From: Deltaproteobacteria bacterium RIFCSPHIGHO2_02_FULL_43_33
GTDB lineage: Bacteria; Desulfobacterota; GWC2-55-46; UBA9637
Direction: 5' to 3'
NCBI GenBank assembly: GCA_001798165.1
Contig: MGRL01000004.1
Span: 1,922-59,325 of the forward strand
DNA: 57,404 nucleotides
Part shown: positions 1-57,404 of the stretch, piece by piece
How positions within the stretch are numbered: the first letter of the stretch is position 1
Layout of the letters: every line of letters begins with the position of its first letter
Position numbers and translations under genes: made by a program
Notes under the pieces: model-generated
The model's input: the letters and a program-made list of their open reading frames with translations, nothing else
Told to the model about the DNA's origin: nothing
The model's database searches: none

Positions 1-75
1 ATGTGTACTGACGAGTCTATCTATGTCTTCGATAAATTGTTCGTCTAATGTAATGGCAATTTTTGCTTTGCTCAT
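1..75 (-). CDS. ribbon-helix-helix (CopG/VapB-like) antitoxin, N-terminal 25 codons only; gene continues past the window start
   Basis: rc of 1-75 reads MSKAKIAITLDEQFIEDIDRLVSTH. ATG at 73-75, with GGAGG (rc of 82-86) 6 nt upstream. Not in the ORF track because there is no stop in the window. Confidence 0.45.
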   Translation of the reverse strand, partial: MSKAKIAITLDEQFIEDIDRLVSTH

Positions 76-240
76 AGGTTGCCTCCAGTATTACATTATA
101 TCATACCATTGGATTTGTCAATGTTTATGGACATAATGCCTGAAATCAACGATGATGTTACCTGCGTTCCCTTAGCAGATTATTGGGCCAATCATTTCAA
201 ATCCTTCTTGTTTAATGGTATCTGTCCCTGTTTTCCTTTA

Positions 241-340
241 GAAAAGAAAAAGGGGTCAGGTCTTGTAGAAAAGAAAAAAGAGAAAAGAAAAAAGGAAAGA
301 AAGAAAAGAAAAAAGGAAAAGAAAAAAGGGTCAGGTCTTG
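241..340. repeat. purine-only tract with 7/14-nt periodicity, bounded by direct repeats AAAAAGGG(G)TCAGGTCTTG (247-265 and 322-340)
   Basis: Direct reading: AGAAAAGAAAAAAG units repeat between the two 19-nt direct repeats. This tract accounts for the K/E-rich ORF 79-411. Confidence 0.8.
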
Positions 341-381
341 AATTATCGTTTTTTGTTCTCCCTCGCCTGAATAAGCTAAAA

Positions 382-813
382 TCACCTTTCCAATTTCACG
401 CCCATCTTTAAAGCCACTTTGGCAAGGGTCTTGTCCGAGCAGAGGAATTTGGCGCCATGGAGACTGTGGGCTATAGAGAGATGAATAGAGTCGAGGGCCT
501 TAATGCCATACTTGCTGCCAAACTCCCTTATCAAGTCGGCAGCCTTAAAATAGTGCCTGTCATCAACGGTAATTACCTCCATTTGTCCTGTCTGGAGGTC
601 GTCAAGAAATGTATTCCATATAACAGCTTCCTTCTCTTTTTCAAGTTCACGCGTTCTCACTTTCTTTGATAAGGCGGAGGCCATCTCCACAATAGTCAGG
701 CTGGAGATGTATATCCGCTCTGATTGAAGCAAGACAGCCTCTACTTTGTCGCTGTCAGGTTCAGGATAGTAAAATTTAACCAGAGAACTGGTGTCAACAA
801 AGAGGGACGACAT
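382..813 (-). CDS. vapC: PIN-domain toxin, VapC family
   Basis: 143 aa with PIN acidic positions visible (FVDTSS, IVEMAS, ALDSIHL, LCSDK). Its start overlaps the upstream antitoxin stop by 1 nt. Confidence 0.85.
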   Translation of the reverse strand: MSSLFVDTSSLVKFYYPEPDSDKVEAVLLQSERIYISSLTIVEMASALSKKVRTRELEKEKEAVIWNTFLDDLQTGQMEVITVDDRHYFKAADLIREFGSKYGIKALDSIHLSIAHSLHGAKFLCSDKTLAKVALKMGVKLER

Positions 814-1052
814 TAATATGCCTCCTCTTCCCTTGATTCAGCAACAACCTCTGACAATGGCCTCCCTTTTGCAATAATTAATGCCCTTAACTCTTTATGG
901 CTCTCCAGACGGCGTTTTGCCTTTTTCTTGATAGGCTTGATTATAGCAATGGGTTCATTCCTTTTAGAGATAATGATTTCTTCCCCCTTCTCTACTTTTG
1001 AAAGGTATTCTGTAAGGTGCTGGCGCGCCTCTTTTATCCCTGCAGTAATCAT
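813..1052 (-). CDS. Phd/YefM-type antitoxin
   Basis: MITAGIKEARQHLTEYLSKVEKGEEIIISKRNEPIAIIKPI matches the Phd/YefM N-terminal pattern. Start moved to ATG 1050-1052 because AGGAGGTG lies just upstream. Paired with the PIN gene. Confidence 0.8.
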   Translation of the reverse strand: MITAGIKEARQHLTEYLSKVEKGEEIIISKRNEPIAIIKPIKKKAKRRLESHKELRALIIAKGRPLSEVVAESREEEAY

Positions 1053-1257
1053 AAAGTCACCTCCTTGCGCATTATGACTACCAGTGTACACATGAGTGTG
1101 TTATCTGTCAAGAAATGTTTTGCAAGGTGTTTTGCAAGGATGTTGTCTAATTTTTTACACAGGGAAAAGACGAGGAAAATAGAGATGAGGCTGGGAGATG
1201 GGCAAGGTGCAGTAGCTTGTTACGCGGCAAACAATATAGGATTTCCCTGTCCATATT

Positions 1258-1950
1258 CTACAAAGCGAACTCCAGATAGTACTGATATGGCAGAAAATCC
1301 AGGGATTTTGTAAGCCGGTACCCCGCCTGTTTGAACTCCTTTTTCACCTCTTCCTCAGATATCTTGTGAGCAACTGATTGCGGGCCAACAGGCAAAGGCT
1401 TTTTGTAGAAGTCAACAATAACAATCCTGCCGTTTGGTTTGAGCGCCTTTGACAGTTTCTTTAAGTAACTTACCCTGTTTTCAATATGATGATATGTGTT
1501 GCAAATGAATATGACATCAACAGACTTTGAAGGAAGCCCTGCGTCATCCGGCTTAACAACCCTGGCCTCATAATTTGTTAGTCTCCGTTTCTTTGCATCT
1601 TCTTTCATATAGTCAACCATGGACGGTTCTATATCCAAACCAATAGCCTTGCCTTCAGGGCCTACAGCTACTGCAAAGAGACGGGTAAAATATCCTGTGC
1701 CAGCGCCAATATCAGCAACAGTACCTCCGGGTTTAAGTTCCAGTTTTTTCACAACATCTTCAGGTTTCTGCCATTCTGCCCTTTCAGGGGCTTCAAAGAT
1801 ATCAATCCATTTCTGAATTTCATTGAATCTCTGCTGGGAAAGGGATGCCTTATGTTTGTGTTCGTCTGTCCAACCTGTTAAGGGATATAACAGCAATGCG
1901 AAGACAGAGATTAAGGTGAGCAATTTCCTTGTATGCAGTTTGACTTTCAC
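1258..1950 (-). CDS. class I SAM-dependent methyltransferase with an N-terminal signal-like segment
   Basis: Motif I VADIGAGTGYFT. Hydrophobic N-terminus LLTLISVFALLLYPLTGW. Confidence 0.75.
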   Translation of the reverse strand: MKVKLHTRKLLTLISVFALLLYPLTGWTDEHKHKASLSQQRFNEIQKWIDIFEAPERAEWQKPEDVVKKLELKPGGTVADIGAGTGYFTRLFAVAVGPEGKAIGLDIEPSMVDYMKEDAKKRRLTNYEARVVKPDDAGLPSKSVDVIFICNTYHHIENRVSYLKKLSKALKPNGRIVIVDFYKKPLPVGPQSVAHKISEEEVKKEFKQAGYRLTKSLDFLPYQYYLEFAL

Positions 1951-2012
1951 AATACCCCCTATCTTCCGTATTCTCCCTGAGTAGCCGCGTAAGCGGGCCG
2001 TTAAGCCTGCTG

Positions 2013-2603
2013 TTAGCGAGAAAGCGCCTTCATCGCCTCAACGAAAATGTTTGTAGCTGCAGAAATCAGCTCTTCTCGCTTGGGAATGTAATCTTTTAAG
2101 CTTGGCTTCACCGCCTGGTTGTAAGCCTTCAGCACTTGGGCCGTCACGTCTGGCGCGTTATTTCGGAGGATGTGCTCAAATCGAGTCACGTACTGGTCGC
2201 CATAGATTTTCTGTCGCGTCGGCTCCCCGCGCTTCAGACCCACTTCCAGTTCCCACATGGCTTGGCGGAACGCTTGGTCGAGCTCAATGATCTTGATGCG
2301 TCGGATGGTTTTGCGAGTAACCGGCACGCCATCTATGAAGAACGCTTCGTCTTTGTCGTAGGGGACGATGATCTCGTCGATCAGTCGGCCGAACGGCAGG
2401 TTGAGAAGCACGAGCTGTCCTGTGCGACCCTCTACTTCAGCAGCGACCCCAAACTGGACTCGGTCTGCAGATCCTTGTTTTCCTCTGCCACTTGGCCTCC
2501 CCTTGCTCGCAACATTTAATATACGAATTTCCGGTTTTCCAATTTCTGGCCGGAATATAGCACATCTAAAAGATTTTTCAAAGAAAAACCGCATAAAAAT
2601 CAA
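2013..2603 (-). CDS. hypothetical protein in a G+C-rich patch; the 5' end is doubtful and the gene may be a truncated foreign remnant
   Basis: Long ORF with GAC/CTC/CGC/GTC-rich codon usage unlike its neighbours. There is no ATG inside the G+C-rich part. The annotated N-terminus lies in A+T-rich local sequence. Confidence 0.4.
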   Translation of the reverse strand: MIFMRFFFEKSFRCAIFRPEIGKPEIRILNVASKGRPSGRGKQGSADRVQFGVAAEVEGRTGQLVLLNLPFGRLIDEIIVPYDKDEAFFIDGVPVTRKTIRRIKIIELDQAFRQAMWELEVGLKRGEPTRQKIYGDQYVTRFEHILRNNAPDVTAQVLKAYNQAVKPSLKDYIPKREELISAATNIFVEAMKALSR

Positions 2604-2675
2604 TCTTTTCTCTTTAAATATTCTTTAAAATATGTTACCTACTTCGAATACAGAAAATGAAGATTGGGAGGCTAA

Positions 2676-4070
2676 ATGCAGGAATTTGATGTCGTTATTA
2701 TAGGCGGCGGCCCCGGGGGATATGTGGCTGCTATAAGAGGCGCGCAGCTTGGCGCAAAGGTTGCAATTGTTGAAAAAAAGAGTTTGGGCGGCACATGCCT
2801 CAACAGGGGATGTATTCCCACAAAGGCGTTGTATGCAAGCGCAAAGACTCTTGTGGCAGCAAAAAAGGCGGGTAATTTTGGTGTTAACATAAAAGACATT
2901 GCTTTTGACCTTTCAAAGGCGGTTGCAAGAAAAAATGATGTGGTTACTAAACTTGTCGGAGGCGTAAGGCAACTTTTGAAAGGCAATGGCATTGAGATTT
3001 TTGAGGGAGAGGCCTTTCTGGAAAATGCCGGGCAGGTGAGGATTACGCGGGCAGACGGTTTGAAAGGGACAATAACTGCCAAGAAAATAATTATTGCCAC
3101 CGGCTCTGAACCGGCCATGATTCCTGTATTCAATATTGATAAAAAGAATATTATCACCTCAACAGAAATGCTTGACCTTCAGACTGTTCCAAAGACTCTG
3201 CTGATTATCGGCGGCGGCGTAATGGGGTGCGAGTTTGCCGGCATATTTGCCGACTTTGGAAGCAAGGTTACTATCGCAGAACTACTCCCGACCATACTTG
3301 CAACAGAGGATAAGCAGGTTTCGAGGGTGATATTAAAGAACTTCAAGGATAAAGGTATTGATGTATTTACAGAAGTTTCTGTGCAAAGTGTTCAAGATAC
3401 AGGAAATGGCGTAAAGACGATTCTTGCTGACGGCAAAGAGTTTGTAACAGAAAAGGTGATGGTGTCTATTGGCAGGAGTTTTAATTCTCAAGGGTTTGGC
3501 CTTGAGGCATTGGGCGTGAAGACAGAAAAGGGAAGGATTGTTGTAAATGACAAGATGGAGACAAATGTTCAGGGCGTATATGCTGCCGGTGATGTAATCG
3601 GCGGGATGCTCTTAGCGCATATAGCATCAAGCGAGGGAATTGTTGCTGTAAATAATGCGCTTGGAAAAGATGTAAAGATGGATTATTCTATTGTGCCGGC
3701 AGGCATATTCACAGACCCTGAGATTGCAAGCGTTGGTCTGCGGGAAAAGGATGCAAAGGAAAAAGGGATGGAGGTTGCTATCGGCAGATTCCCTTATATA
3801 GCATCCGGCAAGGCTTTGTGCATGGGTGAAGAAGAGGGGTTTGTGCAGATTCTATCAGACCCCGGCACTGATGAAGTTCTCGGCTGCTCCATTGTCGGCG
3901 CCCATGCAACTGATCTAATTCAGGAGGTTGCAGTTGCCATGAAAGCGGGAGTAAAGATAAAAGAGATAGCGGAAACCATCCACGCCCATCCGACCCTGCC
4001 TGAATTAGTCATGGAAGCGGCAGAGGATGTGCATGGGATGGCGATACATAAGGTAGGAAGAAAAAAATAG
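2676..4070 (+). CDS. lpdA: dihydrolipoyl dehydrogenase (E3)
   Basis: GGGPGGY FAD motif, redox-active CLNRGCIPTK, second dinucleotide motif GGGVMGCE, C-terminal HAHPTLPE. Confidence 0.93.
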   Translation: MQEFDVVIIGGGPGGYVAAIRGAQLGAKVAIVEKKSLGGTCLNRGCIPTKALYASAKTLVAAKKAGNFGVNIKDIAFDLSKAVARKNDVVTKLVGGVRQLLKGNGIEIFEGEAFLENAGQVRITRADGLKGTITAKKIIIATGSEPAMIPVFNIDKKNIITSTEMLDLQTVPKTLLIIGGGVMGCEFAGIFADFGSKVTIAELLPTILATEDKQVSRVILKNFKDKGIDVFTEVSVQSVQDTGNGVKTILADGKEFVTEKVMVSIGRSFNSQGFGLEALGVKTEKGRIVVNDKMETNVQGVYAAGDVIGGMLLAHIASSEGIVAVNNALGKDVKMDYSIVPAGIFTDPEIASVGLREKDAKEKGMEVAIGRFPYIASGKALCMGEEEGFVQILSDPGTDEVLGCSIVGAHATDLIQEVAVAMKAGVKIKEIAETIHAHPTLPELVMEAAEDVHGMAIHKVGRKK

Positions 4071-4100
4071 AATTTTAAAATCTTTATCGGCAAAACAAAT

Positions 4101-4490
4101 ATGATAAACATCCAGAAGCAAATTGAATATTGGCGCAGCGGCGCATGGGAAGATTGGCAGGTTGGTCTGGAACTGATTGGCAGAAACCGTATCAGGCATG
4201 GTCTCGTTTTTATCCATCTTGCTCTTGAAAAGATTTTGAAGGCCCATGTATGCCGTAAGATCAATGATATCGCCCCGCCTATTCATAATCTTATAAGACT
4301 TGCTGAAAAGGCCGGCTTGCAAACTGCCGAAGAACAAGAAAACCTTTTGGCTGAGGCAAATGAGTTCAATATAGAAGGACGTTATCCTGAATTGTTGCTG
4401 CCCATTCCGACTATGGAAGAAGCAAACAATTTTATGGTTCGCGCAGAGGAGGTATTCAAATGGTTGACAAAGCTGTTAGAGCATCTGTAG
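4101..4490 (+). CDS. HEPN domain protein (toxin-like partner of the downstream nucleotidyltransferase)
   Basis: ALEKILKAH, IHNLIRL and GRYPE are classic HEPN signatures. R-NRIR-H fits Rx4H. Overlaps the next gene by 31 nt. Confidence 0.7.
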   Translation: MINIQKQIEYWRSGAWEDWQVGLELIGRNRIRHGLVFIHLALEKILKAHVCRKINDIAPPIHNLIRLAEKAGLQTAEEQENLLAEANEFNIEGRYPELLLPIPTMEEANNFMVRAEEVFKWLTKLLEHL

Positions 4491-4783
4491 AAGCTTTTCT
4501 GAGAAAGGTTCTCAAAAACGGGGTTTCTGTGCGATGCGGTGTCATATTCGGTTCACAGGCGACAGGGCGGTCAAGCTCACTCAGCGATATAGACCTTCTG
4601 GTAGTATCTGCCAGATTTGATGAAAGGCGGGAAAGGAAGGACATAAACATGCTCTGGCATCTCGCAGCAAGGACAGACAGCCGTATTGAACCGATCCCTT
4701 GCGGAGAGAAACAGTGGCTTGAAGATGATTCCAGCGCAATTATAGAGATTGCAAGGCGGGAAGGGGAGATTGTGGAGGTGTAA
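4460..4783 (+). CDS. minimal nucleotidyltransferase (MNT) domain protein
   Basis: FGSQATGRSSSLSDIDLLVV fits the GSx(n)DxD MNT motif. Confidence 0.8.
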   Translation: MVDKAVRASVEAFLRKVLKNGVSVRCGVIFGSQATGRSSSLSDIDLLVVSARFDERRERKDINMLWHLAARTDSRIEPIPCGEKQWLEDDSSAIIEIARREGEIVEV

Positions 4784-4960
4784 GTCTGAAGTAAGATATG
4801 TGTTTGCCGCATTTCAGTAGTAAGGTTTGGTTGTGTTTTTCAACCCAACGATTTCTTGCTATTGTGTTTAGCGAAGTTCAACCCAACTACAACCATTCAG
4901 TGGGTGTAAAAATAGAATTATAAAATCCGTCTTTATTATAAGAGCGGCAAGGAGAAATCA

Positions 4961-6196
4961 ATGGCCTTAATAGTCCAAAAATACGGCGGCACATCTGTCG
5001 GCAATGTGGAGAGGATTAGAAATGTTGCCATAAGGGTTGCACAGACAAAAAAGAAAGGCCATAAGGTTATTGTGGTTGTGTCTGCCATGTCAGGAGAGAC
5101 TAATAAACTTGTGGACCTTGCAAACCAGACAAAGGAATTTCCCATTGGCAGGGAATATGATGTGGTTGTGTCGACCGGCGAGCAGGTTACCATCGGACTT
5201 CTATCTCTTGCGCTTCAGGATTTGGGTTTTGGCGCAAAATCATTTCTTGGCTATCAGGTGCCGATTATAACTGACAATGCATTCAGCAAGGCAAGGATTG
5301 AAGAGATAGAGACGGCTAATATATTTTCTGAACTTAAAAAAGGAAATATAGTTGTGGTTGCAGGTTTTCAGGGTGTGGACAGAAACGGCAACATAACAAC
5401 CCTTGGCAGAGGCGGCTCTGATACAACCGCTGTAGCATTAGCAGCAGCATTAAAGGCAGATGTGTGCGAGATATATACAGATGTAGAAGGCGTATATACA
5501 ACAGATCCGAATATATGCCCTGATGCAAGGAAGCTAAAAAAGGTCTCTTATGACGAGATGCTGGAAATGGCAAGTCTCGGCGCAAAGGTTTTACAGACAA
5601 GGTCTGTTGAATTTGCAAAGAAGTATAATGTCCCTGTGATGGTGAAATCATCATTTACCGATGCCGAAGGCACGCTTGTTACAAAGGAGGATAAATCTAT
5701 GGAAAAGGTGATTGTCTCTGGTGTTACTTATAATAAGGATGAGGCAAAGATAACTATTGCGAGAGTGCCTGACAGGCCTGGGATTGCAGCAAAGCTCTTT
5801 GCCCCGCTTACCAAGGCAAATATAAATGTTGATATGATTGTCCAGAATGTAAGTCATGACACTTACACAGATTTGACATTCACGGTATCAAAGGCTGATT
5901 TTAAGAAGGCATTGCAGCTTGTAGAAAAGACTGCAAAGGTGATAAAGGCAGGGAAGGTGCTTTCTGACACGAGCATCGCAAAGGTATCCATTGTAGGCGC
6001 AGGCATGAGGAGCCATGCAGGCGTTGCATCCAAGATGTTTGAGACTATGGCAAAGGAAGGGATAAACATCCAGATGATTTCAACATCTGAAATAAAAATT
6101 TCTGCAGTAATAGATATAAAATATACAGAGCTTGCAGTGAGGGTTTTGCATAAGGCATTTGAGTTGGGCAAGGAAGAGGTAACGGAGGAGAAGTGA
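4961..6196 (+). CDS. lysC: aspartate kinase
   Basis: N-terminal VQKYGGTSV. Kinase core followed by two ACT-like C-terminal repeats. Confidence 0.92.
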
Positions 6197-7851
6197 CTGT
6201 TAAACTCTATGACACAACATTAAGAGACGGCACTCAGGCAGAGGATATAAATTTCTCTGTTGAGGATAAGGTGCGGATTGCGCAGAAGTTGGACGAGCTT
6301 GGCATCCATTATATTGAGGGCGGATGGCCTGGCTCAAATCCACGTGATATTCAGTTTTTCAAAGCAATCCAGTCTGTAAGGTTTGCGAACTCAAGGTTGG
6401 TTGCCTTTGGAAGTACAAGGAGGGCTGGCGTAAAGACAAAGAATGATGCAAATATAAAGGCCCTTTTAAAGGCAAACACCAAAGCTATCACTATATTTGG
6501 TAAGAGTTGGGACCTGCATGTGAAAGAGGCCTTAAAAATCTCTTTAGAAGAAAACCTTGAGCTTATCCGTGATTCTATCAGCTACCTGAAGGATAAGGTT
6601 GAAGAGGTATTCTATGATGCAGAACATTTCTTTGACGGTTATAAGGCAAATCCAGAGTATGCCTTAAAAACACTCAAGGCTGCGCAGGAAGGCGGAGCAG
6701 AGTGCCTTATCTTGTGCGATACAAACGGCGGGACATTGTCTGATGAACTCATTGAGGTTATGCGGGATGTGAAGCATCATGTAAATGCCCCTCTGGGTAT
6801 TCATGCCCATAATGATTCAGAGGCTGCTGTTGCAAATTCCATCCTTGCAGTAAAGGAAGGGGCTGTGCAGGTGCATGGCACTATAAATGGTTTTGGCGAA
6901 AGATGCGGGAATGCAAATCTCTGCTCAATTATCCCGAACCTTAAACTGAAGATGGGTATAGACTGCATAAGCTCTGAGCAGCTCCGAAAACTGAGAGAGA
7001 CATCCAGATTTATCTACGAGCTGGCAAATCTGCCTCACAATAAACATCAAGCTTATGTTGGAGACAGCGCCTTTGCCCATAAAGGCGGCGTGCATGTAAG
7101 CGCAGTCTTAAAAAGGCCGGATACCTATGAACATATCAAGCCTGATTTGGTTGGCAATCATCAGAGGGTTTTGGTCTCTGACCTTTCCGGGAGGTCAAAT
7201 ATCTTGTATAAGGCGCAGGAGTTTGGCATTGATATAAAGAGCAAAGACCCGGTTGTCCAGAACATTCTCAAAACCCTTAAAGAGCTTGAACATCAGGGCT
7301 TTCAATATGAAGGCGCAGAGGCATCATTTGAATTGTTGATGCAGAAGGCGATGAAGCAGAGGAAAAAATATTTTAAACTTCTGGGCTTCAGGGTGATTGA
7401 TGAAAAGAAGAAGGAAAGTGAGCCGCCGTATGCTGAGGCAACGATAAAGCTTGAAGTTGATGGCAAGGTTGAGCATGCGGCCAGCGAAGGGAATGGCCCT
7501 GTGAATGCCTTAGATAATGCCTTGAGAAAGGCATTGGAGAAGTTTTATCCTAATTTAAAGGATGTGGAGCTTCTTGACTTTAAGGTTCGTGTGTTGACTG
7601 CCGGCAAAGGCACTGCCGCATCTGTCAGGGTTTTGGTAGAGTCAGGGGATGGAAAGGAAAAATGGGGGACTGTCGGCGTATCTGAAAATGTGATTGAGGC
7701 AAGCTGGCAGGCCTTAGTTGACAGCCTTGAGTATAAGCTCTATAAAGATGAAAGGCAAATTATGAAGCAAGCAAGAAAGGGGTCAGGGGTCAAGGGCCTG
7801 CCCTCGAGTGTTTCTATCGGGGGTCAAGGGTCAAGAAAGACCCAAAAATAG
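6193..7851 (+). CDS. cimA: citramalate synthase / 2-isopropylmalate synthase family, with a repeat-encoded C-terminal tail
   Basis: [13 protein letters not shown]...[14 protein letters not shown] matches the CimA-type N-terminus. GTG start overlaps the lysC stop. The last ~24 aa ([23 protein letters not shown]) and the stop are encoded by repeats at 7779-7851. Confidence 0.85.
7779..7839 (+). repeat. composite element: heptamer arrays (GTCAGGG GTCAAGG / GTCAAGG GTCAAGA) flanking hairpin core CCTGCCCTCGAGTGTTTCTATCGGGGG (7797-7823)
   Basis: Direct reading. Related cores occur at 11429-11455, 23912-23937 and, as the reverse complement, at 52642-52668. Confidence 0.85.
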
Positions 7852-8035
7852 GCTTTGATTTTTGGGGAAACCTGCAAGTTGCCTGCCAGACGAGGCAGAG
7901 GCCATTTTTGCGACGAGCCGTATATCACCAATACGGTGAGGAGCAAAAATGCGCCGATAACGAAGTATGGCAGGCATCCGCCTAAGGCGGACGCAGGTTT
8001 GTAAAATAGCGAGGTTTTTAATCGCTATTTTACGG
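7841..8035 (+). repeat. ~195-nt structured repeat, copy A (rod-like nested helices plus terminal hairpins)
   Basis: Near-identical to the rc of 17350-17532, apart from an extra CCGCCTAAGGCGG hairpin (7978-7990). Nested pairings: 7868-7875/7993-8000, 7879-7887/7969-7976, 7903-7911/7943-7951, 7918-7923/7931-7936. 5' hairpin at 7841-7866 and 3' hairpin at 8001-8033. Confidence 0.85.
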
Positions 8036-8052
8036 AAAGACTTAGGCGAGCT

Positions 8053-8658
8053 ATGGCAGTTAAAGACGCCGATAAATTGGTAACTACAAGTGCAAAAAAT
8101 CAATCACAAAACATTGCCCTCCTTATCATAGCACTTTTTCTTGTTGCCATTTATTTTCTGAAGGAATTTTACATACAGAGAGAGCCTGCCCAAATTACTT
8201 CTGTCTCCTCAGCAGAACAAACCGTTCTCGAGGTCGAAGATTCTGCCGGTACCAGCAAGGTCTATACATTCTCCAAGGAAGCTTCTTTAAAAGATGTGAT
8301 ATCTAAAACCGAAAAAACCCCCCTTAATCCCCCTTTATCAAAGGGGGAAAAAGGGGGATTAAATTACTCGGACAAAGTTAAAACCGGTTCAAAGATTACA
8401 ATCAGCAAAGACGGCTCTGCTCAAATAGGCTTGATGAGCGGAGAAAAACACCTCATCTTCTCCATTCCTCTAAATATAAACAAGGCTACTGCACAGGATT
8501 TTGAAGCCCTGCCCGGTATTGGGCCAAAATTGGGAGAGCGGATTATTGAAAAGAGAGAAAAGCTTGGGGGATTTAAAACTATTGATGACCTTAAAAAGGT
8601 AAAGGGGATTGGGGAGAAAAAGTTTGAGAAGATAAAGGGAATGATAAGTGTTGAGTGA
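8053..8658 (+). CDS. comEA: ComEA-type DNA-binding competence protein
   Basis: N-terminal TM helix. C-terminal tandem helix-hairpin-helix (LPGIGPKLGERII, VKGIGEKKFEKI). Confidence 0.8.
   Translation: MAVKDADKLVTTSAKNQSQNIALLIIALFLVAIYFLKEFYIQREPAQITSVSSAEQTVLEVEDSAGTSKVYTFSKEASLKDVISKTEKTPLNPPLSKGEKGGLNYSDKVKTGSKITISKDGSAQIGLMSGEKHLIFSIPLNINKATAQDFEALPGIGPKLGERIIEKREKLGGFKTIDDLKKVKGIGEKKFEKIKGMISVE
8318..8362. repeat. REP-like palindrome inside comEA
   Basis: TTAATCCCCCT (8324-8334) pairs with AGGGGGATTAA (8352-8362). Translated in frame as PLNPPLSKGEKGGLN. Confidence 0.75.
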
Positions 8659-8864
8659 AGAGAGTAGATATTCTCTAAATTTCCTTAGTGAAAGCCATGA
8701 AGACATGGGGTCAAACCTTCAAAAATCATTTGAAAAGATGGTGAAGTCAAGTGCAATATAGGGCGGGGATAGTTAATAGGTGCGGCTTATTTTGTTTGAA
8801 AAAAAGTGTGATGATGTGTTAAAAGTATAAGTCAAATCTACACTATAGATTGCGAGGCTTATTG

Positions 8865-11411
8865 ATGCAAGAGAAGTATGATTCAAAGCAGATAGAGGAA
8901 AAGTGGCAGAAAATCTGGGAAGAAAACAAGGCCTTTAAGGTAACTGAGGATAAGGTTAAGAAGAAATATTATGTTCTTGAGATGTTTCCCTATCCCTCAG
9001 GAAAGATACATATGGGGCATGTGAGAAACTATTCAATCGGAGATGTGGCAGCTCGTTTCTTGAGCATGCGTGGCTATAATGTGCTTCATCCCATGGGGTG
9101 GGACTCCTTTGGCATGCCTGCTGAAAATGCTGCAATACAGCACGGAACCCATCCGGCAAAGTGGACTTATGAGAATATCTCATACATGAAAAAGCAGCTA
9201 AAGAGACTTGGCCTATCATATGATTGGGAGAGGGAGATTGCCACATGCACCCCTGAATATTACAAATGGAACCAGTGGCTCTTTCTTAAATTGCAGGAAA
9301 AGGGTTTAGCCTATAGAAAGCAGTCTGCTGTCAATTGGTGTCCAAAGTGCCTTACTGTTCTTGCAAATGAGCAGGTTGAAGGCGGACTTTGCTGGAGGTG
9401 CGAGACACAGGTTGAGCAAAAAAATCTTGAGCAGTGGTTTTTTAAGATAACAGCCTATGCAGAAGAGCTTCTTGATTACTGCGATAAACTTCATGGTTGG
9501 CCTGAAAAGGTTTTGATAATGCAGAGAAACTGGATTGGAAAGAGCATAGGCGCAGAGGTTGATTTCAAAATAGAAAATTCCAATGAGGCGATTAAAGTAT
9601 TTACCACACGGCCTGATACGCTTTTTGGCGCAACATTCATAAGTCTTGCGCCTGAGCATCCGATGGTAGAGAAACTGATAGTCAAGAGTCAGGAGTCAGA
9701 AGTCAAGAGTTTTATAGAAAGGGTGAAAAAACAGAGTAGAACTGCAAGGACAGAGGCATTGCTGGAAAAGGAAGGCGTGTTCACCGGCTCTTACTGTATT
9801 AATCCGCTCACCAATAAAAGAATGCCAATATATATAGCAAACTTTGTTCTGATGGAATATGGAACAGGCGCTGTTATGGCAGTGCCAACCCATGACCAGC
9901 GTGATTTTGAGTTTGCAAAAAAGTATAATCTGCCGATGATAGTTGTTATCCAGCCTCCAAACTGGGGACAGATTTCAAATCTGTCCCCACTGCAAGAGGC
10001 TTATGTGGATGATGGAATCATGGTTAATTCCGGGACTTTTAATGGGATGAATAATAGAGATGCAATGGAGGCTATTGTAAGGCATCTTGAAGAAAAGGGG
10101 ATTGGGAAGAAGACGATAAGCTATAAATTGAGAGACTGGGGCATATCCAGACAGAGATACTGGGGCTGTCCAATTCCGATGATATACTGTGATAGTTGCG
10201 GCGTTGTGCCAGTGCCATATAAAGACCTGCCAGTGGTTCTTCCGGAAGATGTGAAGCTTACCGGCGAAGGGGCTTCACCTCTTGCCCAGTCAGAAAAATT
10301 TATAAAAGTGAAATGTCCGAAGTGTGGGAAGCCGGCAAGAAGAGAGGCAGATACTATGGATACCTTTGTTGACTCGTCATGGTATTTTTTGAGATATGCC
10401 TCGCCCAGAGAGAATAACAGCCCTTTTAGCAAAGAAGTTGTAAAATGCTGGATGCCGGTTGACCAATATATAGGCGGGGTTGAACATGCTGTGCTGCATC
10501 TTCTCTATTCCAGGTTTTTTACAAAGGCAATACGAGATTTAGGGCTTACAGATATAGATGAGCCGTTTACGAATCTGCTGACCCAGGGCATGGTGTGTAA
10601 AGAGATTATGAAGTGCAAGGAACATGGTTATCTTTTACCAGAGGAGGTAAGGGATAAAAAGTGTATAAAGTGCGGCAAGCCTGTAGAGATAGGGCCCACA
10701 GAGAAGATGAGCAAATCAAAGAAAAATACTATAGACCCTGATAAGATTATTGAGAGATATGGCGCAGACACGACAAGGGTATTTTCTTTGTTCGCAGCGC
10801 CGCCTGAAAAGGATTTGGATTGGAGTGATGAAGGTGTTGAGGGGGCTTACAGATTTCTGAATAGGGTGTGGAGATTAGTGGCAGAAATGCAGGGGGCAGG
10901 GGGTAGGGGCCAGGGGTCAGGAGAGACGAAAAACCCCGAACTCAATTATGAAATAAATAGGGCTGTAAAAAAGGTTACGGATGATTTAAAGGAATTTCAT
11001 TTCAATACAGCCATAGCAGCGCTGATGGAGCATATTAACTTTCTCTACAAATATGAAGATAAGAATTCGTCTCAATATGAAGAGGCTATTGAAATTTTGC
11101 TCGTTCTCCTCTCTCCCTTTGCACCGCATATATGCGAAGAGTTGTGGCATGGTATTGGGAAAAAGGATTCCATCTTGAAGGTTGATTGGCCTTCCTACGA
11201 CGAGGCAGCCCTGAAAAAGGAAGAGGCGCTGGTAGTTGTTCAGATAAACGGCAAATTAAGAGGCCGTATCAGCGTGCCAGTGAACATACAACAGGCAGAA
11301 GTTGAAAAGATTGCCCTATCAGATAGTAAAGTTTCAGAGTGGCTGGCTGGGAAGAGTATAAAAAAGGTGGTTTATGTGCAGAATAAGATATTAAATGTGG
11401 TGGTGGGATGA
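8865..11411 (+). CDS. leuS: leucine--tRNA ligase
   Basis: GKIHMGH (HIGH-type) and KMSKSKKN motifs, with a CP1/editing region. Start set to ATG 8865 ([14 protein letters not shown]) rather than the upstream TTG. Confidence 0.95.
9681..9710 (+). repeat. four heptamers GTCAAGA GTCAGGA GTCAGAA GTCAAGA, in frame in leuS
   Basis: Direct reading; encodes [10 protein letters not shown]. Confidence 0.85.
10889..10923 (+). repeat. five G-rich heptamers GCAGGGG GCAGGGG GTAGGGG CCAGGGG TCAGGAG, in frame in leuS
   Basis: Direct reading; encodes [12 protein letters not shown]. Confidence 0.85.
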
Positions 11412-11983
11412 GAAACAGGAGTCAGAAGCTTGCCCCCGCAGGCTTTAAGCGGGGGTCAGGAGTCGGAAGTCAGAAGTTTTTATTTTGTATTCTGTATTCT
11501 ATATTCTGTATTCTGCCTTCATGCGGCTATCACATTGCCGGCAAAGGCGGGAGTATGCCTGGCAATGTAGCAACCATAACTATTCCATTTCTGAAAAATC
11601 AGACCCAAAAGCCTGATGTTGAAACTATTGTTACGACTGCATTGGTTGATGAATTTGTAAAGAGCGGGATTGTAAAGGTTGTTGAAGAAAATGCTGATGC
11701 AGTGATTAGCGGCGCTGTAACAAGTTATGACTTAACCCCTGTTTCTTTTAACAAGAACGATGTAATTCAAGAATACAGGCTTACCATTAAAATAGAGGTA
11801 AGCCTTGTGCGGAAAAGTGATGGGAAGATCGTATGGCAAGATAAAAATATTACTGACTATGAGGATTTTAAGGTAACTACCACGGATATCAATGCGACCA
11901 AAACAGCAGAATTGGACGCGGTGAAGAAGATGGCAAAGGATACGGCAAGATTAATTAAGGAAAGAATTTTAGAGGATTTTTAA
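11408..11983 (+). CDS. lptE: LPS-assembly lipoprotein LptE (RlpB)
   Basis: Lipobox ILPS-C-G followed by an LptE-like body. Classic leuS-lptE-holA synteny. ATGA overlap with the leuS stop. Confidence 0.8.
11417..11514 (+). repeat. composite element: hairpin core 11429-11455, heptamers GTCAGGA GTCGGAA GTCAGAA (11455-11475), then GTATTCT x4 (11487-11514)
   Basis: Direct reading. It lies wholly inside the lptE 5' coding region. Confidence 0.85.
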
Positions 11984-12996
11984 TGGCACAAGATGGTCTA
12001 AAGATTACTGAAGGCCTTAAAAAAGGAAAGGAGCTGCTTCCTGTCTATTGTTTTTATGGCGACAGCTATCTGATTGAAGAGGCGGTGCAGGATATTAAGG
12101 CAAAGCTTTTGTCTTCTGCATTTAAGGAGATGAATTATAATGCATATGATGCAAAAGAGGCGGATGCTGAAACTATTATCTCAACAGCCCAGACCTTTCC
12201 GGTTATGGCGCAGAAAAGGTTGGTTTTTGTGAGCAGGGCAGAATCTCTTTCAAAGCCTCAGCAAGAGGCGCTTCTTTCATATATCAAAAACCCAGCTGCC
12301 ACGACTTGCCTTATGTTTCGTGTATCAGCAGATAAGGTTGATAAGAGGCTCTCATTTTTTTTAGAATTGGAAAAGGCTGGCTATCTTTTTCATTTTAAGC
12401 CGCCTTCAGATGCCCAACTTCCCTTATGGATTAAAAAAGAGGCACAAAGATTAGGGAAAAAGATTGAGGATGATGCAATAGGGATTTTTCTTGAGGTTGT
12501 TGGCAGCGAATTGATGGATATAAAACAGGAGATTGAAAAATTGGTCATTTTTGTAGGGGGCAGAGATACTATTGAGAAGAAAGATGTAGAAATGGCTGTT
12601 GCAAATGGCAGGATTGATACTGTATTTAACCTGGCAGATTCAATAGGCAGGAGAGATTTGCGAGAAGGCATGATAAACCTTAAGAAGATTCTTGAACAGG
12701 GAGAACAGCCTGTAAAAATAATGGGAATGATAGCAAGGCAGTTTCGCATTATCTGGCGGGTAAAGGCGCTTAAGAAAAGCGGTGCGGCAATGAATAAAAT
12801 TGCCCAGACAATAGGGATATTCCCCATGTATCTTGACAGCTATCTTAAGCAGGAGAGAAATTTTACTCAGGAAGGGCTCTTAAAAGTTTTCAAAATGCTT
12901 CATAATGCAGATATAGCCCTGAAATCCGGAAGACAGACCCCTGATATGGTGATGGAGAGACTTGTGTTAGAGCTATGTTTTAAAGACAGGCTATAG
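11983..12996 (+). CDS. holA: DNA polymerase III delta subunit
   Basis: 337 aa with an N-terminal LPVYCFYGDSYLIEEA pattern. Its position after lptE fits the known synteny. Confidence 0.85.
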   Translation: MAQDGLKITEGLKKGKELLPVYCFYGDSYLIEEAVQDIKAKLLSSAFKEMNYNAYDAKEADAETIISTAQTFPVMAQKRLVFVSRAESLSKPQQEALLSYIKNPAATTCLMFRVSADKVDKRLSFFLELEKAGYLFHFKPPSDAQLPLWIKKEAQRLGKKIEDDAIGIFLEVVGSELMDIKQEIEKLVIFVGGRDTIEKKDVEMAVANGRIDTVFNLADSIGRRDLREGMINLKKILEQGEQPVKIMGMIARQFRIIWRVKALKKSGAAMNKIAQTIGIFPMYLDSYLKQERNFTQEGLLKVFKMLHNADIALKSGRQTPDMVMERLVLELCFKDRL

Positions 12997-13003
12997 GTGA
13001 TGG

Positions 13004-13058
13004 GCATCCGCCTCAGGCGGAGGCGATAGGTAAAACCCATAGCCTATTGCCTATTGCC
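13004..13058. repeat. small hairpin CATCCGCCTCAGGCGGAGG plus CCTATTG heptamer pair
   Basis: The same CATCCGCCTnAGGCGGA hairpin occurs at 7975-7993. Sits between convergent holA and rpsT. Confidence 0.6.
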
Positions 13059-13322
13059 AGCTCCTATGGAATTTATAGCTAAGGTAAGGGTAGATATCTT
13101 TCTTGAAGCATTATTCCTGTGAAGGGTTTTTTTAGATACTGCCTTGTCAAGGAGTTTTACAGCCTTAGATATGGCTGCTTTTGCATTTTCTGCGTTGCCT
13201 GTTTTTATAGTGTCTTTTACTTCTTTAATCGCACTTTTTATAGATGATTTTATATTTACATTGTGGAACCTGCGCTTCAGATTTTGTCTGTATCTTTTTA
13301 TTGCTGACTTATGGGTTGCCAT
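13044..13322 (-). CDS. rpsT: 30S ribosomal protein S20
   Basis: MATHKSAIKRYRQNLKRR. Start moved to ATG 13320-13322, which has GGAGG upstream. Confidence 0.9.
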   Translation of the reverse strand: MATHKSAIKRYRQNLKRRFHNVNIKSSIKSAIKEVKDTIKTGNAENAKAAISKAVKLLDKAVSKKTLHRNNASRKISTLTLAINSIGAGNRQ

Positions 13323-13388
13323 TGAAATCCTCCGTTCAATTTGTAGCATATATTTTTAAACTATAAAGGTTTAATTGTCAAGAAATTT

Positions 13389-14960
13389 ATGACAGAAATT
13401 AAGAATATAACAAAGGCAGCCTCCATTGTTGGAGGCGCAACATTTTTAAGCCGCATCCTCGGCTATATCAGGGATGCTGTTATTGCCGCATTTTTTGGGG
13501 CAGGCACGTATGCTGATGTCTTTTTTATTGCCTATAGGATTCCAAACTTCTTTAGGAGGCTTGTAGGCGAAGGCTCATTAACTGTTTCTTTTATTCCTGT
13601 ATTTACAGAGGAATTAACCCTTGGCTCAAGAGAAAGGGCAAAGAGGCTTGCATCAACGGCGTTTACATTCTTCAGCATTATACTAACAGTGCTTACCATC
13701 TTAGGGGTTTTATTTTCAGCACAGATAGTAGAGCTTACAGCGCCGGGTTTTGCAAATATACAAAATAAACTGTCTCTTACAATCTCTCTAACACAATGGA
13801 TGTTTCCCTTTCTCTTTTTTATCTGTCTTGTGGCCTTAGGCATGGGAGTTTTAAACTCGTTAAAACATTTTGCTGCGCCGGCATTGTCGCCTGTATGGTT
13901 TAACCTGTCTATGATAGGTTCCACCATTTTTCTTATACCGTTTTTTAAAGAACCTGTCTATGCCCTTGCATTTGGCGTGGTCTTTGGCGGTATCCTCCAG
14001 TTTCTTTATCAGCTTCCCTATCTTAAAAGATATGATATGTTTCCAGGACTTGACTTTAACTTTAACGACCCTGCCTTAAGAAAGATAATCCTTCTCATGC
14101 TGCCAGCCATTCTTGCTACAGGGGTGAACCAGATAAATGTCCTTATTACCAGCAGATTTGCATCGCATCTTCAAGAGGGGAGCGTGTCTTATCTCTATTA
14201 TGCTGATAGGATCGTTGAACTGCCTATGGGGGTCTTTGTGATTGCGGTTGCAACTGCTATGCTTCCTTCTATGTCTGAGTATGCGGTAAAAAATGACTGG
14301 CCGGGATTTAAGGAATCTCTATCCTTTGCCATAAGGCTGGTAACATTTGTTACCATACCTGCAACCGTAGGCATTATAGCTCTGGGTATGCCGATTGTTG
14401 CTATGCTTTTTCAAAGAGGCGAGTTTAGCAGCGAAGCAACCCAAGGAACTGTATATGCCCTTTATTTTTTTTCCATTGGCCTTGCTGCATTTGGGGGGGC
14501 GAGGATACTGGTGTCAGCGTTTTATTCGCTTAAGGATACTTTAACGCCGGTAAAGATTGGCTGTATTGCTGTAGCTGCCAATATAATATTCTGCTTCATG
14601 TTCATTGGCCATTTACAACACGGAGGCCTGGCTCTGGCTACATCACTTTCATCTATGGTTAATTTGTTATGTCTTTTTATGATACTACGGAAGAGGTTAG
14701 GCGGGATTGGCGGAAGAAAGATATTTATATCCAGCATAAAGGTAACTGCGTCTTCTGTCCCAATGGGTATTGGCGTATACGGTATTTCGCTCATGGTTAA
14801 TTGGTCTGATGGCGGTCTAACAATGATTAAGGTCTTTGTTTTATTGCTTGCAATAGGTTTTGGTGTGGCAAGTTTTCTTATATTTGCCCGTATTTTTAAA
14901 AGCCCGGAGCTATCTTGCTTAATGGATATGCTTAGGGAAAGATGGCGTAAATCAAGTTAA
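13389..14960 (+). CDS. murJ: lipid II flippase MurJ
   Basis: GGATFLSRILGYIRDAVIAAFFGAG...FRRLVGEGSL is the canonical MurJ N-terminus; about 14 TM helices. Confidence 0.92.
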   Translation: MTEIKNITKAASIVGGATFLSRILGYIRDAVIAAFFGAGTYADVFFIAYRIPNFFRRLVGEGSLTVSFIPVFTEELTLGSRERAKRLASTAFTFFSIILTVLTILGVLFSAQIVELTAPGFANIQNKLSLTISLTQWMFPFLFFICLVALGMGVLNSLKHFAAPALSPVWFNLSMIGSTIFLIPFFKEPVYALAFGVVFGGILQFLYQLPYLKRYDMFPGLDFNFNDPALRKIILLMLPAILATGVNQINVLITSRFASHLQEGSVSYLYYADRIVELPMGVFVIAVATAMLPSMSEYAVKNDWPGFKESLSFAIRLVTFVTIPATVGIIALGMPIVAMLFQRGEFSSEATQGTVYALYFFSIGLAAFGGARILVSAFYSLKDTLTPVKIGCIAVAANIIFCFMFIGHLQHGGLALATSLSSMVNLLCLFMILRKRLGGIGGRKIFISSIKVTASSVPMGIGVYGISLMVNWSDGGLTMIKVFVLLLAIGFGVASFLIFARIFKSPELSCLMDMLRERWRKSS

Positions 14961-15206
14961 AAGGCTCTTTAAATACTTCCAATTGAAGCGAACATACCAT
15001 GAGAAATGGCCTTCTAAGGGAATAAACAGAGGGAAAACCGAGGCGGTATTGAATAGAGGCCGTAAATCACATAATTATTTGAATCTTAAAGTGAATTTGC
15101 TGATTAAAAAATATGCAACCCAATGCAAAGCCTTATTTAACCGCATTCGGTTTTTTGCATTTACATTGTTGCCAACAAGTTATCCACATGTTGTGGGGAA
15201 ATCTTT

Positions 15207-16013
15207 TTAACGCCTTGTAATCTTTAATTTTTTCTCTTTGTCCTTTGCCTTGCTCCAAAGTTTTTCCATTTCACTGAGAGATGCTGTATTCAAAGTCTTA
15301 TTTTTTTTCTTTAGACTTTCTTCAATATAATGAAATCTTGTTATAAAGCGCGCAATGGTTTTTCTTAAGGCCTCTTCAGCGTTTATTTCTACAAATCTTC
15401 CTACATTTACCAATGAAAAGATAAGGTCTCCTAATTCATCTTCCATCTTTTTTGCATTTCCTTGTTGTAATGCCTCTTTAAACTCCTCCGTTTCTTCATT
15501 AACCTTTTCAAAGACCTGCTCTATGTTGTCCCAATCAAAGCCTACCTGAGATGCCTTTTCTGTTACTTTATGCGCCTTGAGCAAGGCAGGAAGGTGTTCC
15601 GGTATGTCTGACAGATAGCCGCCTGTTTTCTTTCTGCCTTTTTCTTCTTTTTTTATCCTTGCCCAGTGTTTTAAAACATCCTTTGATGTTTTTGCCTTTG
15701 CACTGCCAAACACATGAGGATGTCGCCGTACCATCTTTTCTGCTGATGTTGCTAAAACATCTTCTATGTCAAAATCTCCTTTTTCTTGAGCAAGTTGACA
15801 GATAAAGATGATTTGAAATAATAAGTCTCCCAGCTCTTCCTTCAGCATTTCAGGGGATTTTGCGTCTACAGCGCCGATTACCTCATAGGTCTCTTCCACA
15901 AGAAAAGGCAAAATACTTTCCATGGTCTGCTCTTTATCCCATGGACAGCCTGCCGGCCCTCGCAGTTTTTGCATAATTGCTACAAGCCTGGCAAGCCCCG
16001 TCTTTTCTTTCAT
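15207..16013 (-). CDS. mazG: nucleoside triphosphate pyrophosphohydrolase MazG
   Basis: GCPWDKEQT plus tandem MazG EExxE-type repeats (LVEETYEV, NEETEEF). Confidence 0.9.
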   Translation of the reverse strand: MKEKTGLARLVAIMQKLRGPAGCPWDKEQTMESILPFLVEETYEVIGAVDAKSPEMLKEELGDLLFQIIFICQLAQEKGDFDIEDVLATSAEKMVRRHPHVFGSAKAKTSKDVLKHWARIKKEEKGRKKTGGYLSDIPEHLPALLKAHKVTEKASQVGFDWDNIEQVFEKVNEETEEFKEALQQGNAKKMEDELGDLIFSLVNVGRFVEINAEEALRKTIARFITRFHYIEESLKKKNKTLNTASLSEMEKLWSKAKDKEKKLKITRR

Positions 16014-16606
16014 GTCTTTTGTGGCCGGGAAGGCAAGGATGTAATTGCCCTATGAAGGTCTTCCCGCGTATTGATGTTGTCCAGAGATGATAAAATGGAT
16101 TCGTTTGAAAGCCAGTCCTTTTCCTCAAGTTTTTTCGTTTTTACTTTTTTGAAAAGGTTGGTGATGCGGAGGTCTTTTTCCTGTATCATTTCAGCAATGG
16201 GCTTAAGGCATTTTTTAGAATATATGGCATGGAGGGGATGGTATCTCCCTATGACAAAAGGCACGATGGCATGGTAGCTGCCTGAAATCTTGCCCATCCT
16301 TGCGATAACTTCTTTATTCAGAAACGGCATGTCGCAGGCTGCAACAAAACTGTATTCGGATTGAGCATGGGAAAGGCCTGTATATATGCCGCCCAGACTG
16401 CCGGCGCCCTTAAATATATCGGTTACGGTGAGTATGTTTAATTCCGCATATTCAACAGGGTCGTTTGCTACGAGTATAATCTCATCAAATAGTTCTTTAA
16501 ACAGGCCTACGGTTTTATGGATGATGGGTTTACCGTCTATATCTATAAAGGCCTTATTAAAGCCCATCCTGCTGCTTTTGCCGCCTGCCAAAATTATACC
16601 GGTCAT
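16010..16606 (-). CDS. mobA: molybdenum cofactor guanylyltransferase MobA
   Basis: MTGIILAGGKSSRMG. The ORF extends to 16633, but ATG 16604-16606 has GGAG 9 nt upstream and gives the typical N-terminus. Confidence 0.8.
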   Translation of the reverse strand: MTGIILAGGKSSRMGFNKAFIDIDGKPIIHKTVGLFKELFDEIILVANDPVEYAELNILTVTDIFKGAGSLGGIYTGLSHAQSEYSFVAACDMPFLNKEVIARMGKISGSYHAIVPFVIGRYHPLHAIYSKKCLKPIAEMIQEKDLRITNLFKKVKTKKLEEKDWLSNESILSSLDNINTREDLHRAITSLPSRPQKT

Positions 16607-16649
16607 GTTGTTTTGCTCCATTGTAAAATGCAAAGTGTATTTTTTACTG

Positions 16650-17297
16650 TCATTTAATCTTTATTTCTATTTGCCGTGGATTGCTGCATCCCTTTAAAGA
16701 GCCGACCATTCCCTTTATTGCCTCTGCAAGCAATTCCCGTATAAAAGGTTTAAGGGGCACCTCTTCGTTATTGACCATCAGGTCTATGATATCTGTTGTT
16801 TTATCGCGCAAAAATCTATTCTCTATCAGGCGGGCAACGCCCTTAGAATCATTAATATCAAGGCATGGCACATCTTTACTCTTAAATTTTATATCGCTGG
16901 CAATACCTATAAGATTTTTATCTTTTCTGCAAATAGGTTTCAGAGATTTTGCCTTTCTAATAACCTCTATCTTTGGATAGCCTGCCTTTTTATATCCCTC
17001 TGTTATTATGATATCTGTTCCATTGATAAAAGAAAGGCCGAGCATTGCCGGCGACCATTCCTTATTTACATCTTTTACAACTGCTATCTTATCAGGACTG
17101 GACAGGATTACTGTTGTTGCCCCTGCCTTTTTATGGCGCCAGCTGTCCTTGCCTTCATAATCTATTTCAAAACCATGAACATCGTGTTTGATAGTAGCGA
17201 CCTTATAGCCCATTTTTGTCAATTCAGCTACCACCTTTTCAAGGAGGGTGGTTTTGCCGCTGCCGGATTTTCCGACTATTGAGACTATAGGAATCAT
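16650..17297 (-). CDS. mobB: MobB with an extra C-terminal ~50 aa
   Basis: P-loop GKSGSGKTTL and KHDVHGFEIDYEGKDSWRH. Confidence 0.85.
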   Translation of the reverse strand: MIPIVSIVGKSGSGKTTLLEKVVAELTKMGYKVATIKHDVHGFEIDYEGKDSWRHKKAGATTVILSSPDKIAVVKDVNKEWSPAMLGLSFINGTDIIITEGYKKAGYPKIEVIRKAKSLKPICRKDKNLIGIASDIKFKSKDVPCLDINDSKGVARLIENRFLRDKTTDIIDLMVNNEEVPLKPFIRELLAEAIKGMVGSLKGCSNPRQIEIKIK

Positions 17298-17349
17298 ATT
17301 TCATAAGAATAACAGTTTAAAGTGGGATGTGTCAATGGTTTGTATAAAA

Positions 17350-17532
17350 CCGTAAAATAGCGATTAAAAATCTCGCTATTTTACAAACCTGCGATTTGCC
17401 TGCCATACTTCGTTATCGGCGCATTTTTGCTCCTCACCGTATTGGTGATATACGGCTCGTCGCAAAAATGGCCTCTGCCTCGTCTGGCAGGCAACTTGCA
17501 GGTTTCCCCAAAAATCAAAGTCTATTTTTGGG
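17350..17532 (-). repeat. ~183-nt structured repeat, copy B (inverted relative to copy A)
   Basis: Its rc matches 7841-8035 almost base for base. Terminal hairpin 17352-17363/17373-17384. Confidence 0.85.
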
Positions 17533-17676
17533 ATAAAATTAAATATAAGAAATATATTTGGTCTTGGGTCCTCTTATTACCAAAGCTGCCATAGGCATTG
17601 ACTTGAAATCTGAAAGGTGTTAATTTTTTCACAGAAGAAGCGAAGGCGAGCATTTCGTTTTTATTATATTGAGAAG

Positions 17677-18408
17677 ATGGAGGTAGAAAAATTGCTGAAT
17701 GTCCAAAACTTGAGCAGCGGTATTCAGGGGAATTTGTGGGATATGGTTTTAGGCGCAGGGATTATGGTAAAGCTTGTGCTTATTATACTCCTTGCATTTT
17801 CCGTATTATCATGGGCGATAATCATCTATAAGTACAGTATCATCAGAAAGATGGAAAGGGAATCTATTGCATTTTTAGATTTTTTTTGGAGCAAGAAACA
17901 GTTTACACCTATATTTGAGGCCTGCGTAGATTATAAATTTACGCCGCTGTCAAGATTGTTTGCCGCCGGCTATAACGAACTGATGCAGGTGAGAATACCA
18001 AAGAAAGATACTGCTCTCAGTCAGTTCAATGTCGGGGAATTTGACAGCATTCAGAGGTCGTTGAAAAAGACCATGTCTAATGAAATAAGCAGGATGGAAA
18101 AGGCAGTTGCATTTCTTGCTACAACAGGGAACACAACGCCATTCATAGGCCTGTTTGGCACAGTATGGGGCATCATGAATTCATTCAGAGGCATAGGCTT
18201 AAAGGGGTCAGCCAGCCTTGCAGTGGTTGCGCCAGGCATATCCGAGGCCCTTATTGCTACAGCCATGGGCCTTATTGCGGCTATTCCTGCGGTTGTTGCC
18301 TATAATCATTTTGTTACGAGGATTAACAGGATGGCAGTTGAGATGGAAAATTTTGCAGGTGATTTTTTGAATATAGTGGAAAGAGAATTGAGAAAGGAAA
18401 AGGGGTAA
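17677..18408 (+). CDS. tolQ: Tol-Pal proton channel protein TolQ
   Basis: MotA/TolQ/ExbB pattern (TTGNTTPFIGLFGTVWGIM). The ORF opens at GTG 17617; ATG 17677 is preferred. Confidence 0.88.
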   Translation: MEVEKLLNVQNLSSGIQGNLWDMVLGAGIMVKLVLIILLAFSVLSWAIIIYKYSIIRKMERESIAFLDFFWSKKQFTPIFEACVDYKFTPLSRLFAAGYNELMQVRIPKKDTALSQFNVGEFDSIQRSLKKTMSNEISRMEKAVAFLATTGNTTPFIGLFGTVWGIMNSFRGIGLKGSASLAVVAPGISEALIATAMGLIAAIPAVVAYNHFVTRINRMAVEMENFAGDFLNIVERELRKEKG

Positions 18409-18830
18409 TGGAGTTTTCAAAGTCAAAACAGCGGACTGTCCTGTCTCAGATAAATGTTACGCCGTTAGTGGATGTCATGCTGGTTCTGCTTATTATCTTT
18501 ATGGTTACAGCGCCTATGCTTCAGGAGGGATTGGATGTGAATCTGCCAAAGGTAAAGGCTGCTGGGTTAACTACGGATGAGGAGCCTCTTGTGCTGACTA
18601 TCCAGAAGGAAGGCACAATACTTATCAATAAGAATAAGATAATCTTCTCTGATTTGAAAGAAAAACTTGCAAGGGTTTATCAGACAAGGCAGTGGAAACA
18701 GGGTAAGATGGTGCTTTTGAGGGCAGATAAGGATGTGCCTTATGGCCTTGTCGTAAAGGTAATGGCAGAGATACGAAAGGCGGGCATAGAAAGGGTCGGC
18801 ATGGTTACAGAGCCTGTAGAAGGTGGCTAA
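18408..18830 (+). CDS. tolR: TolR (ExbD family)
   Basis: INVTPLVDVMLVLLIIFMV, with the conserved Asp in the TM helix. Adjacent to tolQ. Confidence 0.88.
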   Translation: MEFSKSKQRTVLSQINVTPLVDVMLVLLIIFMVTAPMLQEGLDVNLPKVKAAGLTTDEEPLVLTIQKEGTILINKNKIIFSDLKEKLARVYQTRQWKQGKMVLLRADKDVPYGLVVKVMAEIRKAGIERVGMVTEPVEGG

Positions 18831-19664
18831 GTGTCGGCTGGTTTCTATAACCACAGGGAAGTGGAAAAGGGTTTTGGCACAACGGTCATAATTTCTCTTT
18901 GCCTGCACATTATTTCCTTAGGTATTCTCCTTTTGTTTTCAAATAACAACGTATTACATCTGTTTACAGCGCCTGTTTATACCGTTGATCTTATTGGACA
19001 GCTGCCGGCAGAAAGGCCAATAGAGACATCTTTAAAGCCTGAAAAGCCAGAGGCTGTAATCCCAAAGGCCGCCTCAAAACCTGCTGTCAAGGAAAAGGCT
19101 ATTCCTCTGAAAAAGGAAAAGGAGGCATCTATAGATGAAGCGTTAAAAAAGATAAGAGAGCAGGTAAAGAAGAGGGAAGAAAGCGAGGCAGTCAATAAGG
19201 CAATCCGGAAACTGGAAGATAAGCAGTTGGAAAAAAAGATAAAAGAGATACGAGAGAGGGTTGTTCATAAGGAAGATATTGTGAGGCCGGTTAAGCCTGC
19301 CCCCGAGAGTATTAATCGGGGAACCAAAGCAGAAGGCAGGGAATTATCAGAGAGAGGGGCTGCGATAATGCGGGTTAAGGAGATAGAAGAAAAATATGCC
19401 CAGCTTATAGGCGATGTAATTCATGATACATGGAATTATGGAGGCGATTTTAGGGAAGGTGAAGCTGCGGTGATAGCTGTGCGCATAGATAAGACAGGCC
19501 GCCTCATTGAAAGCCATATCGAACAATCATCGGTTAATATAATGCTTGTCCAATCTGCTGTCAGGGCAATAGAAAGGGCAGCCCCGTTATTTCCGCCGTT
19601 TCCCAAGGAGTTAGAAAAGGATTTTGTAGAGATTGGCGTCTGTTTCCCTGGATGTAAAAGATAA
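18831..19664 (+). CDS. tolA: TolA/TonB-like energy transducer
   Basis: N-terminal TM helix, K/E-rich linker and a TonB_C-like C-terminus. Located between tolR and tolB. Confidence 0.75.
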   Translation: MSAGFYNHREVEKGFGTTVIISLCLHIISLGILLLFSNNNVLHLFTAPVYTVDLIGQLPAERPIETSLKPEKPEAVIPKAASKPAVKEKAIPLKKEKEASIDEALKKIREQVKKREESEAVNKAIRKLEDKQLEKKIKEIRERVVHKEDIVRPVKPAPESINRGTKAEGRELSERGAAIMRVKEIEEKYAQLIGDVIHDTWNYGGDFREGEAAVIAVRIDKTGRLIESHIEQSSVNIMLVQSAVRAIERAAPLFPPFPKELEKDFVEIGVCFPGCKR

Positions 19665-20992
19665 TGAAATACATAGTACTATTTTTTAAATGTTATACAT
19701 TCTCTTTAATCATTCTCTTTCTTGCCGTATTCCCATTGCCTGGCCATGCCAAGGTCTATATAGACATAAATGCCCCTGTCGGCAAGAAACTGCCAATCGC
19801 TATTCCAGATATAAAAGATATAAGCGGTTTGGATACATCATCTGATATTGGCGCTAAACTGCGGGATGTGCTTGTCCATGATATGGAAACGGCTGACATA
19901 TTTAATATCCTTGATAAAAAGGCATATATAGAAGACCCCAACAAAAAATCCGAGGGTATAGATTTCAAGGACTGGAAGGTCATAGGCGCGGATTTTTTAG
20001 TAAAAGGCAATTTCCTTATAGACGGAGAGCAGCTGACAGTGGAATTAAAGCTCTTTGATGTATTCCAGGAAAAGCTCATTATAGGCAGGAAGTATATAGG
20101 CAGAAAGATAAATACGAGGGCTATAGCGCATAAATTTGCAGATGATGTAATGGAAGCAATGACCGGCGAAAAAGGGGTTTTTAATACAAGGCTCTTATTT
20201 GTTTCAAGCGCATCCGGCAATAAAGAGATATATATATCTGATTATGACGGGTATAATGCGGCGCAGGTTACAAAGAATAACGCAATCAATCTTTCTCCTC
20301 ACTGGTCGCCAGATGGAAAGAAGATTCTATACACCTCTTATAAAGAAGGACAGCCGTATCTGTATATGCTGGAACTTACGACTAACAGAGAGATAAAAAT
20401 ATCCAGTCAGATAGGCGTGAATATAGGCGCCAGGTGGTCTCCCTTGGGAAAAGATATAGCCCTTACTTTAAGCAAGGACGGCAACCCTGAGCTGTATATA
20501 ATGAGGCTTGACGATATGAAATTGAGAAGACTTACAAATAACTGGGCAATAGATGTATCTCCGAGCTGGTCGCCTGACGGAAGGAGGCTCGTCTTTGTGT
20601 CTGATATAGGTGGAAATCCGCATATCTATATGATAAGCTCTGACGGAACAGGGCTTACCCGTCTTACCTATGAAGGCAAATATAACGCAGCGCCTGCCTG
20701 GTCGCCAAAGGGCGATAAAATTGCATTCTCAAGGTTGGATGGAGGAAAGTTTGACATCTGGGTTATGAACACCGACGGTGCAGGCGAAGCCAGGCTTACA
20801 TCAAACAGCGGAGATAATGAAAACCCTTCATGGTCGCCCGACGGCAGATATATAACATTTACATCTACAAGAAGCGGCAGCGCAAAGATTTATATAATGT
20901 GGAGTAACGGAGAAAATCAGAGACAGATAAAAGTTGAGAATTTGGAGAAAGGGAGTCAGACCGCTCCTTCCTGGTCGCCGTATTTGGAATAA
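19664..20992 (+). CDS. tolB: TolB beta-propeller protein
   Basis: Signal peptide followed by repeated WSPDG propeller blades. Confidence 0.92.
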   Translation: MKYIVLFFKCYTFSLIILFLAVFPLPGHAKVYIDINAPVGKKLPIAIPDIKDISGLDTSSDIGAKLRDVLVHDMETADIFNILDKKAYIEDPNKKSEGIDFKDWKVIGADFLVKGNFLIDGEQLTVELKLFDVFQEKLIIGRKYIGRKINTRAIAHKFADDVMEAMTGEKGVFNTRLLFVSSASGNKEIYISDYDGYNAAQVTKNNAINLSPHWSPDGKKILYTSYKEGQPYLYMLELTTNREIKISSQIGVNIGARWSPLGKDIALTLSKDGNPELYIMRLDDMKLRRLTNNWAIDVSPSWSPDGRRLVFVSDIGGNPHIYMISSDGTGLTRLTYEGKYNAAPAWSPKGDKIAFSRLDGGKFDIWVMNTDGAGEARLTSNSGDNENPSWSPDGRYITFTSTRSGSAKIYIMWSNGENQRQIKVENLEKGSQTAPSWSPYLE

Positions 20993-21042
20993 ACGGTTTA
21001 ATAGAGGAACAGCTTTTATATACAACGACATAAATAGTTCAG

Positions 21043-21168
21043 CATACAGAGCGTCAGAACACAGCAGACCAAGGCGCGACGAAGATGAGGAGTGAGGCGT
21101 ATTTTTATGATACGCCGCAACGACGAATCAAGGAGCAACGCAGGTATGCAAAGTTATGACGCTCTGTA
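21043..21168. repeat. intergenic palindromic structure between tolB and pal
   Basis: ATACAGAGCGTCA (21044-21056) pairs with TGACGCTCTGTAT (21157-21169). Inner hairpin GGCGTAT..ATACGCC lies at about 21094-21114, flanked by two ACGAAnnnnAGGAG direct repeats. Confidence 0.7.
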
Positions 21169-21237
21169 TAGGTAACAAAAATCACAGCAATACCTTTTTC
21201 AATCTGTATAATCAGTCATAACCATAAGGAGGAGAAG

Positions 21238-21876
21238 ATGAAGATAAATTATTTGTTCAAATTTACATTGGTAATGACGGTTTCCTTTTTTTTGGCTACC
21301 GGATGCATGAAGGTTGTAAAGGAAGAGGAGACGGTTGGGAAATCAGCGCAGCCTTCGGAACAGCCTAAAGAGGAGAAGCCGGCAGCGCCTAAGGAAGAGG
21401 TCGCTATTGCTCCAAAAGAGGAAAAGGTAGAGGCGCAGCCTGTGCAAGAAACGCCGCAGCCGGAGGTATCTGCCAAGGAAGAAAAAGAATCGTCGGCGAA
21501 AGCAGAGGCAGGCGATGAGGTGAGCGAGGCGGCAGCAAAGAAAGGGATGTTGTTGACTGTATATTTTGACTTTGACAGATTTACCATTAGAGATGATATG
21601 AAATCTACTCTGGAGAAAGATGCAGAATGGCTTAAGAAAAATCAAAATATTAATATTCGGGTTGAGGGGCACTGTGATGAAAGGGGCACGAATGAATATA
21701 ATATTGCATTAGGCGATAGAAGGGCCCAGAGCATAAAAGAATATCTCATCAATTACGGTATAGCCCAGTCAAGGCTGTCCACCATAAGCTACGGCGAGGA
21801 AAAACCCGTAGACCTTGACCATACTGAAGAGGCATGGACTAAAAATAGAAGGGGAGAACTTGTAATCGTCAAGTAG
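21238..21876 (+). CDS. pal: peptidoglycan-associated lipoprotein Pal
   Basis: Lipobox LATGC. OmpA_C domain (VYFDFDRFTIRDD...NEYNIALGDRRA). Confidence 0.92.
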   Translation: MKINYLFKFTLVMTVSFFLATGCMKVVKEEETVGKSAQPSEQPKEEKPAAPKEEVAIAPKEEKVEAQPVQETPQPEVSAKEEKESSAKAEAGDEVSEAAAKKGMLLTVYFDFDRFTIRDDMKSTLEKDAEWLKKNQNINIRVEGHCDERGTNEYNIALGDRRAQSIKEYLINYGIAQSRLSTISYGEEKPVDLDHTEEAWTKNRRGELVIVK

Positions 21877-21884
21877 ATTATGCA

Positions 21885-22913
21885 ATGCTACGGGAACAAG
21901 GGTGTGTTATGAAAAAAGCCAGTGGTCATAACACGATGAAACGGAGAAACGGAGAAACGGAGAAACGGAGAACTATAATCCACGATTCCCCGATTCCCCG
22001 ATTCACCGCTTCGTTCACTTTTTTTTTACTGTTCACTGCCTTTACTGGCTGCATTGCCATTACCCCGGAAGAAGACCCTGTGAAGAAGGATATGAATAGC
22101 TTGAGGCAGGATATAGCAACCCAGCAGCAAAGACTTGCCTCTCTTGAGGAGGCTGTGAAAAAGGGGTTAGAGCTTCAAAAAAAGAGGCTTGAAGCTGCAG
22201 AGGATACAGGCTCAAAAGATAAGGCAAATATCAAGGCGTCTCTTGACAAGATCAGGGAGGATATGGTCTTTTTGAGCGGAAAATGTGATGAGGTAGAGGC
22301 GGCTGTAAAAAAGGGGCGTGAAGAAACTGCCGGACTGCGGGAAAAGAGCGCTGATAAAAAGGAGTTTGACAATAAGTTGGTTTTGGCGCAAAATCAGCTT
22401 GCGGCAATAGAAAAGAGACTGACATCATTGGATGAAAGAATTGTTGTATTGGAGCATCCAAAACCATCTCCTGTGCAGGAAGAAACGCAGAAGGAGCCTG
22501 ATAAAAAAGATGCAAAACCTCCGAAACCGGATACGTTGTATAGCGAGGCCCTAACGCTTGCAAAGGATAAAGAATATTCAGATGCTATTGAGAAATTTAC
22601 AAAGTTTATTTCTCTTTTCCCTGAGCATGACCGTGCTCAAAATGCCCAATATTGGATAGGTGAAATGTATTATGCGCAGAAAGATTATGAGCGGGCAGTA
22701 TTGGAGTTTAATGAGGTAGTAAAGAAATATCCAAAAGGTAAAAAAGTCCCTGCCGCGCTCCTGAAACAGGGAATGGCCTTTTACGAGCTTGGGAATAAAA
22801 AAGAGGCAAGGCTTGTTCTGGAAAAGGTTATGGATAAATATCCCAAAACAGAAGAGGCAAATACGGCAAAAAAGGTATTGAAGAAAATCGAATCAGGAGG
22901 TCTGTTGAGGTGA
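21885..22913 (+). CDS. cpoB: Tol-Pal associated TPR protein CpoB/YbgF (lipoprotein-like leader)
   Basis: Coiled coil plus a C-terminal YbgF-type TPR region (AQYWIGEMYYAQKDYERAVLEF). Possible starts at 21885, 21909 and 21936, all upstream of the repeat-encoded leader FTGC. Confidence 0.8.
   Translation: MLREQGCVMKKASGHNTMKRRNGETEKRRTIIHDSPIPRFTASFTFFLLFTAFTGCIAITPEEDPVKKDMNSLRQDIATQQQRLASLEEAVKKGLELQKKRLEAAEDTGSKDKANIKASLDKIREDMVFLSGKCDEVEAAVKKGREETAGLREKSADKKEFDNKLVLAQNQLAAIEKRLTSLDERIVVLEHPKPSPVQEETQKEPDKKDAKPPKPDTLYSEALTLAKDKEYSDAIEKFTKFISLFPEHDRAQNAQYWIGEMYYAQKDYERAVLEFNEVVKKYPKGKKVPAALLKQGMAFYELGNKKEARLVLEKVMDKYPKTEEANTAKKVLKKIESGGLLR
21938..22007 (+). repeat. octamer tandem arrays: GAAACGGA x4 perfect (21938-21969), then GATTCCCC x2 plus GATTCACC (21984-22007)
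   Basis: Direct reading. Lies inside the cpoB 5' coding region, between the start codon and the signal peptide. Confidence 0.9.
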
Positions 22914-23872
22914 AGGAAAGGACCATTTTAATAGTTGATGATTCGCCGGCTGTCAGGCAACTGATAAAAACTACAGTCATGAACAGCGGTTTGTTTTCTA
23001 ATATCCTTGAGGCAGAGAATGGGATGGAGGCTCTAAAAGTTTTTTTTAAAAGCAAGGTGGATTTTATAGTTACCGATGTAATGATGCCTGGGGTTGACGG
23101 CTATAAGTTTATATCCGCTATAAAAGACAGCGAGGCAGGAAAGGACATCCCTGTAATAATGCTGAGCGCAAGCAGGAAAGAGGTTGTTGATAAGATAAAG
23201 GGTCTAAAGATAGGGGCGAGCGATTATGTAATAAAGCCTTTTGACGGTCATGAGCTTGTGGCAAGGATGCATGTTTTTATCAAGCTTACAGAACTCCAGG
23301 AAGACTTGAAGGAGAAAAACGCCCTGCTGGAGAAGCTGTCTGTCACAGACGAACTGACCGGGCTCTATAATAGAAGATATTTTTATGACCACATAAGTAT
23401 GCATGTTGCGCTGGCAAAACGTCATGACTATCATATTGGATGTCTTATGATGGATATAGACCATTTTAAAAATGTAAACGATACCTTTGGCCATAATGTG
23501 GGCGATAAGGTGTTAAAAAAGGTAAGTAAGATAATGGCAGATAAGGTAAGGGAAGGAGAGATTGTGGCAAGGTTCGGCGGCGAGGAGTTTATTGTTTGTC
23601 TTTGCAGGGCAGATACAGAAGGCGCAATAAGCGCAGCAGAAAGGATGAGGAAGTCAGTGGAGAACAGTGACTTTTCTGAAGATAGCAGCAATCCTTTAAA
23701 AGTAACCATAAGTGTCGGAATAGCGATGTTTCCGCAGAAAGGGTTAAATAATGCGGATGACATCATAAAGGCGGCTGATGAGGCGCTCTACCATGCAAAG
23801 GAGGCAGGACGAAACAAGGCCATAGTTTATTCTGAATCACTAATATCGTCTAAAGACAAAAAGGAGGTATAG
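22910..23872 (+). CDS. response regulator receiver fused to a GGDEF diguanylate cyclase
   Basis: REC domain (ILIVDDS, VTDVMMPGVDG) and a GGDEF domain with GGEEF. GTGA overlap with cpoB. Confidence 0.9.
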   Translation: MKERTILIVDDSPAVRQLIKTTVMNSGLFSNILEAENGMEALKVFFKSKVDFIVTDVMMPGVDGYKFISAIKDSEAGKDIPVIMLSASRKEVVDKIKGLKIGASDYVIKPFDGHELVARMHVFIKLTELQEDLKEKNALLEKLSVTDELTGLYNRRYFYDHISMHVALAKRHDYHIGCLMMDIDHFKNVNDTFGHNVGDKVLKKVSKIMADKVREGEIVARFGGEEFIVCLCRADTEGAISAAERMRKSVENSDFSEDSSNPLKVTISVGIAMFPQKGLNNADDIIKAADEALYHAKEAGRNKAIVYSESLISSKDKKEV

Positions 23873-23873
23873 T

Positions 23874-24815
23874 ATGAAAACAGAAAGTCATCAGAAGTCG
23901 GGAGTCAGGGGACTGCCCCCGAATGCATCTATCGGGGGTCAGAAGCAGGTATGCAGTAGTCGGTATGCAGTATGCAGCAAAAACTTTGCCTGTCTGTTGA
24001 TGTTCACTATTTACTGCTCACTGTTTACTGTCTTGATGGGTTGCGGCATAAACAAGGATATTTATCAAAAGACAGTAGAAGAGTCTGAGGCAAGGAAGGC
24101 AGGCTTAGCAGAGGCTCAAAAACAGATTACAGCGCTCCAGGACGAAAATCAGCAATTAAAGTCTAAGACAGATGAGTTGGCAAAGCAGGCTGCTGATGCG
24201 GATGCTGTAACGAAAGAAAGAGAAGAGCTTGCAAGCAAAAATGAGTATATGAATAGGGAATTGGAGAGGTTAAAAGTAAAGGCAGGCGAGCTCAGCGCTG
24301 AAAAGGAAAAGGAGCTGGCAGGCGTAAAAAACACCTATGAGAAGCTCATCAGTGAAATGGAACAGGAAATAAAAAAAGGGGATATAAAGATTACTCAGGC
24401 TGTTGACAGGCTGTCTGTGAATATGGTGGAGAAGATACTCTTTGACTCAGGAAAGGCAGAGATAAAGCCGGAAGGCCTGAAAGTGCTTGACAGGGTAGGG
24501 GCAATATTAAAAGGCATAACTGACAAACAGATAAGGATAGAAGGGCATACAGACAATGTGAAGATAGGCTCTAAGATAAAAGAAAAATATCCAACAAACT
24601 GGGAGTTGTCTACTGCAAGGGCAACCAGCGTTGTGCGGTATCTTCAGGATAAGGTTGGTATAGATCCCCGACATTTGTCTGCTATTGGCTATTCAGAGTA
24701 TAAACCGATTGCCGGCAATGATACTACAGAGGGCAGGGCGCTGAACAGAAGGATGGAGATAGTGCTTCTGCCTCTGGATTTGGGGAGTGTGGTAGAGGAG
24801 TTGAAGAAGAAGTAG
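23874..24815 (+). CDS. OmpA/MotB-domain lipoprotein with a coiled coil
   Basis: AAGGAGG 6 nt before the ATG. Lipobox LMGCG. C-terminal OmpA_C (RIEGHTDN...NRRMEIVLLP). Confidence 0.85.
   Translation: MKTESHQKSGVRGLPPNASIGGQKQVCSSRYAVCSKNFACLLMFTIYCSLFTVLMGCGINKDIYQKTVEESEARKAGLAEAQKQITALQDENQQLKSKTDELAKQAADADAVTKEREELASKNEYMNRELERLKVKAGELSAEKEKELAGVKNTYEKLISEMEQEIKKGDIKITQAVDRLSVNMVEKILFDSGKAEIKPEGLKVLDRVGAILKGITDKQIRIEGHTDNVKIGSKIKEKYPTNWELSTARATSVVRYLQDKVGIDPRHLSAIGYSEYKPIAGNDTTEGRALNRRMEIVLLPLDLGSVVEELKKK
23885..24030 (+). repeat. composite element: degenerate GTC heptamers, hairpin core 23912-23937, GTATGCA-type heptamers (23949-23976), TTCACTA/TTTACTG heptamers (24003-24030)
   Basis: Direct reading. 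Lies inside the 5' coding region of the OmpA-like gene. Confidence 0.85.
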
Positions 24816-24821
24816 ATAAAT

Positions 24822-24919
24822 GTTAGAGGTATGAGGCTGGAAGAGAGAGGCGGGGGATACATGCTGGAGGTTAGAGGTTTGAGGCAAATGCCTTTGCCTC
24901 CAACACCCATCCTCTAACG
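24822..24919. repeat. palindromic heptamer composite (GTTAGAG-type arrays in inverted orientation) with central hairpin GAGGCAAATGCCTTTGCCTC (24881-24900)
   Basis: Direct reading. No U-tract follows, so this is not a canonical terminator. Confidence 0.7.
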
Positions 24920-24942
24920 TATTTGGTGTGCCCTTTTTAATA

Positions 24943-26079
24943 ATGAATTACCCTAATGTAGTTATTACTAAATGCAATGATTATGTTAATGAGGAGGTCT
25001 ATAGGACAATAAAAAGCTCTGTAGACCTCCTCGGCGGTATTGGGGCATTTGTAAAAAAAGGAGAACGTATACTTCTAAAGCCAAACCTCCTTTCTGCAAA
25101 CCCGCCTGAGGCGGCAATAACAACGCATCCTGCTGTGGTAGGGGCAGTAATACGGCTTGTCCAAGAGGCTGGGGCAGTTCCTCTTGTAGGCGACAGCCCC
25201 GGTATCGGCAGCGCTGTGAAGGTATCGCAGAAATGCGGCATTGCGGCAGTTGCAAAAGACTTAGGGGCTGAAGTAATAAACCTTTCTACATCGGTAGAAG
25301 TAGAAAATCCAAGTGGTAAGACCTTTAAGAGACTTGAGATAGCAAAAGAGTCCATGGAAGTTGATGGTATAATCAACCTACCAAAACTTAAAACCCACAC
25401 ACAGATGTTTTTAACCCTTGGCGTGAAAAATATGTTTGGCTGTGTTGTGGGCGCAAGAAAACCGCAGTGGCATATGGCAGCAGGCAGCGACAGTTATGCC
25501 TTTGCCCGGATGCTGATTGACACCTATCTATTTTTAAAACCAAGATTGACCATAGTTGATGGCATAGTGGGATTAGAGGGAGACGGGCCTGGAAGCGGAG
25601 GAGACCCGAGGCAAATAGGACTTCTATTTGCTTCTTCTGATTGTATAGCCATGGATAGAGTTGTCACAGAGGTTCTTGGAGGAAAGGCAAACGACCTTCC
25701 TACGACAAAGGTTGCAGAAGAGGATGATATTGGGGAAACAGATATATATAGGATAAATATCCTCGGAGAAAATATAGATGATGTCAGAATTTCTGATTTC
25801 AAATTTCCTCCCTTGGTTGGGATAGAATTTAAACTGCCATTATCTCTCCATAGCTATCTGCGGAACCCATTAACCGCGAGGCCGATTATAAACAACAAAG
25901 AATGCACTCTCTGCAATATATGTGTTGATATATGTCCTCCTAACATTATGACCAAAACAGACCGCATAAATATTGACTATGATAAATGCATAAGATGTTT
26001 CTGTTGCCTGGAGATGTGCCCTGAAGGGGCGATAAGTGTAAAAGACGGCTGGCTAAAGAGGATAATAAGCAGTTTGTAG
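24943..26079 (+). CDS. DUF362-family protein with a C-terminal 2x[4Fe-4S] ferredoxin domain
   Basis: CTLCNICVDICP and CIRCFCCLEMCP motifs. The N-terminal body resembles DUF362. The ORF opens at 24928. Confidence 0.7.
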   Translation: MNYPNVVITKCNDYVNEEVYRTIKSSVDLLGGIGAFVKKGERILLKPNLLSANPPEAAITTHPAVVGAVIRLVQEAGAVPLVGDSPGIGSAVKVSQKCGIAAVAKDLGAEVINLSTSVEVENPSGKTFKRLEIAKESMEVDGIINLPKLKTHTQMFLTLGVKNMFGCVVGARKPQWHMAAGSDSYAFARMLIDTYLFLKPRLTIVDGIVGLEGDGPGSGGDPRQIGLLFASSDCIAMDRVVTEVLGGKANDLPTTKVAEEDDIGETDIYRINILGENIDDVRISDFKFPPLVGIEFKLPLSLHSYLRNPLTARPIINNKECTLCNICVDICPPNIMTKTDRINIDYDKCIRCFCCLEMCPEGAISVKDGWLKRIISSL

Positions 26080-26166
26080 TAGAAGTTTGTAGCTTGCCCA
26101 TTTATGGGCGTCTTTAAAAAAGCCGATAAATCGGCAGGCTACATATATTTAAGGAGGATAAGGGGA

Positions 26167-27309
26167 ATGAAGGTATCATTATTAAATCTTAAGCTCCAGT
26201 ATCAGGGCATAAGAGAAGAGGTGTTAAAAGAGATTGAAAAGGTTTGCGATAATCAGTCATTTATACTTGGGGAAAATGTTGCTGGGCTGGAAAAGGAGAT
26301 AGCTCAGTATTGCAATACAAAATATGCTGTTGGCGTCGCCTCCGGAACAGACGCCATATTATTGCCGCTTATGGCTGTCGGCATCGGCGCCGGAGACAGG
26401 GTTATTACAACGCCGTATACATTCTTTGCCACAACAGGCTCTATTGTGCGGCTGAATGCAGTTCCGGTTTTTGTTGATATAGAACCGGATACATATAATA
26501 TTGACCCGAACAAATTGGAGTATATTATAAAAAAACAGACTGCGGCGCAAAGGGCGCGGCTCAAGGCCATTATCCCTGTTCATCTTTACGGCCAGTGCGC
26601 TGAAATGGAGCCAATTCTAAAAATAAGCAAGAAACATAAACTCACTGTGATTGAAGATGCGGCACAAACCATTGGCGCAGAATATAAAGGGAAGAGGGCA
26701 GGCTCTATGGGTGATTTTGGGAGCCTTTCATTCTATCCTTCAAAGAATCTTGGCGGTTTTGGAGACGGCGGCATGGTGACTACGAATAGCGAAAAACTGG
26801 CGGAAAAGGTCAGAATCTTGAGGGTGCACGGGAGCAAGCCAAAATACTATCATAAGTTTGTAGGCATAAACAGCAGGCTGGATGAGATACAGGCTGCGGT
26901 ATTAAGGATAAAATTAAAACATCTCGCAACATGGGAAAATAATAGAATGGCAGGAGCGGAGAGATATAACAAACTCTTTCAGGATGTAAGTCTTCCGAAC
27001 GCAGTTTCTCTTCCGGCAGCACGGCCATATAATCGCCATGTGTTCAATCAATATATTATCAGGGTTAAAAAACGGGATGCCTTAAGAGAGTATCTTGCCA
27101 AAGAATGCATAGGCACAGAAATATATTATCCTGTTCCATTGCACTTGCAAGAGTGTTTCAGATACCTTGGATATAAAAAAGGAGATTTTCCAGTATCTGA
27201 AAAGGCAGCCAAGGAGACTCTGGCGCTGCCTATCTATCCTGAACTTACACCGGAAGAGCAGGAATATGTAGTTAGCAAGATTGCTGAATTTTATAAGAAA
27301 ACAAGTTGA
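26167..27309 (+). CDS. DegT/DnrJ/EryC1/StrS-family PLP-dependent sugar aminotransferase
   Basis: GTDAILLPL, EDAAQTIGA and SFYPSKNLGGFGDGG (PLP lysine). AAGGAGG 9 nt before ATG 26167. Confidence 0.9.
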   Translation: MKVSLLNLKLQYQGIREEVLKEIEKVCDNQSFILGENVAGLEKEIAQYCNTKYAVGVASGTDAILLPLMAVGIGAGDRVITTPYTFFATTGSIVRLNAVPVFVDIEPDTYNIDPNKLEYIIKKQTAAQRARLKAIIPVHLYGQCAEMEPILKISKKHKLTVIEDAAQTIGAEYKGKRAGSMGDFGSLSFYPSKNLGGFGDGGMVTTNSEKLAEKVRILRVHGSKPKYYHKFVGINSRLDEIQAAVLRIKLKHLATWENNRMAGAERYNKLFQDVSLPNAVSLPAARPYNRHVFNQYIIRVKKRDALREYLAKECIGTEIYYPVPLHLQECFRYLGYKKGDFPVSEKAAKETLALPIYPELTPEEQEYVVSKIAEFYKKTS

Positions 27310-27379
27310 TGATTTGTCAAATGCGATTCAACATCCATCCGTGTTTTTTACCCATTATCAGAAATGTTTGCCAGAATAT

Positions 27380-27408
27380 TTGACTAAGGTCAAAAAAGAT
27401 GGTAAGTT
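27380..27408 (+). promoter_or_regulatory. sigma70-like promoter candidate for ATPase gene 1 (TTGACT, 17 nt, TAAGTT)
   Basis: The -10 ends 6 nt before ATG 27415 and no SD is present, so a leaderless mRNA is possible. Confidence 0.3.
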
Positions 27409-27414
27409 GTTTTC

Positions 27415-28593
27415 ATGAAAAAAAGGTACCTTGTCCCGCATATTCTACGCGATATTAATGAAAAGATGGTTTTCATCGGTGGTGCCAGGCAGGTTGGGAA
27501 GACGAGCCTGGCAAGGTATGTTGCCGAAAAATATTTCAAGTCATACGATTATCTGAACTGGGATGCGCGGGATGATAGAAAGAATATTTTACAGTCACAG
27601 TTTAAAGGTAATGCCGAGATTATCCTGTTCGATGAAATACACAAGTACAAGGACTGGAAGAGTTATCTCAAGGGGCAGTTTGATAAGCATAAAGATGATT
27701 TCAAGATTCTTGTGACTGGAAGCGCAAGGCTGGATGTATACAGGCGGGGTGGAGATTCGCTTATGGGAAGGTACTACTACTATCGCCTTCATCCCTTCAG
27801 CCTTGCGGAGTTTCTTGAAAAGGAGAATGAAATTGTTCCATTCAAAGGAATAGTCTTTCAGGAGTCAGGGAAGGAGACAAAAGAGACGTTAGAGGTTGCG
27901 TTGAAATTTGGCGGGTTCCCTGAGCCGATGCTTAAGCAGAGCGAAAAGGGACTGAGGAGATGGCATAACCAGAGGGTTGAAAGGTTGGTGAGGGAGGATA
28001 TTAGGGATTTGGAGAATATCAGGGAACTGTCGCTTCTTCAGGTCCTTGTTGACATTCTTCCCGGCAAGGTCGGCTCCCTTCTGTCCCTCAACTCTTTGAG
28101 GGAAGACCTTTCTGTGGCTCATAAGACTGTAGCACACTGGGTGGATATTCTTGAGAGGTTTTATTATCATTTCAGGATTTACCCCTTTCATCATAAAAAA
28201 ATAAGGTCTCTGAAAAAGGAGCCTAAGTTGTATCTATGGGATTGGTCTGAGGTTCCTGATGAAAGAGGCGCCAGACTGGAGAATATAGTCGCCTCCCACC
28301 TGCTCAAGATGTGTCATTTTCTGAATGATGTGGAGGGATTCAAGACCGACCTCCATTTTTTGAGGGATATAGAAGGACGGGAGGTTGATTTCCTAGTTAC
28401 TGAAAACGGTAAGCCGTGGTTTGCTGTGGAGGTTAAGTCCAATTCCAGAGAGGTCTCAAAAAACCTGCTCTATTTTGGAGACAGGTTGGATATTCCCTTT
28501 CTGTATCATGTCGTCTCTGAAGAGAATGTCGACATAAGGAAGGATAAAGTGAGGATTATAAGCCTGGATAGATTTATGGTTTCACTTGTGTAA
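27415..28593 (+). CDS. AAA-type ATPase with a C-terminal PD-(D/E)XK-like nuclease motif (COG1373/DUF4143-type architecture)
   Basis: Walker A GGARQVGKTS and Walker B IILFDEIH. C-terminal REVDFLV, about 11 aa, then AVEVKS (D...ExK). Confidence 0.8.
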   Translation: MKKRYLVPHILRDINEKMVFIGGARQVGKTSLARYVAEKYFKSYDYLNWDARDDRKNILQSQFKGNAEIILFDEIHKYKDWKSYLKGQFDKHKDDFKILVTGSARLDVYRRGGDSLMGRYYYYRLHPFSLAEFLEKENEIVPFKGIVFQESGKETKETLEVALKFGGFPEPMLKQSEKGLRRWHNQRVERLVREDIRDLENIRELSLLQVLVDILPGKVGSLLSLNSLREDLSVAHKTVAHWVDILERFYYHFRIYPFHHKKIRSLKKEPKLYLWDWSEVPDERGARLENIVASHLLKMCHFLNDVEGFKTDLHFLRDIEGREVDFLVTENGKPWFAVEVKSNSREVSKNLLYFGDRLDIPFLYHVVSEENVDIRKDKVRIISLDRFMVSLV

Positions 28594-28624
28594 AATAGCG
28601 AGGTTTTTAATCGCTATTTTACGG
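28590..28624. repeat. 35-nt hairpin GTAAAATAGCGAGGTTTTTAATCGCTATTTTACGG, solo copy
   Basis: Identical to 8001-8035 and one mismatch from the rc of 17350-17384. Contains the ATPase stop codon (28591-28593). Confidence 0.9.
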
Positions 28625-28705
28625 TAGATGAAAGGCTGTACTCTCCAGCATGATAGTCACAACCTTTATTGTTGCGGTTTTTCGGACATAAAGCGCCCCC
28701 CTTTG

Positions 28706-28847
28706 CTTGGATATAAAAAAGGGCGATTTCCCAGTGTCTGAAAAGGCAGCCAAGGAAACTCTGGCACTGCCGATTTATCCCGAACTTACACCGGAAGAGC
28801 AGGAGTATGTGGTTAGCAAACTTGTTGAATTTTATAAGAAAATTTAA
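28706..28847 (+). pseudogene. orphan 3' fragment (last ~47 codons) of a DegT-family aminotransferase
   Basis: Aligns to 27166-27309 at roughly 90% identity by hand count. There is a 1-nt indel at its 5' edge and no start codon. Confidence 0.85.
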
Positions 28848-28990
28848 CAAACGCTTATGGATATTTTTGTGAACGCAAAACCTGTTAAGGTTGACTTTTT
28901 CAAATATTGTGCTAAAGATTACCGCACATAATAAACGGCAGTGATTTCAAAATTCAGGAGATGATATGGTTACACTGATTTTAAGAAGCA

Positions 28991-29060
28991 GATTACACAG
29001 ATTTGGACGGGAAGGTTGGTTTTTAATCTGTGCAATCGTTTTTTCAGAATCTGTGTAATC
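28991..29060. repeat. cluster of GATTACACAGAT motifs (28991-29002 forward; 29026-29037 variant and 29049-29060 reverse)
   Basis: Direct reading. The same 12-mer cluster recurs at 53714-53891. Confidence 0.85.
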
Positions 29061-29081
29061 AATTTATTCATAGGAGGGTGC

Positions 29082-29657
29082 ATGATAAAAGATATTGACC
29101 GTTATTTTTCAGAACTTGGGGGTCTATTTTTAAAGACGCAAATTACTGATAAAGACAATAAAGCTATTGATTTTGCCGACGCGGTGGGGAATGCCATAAA
29201 TTTAATTGCCTCCCTGACTTCAAAAGGCTGCAAGGTTATATTTATAGGCAACGGCGGCAGCGCCTCTATTGCGAGCCATCAGGCAATAGACTTTTTTAAA
29301 AACGGCGGCATGCGCGCAATCGCCTTTAACGATTCATCTCTTTTAACCTGCCTGAGCAATGATTTCGGCTATGAATATGTGTTTGAAAAACCGATTGAGA
29401 TGTTTGCCGGTAAAGGGGATGTATTGATGGCAATAAGCAGTTCAGGCAAATCTGAAAACATATTGCGCGGTGTTGATGCAGGCAAAAGAACCGGTTGCCA
29501 TATAATCACCATGTCGGGCTTTAAACCGGACAATCCCCTACGGAGCAGAGGAGAACTGAATTTCTATGTTCCGTCAGATTCCTACGGCTATGTAGAGATT
29601 ACTCACCTTACCCTTTGTCACTGTATGGTGGATACTATTGTAGCCAAAAAGAAATAA
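29082..29657 (+). CDS. gmhA: SIS-domain phosphoheptose isomerase (GmhA-like)
   Basis: GNGGSASIASH and SSSGKSENI motifs. GGAGGG precedes ATG 29082. The ORF opens at 29016. Confidence 0.8.
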   Translation: MIKDIDRYFSELGGLFLKTQITDKDNKAIDFADAVGNAINLIASLTSKGCKVIFIGNGGSASIASHQAIDFFKNGGMRAIAFNDSSLLTCLSNDFGYEYVFEKPIEMFAGKGDVLMAISSSGKSENILRGVDAGKRTGCHIITMSGFKPDNPLRSRGELNFYVPSDSYGYVEITHLTLCHCMVDTIVAKKK

Positions 29658-29698
29658 GTTTGTTGGTAATATGATATTTTATTTGGAAGATAAAGTTA

Positions 29699-30145
29699 AT
29701 GACATTAAAAAAACACGCAATTCAGGCATCCATAGGCAGTATAATACTGGCGCCGTTTTTAGGTTTTGATGTCATTATCTTTTTCTTAAGCGTCATATTT
29801 ATTGACGTTGACCATTACTTTGATTTTGTAATTGTTTGTAAAAGGTTTAGCATAAGAGATATGTTCAGATACTACGATTGGCTTTGGCAGGAAAGACATG
29901 CGGTATACGGGTTAAGTGTTTTTCATACGGCAGAGATTTTTTTACTGTTGTTTATACTTGGTTTTTGGAGCTATTATTTTTGGCTTATATTGTTTGGATT
30001 TTCTGTGCATCTTATGTTTGATCTTTATTATTTATATGCCCATAATTGTTTTTTCAACAGGGCTTTTTCCATTGTTGAATATATTGTAAAGAGCAAGGGG
30101 ATAAAGTGTTACCCTGTTCCTGCAAAGGAGTTCTGGAATGTATGA
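29699..30145 (+). CDS. small polytopic membrane protein, unknown function (possible metal-dependent membrane hydrolase: IDVDH, FHT)
   Basis: Four hydrophobic segments. Its end overlaps the radical SAM gene start. Confidence 0.5.
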   Translation: MTLKKHAIQASIGSIILAPFLGFDVIIFFLSVIFIDVDHYFDFVIVCKRFSIRDMFRYYDWLWQERHAVYGLSVFHTAEIFLLLFILGFWSYYFWLILFGFSVHLMFDLYYLYAHNCFFNRAFSIVEYIVKSKGIKCYPVPAKEFWNV

Positions 30146-31649
30146 TCTGATTTTGATATCGCCTATAAATACTCAACTTGGAAGATTCAAAAGATTTGTG
30201 CCCCGGAGCGTGCCGATTGGAGTAGGTATCCTTGCCGGCTTTCTGAGGAAGCAAGGGTTTTCCGTTAAAATAATAGACCATGAATTGATAGACATTAATA
30301 TCAATACAATAAAAGACATTCTTGAGCAGTGTAAAAAGCCATGTATAGTCGGCATCAGCGTTATGACAGCCAATGTGGCCAGCGGCTACAAGACAGCAGC
30401 TATTATTAAATCTGTCGATAAAGAAGCAATAGTTATTTTTGGCGGCATACACCCTACAGTAATGCCTGACGAGATTCTTCAAAACGGTAATATTGATTTT
30501 ATTGTTAAAGGAGAGGCGGAATATACCTTTTTAGAACTTATTCGGCAAATTAAAGGTGGTTCAATTGAACGGGATAAGCTTGAAAATATCGGTTTTGTGG
30601 AAGATGGGAAGATAGTTTACACAAAAACCTCTACGAAAATGGTGGATGTAAATGAAGTGCCGATGTTTCCTTATGATATGTATGACCCGTCTCACTACAA
30701 TTTGGGTTTCATTTTAACTTCAAGGGGATGTCCGTTTGACTGCATTTTTTGCAGCCAGCGGGTTATTACGAAAAGAAGCTACAGATATATTTCATCGGAA
30801 CGGGTTATAGAAGAGCTTGATTATTTAATCAATGACTTAAAACAGCCCAATATCACATTTTTTGATGATTATTTTACCGGAAATAAAAAAAGGGTATTTG
30901 AGTTGTGCGAGATGATACAAAAAAAAGGTTTTCATAAAAAGGCTTGTTTCGGTGTGCAAACCCGCGGTGACAGTATTAATAAAGAGCTTATGAAGGCTAT
31001 GAGGGCAGCCAACTTCAACAGTTTGATGTTCGGAGTTGAAACTGCTTCTGAAAATCTAATGAAGGTAATCAATAAGGCTGAGACCGTACAAGAAAATATA
31101 GACGCCATAAAACTTGCGAAAGAGATGGGTTTTGCTACTGAAGCCACATTCATATTTGGTTTTCCAACAGAGACCTTTGATGATAGATTTAAAGCCCTTT
31201 CTCTTGCCAATGAGATTGGGATTGATAGGGCAAGATTTAATAATGCCACGCCATATCCGGGAACGGCAATGTATGAGATGGTCAAAGATAAAATAAAGAA
31301 AGAGCCTATGTGGATCAATTTCAGTTCTGCAGGCGCTGTTACCTCTGGCATCAGAAAAAAATATCCGCTTCCGTATGTGCCGGATGAGTGCAGCGAGAAA
31401 GAGTTGGAGGGGACCATTCTTTTGGCAAATCTGTTATTTTATTTGAATTTTACCAATTTGAAGAAACTTTTCAATCCCGGGCAAAGCGGCAGCGGTAAAT
31501 GGTTTGAGGTTTCTAAAAAAGAAATGTTATCTATTGGCACACTGATTGACCTCTCACTTTTAGCCGGCACAGTCTTAATAAGGTCATTGAACTATCTTTT
31601 ATCAAGCAAGAACTGCCGCAGATTCTTTTTCAGAGGCATAAGGCAGTAA
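30138..31649 (+). CDS. B12-binding-domain radical SAM enzyme (class B)
   Basis: SRGCPFDCIFC fits CxxxCxxC. The N-terminus is Rossmann-like and cobalamin-domain-like (IVGISVMTANV, VIFGGIHPT). Confidence 0.85.
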   Translation: MYDLILISPINTQLGRFKRFVPRSVPIGVGILAGFLRKQGFSVKIIDHELIDININTIKDILEQCKKPCIVGISVMTANVASGYKTAAIIKSVDKEAIVIFGGIHPTVMPDEILQNGNIDFIVKGEAEYTFLELIRQIKGGSIERDKLENIGFVEDGKIVYTKTSTKMVDVNEVPMFPYDMYDPSHYNLGFILTSRGCPFDCIFCSQRVITKRSYRYISSERVIEELDYLINDLKQPNITFFDDYFTGNKKRVFELCEMIQKKGFHKKACFGVQTRGDSINKELMKAMRAANFNSLMFGVETASENLMKVINKAETVQENIDAIKLAKEMGFATEATFIFGFPTETFDDRFKALSLANEIGIDRARFNNATPYPGTAMYEMVKDKIKKEPMWINFSSAGAVTSGIRKKYPLPYVPDECSEKELEGTILLANLLFYLNFTNLKKLFNPGQSGSGKWFEVSKKEMLSIGTLIDLSLLAGTVLIRSLNYLLSSKNCRRFFFRGIRQ

Positions 31650-31707
31650 TTCCCATGGAAAAGCCTTTGTAAATCTTCTGTTTTTTCCCGGCACAGACAC
31701 ATTTATT

Positions 31708-34700
31708 ATGAAAAAAGATATTGGCGAATTTGTAAAAAAATATCCTGCAGCCATAGAGACAGTAATTGGCATATCGGCTATTGCGTTTTTGGTATATACA
31801 ATGCGCTCTATGTTGATAACGGGTGAAGCAACACTCATCCACGACAACCTCTTATGGAATTATCCAATCTTTCAATTCTTTGCTGAAAATATAATCAATG
31901 GTCATTTTCCCATATGGGATCCATTCAGCCATGCCGGCGAGCCCTTCTATCCTATCATTGGGCAGATGAGGCTTTTTGAGCCCGTTGCTCTTTTAACTAT
32001 ATACTTGGGGCAATTTATCACGCATGACATTGTCATGCTGTTTAACTGGAATCGTTTTATCCAAAGTCTCATTATGGCCTTTGGGGTATATATTGTTTTT
32101 CGTCCATTGACAGCGAATCTTTTTATCAAACTTTCTCTGATACCCATTTTACTCTTCTCTTCATTTTTCCTTGGTTCATTCAGACAAGATGCCATCTTGA
32201 ATCAATTCCTCTGGCTTCCTTTTGTTGCCTACTTTCTGCTTCGTATTATTTATTATAAAGAGTGCCGCTGGCATAACTGGCTCCTGCTTGCCGCTATTAT
32301 TGGCCTTAACTGGCAATCCTATTTTTTTACCGGCACATGGATATTTCTTCTGTTTTTTGTTTTAGGCATTATTCTTTTTTACAGGAATTTATTAGCGGCA
32401 CTCTTTAAATCTAAAATGATCGTATTAAAACTTACAGCAGCGGCTGTTATTATTTTTGCCATGGCTGTGCCAAATATTATCCTCATGATGGAAAAGGATA
32501 AGTATGTATTTCCTGCAAGAATGGTAGATATTTCTAAAATGCAGATTCTAGGAGGAGGGCCATTACAATACGAAAACGGATATTCTTCGGCTACAGCATC
32601 TGGTATAAATATGCCGTATAATTTTATTGCTTTTACAGGGACATTTTCAACCATATGGGACTTTATTCAAATTATATCGCCAGATGGAAATAATTATGTT
32701 GGTTGGCCTTCCAGGACCGGATGGGGACACCCTTCAGAGGCGTATATGTATCTTGGTTTTTTGCCGTGGGCAATTGCTCTATTGGGTCTTGTGGCAGGAA
32801 GGCATGATCTGAAGCGGTTGTGGCTGTTAATTCTTATATCTTTTGGATTGTTAATGATAGGCCCTCCCGGAGGTTTGCATAGGTTGCTATATTATGCATA
32901 CCCACCTATGTGGTTTTTGAGACATACTCATGCCCTTGTCTTGTTTTTTATTTTTGCCTTCTTATATTTTTATGTTTTGGGTTTAAATCATATTTTTCAG
33001 ACATGGGAGGGCAGAGTTTTTCCCTCCCACAATTCGCAAGGCCCCCTCAGCCGTTTTATTAAAAACAGTAAAGTGTGCAGAGTTGCCGCTTTTTTTATAC
33101 TTTCTGCCTGTATGGTTGCATCTGTCTATTTGATGACAAAATTGACATATCCCGTAACAAACTATCTGTTTGGTTTTATCATTCTAATCTTTGCTGTTTA
33201 TTGGCTCATAAGAAAGGGTTTGGGCGAAAAGGGTTTATATATGAGTTTAGTAGTAAGCCATATAGCAATAGTTCTTGTATTGTCTCCAAATACATTTAAA
33301 TTTATAAGATATATAATCCCATCATTAGGGCTTCCGCTTGTATTATTTATATTTATAAAATCACGAGAAAGCCTTTCCTCCAAATTTAAACATTATGCGC
33401 CAATAATTCTATTATCTATATTTAGCATTAGTTTAATCAGCGACCTTGTTTATAGCCTTAGAAAATCTTCTTTTCTGTATCAAGGTGAAAAACATCCCGG
33501 CATTACACTTAATATTAATACAACACCACAACCGCCTTTGTTGCCTCAATACAGACTTCTTGAGCCGCATAATTACGCTGCTTATTCTGAACAAGGCGTG
33601 CGGTATCTTTCCCTTGCATACAGGCAGCCTTTTGTTTTTTCTCCTATAATGGAGCCTGACTATTCTGCTTCTTATGTGCATGTAAAGAAGGCTTTTAACG
33701 GGTTAACCAATAAAACTTTTGAAGATCGGGTTATATCTCCAGACGGAAGCTTTTTGCCTAAACAGTTCACATATCATCAAGAAGGAAGTGGCGGAAAAAC
33801 AGAAAGAAATATTAGCTCCGAATGGCTCAAGGATGGGAGCTCCTCTGTTTTATTAGCCCCATCTGATGTAGGTGATTCTTATATAGCATATCAGACATCG
33901 CAGATTGAAGAAATAAGAGGTCAATATGTCAGGCTGTCGCTATGGGTAAAAAGCCGTAATAAGTCTGAGCAGGCTATTAAAGCGGAAATTCAGGTTGATG
34001 ACGGCCCTATAGCTTCAAAACTTTATGATAATAGCGGCGATTGGGAGCATTTTACAATTGGAAAATATATTGATAAGGACGCAGCAAAACTGACCATAAA
34101 ATGCAACATCAGCTCCTCTGCCACTGCGCCTGCATATCTTGACGGACTTGCTGTAGAGATAGTAGAGATTAAGCCGGATAAGATTGACGATGTCTTAAAG
34201 TCTAAGAGGTGGAGCAGCTTTTTGCTGCTTAAAAAATATTTTGCCCTTATTAATATGGGCATTCCGCCTTTAGCTTTAGAAGAAATGTTTGCAGTCGGCA
34301 AGCCTATGTTTCAATTTAAGCAAGGCGCTATTCAAGTAGAAGAAAGCAAAACCGCAACCTTTTTGAAACAATTAGGTTCTGATAAATCTGTAGAGTTACT
34401 GCAGAAGTTTATAATAATAAATGAACAGGTTGAACCATTGTTAGGTAAATTTATAATATCTCCCGCAGACTACGAAAAGAAAGGCCAAACAGTTTCTGAT
34501 ATGCAAAAGCAAGGAAGTTTTACATATGCCATTGAAAGATATAACTACAATTTCTTTGAAATGAAGTCTTCTGCAGATAACGACGGCATTCTCTACTGGG
34601 CAGATGGATATGATAAGAGCTGGCATGCATATATAAACGGGAAAGAGGTTCCAATTTATAGGACAAATATAAATTTTAAGGCAATTAGCCTTCCTAAAGG

Positions 34701-34845
34701 AACAAATACTATTAAGTTTATTTATAAACCCGTATGGTTTAAAGCTACCTTAATTTTCTTTTTTGGAGTATTTATTATATGTATTTTGGTGGTTACTACG
34801 ACATCAATTATATTGAGAGTTAAGAAACTCACTTATAAAGCATAA
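31708..34845 (+). CDS. YfhO-like GT-C-fold membrane glycosyltransferase paralogue 1, with a CBM-like insert
   Basis: N-terminal HDNLLWNYP...GHFPIWDPFSHAGEPFY, many TM helices, C-terminal WADGYDKSWHAYINGKEVPIYRTNINFKAISLPKGTNTIKFIYKP, then a terminal TM helix. Confidence 0.65.
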   Translation: MKKDIGEFVKKYPAAIETVIGISAIAFLVYTMRSMLITGEATLIHDNLLWNYPIFQFFAENIINGHFPIWDPFSHAGEPFYPIIGQMRLFEPVALLTIYLGQFITHDIVMLFNWNRFIQSLIMAFGVYIVFRPLTANLFIKLSLIPILLFSSFFLGSFRQDAILNQFLWLPFVAYFLLRIIYYKECRWHNWLLLAAIIGLNWQSYFFTGTWIFLLFFVLGIILFYRNLLAALFKSKMIVLKLTAAAVIIFAMAVPNIILMMEKDKYVFPARMVDISKMQILGGGPLQYENGYSSATASGINMPYNFIAFTGTFSTIWDFIQIISPDGNNYVGWPSRTGWGHPSEAYMYLGFLPWAIALLGLVAGRHDLKRLWLLILISFGLLMIGPPGGLHRLLYYAYPPMWFLRHTHALVLFFIFAFLYFYVLGLNHIFQTWEGRVFPSHNSQGPLSRFIKNSKVCRVAAFFILSACMVASVYLMTKLTYPVTNYLFGFIILIFAVYWLIRKGLGEKGLYMSLVVSHIAIVLVLSPNTFKFIRYIIPSLGLPLVLFIFIKSRESLSSKFKHYAPIILLSIFSISLISDLVYSLRKSSFLYQGEKHPGITLNINTTPQPPLLPQYRLLEPHNYAAYSEQGVRYLSLAYRQPFVFSPIMEPDYSASYVHVKKAFNGLTNKTFEDRVISPDGSFLPKQFTYHQEGSGGKTERNISSEWLKDGSSSVLLAPSDVGDSYIAYQTSQIEEIRGQYVRLSLWVKSRNKSEQAIKAEIQVDDGPIASKLYDNSGDWEHFTIGKYIDKDAAKLTIKCNISSSATAPAYLDGLAVEIVEIKPDKIDDVLKSKRWSSFLLLKKYFALINMGIPPLALEEMFAVGKPMFQFKQGAIQVEESKTATFLKQLGSDKSVELLQKFIIINEQVEPLLGKFIISPADYEKKGQTVSDMQKQGSFTYAIERYNYNFFEMKSSADNDGILYWADGYDKSWHAYINGKEVPIYRTNINFKAISLPKGTNTIKFIYKPVWFKATLIFFFGVFIICILVVTTTSIILRVKKLTYKA

Positions 34846-34853
34846 AAACATAT

Positions 34854-34886
34854 TATAAACCTATCCCCATCGTCAAGACAAAAAAA
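34854..34886 (-). repeat. 33-nt promoter-like inverted repeat, left copy
   Basis: Its rc, TTTTTTTGTCTTGACGATGGGGATAGGTTTATA, matches 36991-37023 at 29 of 33 positions. Confidence 0.8.
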
Positions 34887-35030
34887 CAGGGTTGTATTTG
34901 GTGGAAAGGAGATGGGGATAGAGTAAAATGTGATTGATGTAAGGATGTTATTATTTTGGACCGGCATTTGTTGAATTTCAGAACTTCTATATGGTGTGTA
35001 TGAAAACAAATGGATATGGAGCTATTATAG

Positions 35031-36104
35031 ATGGTTGAATCTGTAAGAAATAATTTCCAGAGAAAGCATGGTCTTATAAGATTTGGCCGGTGGCTTATAT
35101 TTTTACTGATAGGTGGAGTCCTTCTATTCTTTATATGGTTAGCTATGCCCATAGAAGACTTTGATTCGGAAAGGCTTATTATTGGTGAGTCTACTGCCTA
35201 TGTTTCTTTAAAATTGAATTTAAAAGACCGTGGTATAAAGAGTCTTCTGAATATTGTTAATGATATGTATATGAGAAATTCGCCGGCGGCCCGGGCTATT
35301 CCGTATCTTTTGCCACATAAAATTTCAGCCGGGATAATCTATAATATTGACAATCCGAAAAAACACGACTATCTGGTAATTGCCGATATCGGCAAGCGGA
35401 TAAGGCTTCTTAATATTATTGGGAGGGTATTACCATATTTTACGATCAAGAATCTCACTGTTGAATATGCTGCATATCATGGCTACAGGGTGATGATTCT
35501 TGGAGGCAAAAACTTACAAGAAATAAGCCTTGCTGTAGTTTATGGAAAAATAGTTGCCAGTAATAATATTGAATTTCTCAAAAAAGCCCTTGATAATGTT
35601 GCTGAAGGGAAGAATTCTTTCTTTGAACAGCCTGCAATCAATTATCTCTATCGTACCGCATCCCGATATGATGGAGTAGTTCTTGTTAACAATATTAGCA
35701 GCCGGCTTACGAGGATTGTTAGAGATGCCGAGGATAAATATCATTACAGTATTTTCCCATCGGTAGATACTGTAGCCGCTATTGCAGCAGGTGTGGATAT
35801 TGTGGATGAAGATAGGGTTGAGGGCGAGATGGTTTTATCTCAATATCATTCGAGTGAGAGTGAAGTGGTTGGTGAAGACATGCGGTTTTTTGCAGGGTTT
35901 TTTCGTAGGATTCTTAGGGCATATGATATAGATATCCATGGTGATGTAACTATACAGGATAACAATGTGCGCTTCTTTTTTAAGGGCGAAGGCTTTAGGG
36001 CATTATGGGAAAAGATTCTAAAAGGAGGTTTCTCTCATGAAAAAACATCTTTTAATCGCACTGAGCATTATCTTTTGGCTCATACCTTCTGTGAGTGTGG
36101 CTGA
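35031..36104 (+). CDS. membrane-anchored periplasmic protein, unknown function (paralogue of the next gene)
   Basis: N-terminal TM helix. Segments IVASNNIEFLKKALDNV and DIVDEDRVEGEMVL align with the next protein. Confidence 0.55.
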   Translation: MVESVRNNFQRKHGLIRFGRWLIFLLIGGVLLFFIWLAMPIEDFDSERLIIGESTAYVSLKLNLKDRGIKSLLNIVNDMYMRNSPAARAIPYLLPHKISAGIIYNIDNPKKHDYLVIADIGKRIRLLNIIGRVLPYFTIKNLTVEYAAYHGYRVMILGGKNLQEISLAVVYGKIVASNNIEFLKKALDNVAEGKNSFFEQPAINYLYRTASRYDGVVLVNNISSRLTRIVRDAEDKYHYSIFPSVDTVAAIAAGVDIVDEDRVEGEMVLSQYHSSESEVVGEDMRFFAGFFRRILRAYDIDIHGDVTIQDNNVRFFFKGEGFRALWEKILKGGFSHEKTSFNRTEHYLLAHTFCECG

Positions 36105-36969
36105 GAAAGAATCCACGCTTCACAGAGATGCGCTTGTCGCATTTCATATTGTGAATGACTCAAGAGATCCCGGAGTTTCCTGGCTGATGACTAATTGGCT
36201 TGCTCAGATTAAGGCATCCCGGAGGATTTCACAACAAGAAAAACAGGCTTTTGGGGAGCTATTTCCGAATATGCCTCGAGATATTGAAGGCGGTATTATA
36301 GATCAGGATACCATGATAGTTATTGCTCCATTAATATCAAAGAATAGCATTTCGGAAGATACCCTGATAAACCTAATAAAGAAAGACATACCTATGAAAA
36401 GGTTTAGTTATAAAGGCTATGCAGGATATCATAGAATAGGAGAAGGAAAAATGCACATATCTGCTTTTGCTTTAAGCAAGAAATATGCAGTTCTTGCCAG
36501 CAATAGCGACTATATTAAAAAAACAATAGATATTATGGAAAACAAGAAAGAAAGATTGTCTGATGATTCCGGATATAAGGAGACCTTGTCCCTCCTTCCA
36601 CCGAAAGCTGACATTATGATTTTTGCTAATAATAAAGATAAGGGGTTTTCTCGAATATTGAAGGGATGGGAGAAAAAGTGGAAAATGACCGTTTTCCTTT
36701 CAGCACCTTACCTTGATTCCATGGGCTTATCTTTTGATGTTATTAATGAGGATAAGATGAAAGGAATGCTTGCCTTTAAATGCTCCCAGAAAAATAGAAT
36801 TCCGGATGTAGTAGATGACGCAAGATTTTTGGGGGAGGTATTGAGGAGAAAGTTTGCAAAAGAAAAAATAAAGTATACTTCTAAAGTGACTTTAAAAGAC
36901 AACTATGTTTTTTTAGAAGTGGAGATTTCCGGCATGAAACCTCTATGGATAATGCTTTTTAATCAGTAA
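36037..36969 (+). CDS. secreted periplasmic protein, unknown function (paralogue of the previous gene)
   Basis: AAGGAGG 8 nt before the ATG. Signal peptide MKKHLLIALSIIFWLIPSVSVA. Segments VLASNSDYIKKTIDIM and DVINEDKMKGMLAF. Overlaps the previous gene by 68 nt. Confidence 0.65.
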   Translation: MKKHLLIALSIIFWLIPSVSVAEKESTLHRDALVAFHIVNDSRDPGVSWLMTNWLAQIKASRRISQQEKQAFGELFPNMPRDIEGGIIDQDTMIVIAPLISKNSISEDTLINLIKKDIPMKRFSYKGYAGYHRIGEGKMHISAFALSKKYAVLASNSDYIKKTIDIMENKKERLSDDSGYKETLSLLPPKADIMIFANNKDKGFSRILKGWEKKWKMTVFLSAPYLDSMGLSFDVINEDKMKGMLAFKCSQKNRIPDVVDDARFLGEVLRRKFAKEKIKYTSKVTLKDNYVFLEVEISGMKPLWIMLFNQ

Positions 36970-36990
36970 TATTCCATTAAGAACATCTCA

Positions 36991-37029
36991 TTTTTTTGTC
37001 TTGACAATGAAGATAGGTTTAGCTAACTT
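36991..37029 (+). promoter_or_regulatory. 33-nt inverted repeat, right copy, containing a sigma70-like promoter (TTGACA 37001-37006, 17 nt, TAACTT 37024-37029)
   Basis: Direct reading. Lies about 300 nt upstream of the YfhO-2 start. Confidence 0.4.
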
Positions 37030-37325
37030 GTGTAATCTATCTACATAATTTTTACATTATTCTATATTGGAAAAGTATAATTCTTCTATAGGTTGAAGCA
37101 TATAAGTATAGAATAAAAGAAAGAAGGATTGTATCATAGGAGGGTGATTATAAAAGTTGTCAAATTTTTTTATGGGAATTTACAGAAAAAATTGGCTATA
37201 GAAACAATTAGAACACGGTTGAGAATTATATAGGCAAGCTAATCTAAGAGAAAAGTTACGATAACCGGAATTTTCAGATACCCTGCGGATATTGCCGATC
37301 AGATGGCCATTATGGAGGTTTATTA

Positions 37326-40300
37326 GTGAAAATATTTATTAAACAATATGAGTGGATAAAGAACATTTTTATTAAAGCAAATTGTGATGAGATTGGATTG
37401 AAAAAAATAGCTGTGGAACAAAAAACAAGTGTGGACGAAAGAAAACATTGGTTTAAACAAAATGCAACAGTAATTGTATCTTTAATAGCTTATTTTTATA
37501 TTATGTGGGATTTCTTGATTGGGCGAGTATATTTTTCATCCGATTTTTATCATATCCACTTAGTATTTGAGTTTGCCTATAAGGCTTTGGATAAAAGTTT
37601 CTCATTACCTACATGGCTACCCCTTTTCCAAGGAGGGAAAGCAATGTTTGGAGATATGGCGAATAGTTATTCGCCCTTTGGTATTGATTTTATTTTTACC
37701 TATGTGTTTTCAAAGTTGCTGGATTTAGATCGTACTGTCGGGCTTGTGTTGATAGATACATGGCGTATGGTGTTGTTGAATGTTTTCTTTGCCTTTGGTT
37801 GTCGTCAATTCGCGCGCGAATTCTTAAAACTCCGCTTTAGTGTTGATTTTGTATTTTTTATTACTCTATTTGTAGGAGCTTCTTTTTTACCTCACAGGCC
37901 AATCTTTGTAATAGCAAATGTTTTTTCACCATGGATACTTTTATATCTAACCCGTATTGTTATTAATTCCCCTGATAGATGGTTGCATAATTTAGCAGGT
38001 TTAACTCTTGCTGTTGTAGGAAGTGTTTTTCATCAGTTCAATATTCAAACAACCATCGTGTTTCCTTACATAATATTCTATTTTATTGGTTTATTACTGT
38101 TTTTCCCTGGTAAAATTGTCCAGTTTTTTGCAGTATGGAAAAGACGCTTTGCTATAGTTTTCGTTTCTATTGTAATTATAGCAGCTGTATTGCCACTTGT
38201 TAGTGAATATAATTATTTTGATAAGTATAATCGTAAAATACTTTATCCGGGAGAAACAGTTGAAAGTTCAATAAATAATACTGTTTACAATCTTGATGAT
38301 TTTGTCCAAGAACGTTTTGAATTTCAAAAATTATTATCTTTTTTATTTCCTTATCCTGCCACATTGGAACGTGTTACAAATATGACTAATGGTATGCCTG
38401 GAATGGTTATGCATAATTTTCAATATTTTGGGGTTCTCGCGGCTATTCTCATGTTAATTGGCATTATATTTAGTCGAAACTATTGCCGTTATCCAGTACT
38501 TACAGGAATCATACTATATATGTTGTTTGCTACCATAGAGAGATCTCCTTTCTTTTTAACTGCCTGGCATGCACATGTGCCAATGACGCGTCATTTTACA
38601 TTTATACAATTACATCTTGCACCATTATTTGCTGTTCTTGCAGGTTTTGGAATGGATAAAGTCCTTACTGTGATGTCAAAAAGAAAAGTTAATTTTTGGT
38701 TAGGAAGGATTACTTTTGTTTTTGTTTTATTTGGCAGTGCCTATGTATCTTATCAAATGATTCAGGATAGTACGTTTTCTTCAGCCAATCAAGGTTATTT
38801 ATATAGTATCTTTTTTATTCTATTGACAATTATTGGAATTCTTGGAGTGTTTCAGTTTACAAACCCCTATTTGCGGTTTCGTGTTTTATTTTTTATTGCT
38901 TTAATAGATATACTTTCTTTTAACCATATTATAAAAACTTATGTAATCAACTCTGGGCGAGGGAACGGTCCTTGGATTTATACCCAGTCTGTTACTTATG
39001 ATAATGTTCTTCCAGATATATCAGTGCTTAATAATTTTCATGAGTTTTCCCCATTTCCTACAGAGGCATATTCTATGTGGGTAAGGCCCACTTTTTACTT
39101 TCCTGAGATGTATAGATATGCGGTTATAGGAAATAAAAGTTTTTATGATGTGCTGAGGAATACAACAGAGCAAAATAGAAATATGATTTCTGGTTTTACG
39201 CTGCCTCGTGTTTTTGTAGTCGATGCTGCGGTGGAGGATCCAACCGGAGATATTGCAAGAAAATATTTATCGAACGATAACGCTGAGCAGATTATGGGGA
39301 ATGCAATATTTCTTAATGGACAAGTTACAACTGGTAAAGATGCGATAGTAGATGTGAATAATATTTCAGAATTTATTAAACCGCCCAGGGTAGTGGTTGA
39401 AAATGAAACTAATTTTTATGATATTTTGCCGGAGATGGTAAGTTCTAATATAAAATTTGATGATGGAACAGCAGGTAGTATATTTGACAACGATAAGTCT
39501 ACTAATGTAAAGCTAAATAACTCTAATATTCCAAATGAAAGTCGGTGGTGGTTTCAAGTTGACTTTGGTGTTGGAAATGAAAAGATTGTTAATATTGTAA
39601 AAGTGACAGATGGTGTGGGGTCATGTCCAGGGGGAATGCAGTGTCCATGGCAGTTATCTTTTATAGAAGGTAGTTACAATGGTAGAGATTGGAGGCGCGT
39701 AGGCTATCTTACTTTTCATGATAGGCAAATACTTTCTGAAACAACTACTGAATGGCAATTTATAAATGATGAAGGTTTCCGTTATTATAAAATTATTATT
39801 GAAAAAAATGACAAACTTCCAGAGTTATTGCCGCGGATATCATCTATAAGTCTTAGTGGCAAGAGAAGACGATTGGTTAATGGTTTGGTGCATCGTCATA
39901 CAGAAAAAGTGCCACTACTTCGTTTTAAAAATAATGGACTTTCTTCAGATGGGCAGTATTATTTATTCTCTTATTTCTTTCCCCGTCCAGTTGGAGTGGA
40001 TATTTCAACAAATCCTACTCAGGGGTTTGGATTTAACTATAAAATTAAGTGGGATTCAGAAGATAGAGAAACTCAACTGCGTCCAGCATGGGATAACAAT
40101 TGGCATAGTGAAAACCTGTTTCAAATAGGCTATCTTGTAGATGGTCAACTCACAATTAATATACCAAAGGATAAAGTTATAGAGTTTCGTAAAGGTATTT
40201 TAGATATTGCTATTGAAACTCCAGACACCGGAGGGGTAAGGGTGCTGGACTATGGAGCTGATAACCTGCTTGTGACAGTTGAGAGATCAAAATCAGGCTG

Positions 40301-40553
40301 GCTGTACTATTCCGATACTTGGGATAAATATTGGACAGCTACTGTCAATGGTGAAAAAGCATCTATTTATAAGGCTAATCTCCAGTACAAAGCAGTATAT
40401 ATTCCCCCTGGTAAATCAACAGTTCTATTTTTATATAAACCAAAATCTTTCTTAACCTTTATTGTAATTAGTTATATATTGCAGTTCATTATACTTTTAG
40501 TTTGGTTCAAGACATGGCAAAGCAAGCCGCTATCAAAAAAAGGAGAAAATTAA
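37326..40553 (+). CDS. YfhO-like GT-C membrane protein paralogue 2, with an F5/8 type C (discoidin)-like insert
   Basis: GGAGG 7 nt before the GTG start; many TM helices. Insert WWFQVDFGVGNEKIVNIVKV...GRDWRRVGY...FRYYKIIIEK. C-terminal YSDTWDKYWTATVNGEKASIYKANLQYKAVYIPPGKSTVLFLYKP. Confidence 0.65.
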   Translation: MKIFIKQYEWIKNIFIKANCDEIGLKKIAVEQKTSVDERKHWFKQNATVIVSLIAYFYIMWDFLIGRVYFSSDFYHIHLVFEFAYKALDKSFSLPTWLPLFQGGKAMFGDMANSYSPFGIDFIFTYVFSKLLDLDRTVGLVLIDTWRMVLLNVFFAFGCRQFAREFLKLRFSVDFVFFITLFVGASFLPHRPIFVIANVFSPWILLYLTRIVINSPDRWLHNLAGLTLAVVGSVFHQFNIQTTIVFPYIIFYFIGLLLFFPGKIVQFFAVWKRRFAIVFVSIVIIAAVLPLVSEYNYFDKYNRKILYPGETVESSINNTVYNLDDFVQERFEFQKLLSFLFPYPATLERVTNMTNGMPGMVMHNFQYFGVLAAILMLIGIIFSRNYCRYPVLTGIILYMLFATIERSPFFLTAWHAHVPMTRHFTFIQLHLAPLFAVLAGFGMDKVLTVMSKRKVNFWLGRITFVFVLFGSAYVSYQMIQDSTFSSANQGYLYSIFFILLTIIGILGVFQFTNPYLRFRVLFFIALIDILSFNHIIKTYVINSGRGNGPWIYTQSVTYDNVLPDISVLNNFHEFSPFPTEAYSMWVRPTFYFPEMYRYAVIGNKSFYDVLRNTTEQNRNMISGFTLPRVFVVDAAVEDPTGDIARKYLSNDNAEQIMGNAIFLNGQVTTGKDAIVDVNNISEFIKPPRVVVENETNFYDILPEMVSSNIKFDDGTAGSIFDNDKSTNVKLNNSNIPNESRWWFQVDFGVGNEKIVNIVKVTDGVGSCPGGMQCPWQLSFIEGSYNGRDWRRVGYLTFHDRQILSETTTEWQFINDEGFRYYKIIIEKNDKLPELLPRISSISLSGKRRRLVNGLVHRHTEKVPLLRFKNNGLSSDGQYYLFSYFFPRPVGVDISTNPTQGFGFNYKIKWDSEDRETQLRPAWDNNWHSENLFQIGYLVDGQLTINIPKDKVIEFRKGILDIAIETPDTGGVRVLDYGADNLLVTVERSKSGWLYYSDTWDKYWTATVNGEKASIYKANLQYKAVYIPPGKSTVLFLYKPKSFLTFIVISYILQFIILLVWFKTWQSKPLSKKGEN

Positions 40554-40559
40554 GTTCAA

Positions 40560-43421
40560 TTGATATCTCGACGCACCTTTCATCTATTAGTTCATCCGAT
40601 TGTCTTACCTATTTACCCTGCCATATTATTAATATTAATATATCATGAGGTTTTTATTTGCCGTACTGCAATTTTTACGCACGATACAGTCAATTGGTAT
40701 GCGAACTTCAATTATTTTGTGTCAAGCTTAGCTCAGGGTAGTTTGCCACTATGGGATCCGTATGCGTTTAGTGGAGCGCCATTCTATTTAAACGTCAATA
40801 TTGTAGGGGCATTGGACCCTACCGTGTTGCTTGCCGTACCTCTGATACGATTTTGGGATATCTCCATATTAGATATTTATAATATTCATTTTCTTGTTCG
40901 TTTATTTATATTTTATTTAGGATCGTATGCATTATTTTGTTATATCTCTCGTAATTATTGGGCTTCTTTGCTGGGTGCAATATTTACTTTATACACTAGT
41001 GCCCCCAATGCTTTTTGGCAGCATGGTTCAATGATTATGATAACATATGTTCCACTTATCATCCTGTTTTTACTTCAATTTGTGTCACCTGAAACTCCTA
41101 AAAAATCGAAAGGCCTGATTTTTATTGCGCTATGCTACCTTATTGGTATTTCATTCAACATATATTTGCCAAGCTATTTGTTAATGTATTTGAGTTTCAT
41201 TCTTATCTATCTTTTTATAGCGAGGTTTATAGGACTTAAATCTATTCGTGATATCGTTATTTCAGCAGGAGTATGGAAGTTGCTAATAGGAATTCTTGTG
41301 TTTTTTATTGTAGCGGGCCCCTTTATTGTTTCTACCTTTAAAATATTGCCAAGCCTTTCAGAAAATTTCAGTCTTACACGGTTTGATATACCTAATAACA
41401 GTAGTAATTCGGAGATAACAATTCATTCTTATCCGCTGAAATTAAATGAATCTGCTCCTTCCCGTTCTACTATATATAACTTGTTGAGTTTTTTGATACC
41501 TGGTACGGACACGGGATTTTTTGTGGAAAGCAGACCCCCCGGTTATACTGAGAATTTTTTGCCCTTTGCTGTGATTCCAGTAATGATAGTTTTCCTTTTT
41601 TTTAAACGGACGAATTCACATTACAAGGGATTATTTTTATTTGTTTTGATTATTACTGGCTTATATTGGCTTAGTCCAAATTTATTATACAGCCATATCT
41701 TGCGATATTTTCCGGGAGCCAGCACCATAAGACAAATGCATAATTTCTTGGGTTATTTTATTTTATCATTTGGTGCATTGTTAGCAATATGTTTATCAGA
41801 AGCCATAGCAGTAATATCTAATTCCAAGAATAGGCATAAGTTATCACCTATTGTTGTTGCTATATTTACACTGGCTTATATAGTTGCACTGTATGTATAT
41901 TGGCAACATATTAGAAATATGGAAATTGCTGGAACATTAGCAAGTCCAATATATAGATTGGCACTCCAAAATAATATTATTTCCAACGGATGGCAAGTAA
42001 TTATTATCTGCATGTTGATAACATTATATTTCTTTGCATCTTATAATTTTCGGATATACATTGCTATAACGATTGCGGGTATTATTATCTATGACTTGGT
42101 AGATTTTAATAGTAAATTTAAGACGTATACAATTCAGCCAAGCATTAGTATGAGTGAAGATTACATACACCATGATAGAGAATTCAAATATAATGAGATC
42201 CGGGTTCCTTTTGTTCCACGACATACAGTCTTTTGGGGTTATTTGCCATCACTTTATCGGATACCAACAGCCATTCCCGGCTATATGAATACATACATGT
42301 CGCTTACCCGCAGGGCTTATGATTTTATCCGTTTTACGTCCGCTGAAAGAAGTAAGATAGTTAGTGGTGTTGGTTCAAGGCGGTTTGGGTTTTTTGATAA
42401 GTATATCATGGCTAAAAATAGCAGAGATGCGTTAAATTTAGTTGCTGGAATGCCTAAGGAAAGCCTGCACGATGTAATAGTGCTTGAAGAAGACCCTATT
42501 CAAATAGTTTCAAAGCTCAAAGCTGTAGAACGCGTTGATAGAGATTCAAATTCTCCTGCTTTGCAAACGTTATCACAAATTCGTGAAGCTATGTTAAGTG
42601 GTAAAGGTCAGTATCTTGCGGATTTTTATGATAAAAGCGAATATATAAATTATAAAGACTATCCTCGTGCATCTGATGGATTTTTATATATTGCACTTTT
42701 AAGTAATCATCCGGCAAGAGATTGGCCCTGGGATAAAGAGCATATTGGATATTTTCATATTTTATTTGGAAATATTTATATTTCTTATTATTCGTTTATC
42801 CATGGATATCATACTAATCCTTCAATTAGGACTGACTTTAAAGAGGATAAAGTTTGCTATACGGATATTGAAGAATGGCAGATGAAGCATATTATGCCTG
42901 GTTTCTATGAACAGATATATAATAAATATCCTTACCAGTGCGATTTACAGAAAGTTGAAAGAGAATTGATAGTATCACCAGAACTGCAAGGTGCATTTGT
43001 TACAGATGATATAGGAAAACCAGAGAAGGATAATATAATTCCTGGCTTCACCGTTGTGAGTTTGGATCCGGCCAAGGTTTCACCAAGCCGTTCTCCTTAT
43101 GGCCGGGACGAGCCAACGGAAGTAATTGCCTTTGGACCAAACATGATTAGTTTTAAGGTACAAAACAGTAAACCTGGGCTATTTTACTATGCAGATTCCT
43201 ATTCCAGCGATTGGGAGGCAACGGTTTCCGGTTCTCCAGCTTATATTTTTAAAGCAAACTTTAATTATAAGGCGGTATTTGTTCCAGCTGGGAATCATAC
43301 CATAACTTTTTCATTCAACCCCAAGCTATATATTTTACTTTTTAAGATTTTCATTGTGGTTTCAATTTTACTGATGCCGGTTCCGGTTGTTGCTCTTTTA
43401 TTATACGCTAAGAAGAGGTAA
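40560..43421 (+). CDS. YfhO-like GT-C membrane protein paralogue 3
   Basis: THDTVNWYANF...GSLPLWDPYAFSGAPFY and C-terminal YADSYSSDWEATVSGSPAYIFKANFNYKAVFVPAGNHTITFSFNP. TTG start is uncertain. Confidence 0.65.
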   Translation: MISRRTFHLLVHPIVLPIYPAILLILIYHEVFICRTAIFTHDTVNWYANFNYFVSSLAQGSLPLWDPYAFSGAPFYLNVNIVGALDPTVLLAVPLIRFWDISILDIYNIHFLVRLFIFYLGSYALFCYISRNYWASLLGAIFTLYTSAPNAFWQHGSMIMITYVPLIILFLLQFVSPETPKKSKGLIFIALCYLIGISFNIYLPSYLLMYLSFILIYLFIARFIGLKSIRDIVISAGVWKLLIGILVFFIVAGPFIVSTFKILPSLSENFSLTRFDIPNNSSNSEITIHSYPLKLNESAPSRSTIYNLLSFLIPGTDTGFFVESRPPGYTENFLPFAVIPVMIVFLFFKRTNSHYKGLFLFVLIITGLYWLSPNLLYSHILRYFPGASTIRQMHNFLGYFILSFGALLAICLSEAIAVISNSKNRHKLSPIVVAIFTLAYIVALYVYWQHIRNMEIAGTLASPIYRLALQNNIISNGWQVIIICMLITLYFFASYNFRIYIAITIAGIIIYDLVDFNSKFKTYTIQPSISMSEDYIHHDREFKYNEIRVPFVPRHTVFWGYLPSLYRIPTAIPGYMNTYMSLTRRAYDFIRFTSAERSKIVSGVGSRRFGFFDKYIMAKNSRDALNLVAGMPKESLHDVIVLEEDPIQIVSKLKAVERVDRDSNSPALQTLSQIREAMLSGKGQYLADFYDKSEYINYKDYPRASDGFLYIALLSNHPARDWPWDKEHIGYFHILFGNIYISYYSFIHGYHTNPSIRTDFKEDKVCYTDIEEWQMKHIMPGFYEQIYNKYPYQCDLQKVERELIVSPELQGAFVTDDIGKPEKDNIIPGFTVVSLDPAKVSPSRSPYGRDEPTEVIAFGPNMISFKVQNSKPGLFYYADSYSSDWEATVSGSPAYIFKANFNYKAVFVPAGNHTITFSFNPKLYILLFKIFIVVSILLMPVPVVALLLYAKKR

Positions 43422-43431
43422 AGGTTCAAAA

Positions 43432-46269
43432 GTGAGGTCGCAGATTTTTTACCGTATTCTTCGTCATCCCATCGTTCTTCCAATTTATCCAGCCAGTGTA
43501 CTAATACTTTTATACCAGAATGTCTTTATAAAGCAAGAGGCTATCTTTACCCACGATACCATTCATTGGTATGCTAACTTCAACTATTTTATGCTCTGCC
43601 TGACACGCGGAATCCTTCCACTATGGGACCCATATAGTTGGTCTGGAGCGCCTTTCTATCTAAATCACAATGCTGTTGGGACGCTAGACCCAACTGTACT
43701 AACAATGATACCACTGATAAAGTATTGGAATGTTTCTGTATTGGACATTTACCACATACATTTTCTATTACGGTTGCTAGTTTTTTATATAGGTGCCTAT
43801 GCACTTTTTCGGTATATCTCTCGGAATGATTGGGCTGCCTTGATAGGGTCAACAATTGTTTTGTTTGTCATGGCGCCAAACTCGTTTTGGCAGCATGGTT
43901 CTATGCTAATTGTAACTTATGCACCATTGATAATACTTTTTCTGCTCAATCTAATCTCACCAAGCACTTCCTCTAAATCAAAAGGTTTGTTTTTTATAGC
44001 TTCATGTTATTTGTTTGGTCTCTCATTCAATATGTACCTCCCAAGTTATATAATTATCTATTTAAGCTTGATGTTTATTTATCTTTTTGTGAATAGAACA
44101 CTTAATATTTACAAACTTCGTAAAATAACAAGAGTTATAGGAATCTCTAATATACTTGCAGGAATACTTATATTCTTAATTATGGCTGGTCCATTTATTT
44201 ATTCTACGGTTAAGTTAATGTCAAAAGTTGATGAGAACTTTGCCTATGGTAGATATGCCCGTCTTGGAGAACCACCCACATCAGATACACTGATACATAC
44301 TGCGGAATTGTCTTTAACGGAGGATAGTTATAGAGATCGTTCAACATTTCATAATCTTTTAGCGATATTATTTCCTGGTCCAGACATAAGGTTTTTCATA
44401 GAAAGTGCTTTAGCACGTGAAAACTTTCTTTTTTTTGGGTTGATACCAATAATCCTTGTTTTTCTTTTTTTCAAACGCGCTCAATCACCAAATAAGGGAC
44501 TTTTTCTGTTTCTTATTATTGCTATTGGTTTATATATGTTCAGCCCTCCTTCTTGGTATAATAAAATATTGCAATACTATCCGACTGCCAGGACGATTAC
44601 GCAGTTGCATAACTTTTTAGGTTTTTTTATTTTATCATGGGGCGCTTTAATAGCTATTTGCTTTTCTACTGTTCTTGATATGATAACCCATAAAAGCAGA
44701 ACAGAGAGGGTTTCCTTAATCTGGCTTGCGATTTTGGCAATAGCTCAAATATTGGTAATTTTCTTATACTTCAGCTTTGTTCATACCGAACTAATAGAAC
44801 GTTCACTAAGCAATAATTTCTTAATATGGATACAAGAATCTATTGTAGCACATGGATGGTTGTTAATTATTTCATACTTTATAGTTGCGTTATTTTTGTT
44901 ACATAAATCTTCTTTGTTTCGATTTTTTCTTATAGTAGTTATGGTAGGACTTACATTCTATCAATTGGTAGAGTTTAATATTAACCTCCAACGTTATGTC
45001 ATCCAGCCAGGTGAGATTGCACGTACTGGGTATATCCATTATGACAGGGAATTTAGCTATAAACCAATACGTATTCCTTTTGTATCCAGGCATACTACCT
45101 TTTGGGGATTCCTCCCCTCCCTTTACCGTATTCCGGCAGCCATCCCGGCCTATTTTAATGACTATTTTGTTGTAGGTCGCCGAAGCTATGATTTTATTCG
45201 TTTCGTTTCTGCAGAACGACAGAAGATTGTTAGTGGCATCGGGGCAAGACGATTTGGTTTTTTTGATAAGTTTACTGTGGCTAAAGACAGTATCCACGCG
45301 CTATCTCTTATGAGCCGCATGCCTACAGATATGTTGCATGAGACTTTGGTGTTGGAGGATGATATTGCAAAAGTTTTCCCTCAGGCAAGGGCAATTGAGC
45401 GTGTCGATGTTGATACAATACCGATCTCCGCTGATGTAGAGCGTGGTAGTAGTCAATATTTAGCTGATTTCTATGACCGTATGGAAAGAATTGATTACAA
45501 AACTCCAAATACACGTAAGGTGAAAGGTTATTTGGAGATTGACATCCCACAGCAGCATCCTATTTTGGATTGGCCATGGGATATAAAGCATATTGGATAT
45601 TTTCAAATTATGTTTGGCCCTTTTCAATCAGTGTCTTCATACAATCCCATGAGGTACTATCCTAACCCAGGTATTCGTACCAATGTTGGCAGAGACTACA
45701 TTTGTTATATTGACTTTCAGGAATGGTTGGTAAAACACGCTATGCCTGGTTTCTATGAACCGATATACAATAAATATCCTTATCAGTGCGATTTACAAAA
45801 AGTTGACAAAGATTTGATAGTATCACCAGAACTGCAAGGTGCCTTTGTTACAGATGACATAGGAGGACCAGAGAAGGATAATATAATCCCCGGGTTTACC
45901 GTTGTGAGCTTAGATCCGGCCAGGGTTTCACCAAACCGTTCTCCATATGGCCGGGACGAGCCAACGGAAGTGATTGCGTTTGGGCCTAACATGATTAGTT
46001 TTAGGGTACAAAACAGCAAGCCGGGACTGTTTTATTATGCTGATTCATATTCCAAAGATTGGAAGGCAACAGTTTCCGGTTCCCCTACCTATATCTTTAA
46101 AGCAAACTTTAATTATAAGGCGGTATTTGTTCCGGCTGGGAATCATACCATAACTTTTTCATTCAACCCCAAGCTATATATTTTACTTTTTAAGATTTTC
46201 ATTGTGGTTTCAATTTTACTGATGCCTGTTCCGATTGTCGCCCTTTTATATTCTAAGGAAAGAAAATAA
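43432..46269 (+). CDS. YfhO-like GT-C membrane protein paralogue 4 (tandem duplicate of paralogue 3)
   Basis: Collinear with paralogue 3. GTG 43432 is preferred (VRSQIFYRILRHPIVLPIYP parallels MISRRTFHLLVHPIVLPIYP). The ORF opens at 43387. Confidence 0.65.
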   Translation: MRSQIFYRILRHPIVLPIYPASVLILLYQNVFIKQEAIFTHDTIHWYANFNYFMLCLTRGILPLWDPYSWSGAPFYLNHNAVGTLDPTVLTMIPLIKYWNVSVLDIYHIHFLLRLLVFYIGAYALFRYISRNDWAALIGSTIVLFVMAPNSFWQHGSMLIVTYAPLIILFLLNLISPSTSSKSKGLFFIASCYLFGLSFNMYLPSYIIIYLSLMFIYLFVNRTLNIYKLRKITRVIGISNILAGILIFLIMAGPFIYSTVKLMSKVDENFAYGRYARLGEPPTSDTLIHTAELSLTEDSYRDRSTFHNLLAILFPGPDIRFFIESALARENFLFFGLIPIILVFLFFKRAQSPNKGLFLFLIIAIGLYMFSPPSWYNKILQYYPTARTITQLHNFLGFFILSWGALIAICFSTVLDMITHKSRTERVSLIWLAILAIAQILVIFLYFSFVHTELIERSLSNNFLIWIQESIVAHGWLLIISYFIVALFLLHKSSLFRFFLIVVMVGLTFYQLVEFNINLQRYVIQPGEIARTGYIHYDREFSYKPIRIPFVSRHTTFWGFLPSLYRIPAAIPAYFNDYFVVGRRSYDFIRFVSAERQKIVSGIGARRFGFFDKFTVAKDSIHALSLMSRMPTDMLHETLVLEDDIAKVFPQARAIERVDVDTIPISADVERGSSQYLADFYDRMERIDYKTPNTRKVKGYLEIDIPQQHPILDWPWDIKHIGYFQIMFGPFQSVSSYNPMRYYPNPGIRTNVGRDYICYIDFQEWLVKHAMPGFYEPIYNKYPYQCDLQKVDKDLIVSPELQGAFVTDDIGGPEKDNIIPGFTVVSLDPARVSPNRSPYGRDEPTEVIAFGPNMISFRVQNSKPGLFYYADSYSKDWKATVSGSPTYIFKANFNYKAVFVPAGNHTITFSFNPKLYILLFKIFIVVSILLMPVPIVALLYSKERK

Positions 46270-48747
46270 ATGAAAAGAAGCATAAAAGAAGGTAGCAAGT
46301 ATACTGTTCCTTTACTTATTTTGATAAGTTTCACTCTATGGTTTGCATACGATATATATACTTTTAAAAAATATTTTTCCCATCCCGATTTTAGACTTTA
46401 TTACCCTTTTCGCCAATGGTTTTCCCAACGGTTGTTAAATGGAGAATTTCCTTTATGGAATCCATATTGGGGGATAGGCCAGCCAGCGGTGGTATGGGCT
46501 ACTATTCCTATTGATATCTACACTATTCTGGAAATTATCTTTGGACCGCAATATCAGTATTTTCAAACTATTCAATTAGCACTCATCTTATTAGCCGGCT
46601 TTTACGCGTTTGTTAAATTAGGATTCACCCCTATGGTATCAACTGCTGGCATATTGCTGTTTTTTATGACCCCGTGGGTTACTTATTTTTATTTTTATTT
46701 TATGAAACCACATTCCTTTATTGCGCATATATTGCTATTTCTTTTTATTTACAAATGGTTTGGAACAGAAAATAAAAAGTACCTATTTTGTATTGTCTGG
46801 ACAATCATTTTTAGCATGTTTGGCACAAAGCTTGAATTTTGGTTTTATCAAACTATTTTCTATATGTTTTTTTCTACTATGGCAAGTTTGGTTTTTTATT
46901 CAGGTAGCCTGCTTCGTTCTATTAAGATGGTTTCTTTGGTGATGTTAGCAATAGGTATAGGTATAACTGCTCACCTATGGCAATTGAATATACTTATTAG
47001 GATTATAGACACCACTGGTCGTATAGGGGAGCATAGCATGTACAATCTGTTTTCTTTAGAAATGTATCATAACTTGTTGATTAGCATAGGCGAATCTGGG
47101 TTATTAAAAATAATTGGAATTGGCTCTTTTTTATATTTGGGAGTTGTGCTGAAAAGGCGTTTTTCTTGGATATTTTTATTGTTAGGCATTGCAATACTAT
47201 CATATTTCGCTCAGAACTGGCATATCTCCTTTACAAAAAATCCTGTGTTTTATGGAACCATACTTGGGATAATTCTTTCGCTAAGTTTTACCAGAGGCTT
47301 TAAATGGAAAGATTATATTAAATGTGGCCTTATATTCCTCTTATTAATATATTATTGGTGTCGCACCGAAAGAGGTGATTTGGGAGAGATGGAAGTTATG
47401 CGCTCAGCTCCCTTTGCCTTTAAGATATTAGTTGCTGCCCTTGTCTGGACAGGTTGCATGCAGTTTTGGAGAAATAAATTGGCAAAACTGGCATTTTTTT
47501 CCATACTTTTTATATTGTTAATACGAGATCAAGGACAGATTATTCTATCGTATCTGACCGGGCTGCTCTGGATACCGACTAGAGATAATTACATAATTGA
47601 TTTTGGAGTAGCAGTACTAGCTGTTTTGGGTTTAGCGTCTTTGAGGTTGCAGGTACCTATCATTTTACTTAATAAACCAAACTGGGGTAAGTGGTGGTTG
47701 ATTGTATCGCCTATTCCCATTGTTTCTATAGGTGTTATTGTTTTATCAGCATCTTCTAATTTCTACTATTCACATCCAATGATGCAAAATCCCCCTTCTG
47801 ATTATGCAAGCTATGCAGGATTGTCTAAAATAAGGGAACTTATGAAAGAGTTACATGATTTGCCCCAGACACGGATATTCTTTTTCAATGATGATTGGTG
47901 GGGTTTTACCTATGGGATGGGGAGTTCTTTGGTAGAAGGAGTCAGCGAGGTAACCCTCTACGATAGTCTTGTACCTAAAAATTATAAAGACTGGACTGTA
48001 TATAGAAGATTGGGTATAAGACCAGAACAGCAATGGAGTGGTTATCCTAATGAGTATACCGAAAAAACCATTTCAAAACTTCCCTCCAAAAACACTTTAG
48101 GTTATTCTAATTTGGAAATTTATTTAAATAGTTTGGTGCTGGCACCTTCAATAGATAAGAATGATCTAATATTGTTGGGAGTGAAATATGTTGTAAAATT
48201 GTCTTCAATATCAGATCGGATGGCAAAAGATATTGCCATTGAGGATATTAAAGAGAGAAAAGAGGTTACATATCCAGGTATAGATGGGTTTCTATCTACG
48301 GCTAGGATGAGTAATTTTTTGCCGAGGGCTTATTTAGTATACGGTATTCCCCCAGGCGGAATAGATGAATTTATAAATGAGTTGAACCCTACTGTGAATG
48401 AACATAGCATCTCGACAAAATCATTAAATTTACCATTTAGCCCAGCTCATATTGAAAAATATGAACCTGAGAGAGTATTTATAACGGTCGAAGCAAAAGA
48501 GGATGCCTATCTGGTAGTTTCAGATATTTATCACCCTTTTTGGCATGCAAGACTTGATGGACATGAGATAGACATCATACCCGCTTTTTATATTTTTAGA
48601 GGGATAAAAATTCCGCAAGGGAAACATTTTATAGATTTTTATTGCAAAATTCCATATTTTAAGATAAGCATAATTATATCGTTGTTAGTTATTCTTTTAT
48701 GTGTTATATCCACAGTGTATTATTTTTGGCTATTAAAAAACAAGTAA
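46270..48747 (+). CDS. YfhO-like GT-C membrane protein paralogue 5 (most divergent)
   Basis: GEFPLWNPYWGIGQP and C-terminal SDIYHPFWHARLDGHEIDIIPAFYIFRGIKIPQGKHFIDFYCK. The ATG directly follows the paralogue 4 stop. Confidence 0.6.
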   Translation: MKRSIKEGSKYTVPLLILISFTLWFAYDIYTFKKYFSHPDFRLYYPFRQWFSQRLLNGEFPLWNPYWGIGQPAVVWATIPIDIYTILEIIFGPQYQYFQTIQLALILLAGFYAFVKLGFTPMVSTAGILLFFMTPWVTYFYFYFMKPHSFIAHILLFLFIYKWFGTENKKYLFCIVWTIIFSMFGTKLEFWFYQTIFYMFFSTMASLVFYSGSLLRSIKMVSLVMLAIGIGITAHLWQLNILIRIIDTTGRIGEHSMYNLFSLEMYHNLLISIGESGLLKIIGIGSFLYLGVVLKRRFSWIFLLLGIAILSYFAQNWHISFTKNPVFYGTILGIILSLSFTRGFKWKDYIKCGLIFLLLIYYWCRTERGDLGEMEVMRSAPFAFKILVAALVWTGCMQFWRNKLAKLAFFSILFILLIRDQGQIILSYLTGLLWIPTRDNYIIDFGVAVLAVLGLASLRLQVPIILLNKPNWGKWWLIVSPIPIVSIGVIVLSASSNFYYSHPMMQNPPSDYASYAGLSKIRELMKELHDLPQTRIFFFNDDWWGFTYGMGSSLVEGVSEVTLYDSLVPKNYKDWTVYRRLGIRPEQQWSGYPNEYTEKTISKLPSKNTLGYSNLEIYLNSLVLAPSIDKNDLILLGVKYVVKLSSISDRMAKDIAIEDIKERKEVTYPGIDGFLSTARMSNFLPRAYLVYGIPPGGIDEFINELNPTVNEHSISTKSLNLPFSPAHIEKYEPERVFITVEAKEDAYLVVSDIYHPFWHARLDGHEIDIIPAFYIFRGIKIPQGKHFIDFYCKIPYFKISIIISLLVILLCVISTVYYFWLLKNK

Positions 48748-48855
48748 TTGCAATTTAGAATCTGACGTGGTTTTTATAAAAATAGGCTGTTGGATACCCG
48801 CCTGCTTGCTGGCGAGTATATACTATACAGGACAGATAATAAAGGAGGAATGACT

Positions 48856-49491
48856 ATGACCCAAGTAAGGCAATTTATTGAGCAAACAGGTATCTACATT
48901 TTTTTTGTATCTTTATTCCTTTTCACTCAAACCAATTGGATGAGGCGGCGTGGCGACTATAATCATATCGAAATGAGATTTCTTCTTGCTTTTTTTGTCG
49001 GAATAATTCTATCTTGGGGGATTATTAAATTATTCAAAAAAATAACTGGCAAGGCTAATATAGAGCAAGAAAAATTTTTAAACAATATTTCCATGGTATT
49101 ATCTCCAGGAGTATTTTTTGTTTTTGCATCCATTAATAAAATATTCTTTATTGTGGGTGCTATTCTTTGTTTATTGATTGCATTATATATTTGGGTTAAG
49201 CCTTTCAGGGATTATGTGCACCTAATTATCTCTATAGGTAATTTTAATAATATGCTGATAGTTGAAGACGGCAAGGCTTGTATTAATATGGAGGGCACCT
49301 ATGAAAAAGATAATCTTCAGGCAAAACAAGCTTTTTTAATTGACCTGACAAGTAATTTTTATGAGTGTTCTGAAATGAAGATTAATGAAGTTAAGATTGA
49401 TTTTTCAAATTTAAAAGGAATAGATGAGAACGAGTTAAAGCCTGTAATAGAATCTGTCTCAAGCTATTTTAATTTAAGAATTGCCTATTGA
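48856..49491 (+). CDS. membrane protein (about 4 TM helices) with a small soluble C-terminal domain (STAS-like guess)
   Basis: AAGGAGG upstream, with ATG 48856 at better spacing than 48850. The C-terminus IDFSNLKGIDENELKPVIE is only weakly suggestive. Confidence 0.45.
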   Translation: MTQVRQFIEQTGIYIFFVSLFLFTQTNWMRRRGDYNHIEMRFLLAFFVGIILSWGIIKLFKKITGKANIEQEKFLNNISMVLSPGVFFVFASINKIFFIVGAILCLLIALYIWVKPFRDYVHLIISIGNFNNMLIVEDGKACINMEGTYEKDNLQAKQAFLIDLTSNFYECSEMKINEVKIDFSNLKGIDENELKPVIESVSSYFNLRIAY

Positions 49492-49496
49492 GAGTA

Positions 49497-49667
49497 TGTA
49501 GGGTCTGACAAAATTAGGAACAACTGGTAAGTTAGCCCTCCGGTCGTAGACTCGAATCTACGAGAAGGAGGAAGCAGATGGCAAGGAAGAAATGGAGTGC
49601 AGAAGAGAAGCAGAAAATGGTAATGGCAGGCTTGCTTCCGGTCAACGCTGGGATGGCGCATTTTTAA
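49497..49667 (+). mobile_element. IS remnant: candidate left end TGTAGGGTCTGACAAAATTAGG plus the first 29 codons of an IS3-type OrfA (HTH transposase)
   Basis: GAAGGAGG then ATG 49578. MARKKWSAEEKQKMVMAGL resembles the K(W/F)(S/T)AEEK N-terminus of IS3-family OrfA. The ORF stops after 29 codons. Confidence 0.45.
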
Positions 49668-49978
49668 TGGGTTTTCTGCACCATGTGAAAGAATCCGCTC
49701 CGGTTATTGTCAGCCGTCTTTCAAAGGTTGTTCCAAGAGTTGTTGTGGTTGACCCGAATGGAGATAATCTTATACGCAAGACACTGGAGTGCCTTCCATC
49801 CTACCGCCGTGCAGGTGAAGATAGTTTCAGGTTGAATAAACTAAAATCTATTTTTGACTCTTGTGGATATAAATTAGTGAGCCATGATATAGTTTCATTT
49901 GTCCCACCATTTACCCCTGCGTTTCTAATGGGTTTAATGCTTCGTCTCGAAAAAGCAATTGACTCTAATTCATTATAA
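49658..49978 (+). pseudogene. 5'-truncated class I methyltransferase (C-terminal ~105 aa only)
   Basis: AFLMGFLHHV...VVVVDPNG resembles the post-motif II/III part of SAM methyltransferases. The SAM-binding GxGxG region is absent. Abuts the IS remnant. Confidence 0.45.
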
Positions 49979-50049
49979 AAAGATTAACTCTACATACATA
50001 TTGGGATTTGAATTAAAATAATAAGAAATGGGTGTAAAATTTAATCGGG

Positions 50050-50580
50050 ATGAATTATTTTACAATCTTGACAACGGGTATCATAATTTTTGTTATTTGT
50101 TTGGTTTTACATATAGTTATCTGGCGGTGGTGGCATCCCAAAAGAAGGGTAATTGCATTGTTCCTGCTTTTTATCATATTGCCGCTTCTTTTTATAATTG
50201 GATATGTTGGATTGGAGCGGCTTGTTGTTGTGCCGTCTGTTTTATCTTTTACCATGGCAGGCTGGCTATCAGTTTATCTGTTCCATTTTGCCCTTGCCTC
50301 CGCATATATTTTAAGCTATCCAGCCATAGAGGCAGTATCTCCTTCGCTTGCGATAGTATTGATGCTCGGTGCTTCTAATTCGCAGGGTATAGCGCATAAG
50401 GATTTGCTGCCTCTTTTTGATGATGAAACGGTTTTAGAGCCTCGCATTAAGGATTTGATGGAGGCCGGGCTGGTAACGGCATCGGATAATTATTTTACCG
50501 TTACCCCCCGCGGCATGACTTTGGTTCAGTGTTTCATATTGTTGCGACGCGTGCTGGGTTTGCCCATAGGAAAGGGTTGA
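50050..50580 (+). CDS. membrane protein (about 4 TM helices) with a C-terminal winged-helix-like domain, unknown function
   Basis: Hydrophobic N-terminal two-thirds, then LEPRIKDLMEAGLVTASDNYFTVTPRGMTLV. Confidence 0.5.
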   Translation: MNYFTILTTGIIIFVICLVLHIVIWRWWHPKRRVIALFLLFIILPLLFIIGYVGLERLVVVPSVLSFTMAGWLSVYLFHFALASAYILSYPAIEAVSPSLAIVLMLGASNSQGIAHKDLLPLFDDETVLEPRIKDLMEAGLVTASDNYFTVTPRGMTLVQCFILLRRVLGLPIGKG

Positions 50581-50581
50581 T

Positions 50582-51136
50582 ATGCTGCAATTAAACTACA
50601 TGACATTGCTTGCAACTACGCCCGTATTGATATTTATCTTGCATGTGGCGGCTGCAAGGATTTTTATACGGCTGCCGGGGCAGGCTGTTGTCATTATTTG
50701 TTCTCTTGTCGGTTTTGTGCCGATGGCGGCAGCAGCATGGGCTGTTTATTTTCACCATACAACGGCAACTCGGCAGGAATTGATATGGGCAGGAATGTAT
50801 GGGTTTATTGTTTATGCTGCCTTGGCGTACAGCTATTTTCATGTGTTTAATATGAGTGAAACTGCCCGACGTATCAGGATTCTCTATGAGATATATACAG
50901 CAAAACAATTAAAGGCATCGGAAATAGCCTCGTTATACAATGCGCATGATATGTTGCATAGCCGTCTTGAAAGGCTTTTGTCCATGAAGCAAGTTAAACT
51001 TTCCGATGATAAGTATTTGCTTGACCGACGGTCGCTTTATTATGCGGCAAGGATAATTGCATGGTGGGGGAATATTTTGGGGCTGCCTTTTTCACAGACA
51101 ATATACGATAAACTGAAAAGGGCTCATGCTCTATGA
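50582..51136 (+). CDS. membrane protein (about 3-4 TM helices) with a C-terminal winged-helix-like domain, unknown function
   Basis: Same architecture as the previous gene. RRIRILYEIYTAKQLKASEIASLY...RLLSMKQVKLSDDKYLL. Confidence 0.5.
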   Translation: MLQLNYMTLLATTPVLIFILHVAAARIFIRLPGQAVVIICSLVGFVPMAAAAWAVYFHHTTATRQELIWAGMYGFIVYAALAYSYFHVFNMSETARRIRILYEIYTAKQLKASEIASLYNAHDMLHSRLERLLSMKQVKLSDDKYLLDRRSLYYAARIIAWWGNILGLPFSQTIYDKLKRAHAL

Positions 51137-51420
51137 TGTTTGACAGAAAAAGACTTTTGCTGTTGCCCTTACATAACCGCATTCATGATTTGGATATTTC
51201 CGTCATAAAGCCTCTTCAAAAAAACTCTTTTTTCCACCCTTCTTTCAAGACGATCGCAGACAATATTAAAAACGCCAGGAAGGCCGGCAAGTCTGTAATT
51301 ATGATGCTCGGCGGCCATGTCATACGTTCGGGTGTTCAGAGATATATTATTGATATGATGGAAAAAGGCCATATAACATGCCTTGCAATGAATGGGGAAA
51401 GAGATGTGGGTAAGGATTAG
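51133..51420 (+). pseudogene. orphan 5' fragment (first 87 codons) of the gene found intact at 52747-53697
   Basis: About 84% aa identity to the intact copy over 87 aa. Homology ends at about 51394 and a stop follows 8 codons later. ATGA-type overlap with the upstream gene stop. Confidence 0.85.
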
Positions 51421-51493
51421 CAGCCCATGACTTTTATGCAGCATAGCGCATTTAGGTCTTGACTTTTATGAAGTTTAGTGCAAAATAGTCTGC

Positions 51494-52615
51494 ATGAAGC
51501 GCAGTATAATGGATAAGATAAAGATAGACCTCGATCAAAAGATCGTTCTTTTGAGCGGTCCCCGACAGGTGGGCAAGACGCATTTGTCCAAAGCGATTTA
51601 TCCGGACAACTCTGAATATTTTAATATGGACAGTGTGGAGCATCGCCTGCTTATCCAAAAACAGGCATGGCGCCGTGATTGCGACCTGGTGATATTTGAC
51701 GAACTGCATAAGGTAAGAAAGTGGAAGAACTGGATTAAAGGAATTTATGATACCGAAGGGGTGAGGCCGCGCCTTCTTGTGACTGGATCATCCCGCCTTG
51801 ATGTCTACCGGAAATGGGGGGATTCACTGGCGGGCAGATTTTATTCCTACCGGTTGCATCCTTTTTCCGTGGCTGAGGTCAAAGAAAAGTATACGGCTGA
51901 TACGGCTCTTGAACATATCATGAGGTTTGGGGGATTTCCAGAGCCGTTTCTTAAAGGGAGTGAGGAAGAAGCCAAACGCTGGCGGCGCTCACATGTTGAC
52001 CGCATCCTGCGCGAGGATTTGCTGGATATTGCATCGGTCAGGAACCTCAGAAGCGTAGAAACTCTGGTAGAATTGCTTCGCAATTCCGTTGGGAGTACAG
52101 TCTCCTATGAATCACTGTCCAGAGACCTGCAGGTTTCTCCTCATACGGTGAAACAGTGGATTAGCATACTGGAGAACCTTTATATTATTTTTGTGGTAAC
52201 GCCTTATCACCGCAATATCGCCAGGAGTTTGATCAGGCAGCCAAAAATATATTTTTATGATACAGGTTTTGTGAAGGAAGATGATGGGGCAAGGTTTGAG
52301 AATGCCGTTGCCTGCGCCCTTCTGAAGCGGCTCCATTTTCTTGAGGATACGGCAGGGGAGAAGTGCGCGCTTCATTACCTAAGGGACAAGGAAAAAAGGG
52401 AGATTGATTTTCTGACGGTGCAGGATGGGAGACCGGAATGGCTTATTGAAGCCAAACTGGCGGATATTGACACTAATTCTCTTAAACACTTTTCAGGTTT
52501 TTTTGATAGAGAGACAAAACATATTCTTCTTGTAAAGAATCTGAAGAGGGAACTGTTTCTCGGTGGCATCCATGTCAAAAAAGCTGGCAGCTGGCTTCAG
52601 AGTCTTGAGGCATAA
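51494..52615 (+). CDS. AAA-type ATPase with a C-terminal PD-(D/E)XK-like motif, paralogue of 27415-28593
   Basis: Walker A SGPRQVGKTH, Walker B LVIFDELH, and C-terminal REIDFLT...WLIEAKL. Collinear with the first copy throughout. Confidence 0.8.
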   Translation: MKRSIMDKIKIDLDQKIVLLSGPRQVGKTHLSKAIYPDNSEYFNMDSVEHRLLIQKQAWRRDCDLVIFDELHKVRKWKNWIKGIYDTEGVRPRLLVTGSSRLDVYRKWGDSLAGRFYSYRLHPFSVAEVKEKYTADTALEHIMRFGGFPEPFLKGSEEEAKRWRRSHVDRILREDLLDIASVRNLRSVETLVELLRNSVGSTVSYESLSRDLQVSPHTVKQWISILENLYIIFVVTPYHRNIARSLIRQPKIYFYDTGFVKEDDGARFENAVACALLKRLHFLEDTAGEKCALHYLRDKEKREIDFLTVQDGRPEWLIEAKLADIDTNSLKHFSGFFDRETKHILLVKNLKRELFLGGIHVKKAGSWLQSLEA

Positions 52616-52641
52616 AATTTATGTCTGAAAGGGACTTTCGT

Positions 52642-52668
52642 CCCCCCGATAGAACCTTCGAGGGCAGG
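52642..52668 (-). repeat. hairpin core of the CCTGCCCTCGA..TATCGGGGG family (reverse orientation)
   Basis: The rc reads CCTGCCCTCGAAGGTTCTATCGGGGGG; compare 7797-7823. Confidence 0.8.
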
Positions 52669-52746
52669 TTTATCTTGCGGATATATTCGATTCAGGCAGC
52701 GCTGTGGACAAACTATATACAATAAGAAAAGAAGGACTCATATAAT

Positions 52747-53697
52747 ATGTTTTTTGATAGAAAAAGACTTTTGCTTTTGCCCTTAAATAAGCGCATCCAT
52801 GATTTAAATATCTCTGCAATAAAGGAGCTGCAGGAAAATTCCTTTTCTCATCCATCCTTCAATGTAATTGCAGACAATATCAAAAATGCCAAAAAAGGCG
52901 GCAAGTCTGTAATCATGATGCTCGGCGGACATGTCATTCGTTCTGGTGTTCAGAGATATATTATTGATATGATGGAACAGGGGTATATAACATGCCTTGC
53001 AATGAACGGTTCCGGGGTTATACACGATTTTGAGCTGGCCCTGATTGGCGCTACTACAGAGAGTGTTGCCCGCTATATACGGGAAGGGCAGTTTGGATTG
53101 TGGAAGGAGACTGGACAGATAAATGATATTGTTAATCAGGCTTATAAAAACGGCGGGACTGGAATGGGAGAGGTGGTAGGCAAGGCTATTTATGAAGGTG
53201 ATTTTCCCGATAATGGCATCAGTCTTTTGGCGGCGTGTTATCGACTGAACATACCTGCAACTATTCATGTTGGTATTGGATACGATATTATCCATGAACA
53301 TCCAAACTTTGACGGGGCCGCGGCTGGAGCCACATCATATATTGATTTCTTAAAATTTACAGAGGTTGTTTCAAACCTTGAAAATGGCGTGGTTATGAAT
53401 TTCGGCAGCGCTGTCATGGCACCTGAGGTGTTTTTGAAGGCATTGAGTATGGCGAGAAATGTTGCTCATCAGGAGGGTAAGGTTATTAAACATTTTACTA
53501 CTTTGGTTTGCGACCTGCATAATCTTCCTGATGATTGCAGCAAGGAACCTTGCAAAGATAACGAGGCGTATTATTTCAGGCCGTGGAAGACTATGCTTGC
53601 AAGGACAGTTGCTGACGGCGGAGAAAGTTTTTATATAAAAGGGAAACATGCGGATACCATACCTGCCTTGTGGACTGCCTTATATAAAATGCATTAA
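52747..53697 (+). CDS. conserved protein of unknown function; weak resemblance to deoxyhypusine-synthase-like Rossmann proteins
   Basis: MMLGGHVIRSGVQRYIIDMMEQGYITCLAMNGSGVIHDFELAL loosely fits the DHS-like G-x-x-SG...TTGA-x-x-HD pattern. Function not established. Confidence 0.45.
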   Translation: MFFDRKRLLLLPLNKRIHDLNISAIKELQENSFSHPSFNVIADNIKNAKKGGKSVIMMLGGHVIRSGVQRYIIDMMEQGYITCLAMNGSGVIHDFELALIGATTESVARYIREGQFGLWKETGQINDIVNQAYKNGGTGMGEVVGKAIYEGDFPDNGISLLAACYRLNIPATIHVGIGYDIIHEHPNFDGAAAGATSYIDFLKFTEVVSNLENGVVMNFGSAVMAPEVFLKALSMARNVAHQEGKVIKHFTTLVCDLHNLPDDCSKEPCKDNEAYYFRPWKTMLARTVADGGESFYIKGKHADTIPALWTALYKMH

Positions 53698-53713
53698 AAA
53701 CTTGCATTTTATT

Positions 53714-53891
53714 GATTACACAGATTTTGTAAAACGATTACACCGATTAAAGACTTGGTTTATCTGTGTAATCTACGCTTTTTAATCTGTGTTAATCATG
53801 TGGCAATTATTTATTACGCTACATATAAAAGGCTGTTGAAAAAGTCATCAACAGCCTGATTACACAGATAGTAAAAGCAGATTACACAGAT
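53714..53891. repeat. cluster of six GATTACACAGAT motifs (forward 53714, 53736 variant, 53858, 53880; reverse 53762, 53785 variant)
   Basis: Direct reading. The last copy contains the GxxExxY start codon (53890). Confidence 0.85.
53827..53860 (+). repeat. 34-nt hairpin direct repeat, upstream copy (AAAAGGCTGTTGAAAAAGTCATCAACAGCCTGAT)
   Basis: 31 of 34 positions identical to 54257-54290. Confidence 0.85.
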
Positions 53892-54258
53892 GAAGAATAG
53901 AGACCCGCTTACTGAACGAATAATAGCTTGTTGTTATAGGGTTCACTCGGAATTGGGACCAGGATTTAATGAAAAGATATATCATACAGCTTTAAAGTTT
54001 GCCCTTAATCAAGAATGTTTAAAATTTGAGGCAGAAAAACGATTTGAGGTTTATTACAATACTAACAAAGTTGGTTATCTGGTTATGGATTTGGTTGTTG
54101 AAAACGAGGCCATAGTTGAAATTAAAGCATTAGCAGGTAATATTCCTGATGTCTTCAAATATCAGGTGCTTTCTTATTTAAAAGCATCTAATCTAAAGGT
54201 TGGGTTATTAGTCAATTTTGGCAATAAGAGTTGCCACGTAAAAAGGCTTGTTTTTTAA
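53890..54258 (+). CDS. GxxExxY-family small protein (PD-(D/E)XK-like)
   Basis: GFNEKIY gives GxxExxY. DLVVENEAIVEIKA gives D...ExK. Family-typical size of 122 aa. Confidence 0.85.
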   Translation: MKNRDPLTERIIACCYRVHSELGPGFNEKIYHTALKFALNQECLKFEAEKRFEVYYNTNKVGYLVMDLVVENEAIVEIKALAGNIPDVFKYQVLSYLKASNLKVGLLVNFGNKSCHVKRLVF

Positions 54259-54290
54259 AAGGCTGTTGAAAAAAACACCAACAGCCTGAT
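54257..54290 (+). repeat. 34-nt hairpin direct repeat, downstream copy
   Basis: AAAAGGCTGTTGAAAAAAACACCAACAGCCTGAT; overlaps the GxxExxY stop codon. Confidence 0.85.
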
Positions 54291-54302
54291 ATCGGAGATA
54301 TT

Positions 54303-54779
54303 ATGAAGATTTTAGAATTGGAAAAACTGGCAAAAAGGATTGAAGAGTTGAAATCTAAAGGCAAGAAGATTGTCTTGTGCCATGGTTGCTTTGATTTGAT
54401 GCACCCGGGGCATATCAAATATTTTCAGGCATCAAAAAAGATGGGAGATATATTGGTAGTCACCGTAAGCCCTGATATCTACGTGGATAAGGGAGACGGC
54501 CGCCCTGTTTACAATCAAACACTGAGGGCCGAATCTATCGCTGCTCTGGAGTGCGTTGATTATGTGGCAATTAACAAATGGCCTACGGCGGTTGAAACTT
54601 TACGGCTGTTGAGGCCCAATATCTATGTGAAAGGACAGGAATTTGAAAATAAGACGGATAAGACCGGCAAACTCCAGCAAGAGCAGGCGGCTTTAGTTGA
54701 AATCGGCGCAGAGATGCGCTATACTCACGAAATAGTTTTTTCATCAACAAAGCTGTTGAATCAATATTTTAAAACATAA
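54303..54779 (+). CDS. stand-alone cytidylyltransferase-fold enzyme, RfaE/HldE domain II-like (heptose-1-phosphate adenylyltransferase candidate)
   Basis: VLCHGCFDLMHPGHIKYF (intact HxGH), GRPVYNQTLRAE, VDYVAI, IYVKGQEF. Confidence 0.7.
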   Translation: MKILELEKLAKRIEELKSKGKKIVLCHGCFDLMHPGHIKYFQASKKMGDILVVTVSPDIYVDKGDGRPVYNQTLRAESIAALECVDYVAINKWPTAVETLRLLRPNIYVKGQEFENKTDKTGKLQQEQAALVEIGAEMRYTHEIVFSSTKLLNQYFKT

Positions 54780-54794
54780 GAAAAGGTTGAAGAT

Positions 54795-55142
54795 ATGAGA
54801 CGATTTGCCGAATGGAATGCAATGAACGGAAGAGAAAAAAGCATCTTGGTGCGATGTTTAAATGCGGTTAAGAAAGTTGACCCTGAAGCTGATATAATTC
54901 TTTACGGATCGAGGGCGCGTGGCGAGGCGGGTAGCGAATCTGATTATGATCTTCTTGTTTTGGTCAATGATTTTGCGAGTCTTGAAAAAGAAGATCTTTT
55001 TCGCCGTCAGTTATTCCCAATAGAGATTGAAACAGGGTGTGTTTTTACTGTTATTCTTTACAGCCGTTATGATTGGGAGACGCCACTTTATAGGGCAATG
55101 CCGTTTCACCAAAATATCGAAAAGGATGGTGTTATTTTATAG
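54795..55142 (+). CDS. minimal nucleotidyltransferase (MNT) antitoxin-like protein
   Basis: ILYGSRARGEAGSESDYDLLVLV. Confidence 0.8.
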   Translation: MRRFAEWNAMNGREKSILVRCLNAVKKVDPEADIILYGSRARGEAGSESDYDLLVLVNDFASLEKEDLFRRQLFPIEIETGCVFTVILYSRYDWETPLYRAMPFHQNIEKDGVIL

Positions 55143-55174
55143 GGATAGAAATTAGAACTTTAGTTTTTTATCGG

Positions 55175-55543
55175 TTGCAACGCGCTCATGAATCGTTGGA
55201 AGAGGCTGTCATCCTTTTGAAACAAGGATACACAAATACCTTTGTCAACAGGCTTTATTATGCCTGTTTCTATGTCGTTTCCGCCCTGTTGCTTACCAAA
55301 GGCCTTTCTGCTGCAAAGCACAGTGGGGTAAGGGCGCTTTTTCATCAGGATTTTGTTAAACCCGGCACAGTAGATATGGAATTAGGGCGGTTCTACGACA
55401 AGGTGTTTGATAACCGCCAAAAAGGCGATTATGCAGATTTGGTTAGATTTGATCAAAGCGAGGTGTCTCCATGGTTTGAAGAGGCCGCAAGATTTGTTGA
55501 TAGTGTGGAAAAGTTGGTCAGGAAAGAATTATCAGAAGAATGA
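55175..55543 (+). CDS. HEPN domain protein
   Basis: RLYYACFYVVSALLL...KHSGVRALF...NRQKGDYAD. The frame is open back to the MNT stop, so the true (possibly non-ATG) start may lie upstream of TTG 55175. Confidence 0.7.
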   Translation: MQRAHESLEEAVILLKQGYTNTFVNRLYYACFYVVSALLLTKGLSAAKHSGVRALFHQDFVKPGTVDMELGRFYDKVFDNRQKGDYADLVRFDQSEVSPWFEEAARFVDSVEKLVRKELSEE

Positions 55544-55567
55544 TATCTTTTAAAGGAAGAGGCATCT

Positions 55568-57097
55568 ATGGAAACTGCTATTATAAATAAAATATTAACA
55601 TTGGACGAGGTGGTTGACAAAGTAAAGGCCTTGAAGCAGGCTGGACAAGTTATTGTGCAGAGTCACGGAGTCTTTGACCTTATCCATCCCGGCATAATAA
55701 AACATCTTAATCATGCCAAGAAACTGGGAGATGTCTTAATAGTATCGGTCATTAAAGACAAGGATGTGCATCGGGGGCCTGGCAGACCGATTTTCCCTGA
55801 GGCATTCAGGGCGGAAAATGTGGCATCTCTTGAACAGGTTGATTATGTTTGTCTTGTGGACAATGAGATGCCGTTTGAATGTATTAAGATGACACAGCCC
55901 GATATCTTTGCAAAGGGGCAGGCCGCTCACGAAAAAGACAGAAAGATACATGAAAGGTTGTTTAAGGAAGAAAAGAAATTTTATTCCGATAAATGCCGTA
56001 TCATTGAAACTGAGGGCTTTTCCTTCAGTTCATCTCATATTATCAATAATTTTTTGGATATATACCCTGAAGAGACCAAGAATTTTTTAAGCGATTTTAA
56101 GAAAAAATATAATTTTTCAGATATTGCAGACAAGATCAATGCCTTAAAAGATTTAAAGGTACTGGTTATCGGAGACGGAATTATTGATGAGTATCATTAC
56201 TGCGATTCTTTGGGAAAATCTTCCAAGGCAAATCTTGTGGTCAGCAAATATCTGTCTCATGAGGTCTTCGCAGGCGGGACTTTTGCGGTTGCCAATCACC
56301 TTGCCGGATTGTGTGATACGGTTCAGATGGTGTCGCTTTTGGGCAGGGAAGATTCACGGGAAGATTTCATAGCAAAAAATCTCAAGCCGAATGTCAAGGC
56401 AAAATTTTTCTACCGGGATGATGGGCCTTCCGTTATAAAAAAAAGATATATCCATGAGTATTTAAATCAAAAATTGTTTGAGGTCTGCTATCTCAACGAT
56501 GATTTCATTGGTAAAGAATGTGAGGCAGAAGTTATTGATTATCTTGTATCGGAAATTCCTAAATATGATATGGTTATGGTTTCCAATTTCGGACACGGTT
56601 TTATTACCAAAGATATAATAGAGGCAATTAAGGCGCATGCAAAAATATTTGCAGTTAATGCCCAAACTAACGCTGCCAATGTGGGTTATAATTTAATAAC
56701 AAGATACAATGATCCTAATTATGTTTGTCTTGATGAAAGCGAGTTGAGATTGTCGGCGCAGGAAAAACATGCGGATATTGAGCAGGTTACAAAAAAGATT
56801 GCGAATGACGTTAAGGCGGATTGCCTCATTGTAACCCTTGGAAAGAAAGGGTCGTTCGGCGTGAACCACAACAGCGTCAACAGAACTCCCATCTTTTCTC
56901 ATAAAGTGGTTGATACAGTCGGCGCAGGCGACGCTTTTTTTGCATATACTGCCCCATGTTATGCCAAAGGCATGCCGCTGGATATGCTCTCTTTTGTAGG
57001 CAATGCCGTAGGGGCTATAGCCGTTCAGATTGTCTGTAATAAAAAATCGGTTGAAAAGTTTGAATTGTTGGAATTTATAAATACCATCCTAAAGTAA
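55568..57097 (+). CDS. fusion of a cytidylyltransferase-like domain (degenerate HxGH) with a PfkB-family sugar kinase; HldE-like, with domain order reversed relative to E. coli HldE
   Basis: N-terminal domain SHGVFDLIHPGIIKHL (HPGI instead of HxGH). Kinase part VLVIGDGIIDEY and DTVGAGDAFFAY. Confidence 0.7.
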   Translation: METAIINKILTLDEVVDKVKALKQAGQVIVQSHGVFDLIHPGIIKHLNHAKKLGDVLIVSVIKDKDVHRGPGRPIFPEAFRAENVASLEQVDYVCLVDNEMPFECIKMTQPDIFAKGQAAHEKDRKIHERLFKEEKKFYSDKCRIIETEGFSFSSSHIINNFLDIYPEETKNFLSDFKKKYNFSDIADKINALKDLKVLVIGDGIIDEYHYCDSLGKSSKANLVVSKYLSHEVFAGGTFAVANHLAGLCDTVQMVSLLGREDSREDFIAKNLKPNVKAKFFYRDDGPSVIKKRYIHEYLNQKLFEVCYLNDDFIGKECEAEVIDYLVSEIPKYDMVMVSNFGHGFITKDIIEAIKAHAKIFAVNAQTNAANVGYNLITRYNDPNYVCLDESELRLSAQEKHADIEQVTKKIANDVKADCLIVTLGKKGSFGVNHNSVNRTPIFSHKVVDTVGAGDAFFAYTAPCYAKGMPLDMLSFVGNAVGAIAVQIVCNKKSVEKFELLEFINTILK

Positions 57098-57144
57098 ATT
57101 TCTAATTTCTAAATCCTAATTTCTAATAAAATGTCAAATGTCAA
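57098..57144 (+). repeat. heptamer arrays ATTTCTA ATTTCTA AATCCTA ATTTCTA (57098-57125) and ATGTCAA x2 (57131-57144)
   Basis: Direct reading. The second array includes the start codon of the next gene. Confidence 0.8.
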
Positions 57145-57404
57145 AAAATATGATTTGGAAGATAGAACAGCGAAGTTTGGTGAAAACATTATTGAATTTG
57201 CAAAAGAGATACCCAAAACCACAATAACAATTCCTTTAATAAGTCAATTGGTTAAAGCCGGCACAAGTGTTGGCGCAAATTATTGCGAAGCAGATTGTGC
57301 CGAATCAAAAAAAGATTTTGAGCATAAATTAAGTATTTGCAAAAAAGAATCTAAGGAATCTATTGACATTTGCATAAGCAATAGGAATAAGCTAAACTGG
57401 TTCC
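57131..57404 (+). CDS. four-helix-bundle protein (family formerly called 23S rRNA intervening-sequence protein), partial at the window end
   Basis: My translation: MSNVKKYDLEDRTAKFGENIIEFAKEIPKTTITIPLISQLVKAGTSVGANYCEADCAESKKDFEHKLSICKKESKES. The segments AGTSVGANY.EA and F.HKL.I..KE.KE are family signatures. There is no stop in the window. Confidence 0.6.
   Translation, partial: MSNVKKYDLEDRTAKFGENIIEFAKEIPKTTITIPLISQLVKAGTSVGANYCEADCAESKKDFEHKLSICKKESKESIDICISNRNKLNWF

Follow-up and report, generated by a model that had tools for sequence, protein, structure and literature searches.

Prophages e14 and phage 21 in icd, like islands at tRNA genes, insert themselves within a gene end, for which they bring a replacement. 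Nobusato et al. in 2000 reportedly described another mode, in which restriction-modification gene units insert with long target duplication. Such insertions of restriction-modification units were also treated by Furuta, Abe and Kobayashi (2010; PMC2853133), and they are the closest known phenomenon to the arrangement described below. The very abundant AAA_14/DUF4143 family is the PADLOC defence candidate PDC-S01, and has candidate status only. In PDC-S01 an ATPase is fused to a PD-(D/E)XK domain (PMC12988326), and one representative gave no protection against T4, T5 and T7 (bioRxiv 10.1101/2024.09.26.614923). A literature search on the PDC-S01/AAA_14/DUF4143 family returned no description of it as mobile or as flanked by gene-end duplicates. 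The 57,404-nt stretch of DNA analysed here (the window) contains two genes of this family, each located between an intact neighbouring gene and a displaced copy of that gene's end.

Insertion sites in the window

At site 1, a 392-aa ATPase-nuclease gene interrupts a hypervariable polysaccharide locus: it is inserted between two genes of sugar synthesis, at the DegT|gmhA junction. Its status as an insertion follows from the existence of empty sites: in L020 and L021, DegT is followed after 68 nt by gmhA, the arrangement that the original prediction had proposed to look for. The reported order of intact DegT gene, ATPase gene and displaced DegT 3' end was found with every feature in place:

26167-27309, + strand: intact DegT/DnrJ/EryC1-family aminotransferase gene (Pfam PF01041, E=4.9e-120)
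27166-27309, + strand: repeat copy 1, the functional DegT 3' end (last ~47 codons), inside the full-length ORF
27332-27414, + strand: 5' part of the cassette (homology to the cassette in other contexts starts at 27332/27344)
27415-28593, + strand: AAA_14/DUF4143 (COG1373; PADLOC PDC-S01) gene, 392 aa (Pfam AAA_14, 5e-27; DUF4143, 1.5e-26)
28591-28626, no strand: REP-like palindrome, 34 nt (GTAAAATAGCGA-loop-TCGCTATTTTAC), absent from L015
28627-28705, + strand: 3' flank of the inserted segment, read from the sequences
28706-28847, + strand: repeat copy 2, the displaced DegT 3' end, 46 codons plus stop
29082-29657, + strand: SIS-domain (gmhA-like) gene (Pfam SIS_2)

DegT, the resident gene whose 3' end is duplicated, has orthologues with 78-86% protein identity and the same synteny in L019-L029. 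Copy 2 lacks the upstream gene body. The whole arrangement is identical in six further independent assemblies and is therefore not an assembly artefact. In the 3' flank (28627-28705), the initial ~20 nt are common to the L015 cassette, and the remainder is a spacer that stops at a sharp junction, ...CCCCCCTTTG|CTTGG.

The two DegT ends (27166-27301 and 28706-28842) align over 137 columns with 89.8% identity (blastn, E=7e-46). The expected single 1-nt indel at the 5' edge is present as an additional G in copy 2, with a +1 frameshift near 28721-28723 and the first five codons out of frame. In register, 12 changes are synonymous and in third position, and 2 are non-synonymous (I->L, A->V); the mostly synonymous character of the divergence thus stands, while the earlier count of 10 synonymous among 12 substitutions does not. 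Their C-termini are unlike (KKTS* vs KKI*), and dS and dN are 0.65 and 0.02 (NG86). Each tail has its closest relative in the other (89% identity, vs at most 80% to other lineages). Local duplication followed by decay was rejected at this site by a synonymous-bias test (p=2e-4).

The mirror-image footprint noticed earlier at 51.1-53.0 kb (site 2) is a 302-nt repeat flanking the second AAA_14/DUF4143 gene:

51094-51395, + strand: repeat copy A, the displaced 5' end of a GSU2086-family gene
51494-52615, + strand: second AAA_14/DUF4143 (PDC-S01) gene, 42% identical to the first
52708-53009, + strand: repeat copy B, the intact gene's own functional 5' end
52747-53697, + strand: intact 316-aa gene

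Copy A comprises 39 nt of upstream sequence and 88 codons of the GSU2086-family gene, is still linked by an ATGA overlap to a 184-aa gene and continues as a 95-aa ORF (51133-51420). Ahead of copy B lie ~40 nt with homology to the end of the 184-aa gene. Site 2 is empty in L187 and L188, where a 186/188-aa gene abuts the GSU2086-family gene. The repeat copies (51094-51395 vs 52708-53009) are 80.5% identical over 302 nt, with dS 0.97 and dN 0.09, and local duplication with decay was rejected here as well (p=9e-5). The nearest sequence to copy B is the ATPase-adjacent head of L183 (84.8%), and the body of the 316-aa gene matches the empty-site alleles best (88-90%, with 79% to L183). The ancestry breakpoint coincides with the repeat boundary; the informative sites inside the repeat do not resolve a clean crossover point.

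These comparisons show that one repeat copy is of foreign origin. The synonymous bias, which rejects duplication and decay at both sites, supports the earlier proposal that the copies evolved within working genes of different lineages. No integrase or transposase was found across the window, as had been noted before, and no tRNA or Rfam RNA.

The ATPase-nuclease and its cassette

Three parts are predicted in the 392-aa protein, namely the AAA+ ATPase, a helical middle region and, at the C-terminus, a PD-(D/E)XK nuclease domain, with the motifs GGARQVGKTS, IILFDEIH and EVDFLV...VEVKS and putative nuclease residues D325, E339 and K341. It matches PADLOC PDC-S01 with E=2e-52, and the PDC-S01 model matches of both window proteins range from E=1e-52 to 1e-56. 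The AAA+ part resembles ORC/Cdc6/RFC/Hda. A structural model of the C-terminal domain (pLDDT 85.5) recovers the suspected nuclease fold, consistent with the PD-(D/E)XK assignment published for this domain (PMC3424549); its top structural matches are McrC, Cdn1, Bax1, EcoT38I, BbvCI and Card1, the single best being McrC in the McrBC complex (6ut7_G). Omega is 0.08 for the 392-aa gene (vs the L007 allele) and 0.10 for the second ATPase gene (vs L183).

The promoter-like pair reported upstream of the 392-aa gene is present: a -35 element TTGACT (27380-27385), a 17-nt spacer and TGG plus a -10 element TAAGTT (27403-27408), conserved in relatives L007-L015. A strict consensus scan did not call this promoter, because its -10 fits only 3/6 positions. 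A Shine-Dalgarno sequence is absent, and since only 6 nt separate the -10 from the ATG, the implied mRNA would be leaderless or near-leaderless. The second ATPase gene has a similarly placed promoter, TTGACT-16-CAAAAT (51459-51486), which ends 7 nt before its ATG. Promoters abutting the ATG were found in 20 of 75 family members vs 7 of 322 control ORFs (p=1e-10). Palindromes in the cassette 5' part, GTCAnAAATnTT / AATATTTGAC and TTGACTAAGGTCAA (27380-27393), look like putative operators.

The stop codon of the 392-aa gene does lie in a hairpin, but the hairpin is a separate 34-nt insertion, missing from L015 and foreign to the original cassette. The REP-like palindrome is inserted at TA/GTA in the stop codon, changing TAG to TAA; L015 lacks it (GTG TAG ATGAAAGG) and reads GTGTAGATGAAAGG at this position. 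Exact or near-exact copies occur at 8000-8035 and 17351-17386, and the motif AAAATAGNGA is found 7 times where 1.45 occurrences are expected. L007 and L191 carry a related palindrome at the same position.

Mobility in relatives and flanking repeats in the family

Comparison with relatives shows that the cassette moves independently of its flanks. The L007 and L015 cassettes are 99.1% identical over 1252 nt in different contexts, compared with 82% for a flanking fragment that both share. The ATPase gene has a dS of 0.47 between the window and L007, and the neighbouring gmhA one of 0.92. L182 departs from the window solely in a patch of 23 substitutions within the ATPase gene, suggestive of gene conversion.

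Fragments of neighbouring genes also travel with the cassette (L008, L010, L194). In L010 and L194, the ATPase gene and 232 nt from the 5' end of gmhA are fused to a PGM 3' end of 498 nt, which L007 has upstream of the ATPase gene; this layout is a circular permutation. The upstream side of L010 ends at the contig edge, where an intact PGM copy is presumed. L193, a contig assembled at k=141 whose ends overlap exactly over 141 nt, corresponds to a circle or tandem of 2,029 nt that includes the ATPase gene; no other short unit-length contig had a terminal overlap. Head-to-tail junctions, circular or tandem, occur in relatives, and no circle or donor combining the cassette with the DegT end was observed.

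In a 92% sister lineage, the cassette adjoins a Y1_Tnp gene of 221 aa with 22-nt REP-like sequences in inverted orientation on either side, and a related palindrome follows the ATPase stop codon. The L193 join lies exactly within that palindrome and leads to the REP upstream of the Y1 gene. Since the L193 circle contains the Y1 transposase-like gene, HUH chemistry may have produced it.

Flanking repeats were surveyed in 80 genome loci of the AAA_14/DUF4143 family, with 243 other genes as controls. Straddling repeats of at least 30 nt were found for 19/80 family genes vs 12/243 others (OR 6.0, p=5e-6), and 13/80 vs 5/243 had one copy within 80 nt of the 3' end (OR 9.2); these counts support the suspected enrichment of the family for flanking duplicates. 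Two repeat-flanked 'controls' of the first survey were further family members, one with the sister architecture ATPase_2/DUF234. In flanked members, the downstream copy starts 1-60 nt past the stop and the upstream copy stops 90-250 nt before the ATG. Some 75% of family members lack straddling repeats. Among other small cargoes, 1 of 9 had flanking repeats, and an MNT/HEPN cargo in relatives has the same footprint with no ATPase inside the repeats. The repeat copies of more distant family members show no synonymous bias in their differences, consistent with duplication of the target in situ and later decay. Since flanking duplicates are far commoner than for other genes, the family looks like mobile DNA without a recognisable transposase.

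Origin of the insertions and comparison with known systems

We give about an even chance to the reading that host homologous recombination brought the cassette and a foreign DegT end to site 1. The mobile unit is a self-contained ~1.3-kb cassette with its own promoter abutting the start codon and no recognisable recombinase encoded. DNA from a related lineage, comprising the cassette and the adjoining 137 nt of the donor DegT end, would have entered as a segment that was most likely circular, formed by excision or illegitimate end-joining. One Campbell-type crossover with the resident DegT end would therefore yield an intact DegT, the cassette and a second DegT end, the ends differing by lineage divergence. 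At site 2, the same event would have proceeded via the 5' 302 nt of the downstream gene. Both the circular intermediate at site 1 and the use of RecA-type recombination are presumed, and the ATPase-nuclease would be cargo (a defence-type or addiction-type gene) rather than a recombinase. Where the family enters new, non-homologous sites, its primary insertions would duplicate 30-170 nt of the target, the type called 'insertion with long target duplication'.

The Campbell model needs a donor in which the cassette already stands beside DegT, so the first insertion falls outside it.

The original prediction had read the locus as the footprint of an element that integrates into gene ends and brings a replacement end. 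The duplicates, the empty sites and the foreign end bear this out in part. Dedicated targeting of gene ends and a dedicated supply of replacement ends are not supported: boundaries vary, the MNT/HEPN cargo leaves the same footprint, and host recombination with a diverged lineage accounts equally well for the 'replacement end'. Nothing shows the ATPase-nuclease to be the catalyst of integration.

A possible but unlikely alternative is that each ATPase cassette first entered with an ordinary long target duplication in situ, its copies identical, and that the inner cluster (about 28.7-51.4 kb) was later replaced by homologous recombination with a diverged lineage, with displaced copy 2 and copy A as homology arms; the cluster, and not the ATPases, would then have brought in the foreign gene ends. 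Both displaced copies lie towards the inner low-GC cluster, and a single swap would give the same symmetry: outer intact gene, ATPase, fragment, cluster, fragment, ATPase, outer intact gene. Such a swap is also consistent with the GC content (36.3% in the inner region vs 42-43% outside), with genes just inside site 2 that are ~72% identical to L187/L188 vs 86-93% for outside genes, and with gene content downstream of DegT that varies by lineage. The L183/L192 lineage has its cluster bracketed by the same two ATPase types, and the non-synonymous-biased repeats of other family members resemble in-situ duplications. However, copy B, the outer copy attached to the intact gene, differs in ancestry from the gene body, which an inner-only swap does not predict; moreover, neighbour fragments move with the cassette itself, and the two repeat pairs are unequally diverged (89% vs 80%).

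It is rather improbable that the AAA+/PD-(D/E)XK protein is itself a mobility enzyme of an autonomous single-gene element, cutting gene ends with long variable staggers or promoting strand exchange to give the long duplications, although this would define a new, transposase-free class of mobile element. Repeat enrichment is family-specific and extends in one case to ATPase_2/DUF234, flanking repeats being found in just one of the nine other small cargoes; the repeat geometry recurs, with no other gene inside the repeats. The nuclease fold is nearest to McrC, which works with an AAA+ motor in cutting at variable distance. The portable leaderless promoter, the very wide phyletic spread at 55-77% identity and the lack of phage protection by the tested PDC-S01 protein (bioRxiv 10.1101/2024.09.26.614923) agree with such an element. 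Against it, terminal inverted repeats and conserved end sequences were not found, and the boundaries of the moving segment differ among events: they fall within the final two codons in L007, and the segment takes in gmhA or Y1 sequence in L010 and L193. The MNT/HEPN footprint without ATPase and the repeat-free majority of the family also speak against it.

Mobilisation in trans by a Y1 (HUH, IS200/RAYT-type) transposase via flanking REP-like hairpins is very unlikely, in spite of the linkage of cassette, Y1_Tnp and REP-like sequences in the 92% sister lineage, the L193 join inside the palindrome, and a window palindrome sharing the AAAATAGnGA motif and position. No Y1 gene was found in the window, to which the HUH route is thus inapplicable, or in any of the 80 survey loci, and the window cassette has one REP-like copy and none 5'. 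IS200/IS605-type transposition is not known to make a target duplication and so fails to explain the gene-end repeats. Finally, a relic of tandem DegT paralogues, the second mostly replaced by the ATPase gene through deletion, with an equivalent history at site 2, is scarcely credible: mostly synonymous differences in a displaced end are what one would expect of the remnant of a once-functional paralogue, but none of the 7 close DegT loci with listed ORFs has tandem DegT genes and two have DegT then gmhA directly, the DegT tails are mutually closest (89%), and the same coincidence would be required at site 2, where empty-site relatives exist, and in other phyla.

Host recombination of a carried gene end, the preferred reading, can be set beside several known systems. 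Both window proteins resemble PDC-S01 (AAA_14 + DUF4143; COG1373) in the fusion of an ATPase to a PD-(D/E)XK domain; that candidate, however, was defined by embedding in defence loci. McrBC likewise combines an AAA+ NTPase with a PD-(D/E)XK nuclease, whereas here both are in one polypeptide, the AAA+ part is nearer to ORC/Cdc6/RFC than to McrB, and the likeness is structural only, without a sequence-level relationship.

The icd prophages and tRNA islands share with site 1 the order of intact gene, foreign DNA and displaced end, and mainly synonymous differences. They span many kilobases, with a tyrosine or serine integrase and an att core, while the window inserts are 1.4-1.6 kb with one gene, no integrase and boundaries that vary by event. 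In Campbell-type integration of suicide plasmids, a 3'-terminal fragment gives an intact gene, the insert and a displaced 3' end, and a 5'-terminal fragment gives a displaced 5' end, the insert and an intact gene; the repeats differ by donor-recipient divergence, as at both window sites. This is a laboratory and plasmid paradigm, not the described natural life cycle of a single-gene cassette.

Long-target-duplication insertions of restriction-modification units are similar in being short units with a PD-(D/E)XK-type nuclease and no transposase or integrase, in having variable direct repeats >30 bp that far exceed transposon target duplications, and in having the repeat single at the empty locus of a related genome. 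In contrast, the cassette here is a single ATPase-nuclease gene with no methyltransferase. Its repeats, of 137 and 302 nt, are 89% and 80% identical and synonymous-biased, whereas those reported for restriction-modification units are near-identical (for example 44/46 and 47/47). The repeats at both window sites are ends of protein-coding neighbours, and an intact gene is therefore retained.

Gene-end repeats at two sites of the window

Two AAA_14/DUF4143 ATPase-nuclease genes lie in the window, each between two copies of one end of a neighbouring gene:

26167-27309, DegT/DnrJ/EryC1 aminotransferase gene, ending at 27309 (Pfam E=4.9e-120)
27415-28593, 392-aa ORF with AAA_14 and DUF4143 domains (Pfam)
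28706-28847, repeat of the last ~47 DegT codons (copy 2)
51094-51395, displaced 5' fragment (copy A) of the downstream 316-aa gene
51494-52615, ATPase2, a second AAA_14/DUF4143 gene, 42% identical to the first ATPase
52708-53009, copy B, heading the intact downstream 316-aa gene of the GSU2086 family

Sequence comparison, Pfam and blastn confirm the layout originally predicted (a DegT gene, an ATPase ORF and a second DegT end), and the mirror-image footprint announced near 51-53 kb proved to be a 302-nt repeat around the second AAA_14/DUF4143 gene. The site-1 repeat covers 137 columns with 89.8% identity (blastn E=7e-46). In register, the two DegT copies show 12 synonymous third-position changes, 2 conservative replacements (I->L, A->V) and differing last codons, which upholds the mostly synonymous divergence reported earlier and amends its count of 10 synonymous changes among 12. 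The tails end one codon apart, and an extra G at the 5' edge of copy 2 puts its first five codons out of frame. The synonymous and non-synonymous distances are dS 0.65 and dN 0.02 (NG86), and both tails have the same identity to other lineages. The longest identical run between them, 23 nt, is of the length expected from 89% identity alone, and no defined att core is recognisable. Copies A and B at site 2 are 80.5% identical across 302 nt (dS 0.97, dN 0.09). The site-1 arrangement is the same, base for base, in six further independent assemblies, which rules out an assembly artefact.

The predicted empty site was found in two related loci, L020 and L021 (79-82% nucleotide identity), where the order DUF362, DegT, gmhA, radical-SAM is kept without an ATPase gene and DegT is followed by gmhA after a gap of 68 nt. 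At site 2, the loci most similar in the gene body, L187 and L188, have a 186/188-aa gene abutting a 314/320-aa gene, also without an ATPase gene; in L187 the former type of gene and the GSU2086-family gene share an ATGA overlap. The ATPase cassette at both sites is an insertion.

Local duplication was evaluated with a null model in which the displaced copy is neutral and the functional copy changes at synonymous sites only. Non-synonymous changes are then expected to make up ~64-66% of the differences; the observed shares of 14% at site 1 (p=2e-4) and 38% at site 2 (p=9e-5) reject in-situ duplication followed by decay at both sites. Non-synonymous differences are too few, which places the divergence of the copies inside working genes of different lineages, as the original prediction had held. 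A pair of full-length tandem DegT genes, the second one largely replaced by the ATPase gene, had been named as a competing origin; it is absent from all 7 close DegT loci with listed ORFs.

The ATPase cassette and its product

Nucleotide homology between the first ATPase gene and those in other contexts extends from ~70-83 nt 5' of the ATG (27332/27344) to the stop codon or just beyond, and the same cassette was found at several different junctions in relatives. The cassettes of two such loci, L007 and L015, are 99.1% identical over 1252 nt in unrelated surroundings, with 82% identity in a short common flanking fragment, and their right junction falls in the last two codons (SLK* vs SLV*). Relative to L007, the window's ATPase gene has a synonymous divergence of 0.47, half that of the adjoining gmhA (0.92). 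Purifying selection on the ATPase gene is strong (omega 0.08), as it is on ATPase2 (0.10). In the related locus L182, the 1.7-kb site-1 region is identical to the window except for 23 substitutions clustered at 27429-27543 (~115 nt in the 5' part of the ATPase gene), probably a short imported conversion or recombination patch.

MAGs labelled Deltaproteobacteria, Omnitrophota, Smithella and Syntrophales encode close homologues (70-98% protein identity), and those with 55-77% identity come from CPR phyla, Nitrospirota, Spirochaetota, Elusimicrobiota and others. The viral collection contained no relatives, the phage database gave only four weak matches, in unannotated fecal contigs, and the 90 plasmid matches are distant and uninformative for this lineage.

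The promoter abuts the start codon of the ATPase gene: a -35 TTGACT, 17 nt, TGG-TAAGTT, 6 nt and the ATG, with no SD. The promoter-like TTGACT/TAAGTT of the original prediction is present, and a strict consensus scan called the promoter at site 2 and missed that at site 1. A full promoter abutting the ATG was found in 20/75 family genes and 7/322 control ORFs (p=1e-10); few family genes have an SD-like motif. Palindromes overlap the promoter, one of which, TTGACTAAGGTCAA, is a candidate autoregulatory binding site. We infer that the cassette is a leaderless, probably autoregulated, portable transcription unit.

Both window proteins match PF13173 and PF13635 (Pfam) and, over their full length, the PADLOC profile PDC-S01 (AAA_14-DUF4143, COG1373), at E=2e-52 and 2e-56. 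The Walker A and Walker B motifs and the residues D325, E339 and K341 are invariant. The N-terminal part models as an AAA+ fold, nearest to ORC/Cdc6, RFC and Hda; this module dominated the full-length fold search, and the C-terminal 143 residues were modelled separately (pLDDT 85.5). The resulting model has an alpha-beta-beta-beta-alpha-beta topology, with D325 on strand 2 and E339/K341 on strand 3, and its informative Foldseek matches are all PD-(D/E)XK proteins (McrC, Cdn1, Bax1, EcoT38I, BbvCI, Card1 and the HsdR nuclease domain), with modest top scores (E 1e-3 to 0.1, TM 0.4-0.5). A sequence search of the ATPase against PDB returned spurious LRR and methyltransferase matches only. PDC-S01 proteins number tens of thousands across Bacteria and Archaea, and we know of no function for them. 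The nuclease fold expected for the C-terminal domain agrees with the survey of PD-(D/E)XK proteins, where DUF4143 is family 100, of unknown function (PMC3424549). PDC-S01 has been described as ranking fourth in abundance among the defence candidates of prokaryotes, pending validation (PMC12988326). In the only published test of phage defence that was found, one representative did not protect against T4, T5 or T7 (bioRxiv 10.1101/2024.09.26.614923).

Route of insertion and neighbouring small insertions

Pieces of neighbouring genes accompany the cassette in several database contigs. In L008, a ~50-nt displaced 3' end of a transposase-like gene lies directly 5' of the cassette, and the parent gene is absent. 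Contigs L010 and L194 contain the cassette with 232 nt from the start of gmhA, and this segment is joined to a phosphomannomutase 3' end of 498 nt, which in L007 sits 5' of the cassette; L010/L194 are a circular permutation of L007 segment 1685-4469. Contig L193 (ENA ERZ27254767 k141_1064602), assembled by MEGAHIT at k=141, is 2,170 nt long and a permutation of 470-2496 of the related contig L191, and its ends overlap exactly by 141 nt. The exact terminal overlap together with the permutation identifies it as a 2,029-nt circle or a head-to-tail tandem. It comprises a REP-like sequence, a Y1 (HUH, IS200/RAYT-type) transposase-like gene, a second REP-like sequence, the ATPase gene and half a palindrome, the junction falling within the palindrome after the ATPase stop codon. 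Terminal overlaps were found in no unit-length contig besides L193, and several key contigs end at the cassette.

In the preferred account, which we infer for the window itself, a circle carrying the cassette and a piece of a neighbouring gene would integrate into that gene in a related genome by one homologous crossover. A 3' fragment on the circle would leave an intact gene, the cassette and a displaced end, as at site 1, and a 5' fragment would leave the mirror image, as at site 2.

The body of the window's site-2 gene shares 88-90% identity with the empty-site alleles and 79% with the occupied locus L183, whereas copy B (its first 88 codons, adjoining ATPase2) is 84.8% identical to the ATPase-adjacent head in L183 and 75-81% to the empty-site heads. 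This phylogenetic breakpoint coincides exactly with the repeat boundary; informative sites within the site-2 repeat were noisy and gave no clean switch that would place the crossover point. Alternatively, the inner cluster (29000-51000), with 36.3% GC against 42-43% outside, may have been replaced as a whole, with the displaced copies serving as homology arms. Such a swap would account for the symmetry of the two sites and for the identity discontinuity at site 2, but leaves the foreign ancestry of the outer copy B unexplained. Single-crossover integration of a circle is the preferred account, and with it the original reading of the footprint, an element that enters a gene end and brings a replacement, stands in part: there is an insertion with one foreign end, but the moving segment has no fixed ends, and MNT/HEPN cargo leaves the same footprint.

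The inner cluster encodes several very large YfhO-like membrane proteins, with tandem paralogues at 40592-43401 and 43464-46249 (67-84% identity). In a second lineage (L192, L185; contig Ga0209641_10000182), a cluster of ~41 kb is likewise enclosed by these two ATPase types.

The hairpin at the ATPase stop codon, recorded in the original prediction as 35 nt long and perfect, is present and is a separate insertion of 34 nt between duplicated TA/GTA, which changes TAG to TAA; the site is uninterrupted in L015. This palindrome behaves as a tiny insertion element. Copies of the 34-36-nt perfect palindrome TGTAAAATAGCGAGGTTTTTAATCGCTATTTTACGG are located as follows:

28591-28626, at the stop codon of the first ATPase gene
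8000-8035
17351-17386, reverse
1706-1740 of the related locus L019

The palindrome carries the motif AAAATAGnGA, which resembles the REP-like sequences that surround the Y1 gene of the sister lineage and at which the L193 junction falls. The Y1 gene is confined to the lineage of L007, L191, L193, L179, L181 and L029, and tblastn with the Y1 protein found none in the window or the 80 survey loci. IS200-type transposition makes no target duplications; with Y1 also missing from these sequences, the Y1/REP link is a lead and not an explanation.

Two copies of the palindrome terminate the arms of a 195-nt inverted repeat (7841-8035 / 17350-17532; 92% identity over the full length, 99% over a 136-nt arm). 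It brackets 9.4 kb with genes for ComEA-like HHH, LeuRS, LptE, DNA pol III delta, MurJ, MazG, MobA and MobB, a segment that could be invertible or once inverted. A dispersed repeat family of ~45 nt (...GCCTGCCCTCGAG...ATCGGGGG...) occurs at 7782-7826, 11414-11458, 19281-19325 and 23897-23941 and, reversed, at 52643-52668. The last copy lies just 3' of ATPase2, and another falls inside ORF 23874-24815, at the 5' end as annotated; this ORF probably begins further 3'. The motif GATTACACAGAT / ATCTGTGTAATC, direct and inverted (repeats D12, I8 and I9), is found at 28972-29079, 5' of gmhA, and at 53711-53894, around the PDDEXK_3 insertion, and may represent a regulator site or one more small repeat.

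Small accessory insertions occupy three consecutive gene junctions: ATPase2, a PDDEXK_3 gene and an MNT/HEPN pair. The PDDEXK_3 (PF13366) gene (53890-54258), encoding a 122-aa nuclease, lies in a 605-nt gap between the 316-aa gene and a cytidylyltransferase gene, which overlap or are at most 2 nt apart in all relatives (L183-L188). It is flanked by a 48-nt direct repeat (83%) with a stem-loop, at 53826-53873 and 54256-54303. The MNT (NTP_transf_2)/HEPN pair (54795-55543) separates the cytidylyltransferase gene from a PfkB/cytidylyltransferase (hldE-like) gene, where relatives have only 60-213 nt. Further toxin-type genes in the left part of the window encode a PIN domain (382-813, minus strand) and a HEPN domain (4101-4490, plus strand). 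Small accessory modules seem to have colonised the genome densely.

Frequency of the footprint and comparison with known systems

Whether partial duplicates of neighbouring genes generally flank the family was surveyed in 80 independent genome loci of relatives at >=45% identity. Family members were assigned by HMM, 1.2 kb on each side was searched for straddling direct repeats, ORFs were called mechanically, and other ORFs of at least 250 aa served for comparison.

Direct repeats around family members and other ORFs
Straddling repeat of at least 30 nt: family 19/80; other ORFs 12/243; odds ratio 6.0; p=5e-6
One copy within 80 nt of a gene 3' end: family 13/80; others 5/243; odds ratio 9.2; p=2e-5

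The HMM-based classification replaced a first-pass control set contaminated by family members and known mobile genes; its repeat-flanked 'controls' included two AAA_14/DUF4143 genes, one ATPase_2/DUF234 gene, an IS66 transposase and a DNA methylase. Because core genes predominate among the controls, the enrichment speaks for frequent recent insertion with duplication, not for causation by family members.

The geometry is recurrent, with the downstream copy beginning 1-60 nt past the stop codon and 90-250 nt separating the end of the upstream copy from the ATG. In survey loci L125, L138, L154 and L132 the 3' end of an ORF that precedes the gene in the same orientation forms the upstream copy. 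The substitutions there have no synonymous bias (synonymous/non-synonymous 7/8, 3/12, 3/2), as expected of target duplication in place followed by decay. Duplications vary from 30 to 300 nt, and repeat identity in other family members ranges from 72% to 99%. Members of the family thus often insert with long target duplications, and at the window's two sites there is an extra layer, one copy having been imported from another lineage. At least two HMM-matching ORFs are present in 8/80 loci. Three AAA_14/DUF4143 genes lie within 11 kb (3634-4926, 4992-6131 and 9569-10756) in L144, a Desulfobacteraceae MAG, two of them with their own flanking direct repeats (42 nt at 95%, 139 nt at 90%).

It seems improbable that these genes are autonomous single-gene elements, the ATPase-nuclease itself cutting long variable staggers or exchanging strands at gene ends. 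If true, this would establish a transposase-free and integrase-free class of mobile DNA and provide the mechanism that 'insertion with long target duplication' has long lacked. A role of the ATPase as recombinase is weakened by the lack of fixed ends in the moving segment and by the three quarters of family members with no detectable repeat. The DegT neighbourhood is moreover a hotspot, where other lineages hold toxin-antitoxin pairs, a 23S-IVS-type protein and transposase fragments, and the small insertions at three successive junctions to the right are absent from relatives. The same footprint (gene end, cargo, displaced gene end) also surrounds different cargo, an MNT/HEPN fusion gene in contigs L029 and L181, flanked by ~72-nt direct copies of the Y1 gene 3' end and its REP-like sequence with 91-93% identity:

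L029, 6991-7063 and 7945-8015
L181, 2281-2351 and 3232-3303

The repeat around the MNT/HEPN pair of L015 resembles a generic REP-type repeat and was left out as a target duplication.

Family members are carried on portable, probably leaderless and self-regulated cassettes that move between unrelated junctions with pieces of neighbouring genes, and long host gene-end duplications flank them about six times as often as other genes. This suggests that the family behaves as selfish mobile DNA, whatever its other roles. Being abundant and spread widely across phylogeny, it can serve as a test bed for 'insertion with long target duplication', which was reportedly described for restriction-modification systems in 2000 and for which, to our knowledge, there is as yet no mechanism. 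Defence predictions based on 'guilt-by-embedding' call for caution, as they can pick up mobile genes, and displaced gene-end fragments beside such genes are recombination scars rather than paralogue pseudogenes.

Pfam found no transposase or integrase among the 45 larger window ORFs, in agreement with the original prediction and with the empty Y1 search; no tyrosine or serine recombinase is encoded in the insert or the scanned window ORFs, and Rfam and tRNA scans of the window found nothing, including no tRNA or tmRNA gene. The cassette thus differs from integrase-mediated islands and prophages with a replacement end in having no recombinase, and it occurs at several junctions instead of a fixed tRNA or gene-end target. 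Unlike classical insertion sequences and transposons, it is bracketed by no inverted repeat, encodes no transposase and has duplications of 30-300 nt instead of short ones of fixed length. Mobilisation of the IS200/IS605-RAYT type is at odds with a REP-like palindrome at the 3' side only and with the long direct repeats. Free-standing homing endonuclease genes lie between host genes, spread when the empty allele is cut and repaired, and leave no flanking duplication, whereas both sites have one; homing-type co-conversion of flanks fits the foreign ancestry of copy B but leaves the retained displaced copy unexplained.

The nearest described counterpart is the insertion of restriction-modification units with long target duplication, defined by near-identical repeats >30 bp that occur once at the uninterrupted locus of a relative, an insert <20 kb, homologues of both restriction and modification genes and no mobile element (PMC2853133). 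The window agrees in its repeats of 137 nt and 302 nt, both >30 bp, in the single repeat at the empty loci L020/L021 and L187/L188, and in the ATPase gene as the only family-matched ORF between the repeats, without transposase or integrase. It differs in having a single AAA_14/DUF4143 gene and no methyltransferase, and in repeats that are 89.8% and 80.5% identical and synonymous-biased, not near-identical. A very abundant ATPase-nuclease family here behaves as a cassette that lacks a recombinase and has gene-end duplications that are long and in some cases heterologous.

Follow-up and report, generated by a model that had tools for sequence, protein, structure and literature searches.

Five tandem genes for YfhO-like, predicted GT-C membrane glycosyltransferases in a variable sugar locus of an uncultured Gram-negative groundwater bacterium

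Introduction

What do five large membrane proteins of one family, encoded within a single short stretch of DNA, do in a bacterium with an outer membrane? The question is raised by a 57,404-nucleotide stretch (hereafter the window, whose numbering is used throughout) from the uncultured groundwater bacterium Deltaproteobacteria bacterium RIFCSPHIGHO2_02_FULL_43_33. In Bacillus and Listeria, YfhO, GtlB, and Lmo1079 belong to three-component teichoic-acid glycosylation systems that also comprise a CsbB-type GT2 and a GtcA flippase (PMC5836110, PMC7389260, PMC8035078). The present host is diderm, as the initial annotation had proposed: the window encodes LptE, TolQ/R, TolB, Pal, and a YbgF-like TPR protein, with a TonB_2-domain protein in the position of TolA. 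It encodes MurJ as well. YfhO in a diderm is not, however, the oddity for which it had been taken, since the family is routinely annotated across diderm phyla (Nitrospirota, Planctomycetota, Deltaproteobacteria, Latescibacterota, Omnitrophota, Bacteroidota, and also proteobacterial plasmids) and has already been discussed for Bacteroidota and Kiritimatiellae.

Results

The five large plus-strand ORFs, predicted to encode polytopic membrane proteins, have the lengths first reported for them:

YfhO-like GT-C protein 1 (ORF1), 31708..34845, + strand, 1045 aa; CBM-like beta-sandwich in the periplasmic domain
YfhO-like GT-C protein 2 (ORF2), 37326..40553, + strand, 1075 aa; divergent member of a rare subfamily; discoidin-like insert
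YfhO-like GT-C protein 3 (ORF3), 40560..43421, + strand, 953 aa
YfhO-like GT-C protein 4 (ORF4), 43387..46269, + strand, 960 aa as the longest ORF
YfhO-like GT-C protein 5 (ORF5), 46270..48747, + strand, 825 aa; nearest to ordinary YfhO length and architecture

ORF4 probably starts at the GTG of position 43432, which follows a purine-rich stretch and is also chosen by gene callers; this gives 945 aa. ORF2-5 are closely spaced and operon-like, and identical copies of the ORF1-5 proteins occur on 26-34 contigs from many samples. The five can be aligned end to end at ~20% identity; each combines a polytopic core with a large domain on the periplasmic side and ends in an anchor helix. ORF3 and ORF4 are 58% identical over 951 aa, and a DNA repeat in this region (42853-43152 and 45701-46000) is 87% identical; ORF4 is a recent tandem duplicate of ORF3. 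Four residues of the N-terminal loop, P68, W70, P72, and G77, do not vary among the five; the longer loop motif of the initial annotation fits closely in four, but ORF2 retains only its P.W.P (PTWLP). The C-terminal motif W.A..G...P.G...F, followed by the last hydrophobic helix, is present in every one.

Pfam YfhO (PF09586) matches just the last ~90 residues of these proteins, scoring 38.8 bits in ORF1 (residues 918-1016), 26.6 in ORF2 (slightly under the gathering score), 25.7 in a C-terminal fragment of ORF3, 26.3 in ORF4, and 33.7 in ORF5. The membrane cores were compared by profile-profile alignment (hhalign) with a YfhO set (A3) that includes proteins matching PF09586 positions 26-599 above threshold, and of which 3 of 10 scanned members independently match most of Pfam YfhO; the set was gathered as distant matches of ORF5 and may favor a match. 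Families 1, 2, 3, and 5 all match it with a probability of 99.7-100%: i) the ORF1 family (A4) at 100 (E 5e-42, over 34-438); ii) the ORF2 family (A5) at 99.8% (E 2e-28, over 36-519), with the ORF2 C-terminus (964-1051) at 99.3%; iii) ORF3 at 99.7% (E 4e-27, over 23-521); and iv) the ORF5 family (A2) at 100 (E 8e-54, 695 columns over 21-823). A local HMM of independent YfhO-family proteins matched exactly ORF1-5 in the window, at 88-147 bits. ORF3 has homologues in 9117 representative clusters (phmmer, E<=1e-3), and ORF2 has only 7 close homologue clusters. A PDB profile search was empty, with no sequence-level match to AftD or Emb.

Consistent with this family assignment, the AF2 models of ORF1 (pLDDT 83) and ORF5 (pLDDT 85.6, pTM 0.88) resemble GT-C enzymes. 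Foldseek matched ORF1 to AftD and EmbC, and ORF5 best to AftD, STT3, PglB, Emb, and Pmt4 (probability 1.00 for the best ones), although TM-scores to solved GT-C enzymes are modest, 0.3-0.44 (only 0.25-0.40 for AftD/Emb); the PDB copy searched held no YfhO structure. An Asp after TM1 is kept in all five window proteins, in 35/35 members of the ORF1 family (D46), in 28/33 of the ORF5 family (with Glu in 3 more), and in 6/7 of the ORF2 family. The profile and structure checks suggested by the initial annotation thus agree, Pfam seeing only the C-terminus, and on profile-profile alignment, structure prediction, and the conserved Asp we assign ORF1-5 to the YfhO-like branch as divergent, predicted GT-C membrane glycosyltransferases. 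Two copies carry additional modules. In the ORF1 model, residues ~657-821 can be superposed on CBM16/61/4-2 with TMt 0.70-0.76 and an rmsd of 3.3-3.7 A, CBM22 is also among the Foldseek matches, and Pfam CBM_4_9 matches weakly (E 0.0075); the ORF2 insert aligns to the repeat region of two proteins with Pfam F5_F8_type_C, P0049 and P0068 (E 2e-7 and 7e-8).

The block was described initially as A+T-rich, and codon third positions bear this out: GC3 is 0.25-0.36 across 31.7-50 kb versus about 0.38-0.52 in flanking genes, so that the A+T richness goes beyond amino-acid usage. Four further genes lie in this stretch:

P357, 35031..36104, + strand; one N-terminal hydrophobic helix, anchored and probably periplasmic, paralogue of P310
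P310, 36037..36969, + strand; signal or anchor at the N-terminus, probably periplasmic, paralogous to P357
u233, 48790..49491, + strand; 2 hydrophobic helices, GC3 0.30
Methyltransferase remnant, truncated, 49592..49978, + strand; 49% identity over 121 aa to a protein of the close relative L008

P357 and P310 are indeed paralogous (23% identity, E 5e-14) and N-terminally anchored, as first noted; P357 has a weak DUF3352 match (E 1.4e-3), and neither has a homologue in any related locus fetched. A Pfam scan of u233 gave no match, and the related loci contain no homologue. The L008 counterpart of the remnant is a 204-aa methyltransferase encoded after the ORF5-type gene. L008 retains DUF362-DegT-SIS-u148-B12-ORF1 at 78-93% identity, but past ORF1, in place of ORF2-5, it encodes a membrane protein of 524 aa, a GT2, and an ORF5-type protein with 37% identity. 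By analogy, the low-GC3 stretch can be likened to the hypervariable region of O-antigen or capsule loci. Inserted ATPase cassettes, with partial gene duplications on both flanks, also occur in the window.

Arrays of 2-5 YfhO-like copies recur in relatives: three to five paralogues in L011, L013, L014, and one JGI contig, and two in the Scalindua locus L009, together with many methyltransferases; L006, L010, and L012 have a single copy. The window further carries the following genes, several of which recur with ORF1:

DegT/DnrJ/EryC1-type sugar aminotransferase, 26104..27309, + strand; Pfam PF01041 E 6e-120
GmhA-like SIS-domain sugar-phosphate isomerase, 29016..29657, + strand; Pfam SIS_2
u148, small membrane protein, 29699..30145, + strand; at least 2 hydrophobic helices, conserved upstream of B12-radical SAM genes
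B12-binding radical SAM enzyme, 30138..31649, + strand; Pfam B12-binding and Radical_SAM
u176, small membrane protein, 50050..50580, + strand; 3 N-terminal helices and a weak winged-helix-like C-terminus, conserved module
u184, small membrane protein, 50582..51136, + strand; conserved module
GSU2086-family protein, 52747..53697, + strand; NCBIfam NF052581, 382 bits, above cut-off; weak ArgZ-like Rossmann match
Stand-alone nucleotidyltransferase, RfaE domain II-like, 54303..54779, + strand; Pfam CTP_transf_like
HldE-like bifunctional protein, 55568..57097, + strand; Pfam CTP_transf_like 34-159, PfkB 197-487

The GmhA-like, HldE-like, and B12-radical SAM genes form a module with ORF1 and the three small membrane proteins, and the link drawn initially between the array and these enzyme genes is upheld by their co-occurrence with ORF1 orthologues in distant genomes. 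Specifically, identities in L006/L010/L012 are 54-56% for the GmhA-like protein (84% in L008), 37-38% for u148 (78% in L008, 40% in L013; no match in a Pfam scan), 74-75% for both the nucleotidyltransferase (63% in L014) and the HldE-like protein, and, with L014, 37-39% for the B12-radical SAM enzyme (93% in L008, 80% in L013); homologues of u176 (25-33%) and u184 (27-38%, adjoining YfhO-like or B12-radical SAM genes) occur in L006/L010/L012/L009/L013. The aminotransferase is 89% identical to the syntenic L008 gene, with a sub-cut-off PseC-like protein as its best NCBIfam match, and L014 has a 60% identical GSU2086-family copy adjoining CTP_transf_like and GT2 genes. The B12-radical SAM enzyme is probably a methylase or rearrangement enzyme; its NCBIfam matches (BchE, HpnJ, and P- and C-methyltransferases) are all sub-threshold. 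Heptose as the sugar is a lead only, because the GmhA-like and HldE-like genes fall well under equivalog cut-offs: TIGR00441 gmhA scores 100 bits against 209, TIGR02199 scores 106 against 181 for the stand-alone nucleotidyltransferase, and both rfaE_dom_I and rfaE_dom_II are sub-cut-off in the HldE-like protein, whose domain order is reversed (nucleotidyltransferase, then PfkB kinase).

Among almost all window ORFs of 100 aa or more, Pfam scans detected no GT-A, GT-B, GT2, Wzx/Wzy, or GtrA gene, and tblastn of the window with the relatives' GT2 and Wzx-like proteins found nothing. The partners reported missing are thus indeed missing here, but this holds for the window, not for the system: 5 of 8 related loci encode a GtrB/ArnC/DPMS-like GT2 no more than about 5 kb from a YfhO-like gene, directly adjacent in three. 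The GT2s near YfhO-like genes in L008, L013, L009, L014, and the L006/L010/L012 type have their best matches in GtrB, ArnC, and DPMS in the PDB and in PgfS/ArnC/PpgS/AglJ in NCBIfam. In L014 a DedA/VTT gene lies beside the GT2; the L006/L010/L012 loci encode a Wzx-like flippase along with 10-helix proteins that bear no annotation.

Discussion

We think it probable that ORF1-5 are periplasmic glycosyltransferases that draw on lipid-linked sugars and with them build, or decorate, a polysaccharide of the cell surface. Each would sit in the inner membrane, take a polyprenyl-phosphate-linked sugar at the periplasmic face, and, with the conserved Asp directly after the first helix as catalytic residue, pass the sugar to an extracytoplasmic glycan; the likeliest acceptor is a surface polysaccharide, for instance O-antigen, LPS, or exopolysaccharide. 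The cross-phylum ORF1 module (GmhA-like, HldE-like, and B12-radical SAM proteins, with DegT nearby) would supply and modify the nucleotide sugar, and the carrier-loading GT2, found near a YfhO-like gene in most relatives, would have to be encoded elsewhere in the genome; because GT2, flippase, and polysaccharide polymerase are all absent from the window, this three-component scheme is taken over from relatives and from Firmicutes. The relatives' GT2s speak for a lipid-linked donor, the CBM-like module of ORF1 and the discoidin-like insert of ORF2 for a glycan acceptor, and the Wzx-like flippase and 10-helix proteins of L006/L010/L012 for a polysaccharide context.

The Firmicutes proteins share with ORF1-5 the C-terminal Pfam family, a homologous membrane core (profile-profile, via the A3 set), the predicted GT-C fold with an Asp after the first helix, a large extracytoplasmic domain before the last anchor helix, and, in relatives of this locus, a polyprenyl-phosphate-type GT2 within a few kb. 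They differ in that here the host is a diderm without teichoic-acid context, Pfam sees only the C-terminus, three copies are extended by 100-250 residues, with inserts that are CBM-like or discoidin-like, the copies are five in tandem, and in the window GT2 is absent and a GtrA/GtcA-like flippase was not detected. Gtr-type O-antigen modification and ArnC/ArnT likewise add sugars in the periplasm from Und-P-sugar (here by prediction), made by a GtrB/ArnC-like GT2 of the kind that the relatives' GT2s best match in structure; the transferases here, however, are YfhO-like and neither Gtr-type nor ArnT, GtrA was not detected, and these are not phage-borne three-gene cassettes. The dark "YfhO-like" GT-C family of Durairaj et al. 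2023 (component 27) is bacterial, annotated YfhO yet apart from reference YfhO, structurally matched to STT3/PglB, and without known function (PMC10584680); compared by description, its median length is 665 aa versus 825-1075 aa here.

The proteins might instead form a periplasmic assembly line, building a polymer stepwise from lipid-linked monosaccharides rather than decorating one made in the cytoplasm, which we regard as rather unlikely. Mycobacterial Aft/Emb arabinosyltransferases and ER-lumen ALG enzymes are analogues of such a line. AftD and EmbA/B/C are several paralogues that work on a single polymer with a polyprenyl-phosphate monosaccharide as donor (here by prediction); the PDB profile search detected no sequence-level relationship between them and ORF1-5, and they belong to another organism and cell envelope. 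In favor of the assembly line, AftD, the best structural match, has carbohydrate-binding modules as does ORF1, the window has no cytoplasmic GT-A/GT-B gene, and arrays of three to five paralogues recur; but at most four specificities are evident because ORF4 is a recent duplicate, the single-copy relatives have a Wzx-like flippase that points to a conventional Wzx-dependent polymer, and our view covers only 57 kb of the genome.

Protein O-glycosyltransferases or O-oligosaccharyltransferases, acting like PMT or PglB/STT3 on periplasmic, outer-membrane, or S-layer proteins, would fit the STT3, PglB, and Pmt4 matches of ORF5, the methyltransferase-rich Scalindua locus, the anchored or secreted P357 and P310 inside the array, and the heavily O-glycosylated S-layer protein of the anammox bacterium Kuenenia, whose transferase was not identified there (PMC5088730). 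A 2026 preprint further makes the case for YfhO as the missing O-OTase in the general glycosylation system of Bacteroidota, predicted to use a diphosphate-linked oligosaccharide donor (bioRxiv 10.64898/2026.07.27.740950); if this applied, donor and acceptor would differ from those we favor. That too is a YfhO-family protein of a diderm with a predicted function, but it is a single, conserved, predicted-essential gene, unlike the multiple accessory copies here in a stretch varying between close relatives. We consider protein glycosylation unlikely: the ORF1 module superposes on polysaccharide-binding CBMs, its GT-C matches AftD and Emb act on polysaccharide, the relatives' GT2s resemble polyprenyl-monophosphate sugar synthases, fitting monosaccharide rather than en-bloc oligosaccharide transfer, and P357/P310 are absent from all the related loci fetched. 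It is very improbable that some or all copies are inactive, whether as paralogues in decay or as scaffolds, within a stretch acquired horizontally; the truncated methyltransferase at the distal end of the block, the inserted ATPase cassettes, the divergent loop and few relatives of ORF2, and the missing GT2 could be read this way, but all five ORFs are intact (825-1075 aa) and keep the Asp and the P.W.P...G loop, ORF2-5 are tightly packed, and identical proteins recur across many samples.

We wish to stress that the YfhO-like array is real, yet a fairly ordinary find, because comparable loci are widespread among its uncultured relatives. The locus that holds it is a sugar-synthesis locus, A+T-rich and strain-variable, whose five YfhO-like proteins would probably serve to build or decorate the surface polysaccharide of this Gram-negative groundwater bacterium.

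Organization of the five-gene array

The five YfhO-like proteins are encoded by large ORFs on the same strand:

31708-34845, + strand, ORF1, large ORF (1045 aa)
37326-40553, + strand, ORF2, large ORF (1075 aa)
40560-43421, + strand, ORF3, large ORF (953 aa)
43387-46269, + strand, ORF4, large ORF (~945 aa)
46270-48747, + strand, ORF5, large ORF (825 aa)

ORF1 is separated from ORF2-5 by the genes for P357 and P310, two N-terminally anchored paralogues (23% identity, E 5e-14), and ORF2-5 either overlap slightly or lie 0-6 bases apart; promoter and terminator scans did no better than on shuffled sequences. All five proteins share one architecture by hydropathy, in which 9-15 helices are followed by a hydrophilic region of 300-500 residues and a single final helix; the loop that follows the first helix carries a P.W.P....G motif without variation across the five, and a C-terminal W.A..G...P.G...F motif precedes the last hydrophobic helix. 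Aligned end to end, ORF1-ORF5 are about 20% identical; ORF3 and ORF4 share 58% identity and have C-terminal parts that are near-identical as protein and 87% identical as DNA, which together indicate a recent tandem duplication.

The 3' repeat shared by ORF3 and ORF4 (42853-43152 versus 45701-46000) extends over 300 nt, and the likeness of the two proteins is much higher in the C-terminal ~130 residues than in the remainder. The pattern suggests that gene conversion has taken place or that the C-terminal beta-sandwich is more strongly constrained.

Assignment to the YfhO family

Pfam alone reaches only the end of these proteins. Against a gathering score of 28.5 bits for PF09586 (YfhO), ORF1 (38.8 bits) and ORF5 (33.7 bits) score above and ORF2 (26.6 bits) and ORF4 (26.3 bits) just below, while for ORF3 a match (25.7 bits) appears solely in a scan of the isolated C-terminal fragment; all of these matches are confined to the last ~90 residues, corresponding to profile positions ~737-835 of 835. 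None of the seven proteins searched has an NCBIfam model, and a profile of the five proteins found no meaningful match among PDB sequences.

The membrane core was reached by profile-profile comparison with A3, a set of distant ORF5 matches. Proteins named YfhO family by NCBI occur among the distant ORF5 matches, and 3 of the 10 A3 proteins scanned (P0195, P0192, and P0224) match PF09586 over two stretches with 78-110 bits, the best stretch in P0195 and P0224 covering profile positions 26-599. In hhalign, i) the ORF5 family aligns with A3 over essentially its full length (prob 100, E 8e-54, 695 columns); ii) the ORF1 family aligns across the membrane core (prob 100, E 5e-42); iii) the ORF2 family matches at 99.8% (E 2e-28); and iv) ORF3 alone matches at 99.7% (E 4e-27). 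The five proteins are thus homologous in the membrane core to bona fide YfhO family members, ORF4 by way of its identity to ORF3, and a local HMM of A3 matches exactly the five ORFs within the window. The YfhO assignment made in the initial annotation from motifs is correct. With 9117 representative clusters matched at E<=1e-3 by ORF3 alone, the superfamily is very large.

GT-C fold and carbohydrate-binding modules

AlphaFold2 gave models of ORF5 (pLDDT 85.6, pTM 0.88) and ORF1 (pLDDT 83, pTM 0.83) that are, as predictions, confident. Compared with PDB structures by Foldseek, ORF5 has GT-C glycosyltransferases alone among its best matches (AftD, STT3, PglB, EmbA/B, and Pmt4), the top 12 being AftD, STT3, and PglB at prob 0.99-1.00 and TM 0.26-0.44, and this search found no solved structure closer to ORF5 than these; the matches of ORF1 include AftD, EmbC, and EmbA/B, so that both modelled proteins resemble solved GT-C enzymes. 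The putative catalytic Asp sought in the first extracytoplasmic loop lies after TM1 in all five ORFs, and is present in 35 of 35 members of the ORF1 family, in 28 of 33 of the ORF5 family (with Glu in 3 more), in 6 of 7 of the ORF2 family, and in at least 90% of A3.

A beta-sandwich in ORF1 (residues ~657-821) superposes on CBM16, CBM61, CBM4-2, and CBM22 with target TM-scores of 0.70-0.76 and an rmsd of about 3.3 A, in agreement with a weak Pfam CBM_4_9 match. The nature of this insert is apparent from the structure model only; searches of PDB sequences with the periplasmic inserts of ORF1 and ORF2 found nothing. The ORF2 insert aligns pairwise with the repeat region of relatives bearing Pfam F5/8 type C domains, and one of 8 ORF2 family members has a weak Pfam match; because it rests on pairwise matches and one weak Pfam match, we regard a discoidin-like insert as a lead. 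Carbohydrate-binding modules in the periplasmic domain, as modelled, favour a glycan acceptor.

Composition of the block and partner genes in the window

GC3 is 0.25-0.36 in the block, compared with roughly 0.38-0.52 in flanking genes. We considered whether low G+C might simply reflect the amino acid bias of membrane proteins, and rejected this because GC3 falls as well; the A+T richness of the block is not due to amino acid bias alone.

A Pfam search covering almost every ORF of 100 aa or more identified LptE, TolQ/R, a TonB_2-domain protein at the TolA position, TolB, and Pal, together with a YbgF-like TPR protein and MurJ, but no GT-A, GT-B, GT2, Wzx/Wzy, or GtrA gene in the 57-kb window. 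Nor did the GT2 and Wzx-like proteins of related loci find a match in the window when used as tblastn queries, so that no polyprenyl-phosphate GT2 of the CsbB/GtrB/ArnC type is encoded alongside the GT-C genes there. The small membrane proteins u148, u176, and u184 were considered as GtrA/GtcA-like flippases and rejected, as none matches PF04138 even at E<=1. With LptE and Tol-Pal genes present, the envelope is that of a diderm, which makes a teichoic acid acceptor unlikely. ORF, GC3, Pfam, and tblastn evidence therefore all uphold the original observation of five related ORFs in an A+T-rich block without partner genes in the window; the array is a real feature.

Related loci

Two NCBI assemblies and numerous metagenomes contain the window contig. 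A scan of genome contigs with ORF1 alone found one locus, in a Thermodesulfobacteriota MAG (L008, the closest relative), which keeps the order DUF362-DegT-SIS-u148-B12-rSAM-ORF1 at 78-93% identity (SIS, a GmhA-like isomerase; B12-rSAM, a B12-binding radical SAM enzyme). Beyond ORF1 this locus encodes a 524-aa nine-helix protein, a 254-aa GT2, an ORF5-type protein of only 37% identity, and a methyltransferase that survives in the window only as a truncated remnant; as the contents of the two loci past ORF1 differ, the part distal to ORF1 is hypervariable. Three more distant loci (L006, L010, and L012) have ORF1 orthologues of 57% identity and share much of the remaining neighborhood.

Identity of proteins in L006, L010, and L012 to their counterparts in the window
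SIS: 54-56%
u148: 37-38%
B12-rSAM: 37-39%
u176: 25-26%
u184: 34-36%
Stand-alone nucleotidyltransferase: 74-75%
Reversed HldE-like gene: 74-75%

These three loci additionally carry a 262-aa GT2, two rSAM/SPASM enzymes, a split transketolase, a Wzx-like flippase, and unannotated multi-helix proteins. In L013, homologues of u148, u176, and u184 in a row are followed by a YfhO-like gene and two B12-rSAM genes, and then by a 521-aa protein, a GT2, two ORF5-type genes, DegT, and a 1329-aa YfhO-related protein; in L014, four YfhO-like genes directly follow one another, accompanied by genes for B12-rSAM, a nucleotidyltransferase, a GSU2086-family protein, a GT2, and a DedA/VTT protein. Three YfhO-like copies are found in L011, four or five in a JGI contig, and two, with a GT2, in Scalindua (L009).

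A GT2 thus lies near a YfhO-like gene in L008, L013, L009, L014, and loci of the L006/L010/L012 type. The best matches of these GT2s among solved structures are GtrB, ArnC, and dolichol-phosphate mannose synthase (DPMS), and their NCBIfam matches are PgfS, ArnC, PpgS, and AglJ, all under cut-off; these matches fall in the polyprenyl-phosphate class, the class that partners GT-C enzymes. A GT2 for the system described here must presumably be encoded in this genome outside the window.

An unannotated protein of 516-524 aa is conserved between L008 (8905-10479) and L013 (7679-9229) at 57% identity, is predicted to have nine helices in L008, and precedes the GT2 and ORF5-type YfhO gene in both loci. 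It is not found in the window, and is a candidate for the flippase or polymerase of the system.

Sugar enzymes and other neighboring genes

The candidate GmhA and HldE proteins do not match the ADP-heptose enzymes at the equivalog level: the GmhA-like protein scores 100 bits with the gmhA model (cut-off 209), rfaE_dom_II gives 106 and 85 bits (cut-off 181), and rfaE_dom_I gives 120 bits (cut-off 345). GmhB was not found in the window. Relative to HldE, the HldE-like protein (55568-57097, + strand) has its domains in reversed order, with the nucleotidyltransferase first and the PfkB kinase second, and a second, stand-alone nucleotidyltransferase is encoded at 54303-54779. The GmhA-like and HldE-like proteins are related to the ADP-heptose enzymes; the substrate of the HldE-like protein and the stand-alone nucleotidyltransferase may not be heptose, given that both fall well under the HldE equivalog cut-offs, and these scores and the reversed domains make a modified heptose a lead rather than a result. 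A link of the B12-rSAM enzyme to hopanoid or ladderane lipids was rejected, since its NCBIfam matches are far under cut-off and its neighbors are sugar enzymes.

The small membrane proteins u148 (29699-30145), u176 (50050-50580), and u184 (50582-51136) have no Pfam family, although the C-terminus of u176 is weakly HemN_C/winged-helix-like. They co-occur with B12-radical SAM and YfhO-like genes across distant lineages (L006, L010, L012, L009, and L013), and their homologues are contiguous in L013 (955-2410).

Two paralogous AAA_14+DUF4143 ATPase genes (27415-28593 and 51494-52615, 42% identity) are each flanked by long direct repeats duplicating part of a neighboring gene: a 127 nt repeat (27175-27301/28716-28842, 89%) copies the DegT 3' end, and a 300 nt repeat (51081-51380/52695-52994, 79%) copies the 5' part of a GSU2086-family gene. 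In L008, DegT and SIS have no ATPase gene between them. Both ATPase genes have the appearance of insertions of a single gene, with target duplications of unusual length. Small PD-(D/E)XK, nucleotidyltransferase, HEPN, and PIN genes, likely of toxin-antitoxin or defence type, are scattered among the sugar genes; with a 122-aa ORF (55175-55543) they occupy the following positions, and GC3 of the PD-(D/E)XK gene is 0.27.

53890-54258, 54795-55142, 55175-55543, 4101-4490, 382-813: small PD-(D/E)XK, nucleotidyltransferase, HEPN, and PIN genes and the 122-aa ORF

Possible functions of the array

The best-supported reading is that ORF1-5 would be periplasmic GT-C transferases, in which case polyprenyl-phosphate-linked sugars would be transferred by the YfhO-like enzymes onto a surface glycan, with a link between ORF1 and a conserved nucleotide-sugar module, and with ORF2-5 as a variable accessory set. 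Three rivals remain. Protein O-glycosylation has been predicted for Bacteroidota YfhO, which is proposed to be an O-OTase (bioRxiv 10.64898/2026.07.27.740950); the paper on Kuenenia S-layer glycosylation names no gene cluster, and hence provides only a loose lead. The array could instead be a stepwise assembly line of the Aft/Emb type, or could be partly decayed. A further reading, in which the array and its companions (the B12-radical SAM enzyme, the three unannotated small membrane proteins, and the HldE/GmhA-like enzymes) would be a periplasmic assembly line in a Gram-negative, made up of GT-C enzymes with no cytoplasmic GT-A/GT-B and producing a C-methylated heptose-derived surface polymer, seems to us improbable; lipid-linked monosaccharides would then be polymerised by several of the YfhO-like enzymes, equipped with carbohydrate-binding modules, in parallel with mycobacterial arabinan synthesis.

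The Firmicutes YfhO proteins studied by experiment glycosylate teichoic acids together with CsbB and GtcA (PMC5836110, PMC7389260). The main surprise in the initial annotation, YfhO in a diderm without partners, largely dissolves, because diderm YfhO-family genes are already widely annotated and a GT2 lies near YfhO-like genes in most related loci; a plasmid search returned diderm YfhO-family genes only, and a Kiritimatiellae exopolysaccharide cluster has YfhO-family genes beside an Und-P mannosyltransferase and gtrA. A publication of 2023 introduced a 'YfhO-like' dark family as new, and YfhO-like GT-C proteins are among the largest bacterial membrane protein families without proven function outside Firmicutes (PMC10584680); in Bacteroidota they are candidates for the role of a transferase for which the search has lasted more than 15 years (bioRxiv 10.64898/2026.07.27.740950).

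In the literature searched we found no paper describing multi-copy YfhO arrays or an association with B12-rSAM and small membrane proteins. The locus, from an uncultured organism and with a putative donor and acceptor, settles no open question on its own. What the locus and its relatives add is i) a recurring neighborhood of YfhO-like, B12-radical SAM, three small membrane protein, and HldE/GmhA-like genes, often with a GtrB-like GT2; ii) carbohydrate-binding modules inside some copies, pointing to a glycan acceptor; iii) multi-copy arrays of 3-5 genes; and with these, testable hypotheses on the diversity of surface glycans among uncultured Thermodesulfobacteriota, Nitrospirota, and Planctomycetota.

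Follow-up and report, generated by a model that had tools for sequence, protein, structure and literature searches.

Organization of the locus

The window analysed here (the whole stretch of 57,404 nt, not the cassette under study) contains two genes of an ATPase-nuclease family, each lying between an intact neighbour gene and a displaced piece of that same gene (Table 1). At the second cassette, the upstream neighbour is gene X, with gene W alongside it further upstream in the order W-X, and the downstream neighbour is gene G, a GSU2086-family member that opens a conserved block of G, cytidylyltransferase and kinase genes. An ungapped direct repeat of 302 nt, identical at 243 positions (80%), flanks an insert of 1312 nt bearing a single ATPase-nuclease gene. 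The longest identical runs within the repeat are 33 and 22 nt, the former in conserved coding sequence. In the left copy, the stop codon of X (TGA at 51134-51136) overlaps the start codon of the G fragment as ATGA, and the reading frame departs from that of G after codon 87 to reach a stop at 51418-51420. Since the repeat starts 39 nt ahead of the ATG, the intact copy of G also bears a remnant of an X-type 3' end, which reads QTIYNKKRRTHII as compared with QTIYDKLKRAHAL and a stop in resident X. The fragment, its frame divergence, the ATGA coupling and the position of the cargo gene are all as described in the initial annotation; only the extent of the repeat has been refined, to 302 nt. We rejected an assembly artefact, because the same arrangement is present in contigs from ENA, JGI and NCBI assemblies.

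Table 1. Features of the two cassettes in the window
Feature	Position	Strand	Description
Gene X	50582..51136	+	184 aa, no Pfam family; resident upstream neighbour
Left repeat copy	51094..51395	+	Last 39 nt of X and codons 1-87 of GSU2086-family gene
Displaced 5' fragment ORF	51133..51420	+	95 aa: 87 codons of G, then 8-codon out-of-frame tail GERDVGKD and stop
Junction tail	51396..51426	.	31 nt between G fragment and conserved cassette leader
Cassette leader	51427..51490	+	Two tandem 32-nt units, ATGACTTTTATGCAGCATAGCGCATTTAGGTC / TTGACTTTTATGAAGTTTAGTGCAAAATAGTC
Cargo ATPase/PD-(D/E)XK nuclease	51494..52615	+	373 aa, AAA_14 (E 5e-23) and DUF4143 (E 4e-31)
Trailer	52616..52707	.	92 nt, lineage-specific; GGGAC-TTTC-GTCCC hairpin at ~52631-52644; not conserved in other lineages
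Right repeat copy	52708..53009	+	39-nt foreign X-type 3' remnant (52708-52746) and codons 1-87 of functional G
Intact gene G	52747..53697	+	316 aa, GSU2086-family; NF052581, 382 bits
DegT/DnrJ/EryC1-type aminotransferase, intact	26104..27309	+	Its 3' end (27166-27301) forms the left repeat copy of the first cassette
Paralogous AAA_14 and DUF4143 ATPase	27415..28593	+	392 aa, 42% identical to second ATPase
Displaced aminotransferase 3' fragment	28706..28842	+	Matches 27166-27301, 89%, one indel

The first cassette, likewise proposed in the initial annotation, proved to be real and is the mirror image of the second: the aminotransferase and the ATPase gene are followed by a displaced 3' fragment of the aminotransferase, with an insert of 1404 nt. 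Differences between its repeat copies fall 3/4/13 by codon position (omega about 0.09). Another small insert in the window, carrying a GxxExxY gene, is also flanked by a direct repeat and holds no ATPase-nuclease.

The cassette and its cargo

Both window ATPases exceed the Pfam gathering scores for AAA_14 (82 and 94.8 bits; cut-off 27) and DUF4143 (108 and 93.5 bits; cut-off 28.1), the latter domain being classed as PD-(D/E)XK (PMC3424549). An AAA_14 ATPase fused to DUF4143 (COG1373) is listed in PADLOC as the single-gene phage-defence candidate PDC-S01, and both window proteins strongly match the corresponding profile HMMs (PDLC04789, E 2.3e-56 over residues 2-350; PDLC04790, E 2.4e-52). Across 120 homologues, the Walker A, Walker B and nuclease E-x-D...E-x-K residues vary little or not at all; G22, G27, K28, T29, D69, E70, E303, D305, E319 and K321 are found in both window proteins. 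We thus regard the ATPase-nuclease as PDC-S01, a candidate anti-phage gene. The family is very abundant, has been transferred across domains and has not been experimentally validated (PMC12988326).

Upstream of the gene, each 32-nt leader unit holds an ATGCA..TGCA(T) palindrome; the two motif matches are 32 nt apart, with 0.11 expected by chance. The leader is kept upstream of every subfamily member whatever the host context, and one locus (L031) has three units. It also includes a promoter-like site, TTGACT at 51459-51464 and CAAAAT at 51481-51486. At the other end, cassettes are conserved no further than the stop codon of the ATPase gene. The cassette occurs in MAGs labelled Nitrospirae, Omnitrophota, Planctomycetes, Desulfonema, Melioribacter and Nitrospinota, at 63-92% amino acid identity. 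The mobile unit is a compact, horizontally spread cassette of ~1.2 kb that consists of leader and ORF, has its own promoter-like region and lacks a mobility gene; the leader makes up ~70-100 nt of it.

Several known types of element do not fit such a unit. An integrase-mediated element (of the e14/icd type) was rejected: the 1312-nt insert holds no recombinase gene, its one ORF of at least 100 aa being the ATPase, and the repeats found at family loci (37-313 nt) are ends of different host genes without a common att core. A transposon or insertion sequence was rejected as well, for there is no transposase and the duplications are long, variable and non-identical; the only end-to-end inverted match, 51426-51439/52610-52623 (12/14), does not stand out against four internal pairs that arose by chance. 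An integron gene cassette would be expected to be promoterless and to have a conserved, structured attC-like site on its 3' side, but conservation ceases at the stop codon and the conserved part is the 5', promoter-like leader. A search of the window against Rfam gave no matches.

Divergence of the two repeat copies

Codons 1-87 of the fragment and of intact G differ at 14 amino acids and 46 nucleotides, the latter distributed 8/6/32 by codon position (dN 0.09, dS 0.94, omega 0.10). The third-position excess (32/46) is significant against one third (P = 7e-7), and the third-position share of 70% also exceeds the ~45% expected under neutral decay of one copy (P = 7e-4 against 0.45). Because the differences are mostly synonymous, the two copies, to judge by this pattern, diverged as functional alleles in separate genomes and are not the outcome of a decayed in-place duplication. 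The latter scenario, a tandem duplication of the X/G boundary with the redundant copy decaying and the ATPase gene inserted between the copies or trapped by chance, would account for one contiguous segment being repeated directly around the insert. Nonetheless, we regard it as extremely improbable: omega is 0.10 at a dS of 0.94, there is no indel in 302 nt, the share of third-position differences is above that expected from neutral decay, and the nearest relatives of the two copies differ, the fragment being closer to locus L159 and the intact copy to L081 (87%). The random substitutions by which the initial annotation would have recognized recent in-genome duplicates are thus not what we found.

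The locus L159 is collinear with window positions 50392-51395 (85%), has the same X/G stop/start overlap and runs on as intact G. The 5' end of its G shows 31 mismatches to the window fragment and 54 to the intact copy. Further information comes from synonymous divergence. Between the window and L013, dS is 0.32 for the ATPase and 1.0-1.9 for W, X, G and two downstream genes. Between the window and L008, it is 0.71 for the ATPase and 0.59 for G codons 1-87, as against 1.06-1.6 for the backbone and 1.23 for the fragment. By their dS values, the ATPase and the 5' end of intact G look younger than their surroundings, whereas the fragment looks like backbone. Collinearity with L159, the shared overlap and the backbone-like dS all support the earlier proposal that the fragment would be the original, resident-type 5' end of G.

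Empty sites, a shared joint and later exchanges

All comparison sequences are metagenome contigs or MAGs, in which different strains may have been joined chimerically across conserved stretches, although two assemblies each yielded the L160 and the L162 type. X homologues lie directly upstream of G at four empty sites (L081, L083, L084 and L159), contrary to the possibility, allowed for initially, of a conserved arrangement with no empty sites, and L080 has G without the cassette. Among 48 informative G loci from metagenomes, the ATPase is upstream in one, and 47 lack the cassette. This distribution supports the view that the ATPase gene is an insertion at X-G. The nearest empty sites are 85-86% identical, and neither a donor nor an exact before/after pair was found among the sequences compared.

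The truncation point and the tail NGERDV(G/D)KD followed by a stop are identical in the window, L008/L015, L160 and L162, so that the same junction is found in at least four lineages and at least seven protein alleles. The 31-nt junction tail, common to the window and L008/L015 and missing in L013 and in cassettes of other host contexts, marks an old illegitimate joint. As far as can be read from these alleles, the truncation of G is a single old event, inherited or transferred and not made anew in this genome. At L013 the cassette occupies the same locus with no fragment, abutting G via 9 nt, ATGACTTTT, in which the start of G and the left end of the cassette overlap and which may represent microhomology at this joint. 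Recurrent site-specific insertion at G is not supported. The initial suggestion of two independent events holds for the two cassettes of the window but not for the G junction, which is common to several lineages.

Breakpoints of identity, whose mapping had been called for, were located inside the fragment and inside G. L008 and L160, which have unrelated upstream genes, show 49 mismatches in fragment nt 4-177 and then only 4 over the next ~1950 nt, a stretch that takes in the remainder of the fragment along with the tail, leader, ATPase and trailer and reaches 560 nt into G; the breakpoint lies at fragment nt 177-235. L162 breaks after nt 246 of the fragment, and L079 and L080 break at G nt ~370-420. 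A further mosaic is protein P0247, which corresponds to P0248 over aa 1-47 and to P0245 over aa 48-95. The upstream context of the fragment and its spacing also vary (overlap, 36, 180 or 279 nt). Crossovers inside the fragment and G have linked near-identical cassettes to different upstream backgrounds, and the mosaic sequences show that, in their later history, the repeat copies have been substrates for ordinary homologous recombination at varied positions. Either the cassette was carried to new backgrounds or upstream regions were swapped beside a fixed cassette; the data fit both.

These exchanges bear on another way of making a direct repeat, namely integration by single crossover (Campbell-type) of a circle carrying the cassette and one copy of the X/G boundary, which would duplicate the 302 nt and whose excision would regenerate the circle. 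It predicts a heterologous-allele direct repeat around the insert, for 5' and 3' gene ends alike; the repeat does span the X/G boundary contiguously in both copies, and the identical runs of 33 and 22 nt could support a crossover. However, had L008 and L160 been produced by one crossover at nt 177-235, their right-hand copies should differ beyond that point, whereas identity between them extends to at least G nt 561, which makes this pair the result of a double-crossover exchange. In addition, the foreign origin of the 31-nt tail needs an earlier illegitimate step, and no circular junction or cassette-only contig was seen. We therefore find integration of a circle unlikely.

The fragment ORF is open and of equal length in all seven alleles. 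This raises the question of whether the 95-aa fragment, an N-terminal piece of the GSU2086 fold, could be a selected small protein travelling with the ATPase as a two-gene unit. Its omega between the window and L008 is 0.12, 13 of the 18 differences in its junction-proximal third are at third positions, and its translation is coupled to that of X in the window. Yet its distal parts are mosaic, matching intact G alleles of the same populations, which explains a low omega without selection on the fragment itself. Furthermore, the 8-codon tail shows non-synonymous changes only (G to D, D to V), no such ORF accompanies the cassette at L013 and at most other family loci, upstream context and spacing are not constant, and a truncated third of a Rossmann-type domain would be unlikely to fold alone. 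Selection on the fragment is thus a quite remote prospect, less probable than the circle.

Flanking repeats across the family

The initial annotation proposed mobility of the ATPase-nuclease family. This was borne out: the family is mobile, and gene ends have been duplicated beside it time and again. Direct repeats of 37-313 nt flank 16 of 49 homologue loci compared with 6 of 76 controls (Fisher P = 6e-4; P = 0.016 in a conservative recount), the controls being shifted positions rather than matched insertions and the loci not being phylogenetically independent. The duplicated ends belong to different host genes (a membrane protein after GT2, GT1, NAD kinase, NAD synthase and others), and no sequence is common to the repeats. 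A displaced partial copy of the neighbour gene, across the acquired DNA from the intact gene itself, is seen at both window cassettes and at L024, L022, L017, L029, L033, L078 and L063; at L022 the 3' end of one gene is present in three copies. Differences within the repeats at other loci fall 17/17/46 by codon position (pooled third-position excess, P = 1e-5). About half to two thirds of the homologue loci have no flanking repeat. The enrichment could mean that the ATPase-nuclease protein contributes to the process; since the controls are not matched insertions, it may also only mark recent acquisitions.

It is tempting to ask whether the cassette promotes its own movement, with the nuclease-ATPase cutting, or stimulating recombination at, cassette-free alleles or its own borders, and repair copying the cassette together with gene ends. 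The tandem leader units might then serve as its recognition sites. Such homing would agree with the near-invariant nuclease and ATPase motifs among the 120 homologues, the excess of repeats over shifted controls, the presence/absence polymorphism of the X-G site, and the sharply bounded left end of the conserved cassette with its palindrome-bearing repeats. The lower dS of the ATPase and G codons 1-87 relative to the backbone also resembles a co-conversion tract. Free-standing phage homing endonuclease genes ('intronless homing') provide a parallel, being nuclease genes between conserved genes with presence polymorphism and exchange of the adjacent flank. They insert cleanly, with co-conversion, and leave no duplicated gene ends, whereas gene ends are duplicated here, and classical homing does not create such duplications. 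Other observations also speak against homing: the G junction was inherited once and is not recurrent, many family loci have no repeat, L013 has the cassette at the same locus without the fragment, host genes and repeat lengths differ among loci that share no target sequence, the GxxExxY insert is repeat-flanked without an ATPase-nuclease, and the enrichment may reflect recent acquisition only. Most of the evidence points to host recombination, and homing performed by the ATPase-nuclease, as suggested initially, is not supported; we rate self-promoted movement as improbable. It is equally doubtful that PDC-S01 is a selfish, integrase-less 'homing defence gene' that binds its leader units and nicks or cuts nearby DNA or cassette-free alleles. 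If it were, the cassette and a piece of the neighbour gene would be copied into homologous loci of other genomes, and the duplicated gene ends would be built-in homology arms allowing spread without harm to host genes.

Proposed origin of the locus

Host recombination, combining one illegitimate joint with homologous exchange in the manner of Rhs/T6SS 'orphan' formation, is in our view the probable explanation of the locus. A resident X-G locus would have recombined with foreign DNA bearing the cassette ahead of another G allele. One end would have been resolved by homologous exchange within G, and the other joined illegitimately inside resident G, at codon 87/88. Having one homologous and one illegitimate end, such an event supplies a new complete 5' end of G from the incoming DNA, while the resident 5' end, still coupled to X, would stay behind as a stub. 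Selection would let survive only those events that leave the neighbour gene intact, which explains the mirror-image footprint at the first cassette. There, the left anchor would lie in the aminotransferase and the illegitimate joint inside the aminotransferase 3' end. Subsequent exchanges between repeat copies would repeatedly overwrite the fragment with sequence of functional alleles, and it is because of this overwriting that the fragment may stay open and its differences synonymous-biased. Under host recombination, the ATPase-nuclease, a candidate defence gene, would most likely be carried as cargo rather than drive its own movement.

Relationship to known systems and significance

Displaced 'orphan' gene ends are known from Rhs, CDI and T6SS effector-immunity arrays, where they have been proposed to arise by homology-facilitated illegitimate recombination (PMC5361080, citing de Vries & Wackernagel 2002 and Prudhomme et al. 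2002). As proposed for our locus, foreign DNA is taken up there by means of a homologous anchor in a conserved gene and an illegitimate joint, a new gene end is brought in while the old one persists displaced, and arrays can build up (here L022, with its three 3' ends). However, what the Rhs, CDI and T6SS arrays deliver is the exchanged gene end itself (toxin tip and immunity gene). At our loci a single unrelated gene is delivered, and all that is required of the host genes, sugar-pathway or housekeeping ones, is that they stay intact. Also unlike those systems, both 5' and 3' ends are affected here, and the duplicated arms are reused for ordinary homologous exchange. Another parallel is with e14 and phage 21 in E. 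coli icd, integrative elements that bring a replacement gene end with them but are prophages, equipped with an integrase and a defined att core. There too, the functional gene ends in an element-borne segment differing mainly synonymously, and beyond the element the old end remains as a pseudogene fragment. In contrast, our unit of 1.3 kb has one ORF and no integrase, and its family-wide repeats of variable length have no common core. In the searchable literature on PDC-S01 we found no account of movement, of gene-end duplicates or of tandem units conserved in the leader.

PDC-S01 and other single-gene defence candidates rank with the most abundant accessory genes in bacteria and archaea, and a mobility gene is usually not found next to them. 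The locus described here is a readable record of such a gene: a cassette of promoter and ORF, an old illegitimate joint, empty sites and later crossovers in the duplicated ends. Our first survey suggests that the gene-end-duplicate footprint is common around the ATPase-nuclease family. If it is general, synonymous-biased flanking gene-end duplicates would be a simple computational marker of recent integrase-independent acquisitions, and could help to separate donor from resident parts in mosaic genes. At the same time, a gene stub may stay open and look 'conserved' merely through overwriting by functional alleles. Given such overwriting by recombination, caution would be warranted in using dN/dS to call small ORFs functional.

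Layout of the second cassette

The initial annotation described the second locus accurately: the fragment, its translational coupling to the upstream neighbour X, the cargo and the intact copy are all present (see table). The first 87 residues of the fragment ORF correspond to the start of the intact GSU2086-family gene (hereafter G), after which the frame is lost and a stop follows. By local alignment, the direct repeat is one ungapped block with 243/302 identical positions, starting 39 nt ahead of the ATG. Since it reaches that far, the stretch before intact G translates in the X frame as the X-like QTIYNKKRRTHII, where real X reads QTIYDKLKRAHAL and stops. In other words, the intact copy carries at its front a remnant of another X allele. 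The 1312-nt insert between the repeat copies holds a single gene, and the same arrangement is found in contigs from ENA, JGI and NCBI assemblies. The first cassette has the mirror layout claimed for it, and its ATPase is 42% identical to that of the second.

Features of the two cassettes and of neighbouring or related sequences (window positions unless a homologous locus, L, is named)
Feature	Position	Remarks
Aminotransferase, first cassette	26104-27309	
ATPase, first cassette	27415-28593	
Displaced 3' fragment, first cassette	28706-28842	
X	50582-51136	
Fragment ORF	51133-51420	95 aa; ATG overlaps TGA of X
Direct repeat	51094-51395; 52708-53009	302 nt
Leader units	51427-51458; 51459-51490	two motif matches 32 nt apart; 0.11 expected by chance
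ATPase, second cassette	51494-52615	AAA_14 + DUF4143 protein
G, duplicated gene	52747-53697	GSU2086-family; NF052581, 382 bits
Weak leader-motif match	23668-23690	3 mismatches
Inverted match	51426-51439; 52610-52623	14 nt, 12/14
48-nt direct repeat	53826-53873; 54256-54303	83% identical; hairpin GGCTGTTGA...TCAACAGCC
GxxExxY / PDDEXK_3 gene	53890-54258	
Cytidylyltransferase	54303-54779	
MNT/HEPN pair	54795-55543	
Cytidylyltransferase-kinase	55568-57097	509 aa
23S_rRNA_IVP gene	L001 14385-14714	four-helix bundle
~146-nt segment	53681-53827; L162 1488-1633	rich in GATTACAC-like words
Similar ~146-nt segment	L008 17646-17765	
45-nt G+C-rich repeat	7782-7826; 11414-11458; 19281-19325; 23897-23941	GTCAGGGGTCA...GCCTGCCC(C/T)CGA...ATCGGGGGTCA; 62-82% identical
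YfhO-like membrane protein genes	40560-43421; 43387-46269	~950 aa each
Repeated 3' end of 377-aa gene	L022 5083-5211; 6598-6713; 7336-7416	

Both window ATPases match PDC-S01 of PADLOC, a very abundant, unvalidated single-gene phage-defence candidate (PMC12988326) in which an ATPase is fused to a PD-(D/E)XK domain (PMC12988326; PMC3424549). All 120 homologues keep the Walker A, Walker B and nuclease E-x-D...E-x-K residues unchanged. A PDB sequence search with the ATPase found no solved structure. No relatives of its subfamily were found in the viral contigs searched; distant family members occur on 375 plasmids. Nothing found ties the enzyme to its own movement, although it may play a part.

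Origin of the two repeat copies

Over their 87 common codons, the fragment and intact G differ at 46 positions, distributed 8/6/32 by codon position (dN 0.09, dS 0.94, omega 0.10), and no indels separate the copies in 302 nt. For the two copies of the first cassette, the differences are 3/4/13 and omega is 0.09. One alternative held that the repeated segments are recent in-genome duplicates with random substitutions. The substitutions are synonymous-biased, departing from a uniform spread with P = 7e-7, and the third-position share gives P = 7e-4 against the ~45% expected if the duplication had occurred in place with one copy neutrally decaying. Judged from this spectrum, the two copies must be regarded as alleles from different genomes. 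In a tree of the 261-nt 5' region, bootstrap values do not exceed 37% for any placement of the fragments.

Occupied and empty sites

We collected GSU2086 homologues and fetched 80 loci from metagenomes; all comparison data are metagenomic, and relatives are labelled Nitrospirae or Thermodesulfovibrionales. Downstream of G the usual order is cytidylyltransferase, then cytidylyltransferase-kinase. The ATPase lies upstream of G only in L079, one of the 48 loci with at least 1.5 kb of upstream sequence. The initial annotation had also considered that the arrangement might be conserved in distant relatives with no empty sites. Empty sites of the order W-X-G (W being the gene upstream of X) do exist, namely L081 (G 90% identical at the amino acid level), L083, L084 and L159. 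The last, a 1056-nt JGI contig, is 85% collinear with window 50392-51395, has the same X/G stop/start overlap and keeps G intact through the truncation point. Its first 261 nt of G show 31 differences to the window fragment and 54 to the intact copy; thus, the fragment belongs to the W-X lineage, which bears out the proposal that it is the resident end. The seeming early stop of L159 was dismissed as the contig end looks like adapter: positions 1029-1056 (AGATCGGAAGAGCGTCGTGTAGGGAAAGAGT) are presumably an Illumina adapter that was not trimmed from a public metagenome assembly. This end also produces a false 101-aa 'deoxyhypusine synthase' gene call.

Among the occupied sites, L013 is W-X-ATPase-G without the fragment; L008, L015 and L079 are fragment-ATPase-G with an unrelated 749-aa gene upstream. 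No exact before/after pair of the site was found among the metagenomic comparison loci; L081, considered as the empty partner of L160, is only 86% identical to it. The protein allele P0006, which joins fragment residues 1-77 to intact residues 78-260, was tried as the ancestral uninterrupted allele. It has no DNA record (source 'src') and may be a protein-level assembly chimera; its role is taken over by L159, and P0002 likewise is without DNA. L164, a candidate second truncation type, is actually a full-length G with a frameshift.

The mobile unit and its age

An alignment of the 130 nt that precede 26 close homologues shows a conserved leader of two tandem 32-nt units (three in L031) with the consensus TGACTTTTATGCAG-N5-TGCA...GTC. 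A promoter-like site (TTGACT / 16 nt / CAAAAT) directly precedes the ATPase ATG, and conservation among cassettes stops at the stop codon. The weak leader-motif match distant from both ATPases is probably due to chance, even though a mere 0.11 matches were expected window-wide. So, too, is probably the 14-nt inverted match at the conserved limits of the cassette (CATGACTTTTATGC / GCATAAAATTTATG), since four other pairs are as good and the post-stop sequence is unconserved elsewhere. An Rfam scan across the window gave no match.

The leader-plus-ORF cassette occurs at 63-92% protein identity across MAGs labelled Nitrospirae, Nitrospinota, Desulfonema, Melioribacter, Omnitrophota and Planctomycetes, whereas G homologues go down to ~70% identity within labelled Nitrospirae relatives; this contrast is large, though the MAG labels are possibly imperfect. 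In L013, the first 9 nt of the cassette (ATGACTTTT) equal the first 9 nt of G at the empty sites L083 and L084, which we read as microhomology at the L013 joint. We also considered the leader ATGACTTTT a fossil G start. The motif belongs to the 32-nt unit, which is conserved ahead of all subfamily members although their contexts are unrelated, and only the microhomology stands from this idea. The comparisons show the cassette to be foreign and site-polymorphic.

Synonymous divergence bears on its relative age. Between the window and L013, dS is 0.32 for the ATPase, 1.8 for W, 1.9 for X, 1.0 for G and 1.4 and 1.3 for the downstream genes. Between the window and L008, it is 0.71 for the ATPase and 0.59 for G codons 1-87, against 1.06 for the remainder of G, 1.6 and 1.55 for the downstream genes and 1.23 for the fragment. 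By this measure, the cassette appears younger than its surroundings; the fragment resembles the resident backbone, and the 5' end of the functional gene resembles the cassette.

One joint and later crossovers

The L008 fragment shares its truncation point and tail with the window (NGERDVDKD versus NGERDVGKD, each followed by a stop). A search with the 95-aa ORF yielded at least seven different alleles that end in this tail and whose N-terminal parts are mosaic: P0247 equals P0248 over residues 1-47 and P0245 over residues 48-95, and P0243-5 match the intact allele P0010 in their distal part. L008 and L160, whose upstream genes are unrelated (the 749-aa gene and W-X, respectively), show 49 differences in the first 177 nt of the fragment and 4 in the following ~1950 nt (rest of the fragment, tail, leader, ATPase, trailer and 560 nt of G). 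In L162, which has this cassette too, the breakpoint comes after nt 246. L079 is ~99% identical to the cassette-free L080 over 5 kb from G nt ~420, with 62 differences in the first 370 nt and nothing common upstream. These patterns imply that crossovers have fallen at different positions within both the fragment and G. A Campbell-type single crossover was considered for the L008/L160 difference; past the crossover point, however, the right-hand copies remain identical, so that the difference reflects double-crossover exchange and not the integration of a circle by a single crossover.

No divergence gradient was seen along the window and L008 fragments, the chimerism test being positive only in the closer trio L008/L160/L162. 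The open frame of the fragment and the low omega between fragments (0.12) can be explained by repeated replacement of its distal part from functional alleles, with no need for selection. Such overwriting cannot reach the 8-codon tail, and both changes seen there are non-synonymous. The comparisons show that the joint in G was a single shared event and that homologous crossovers occurred within both arms.

Footprint around other family members

For 49 homologue loci from species-representative genomes, we compared 2.5 kb of left and right flank on the same strand (repeat threshold E < 1e-4), the controls being 76 pseudo-cassettes placed 3.5 kb away within these loci. Flanking direct repeats were found in 16/49 loci versus 6/76 controls (Fisher P = 6e-4; P = 0.016 without one non-independent and three dubious loci); because the controls are not matched insertions, this enrichment is a sign of recent acquisition, not of the protein's role. 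The repeated sequences come from the ends of adjacent host genes. In the Omnitrophota MAG locus L024, 313 nt (95% identical) repeat the first part of a gene for a 110-aa membrane protein that follows a GT2, the 5' type of the second cassette. Repeated 3' ends belong to GT1 (L017), a 377-aa gene (L022), another AAA ATPase (L033), NAD kinase (L078) and NAD synthase (L063). Pooled over the other loci's repeats, differences are 17/17/46 by codon position. The footprint appears general for the ATPase family; no close relatives of the first cassette's ATPase were present among the fetched loci.

In L022, the 3' end of the 377-aa gene occurs three times: within that gene, behind the ATPase cassette and once more behind the gene that comes next, which encodes 122 aa and looks HicB-like by eye. 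Insertions may have struck this gene end one after another, with a displaced copy left each time.

Other inserts and repeats

The locus is rich in small accessory-type genes: two PDC-S01, GxxExxY, HEPN/MNT and IVP. The GxxExxY gene is bracketed by the 48-nt repeat. L008 and L013 lack the gene, G there abutting or overlapping the cytidylyltransferase, and L083 has it in the corresponding position (89% amino acid identity). Therefore, it represents another small repeat-bracketed insert, without ATPase. The nucleotidyltransferase (MNT)/HEPN pair is another insertion in the lineage, since its two flanking genes adjoin in L008 and L013; no direct repeats flanking the pair were found. The window ends near the 509-aa kinase gene; in contigs of identical sequence, the IVP gene comes next.

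The ~146-nt segment, found just beyond G in the window, separates X from the fragment in L162, and a similar one occurs far downstream in L008; it has the look of a dispersed intergenic element that accompanies these loci. The 45-nt repeat, several copies of which are near boundaries in the ORF list, may be a REP-like element. The adjacent YfhO-like genes are tandem paralogues with segments of 300 nt and less in common, 73-88% identical (42853-43152 versus 45701-46000, among others), possibly through gene conversion.

Mechanism

In the incoming DNA, the cassette would have stood ahead of a different G allele. This donor would have recombined homologously in G and formed an illegitimate joint inside resident G at codon 87/88, a linear donor replacing the resident stretch from joint to crossover. 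The product would be X-G(1-87)-cassette-x'-G'(1..c)-G(c..end), x' and G' being donor alleles. The mirror layout at the aminotransferase would follow if the anchor were on the left, and selection would retain only products with an intact neighbour gene. A resemblance exists to e14 and phage 21, which bring a replacement gene end to icd. The initial annotation proposed mobility or homing for the family. Mobility stands, as does the resident nature of the fragment; as for homing by the nuclease, host recombination appears to explain the data better.

The same model has been put forward for orphan gene ends in T6SS, Rhs and CDI loci (PMC5361080), and the mechanism is of an already known kind. In the literature searched on DUF4143, COG1373, PDC-S01 and the footprint, we found no earlier account of this behaviour. 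Within that scope, three points appear to be new: that the mechanism is linked to so common a defence candidate, that leader and ORF form a compact unit, and that the duplicated gene ends are used again as arms for recombination.
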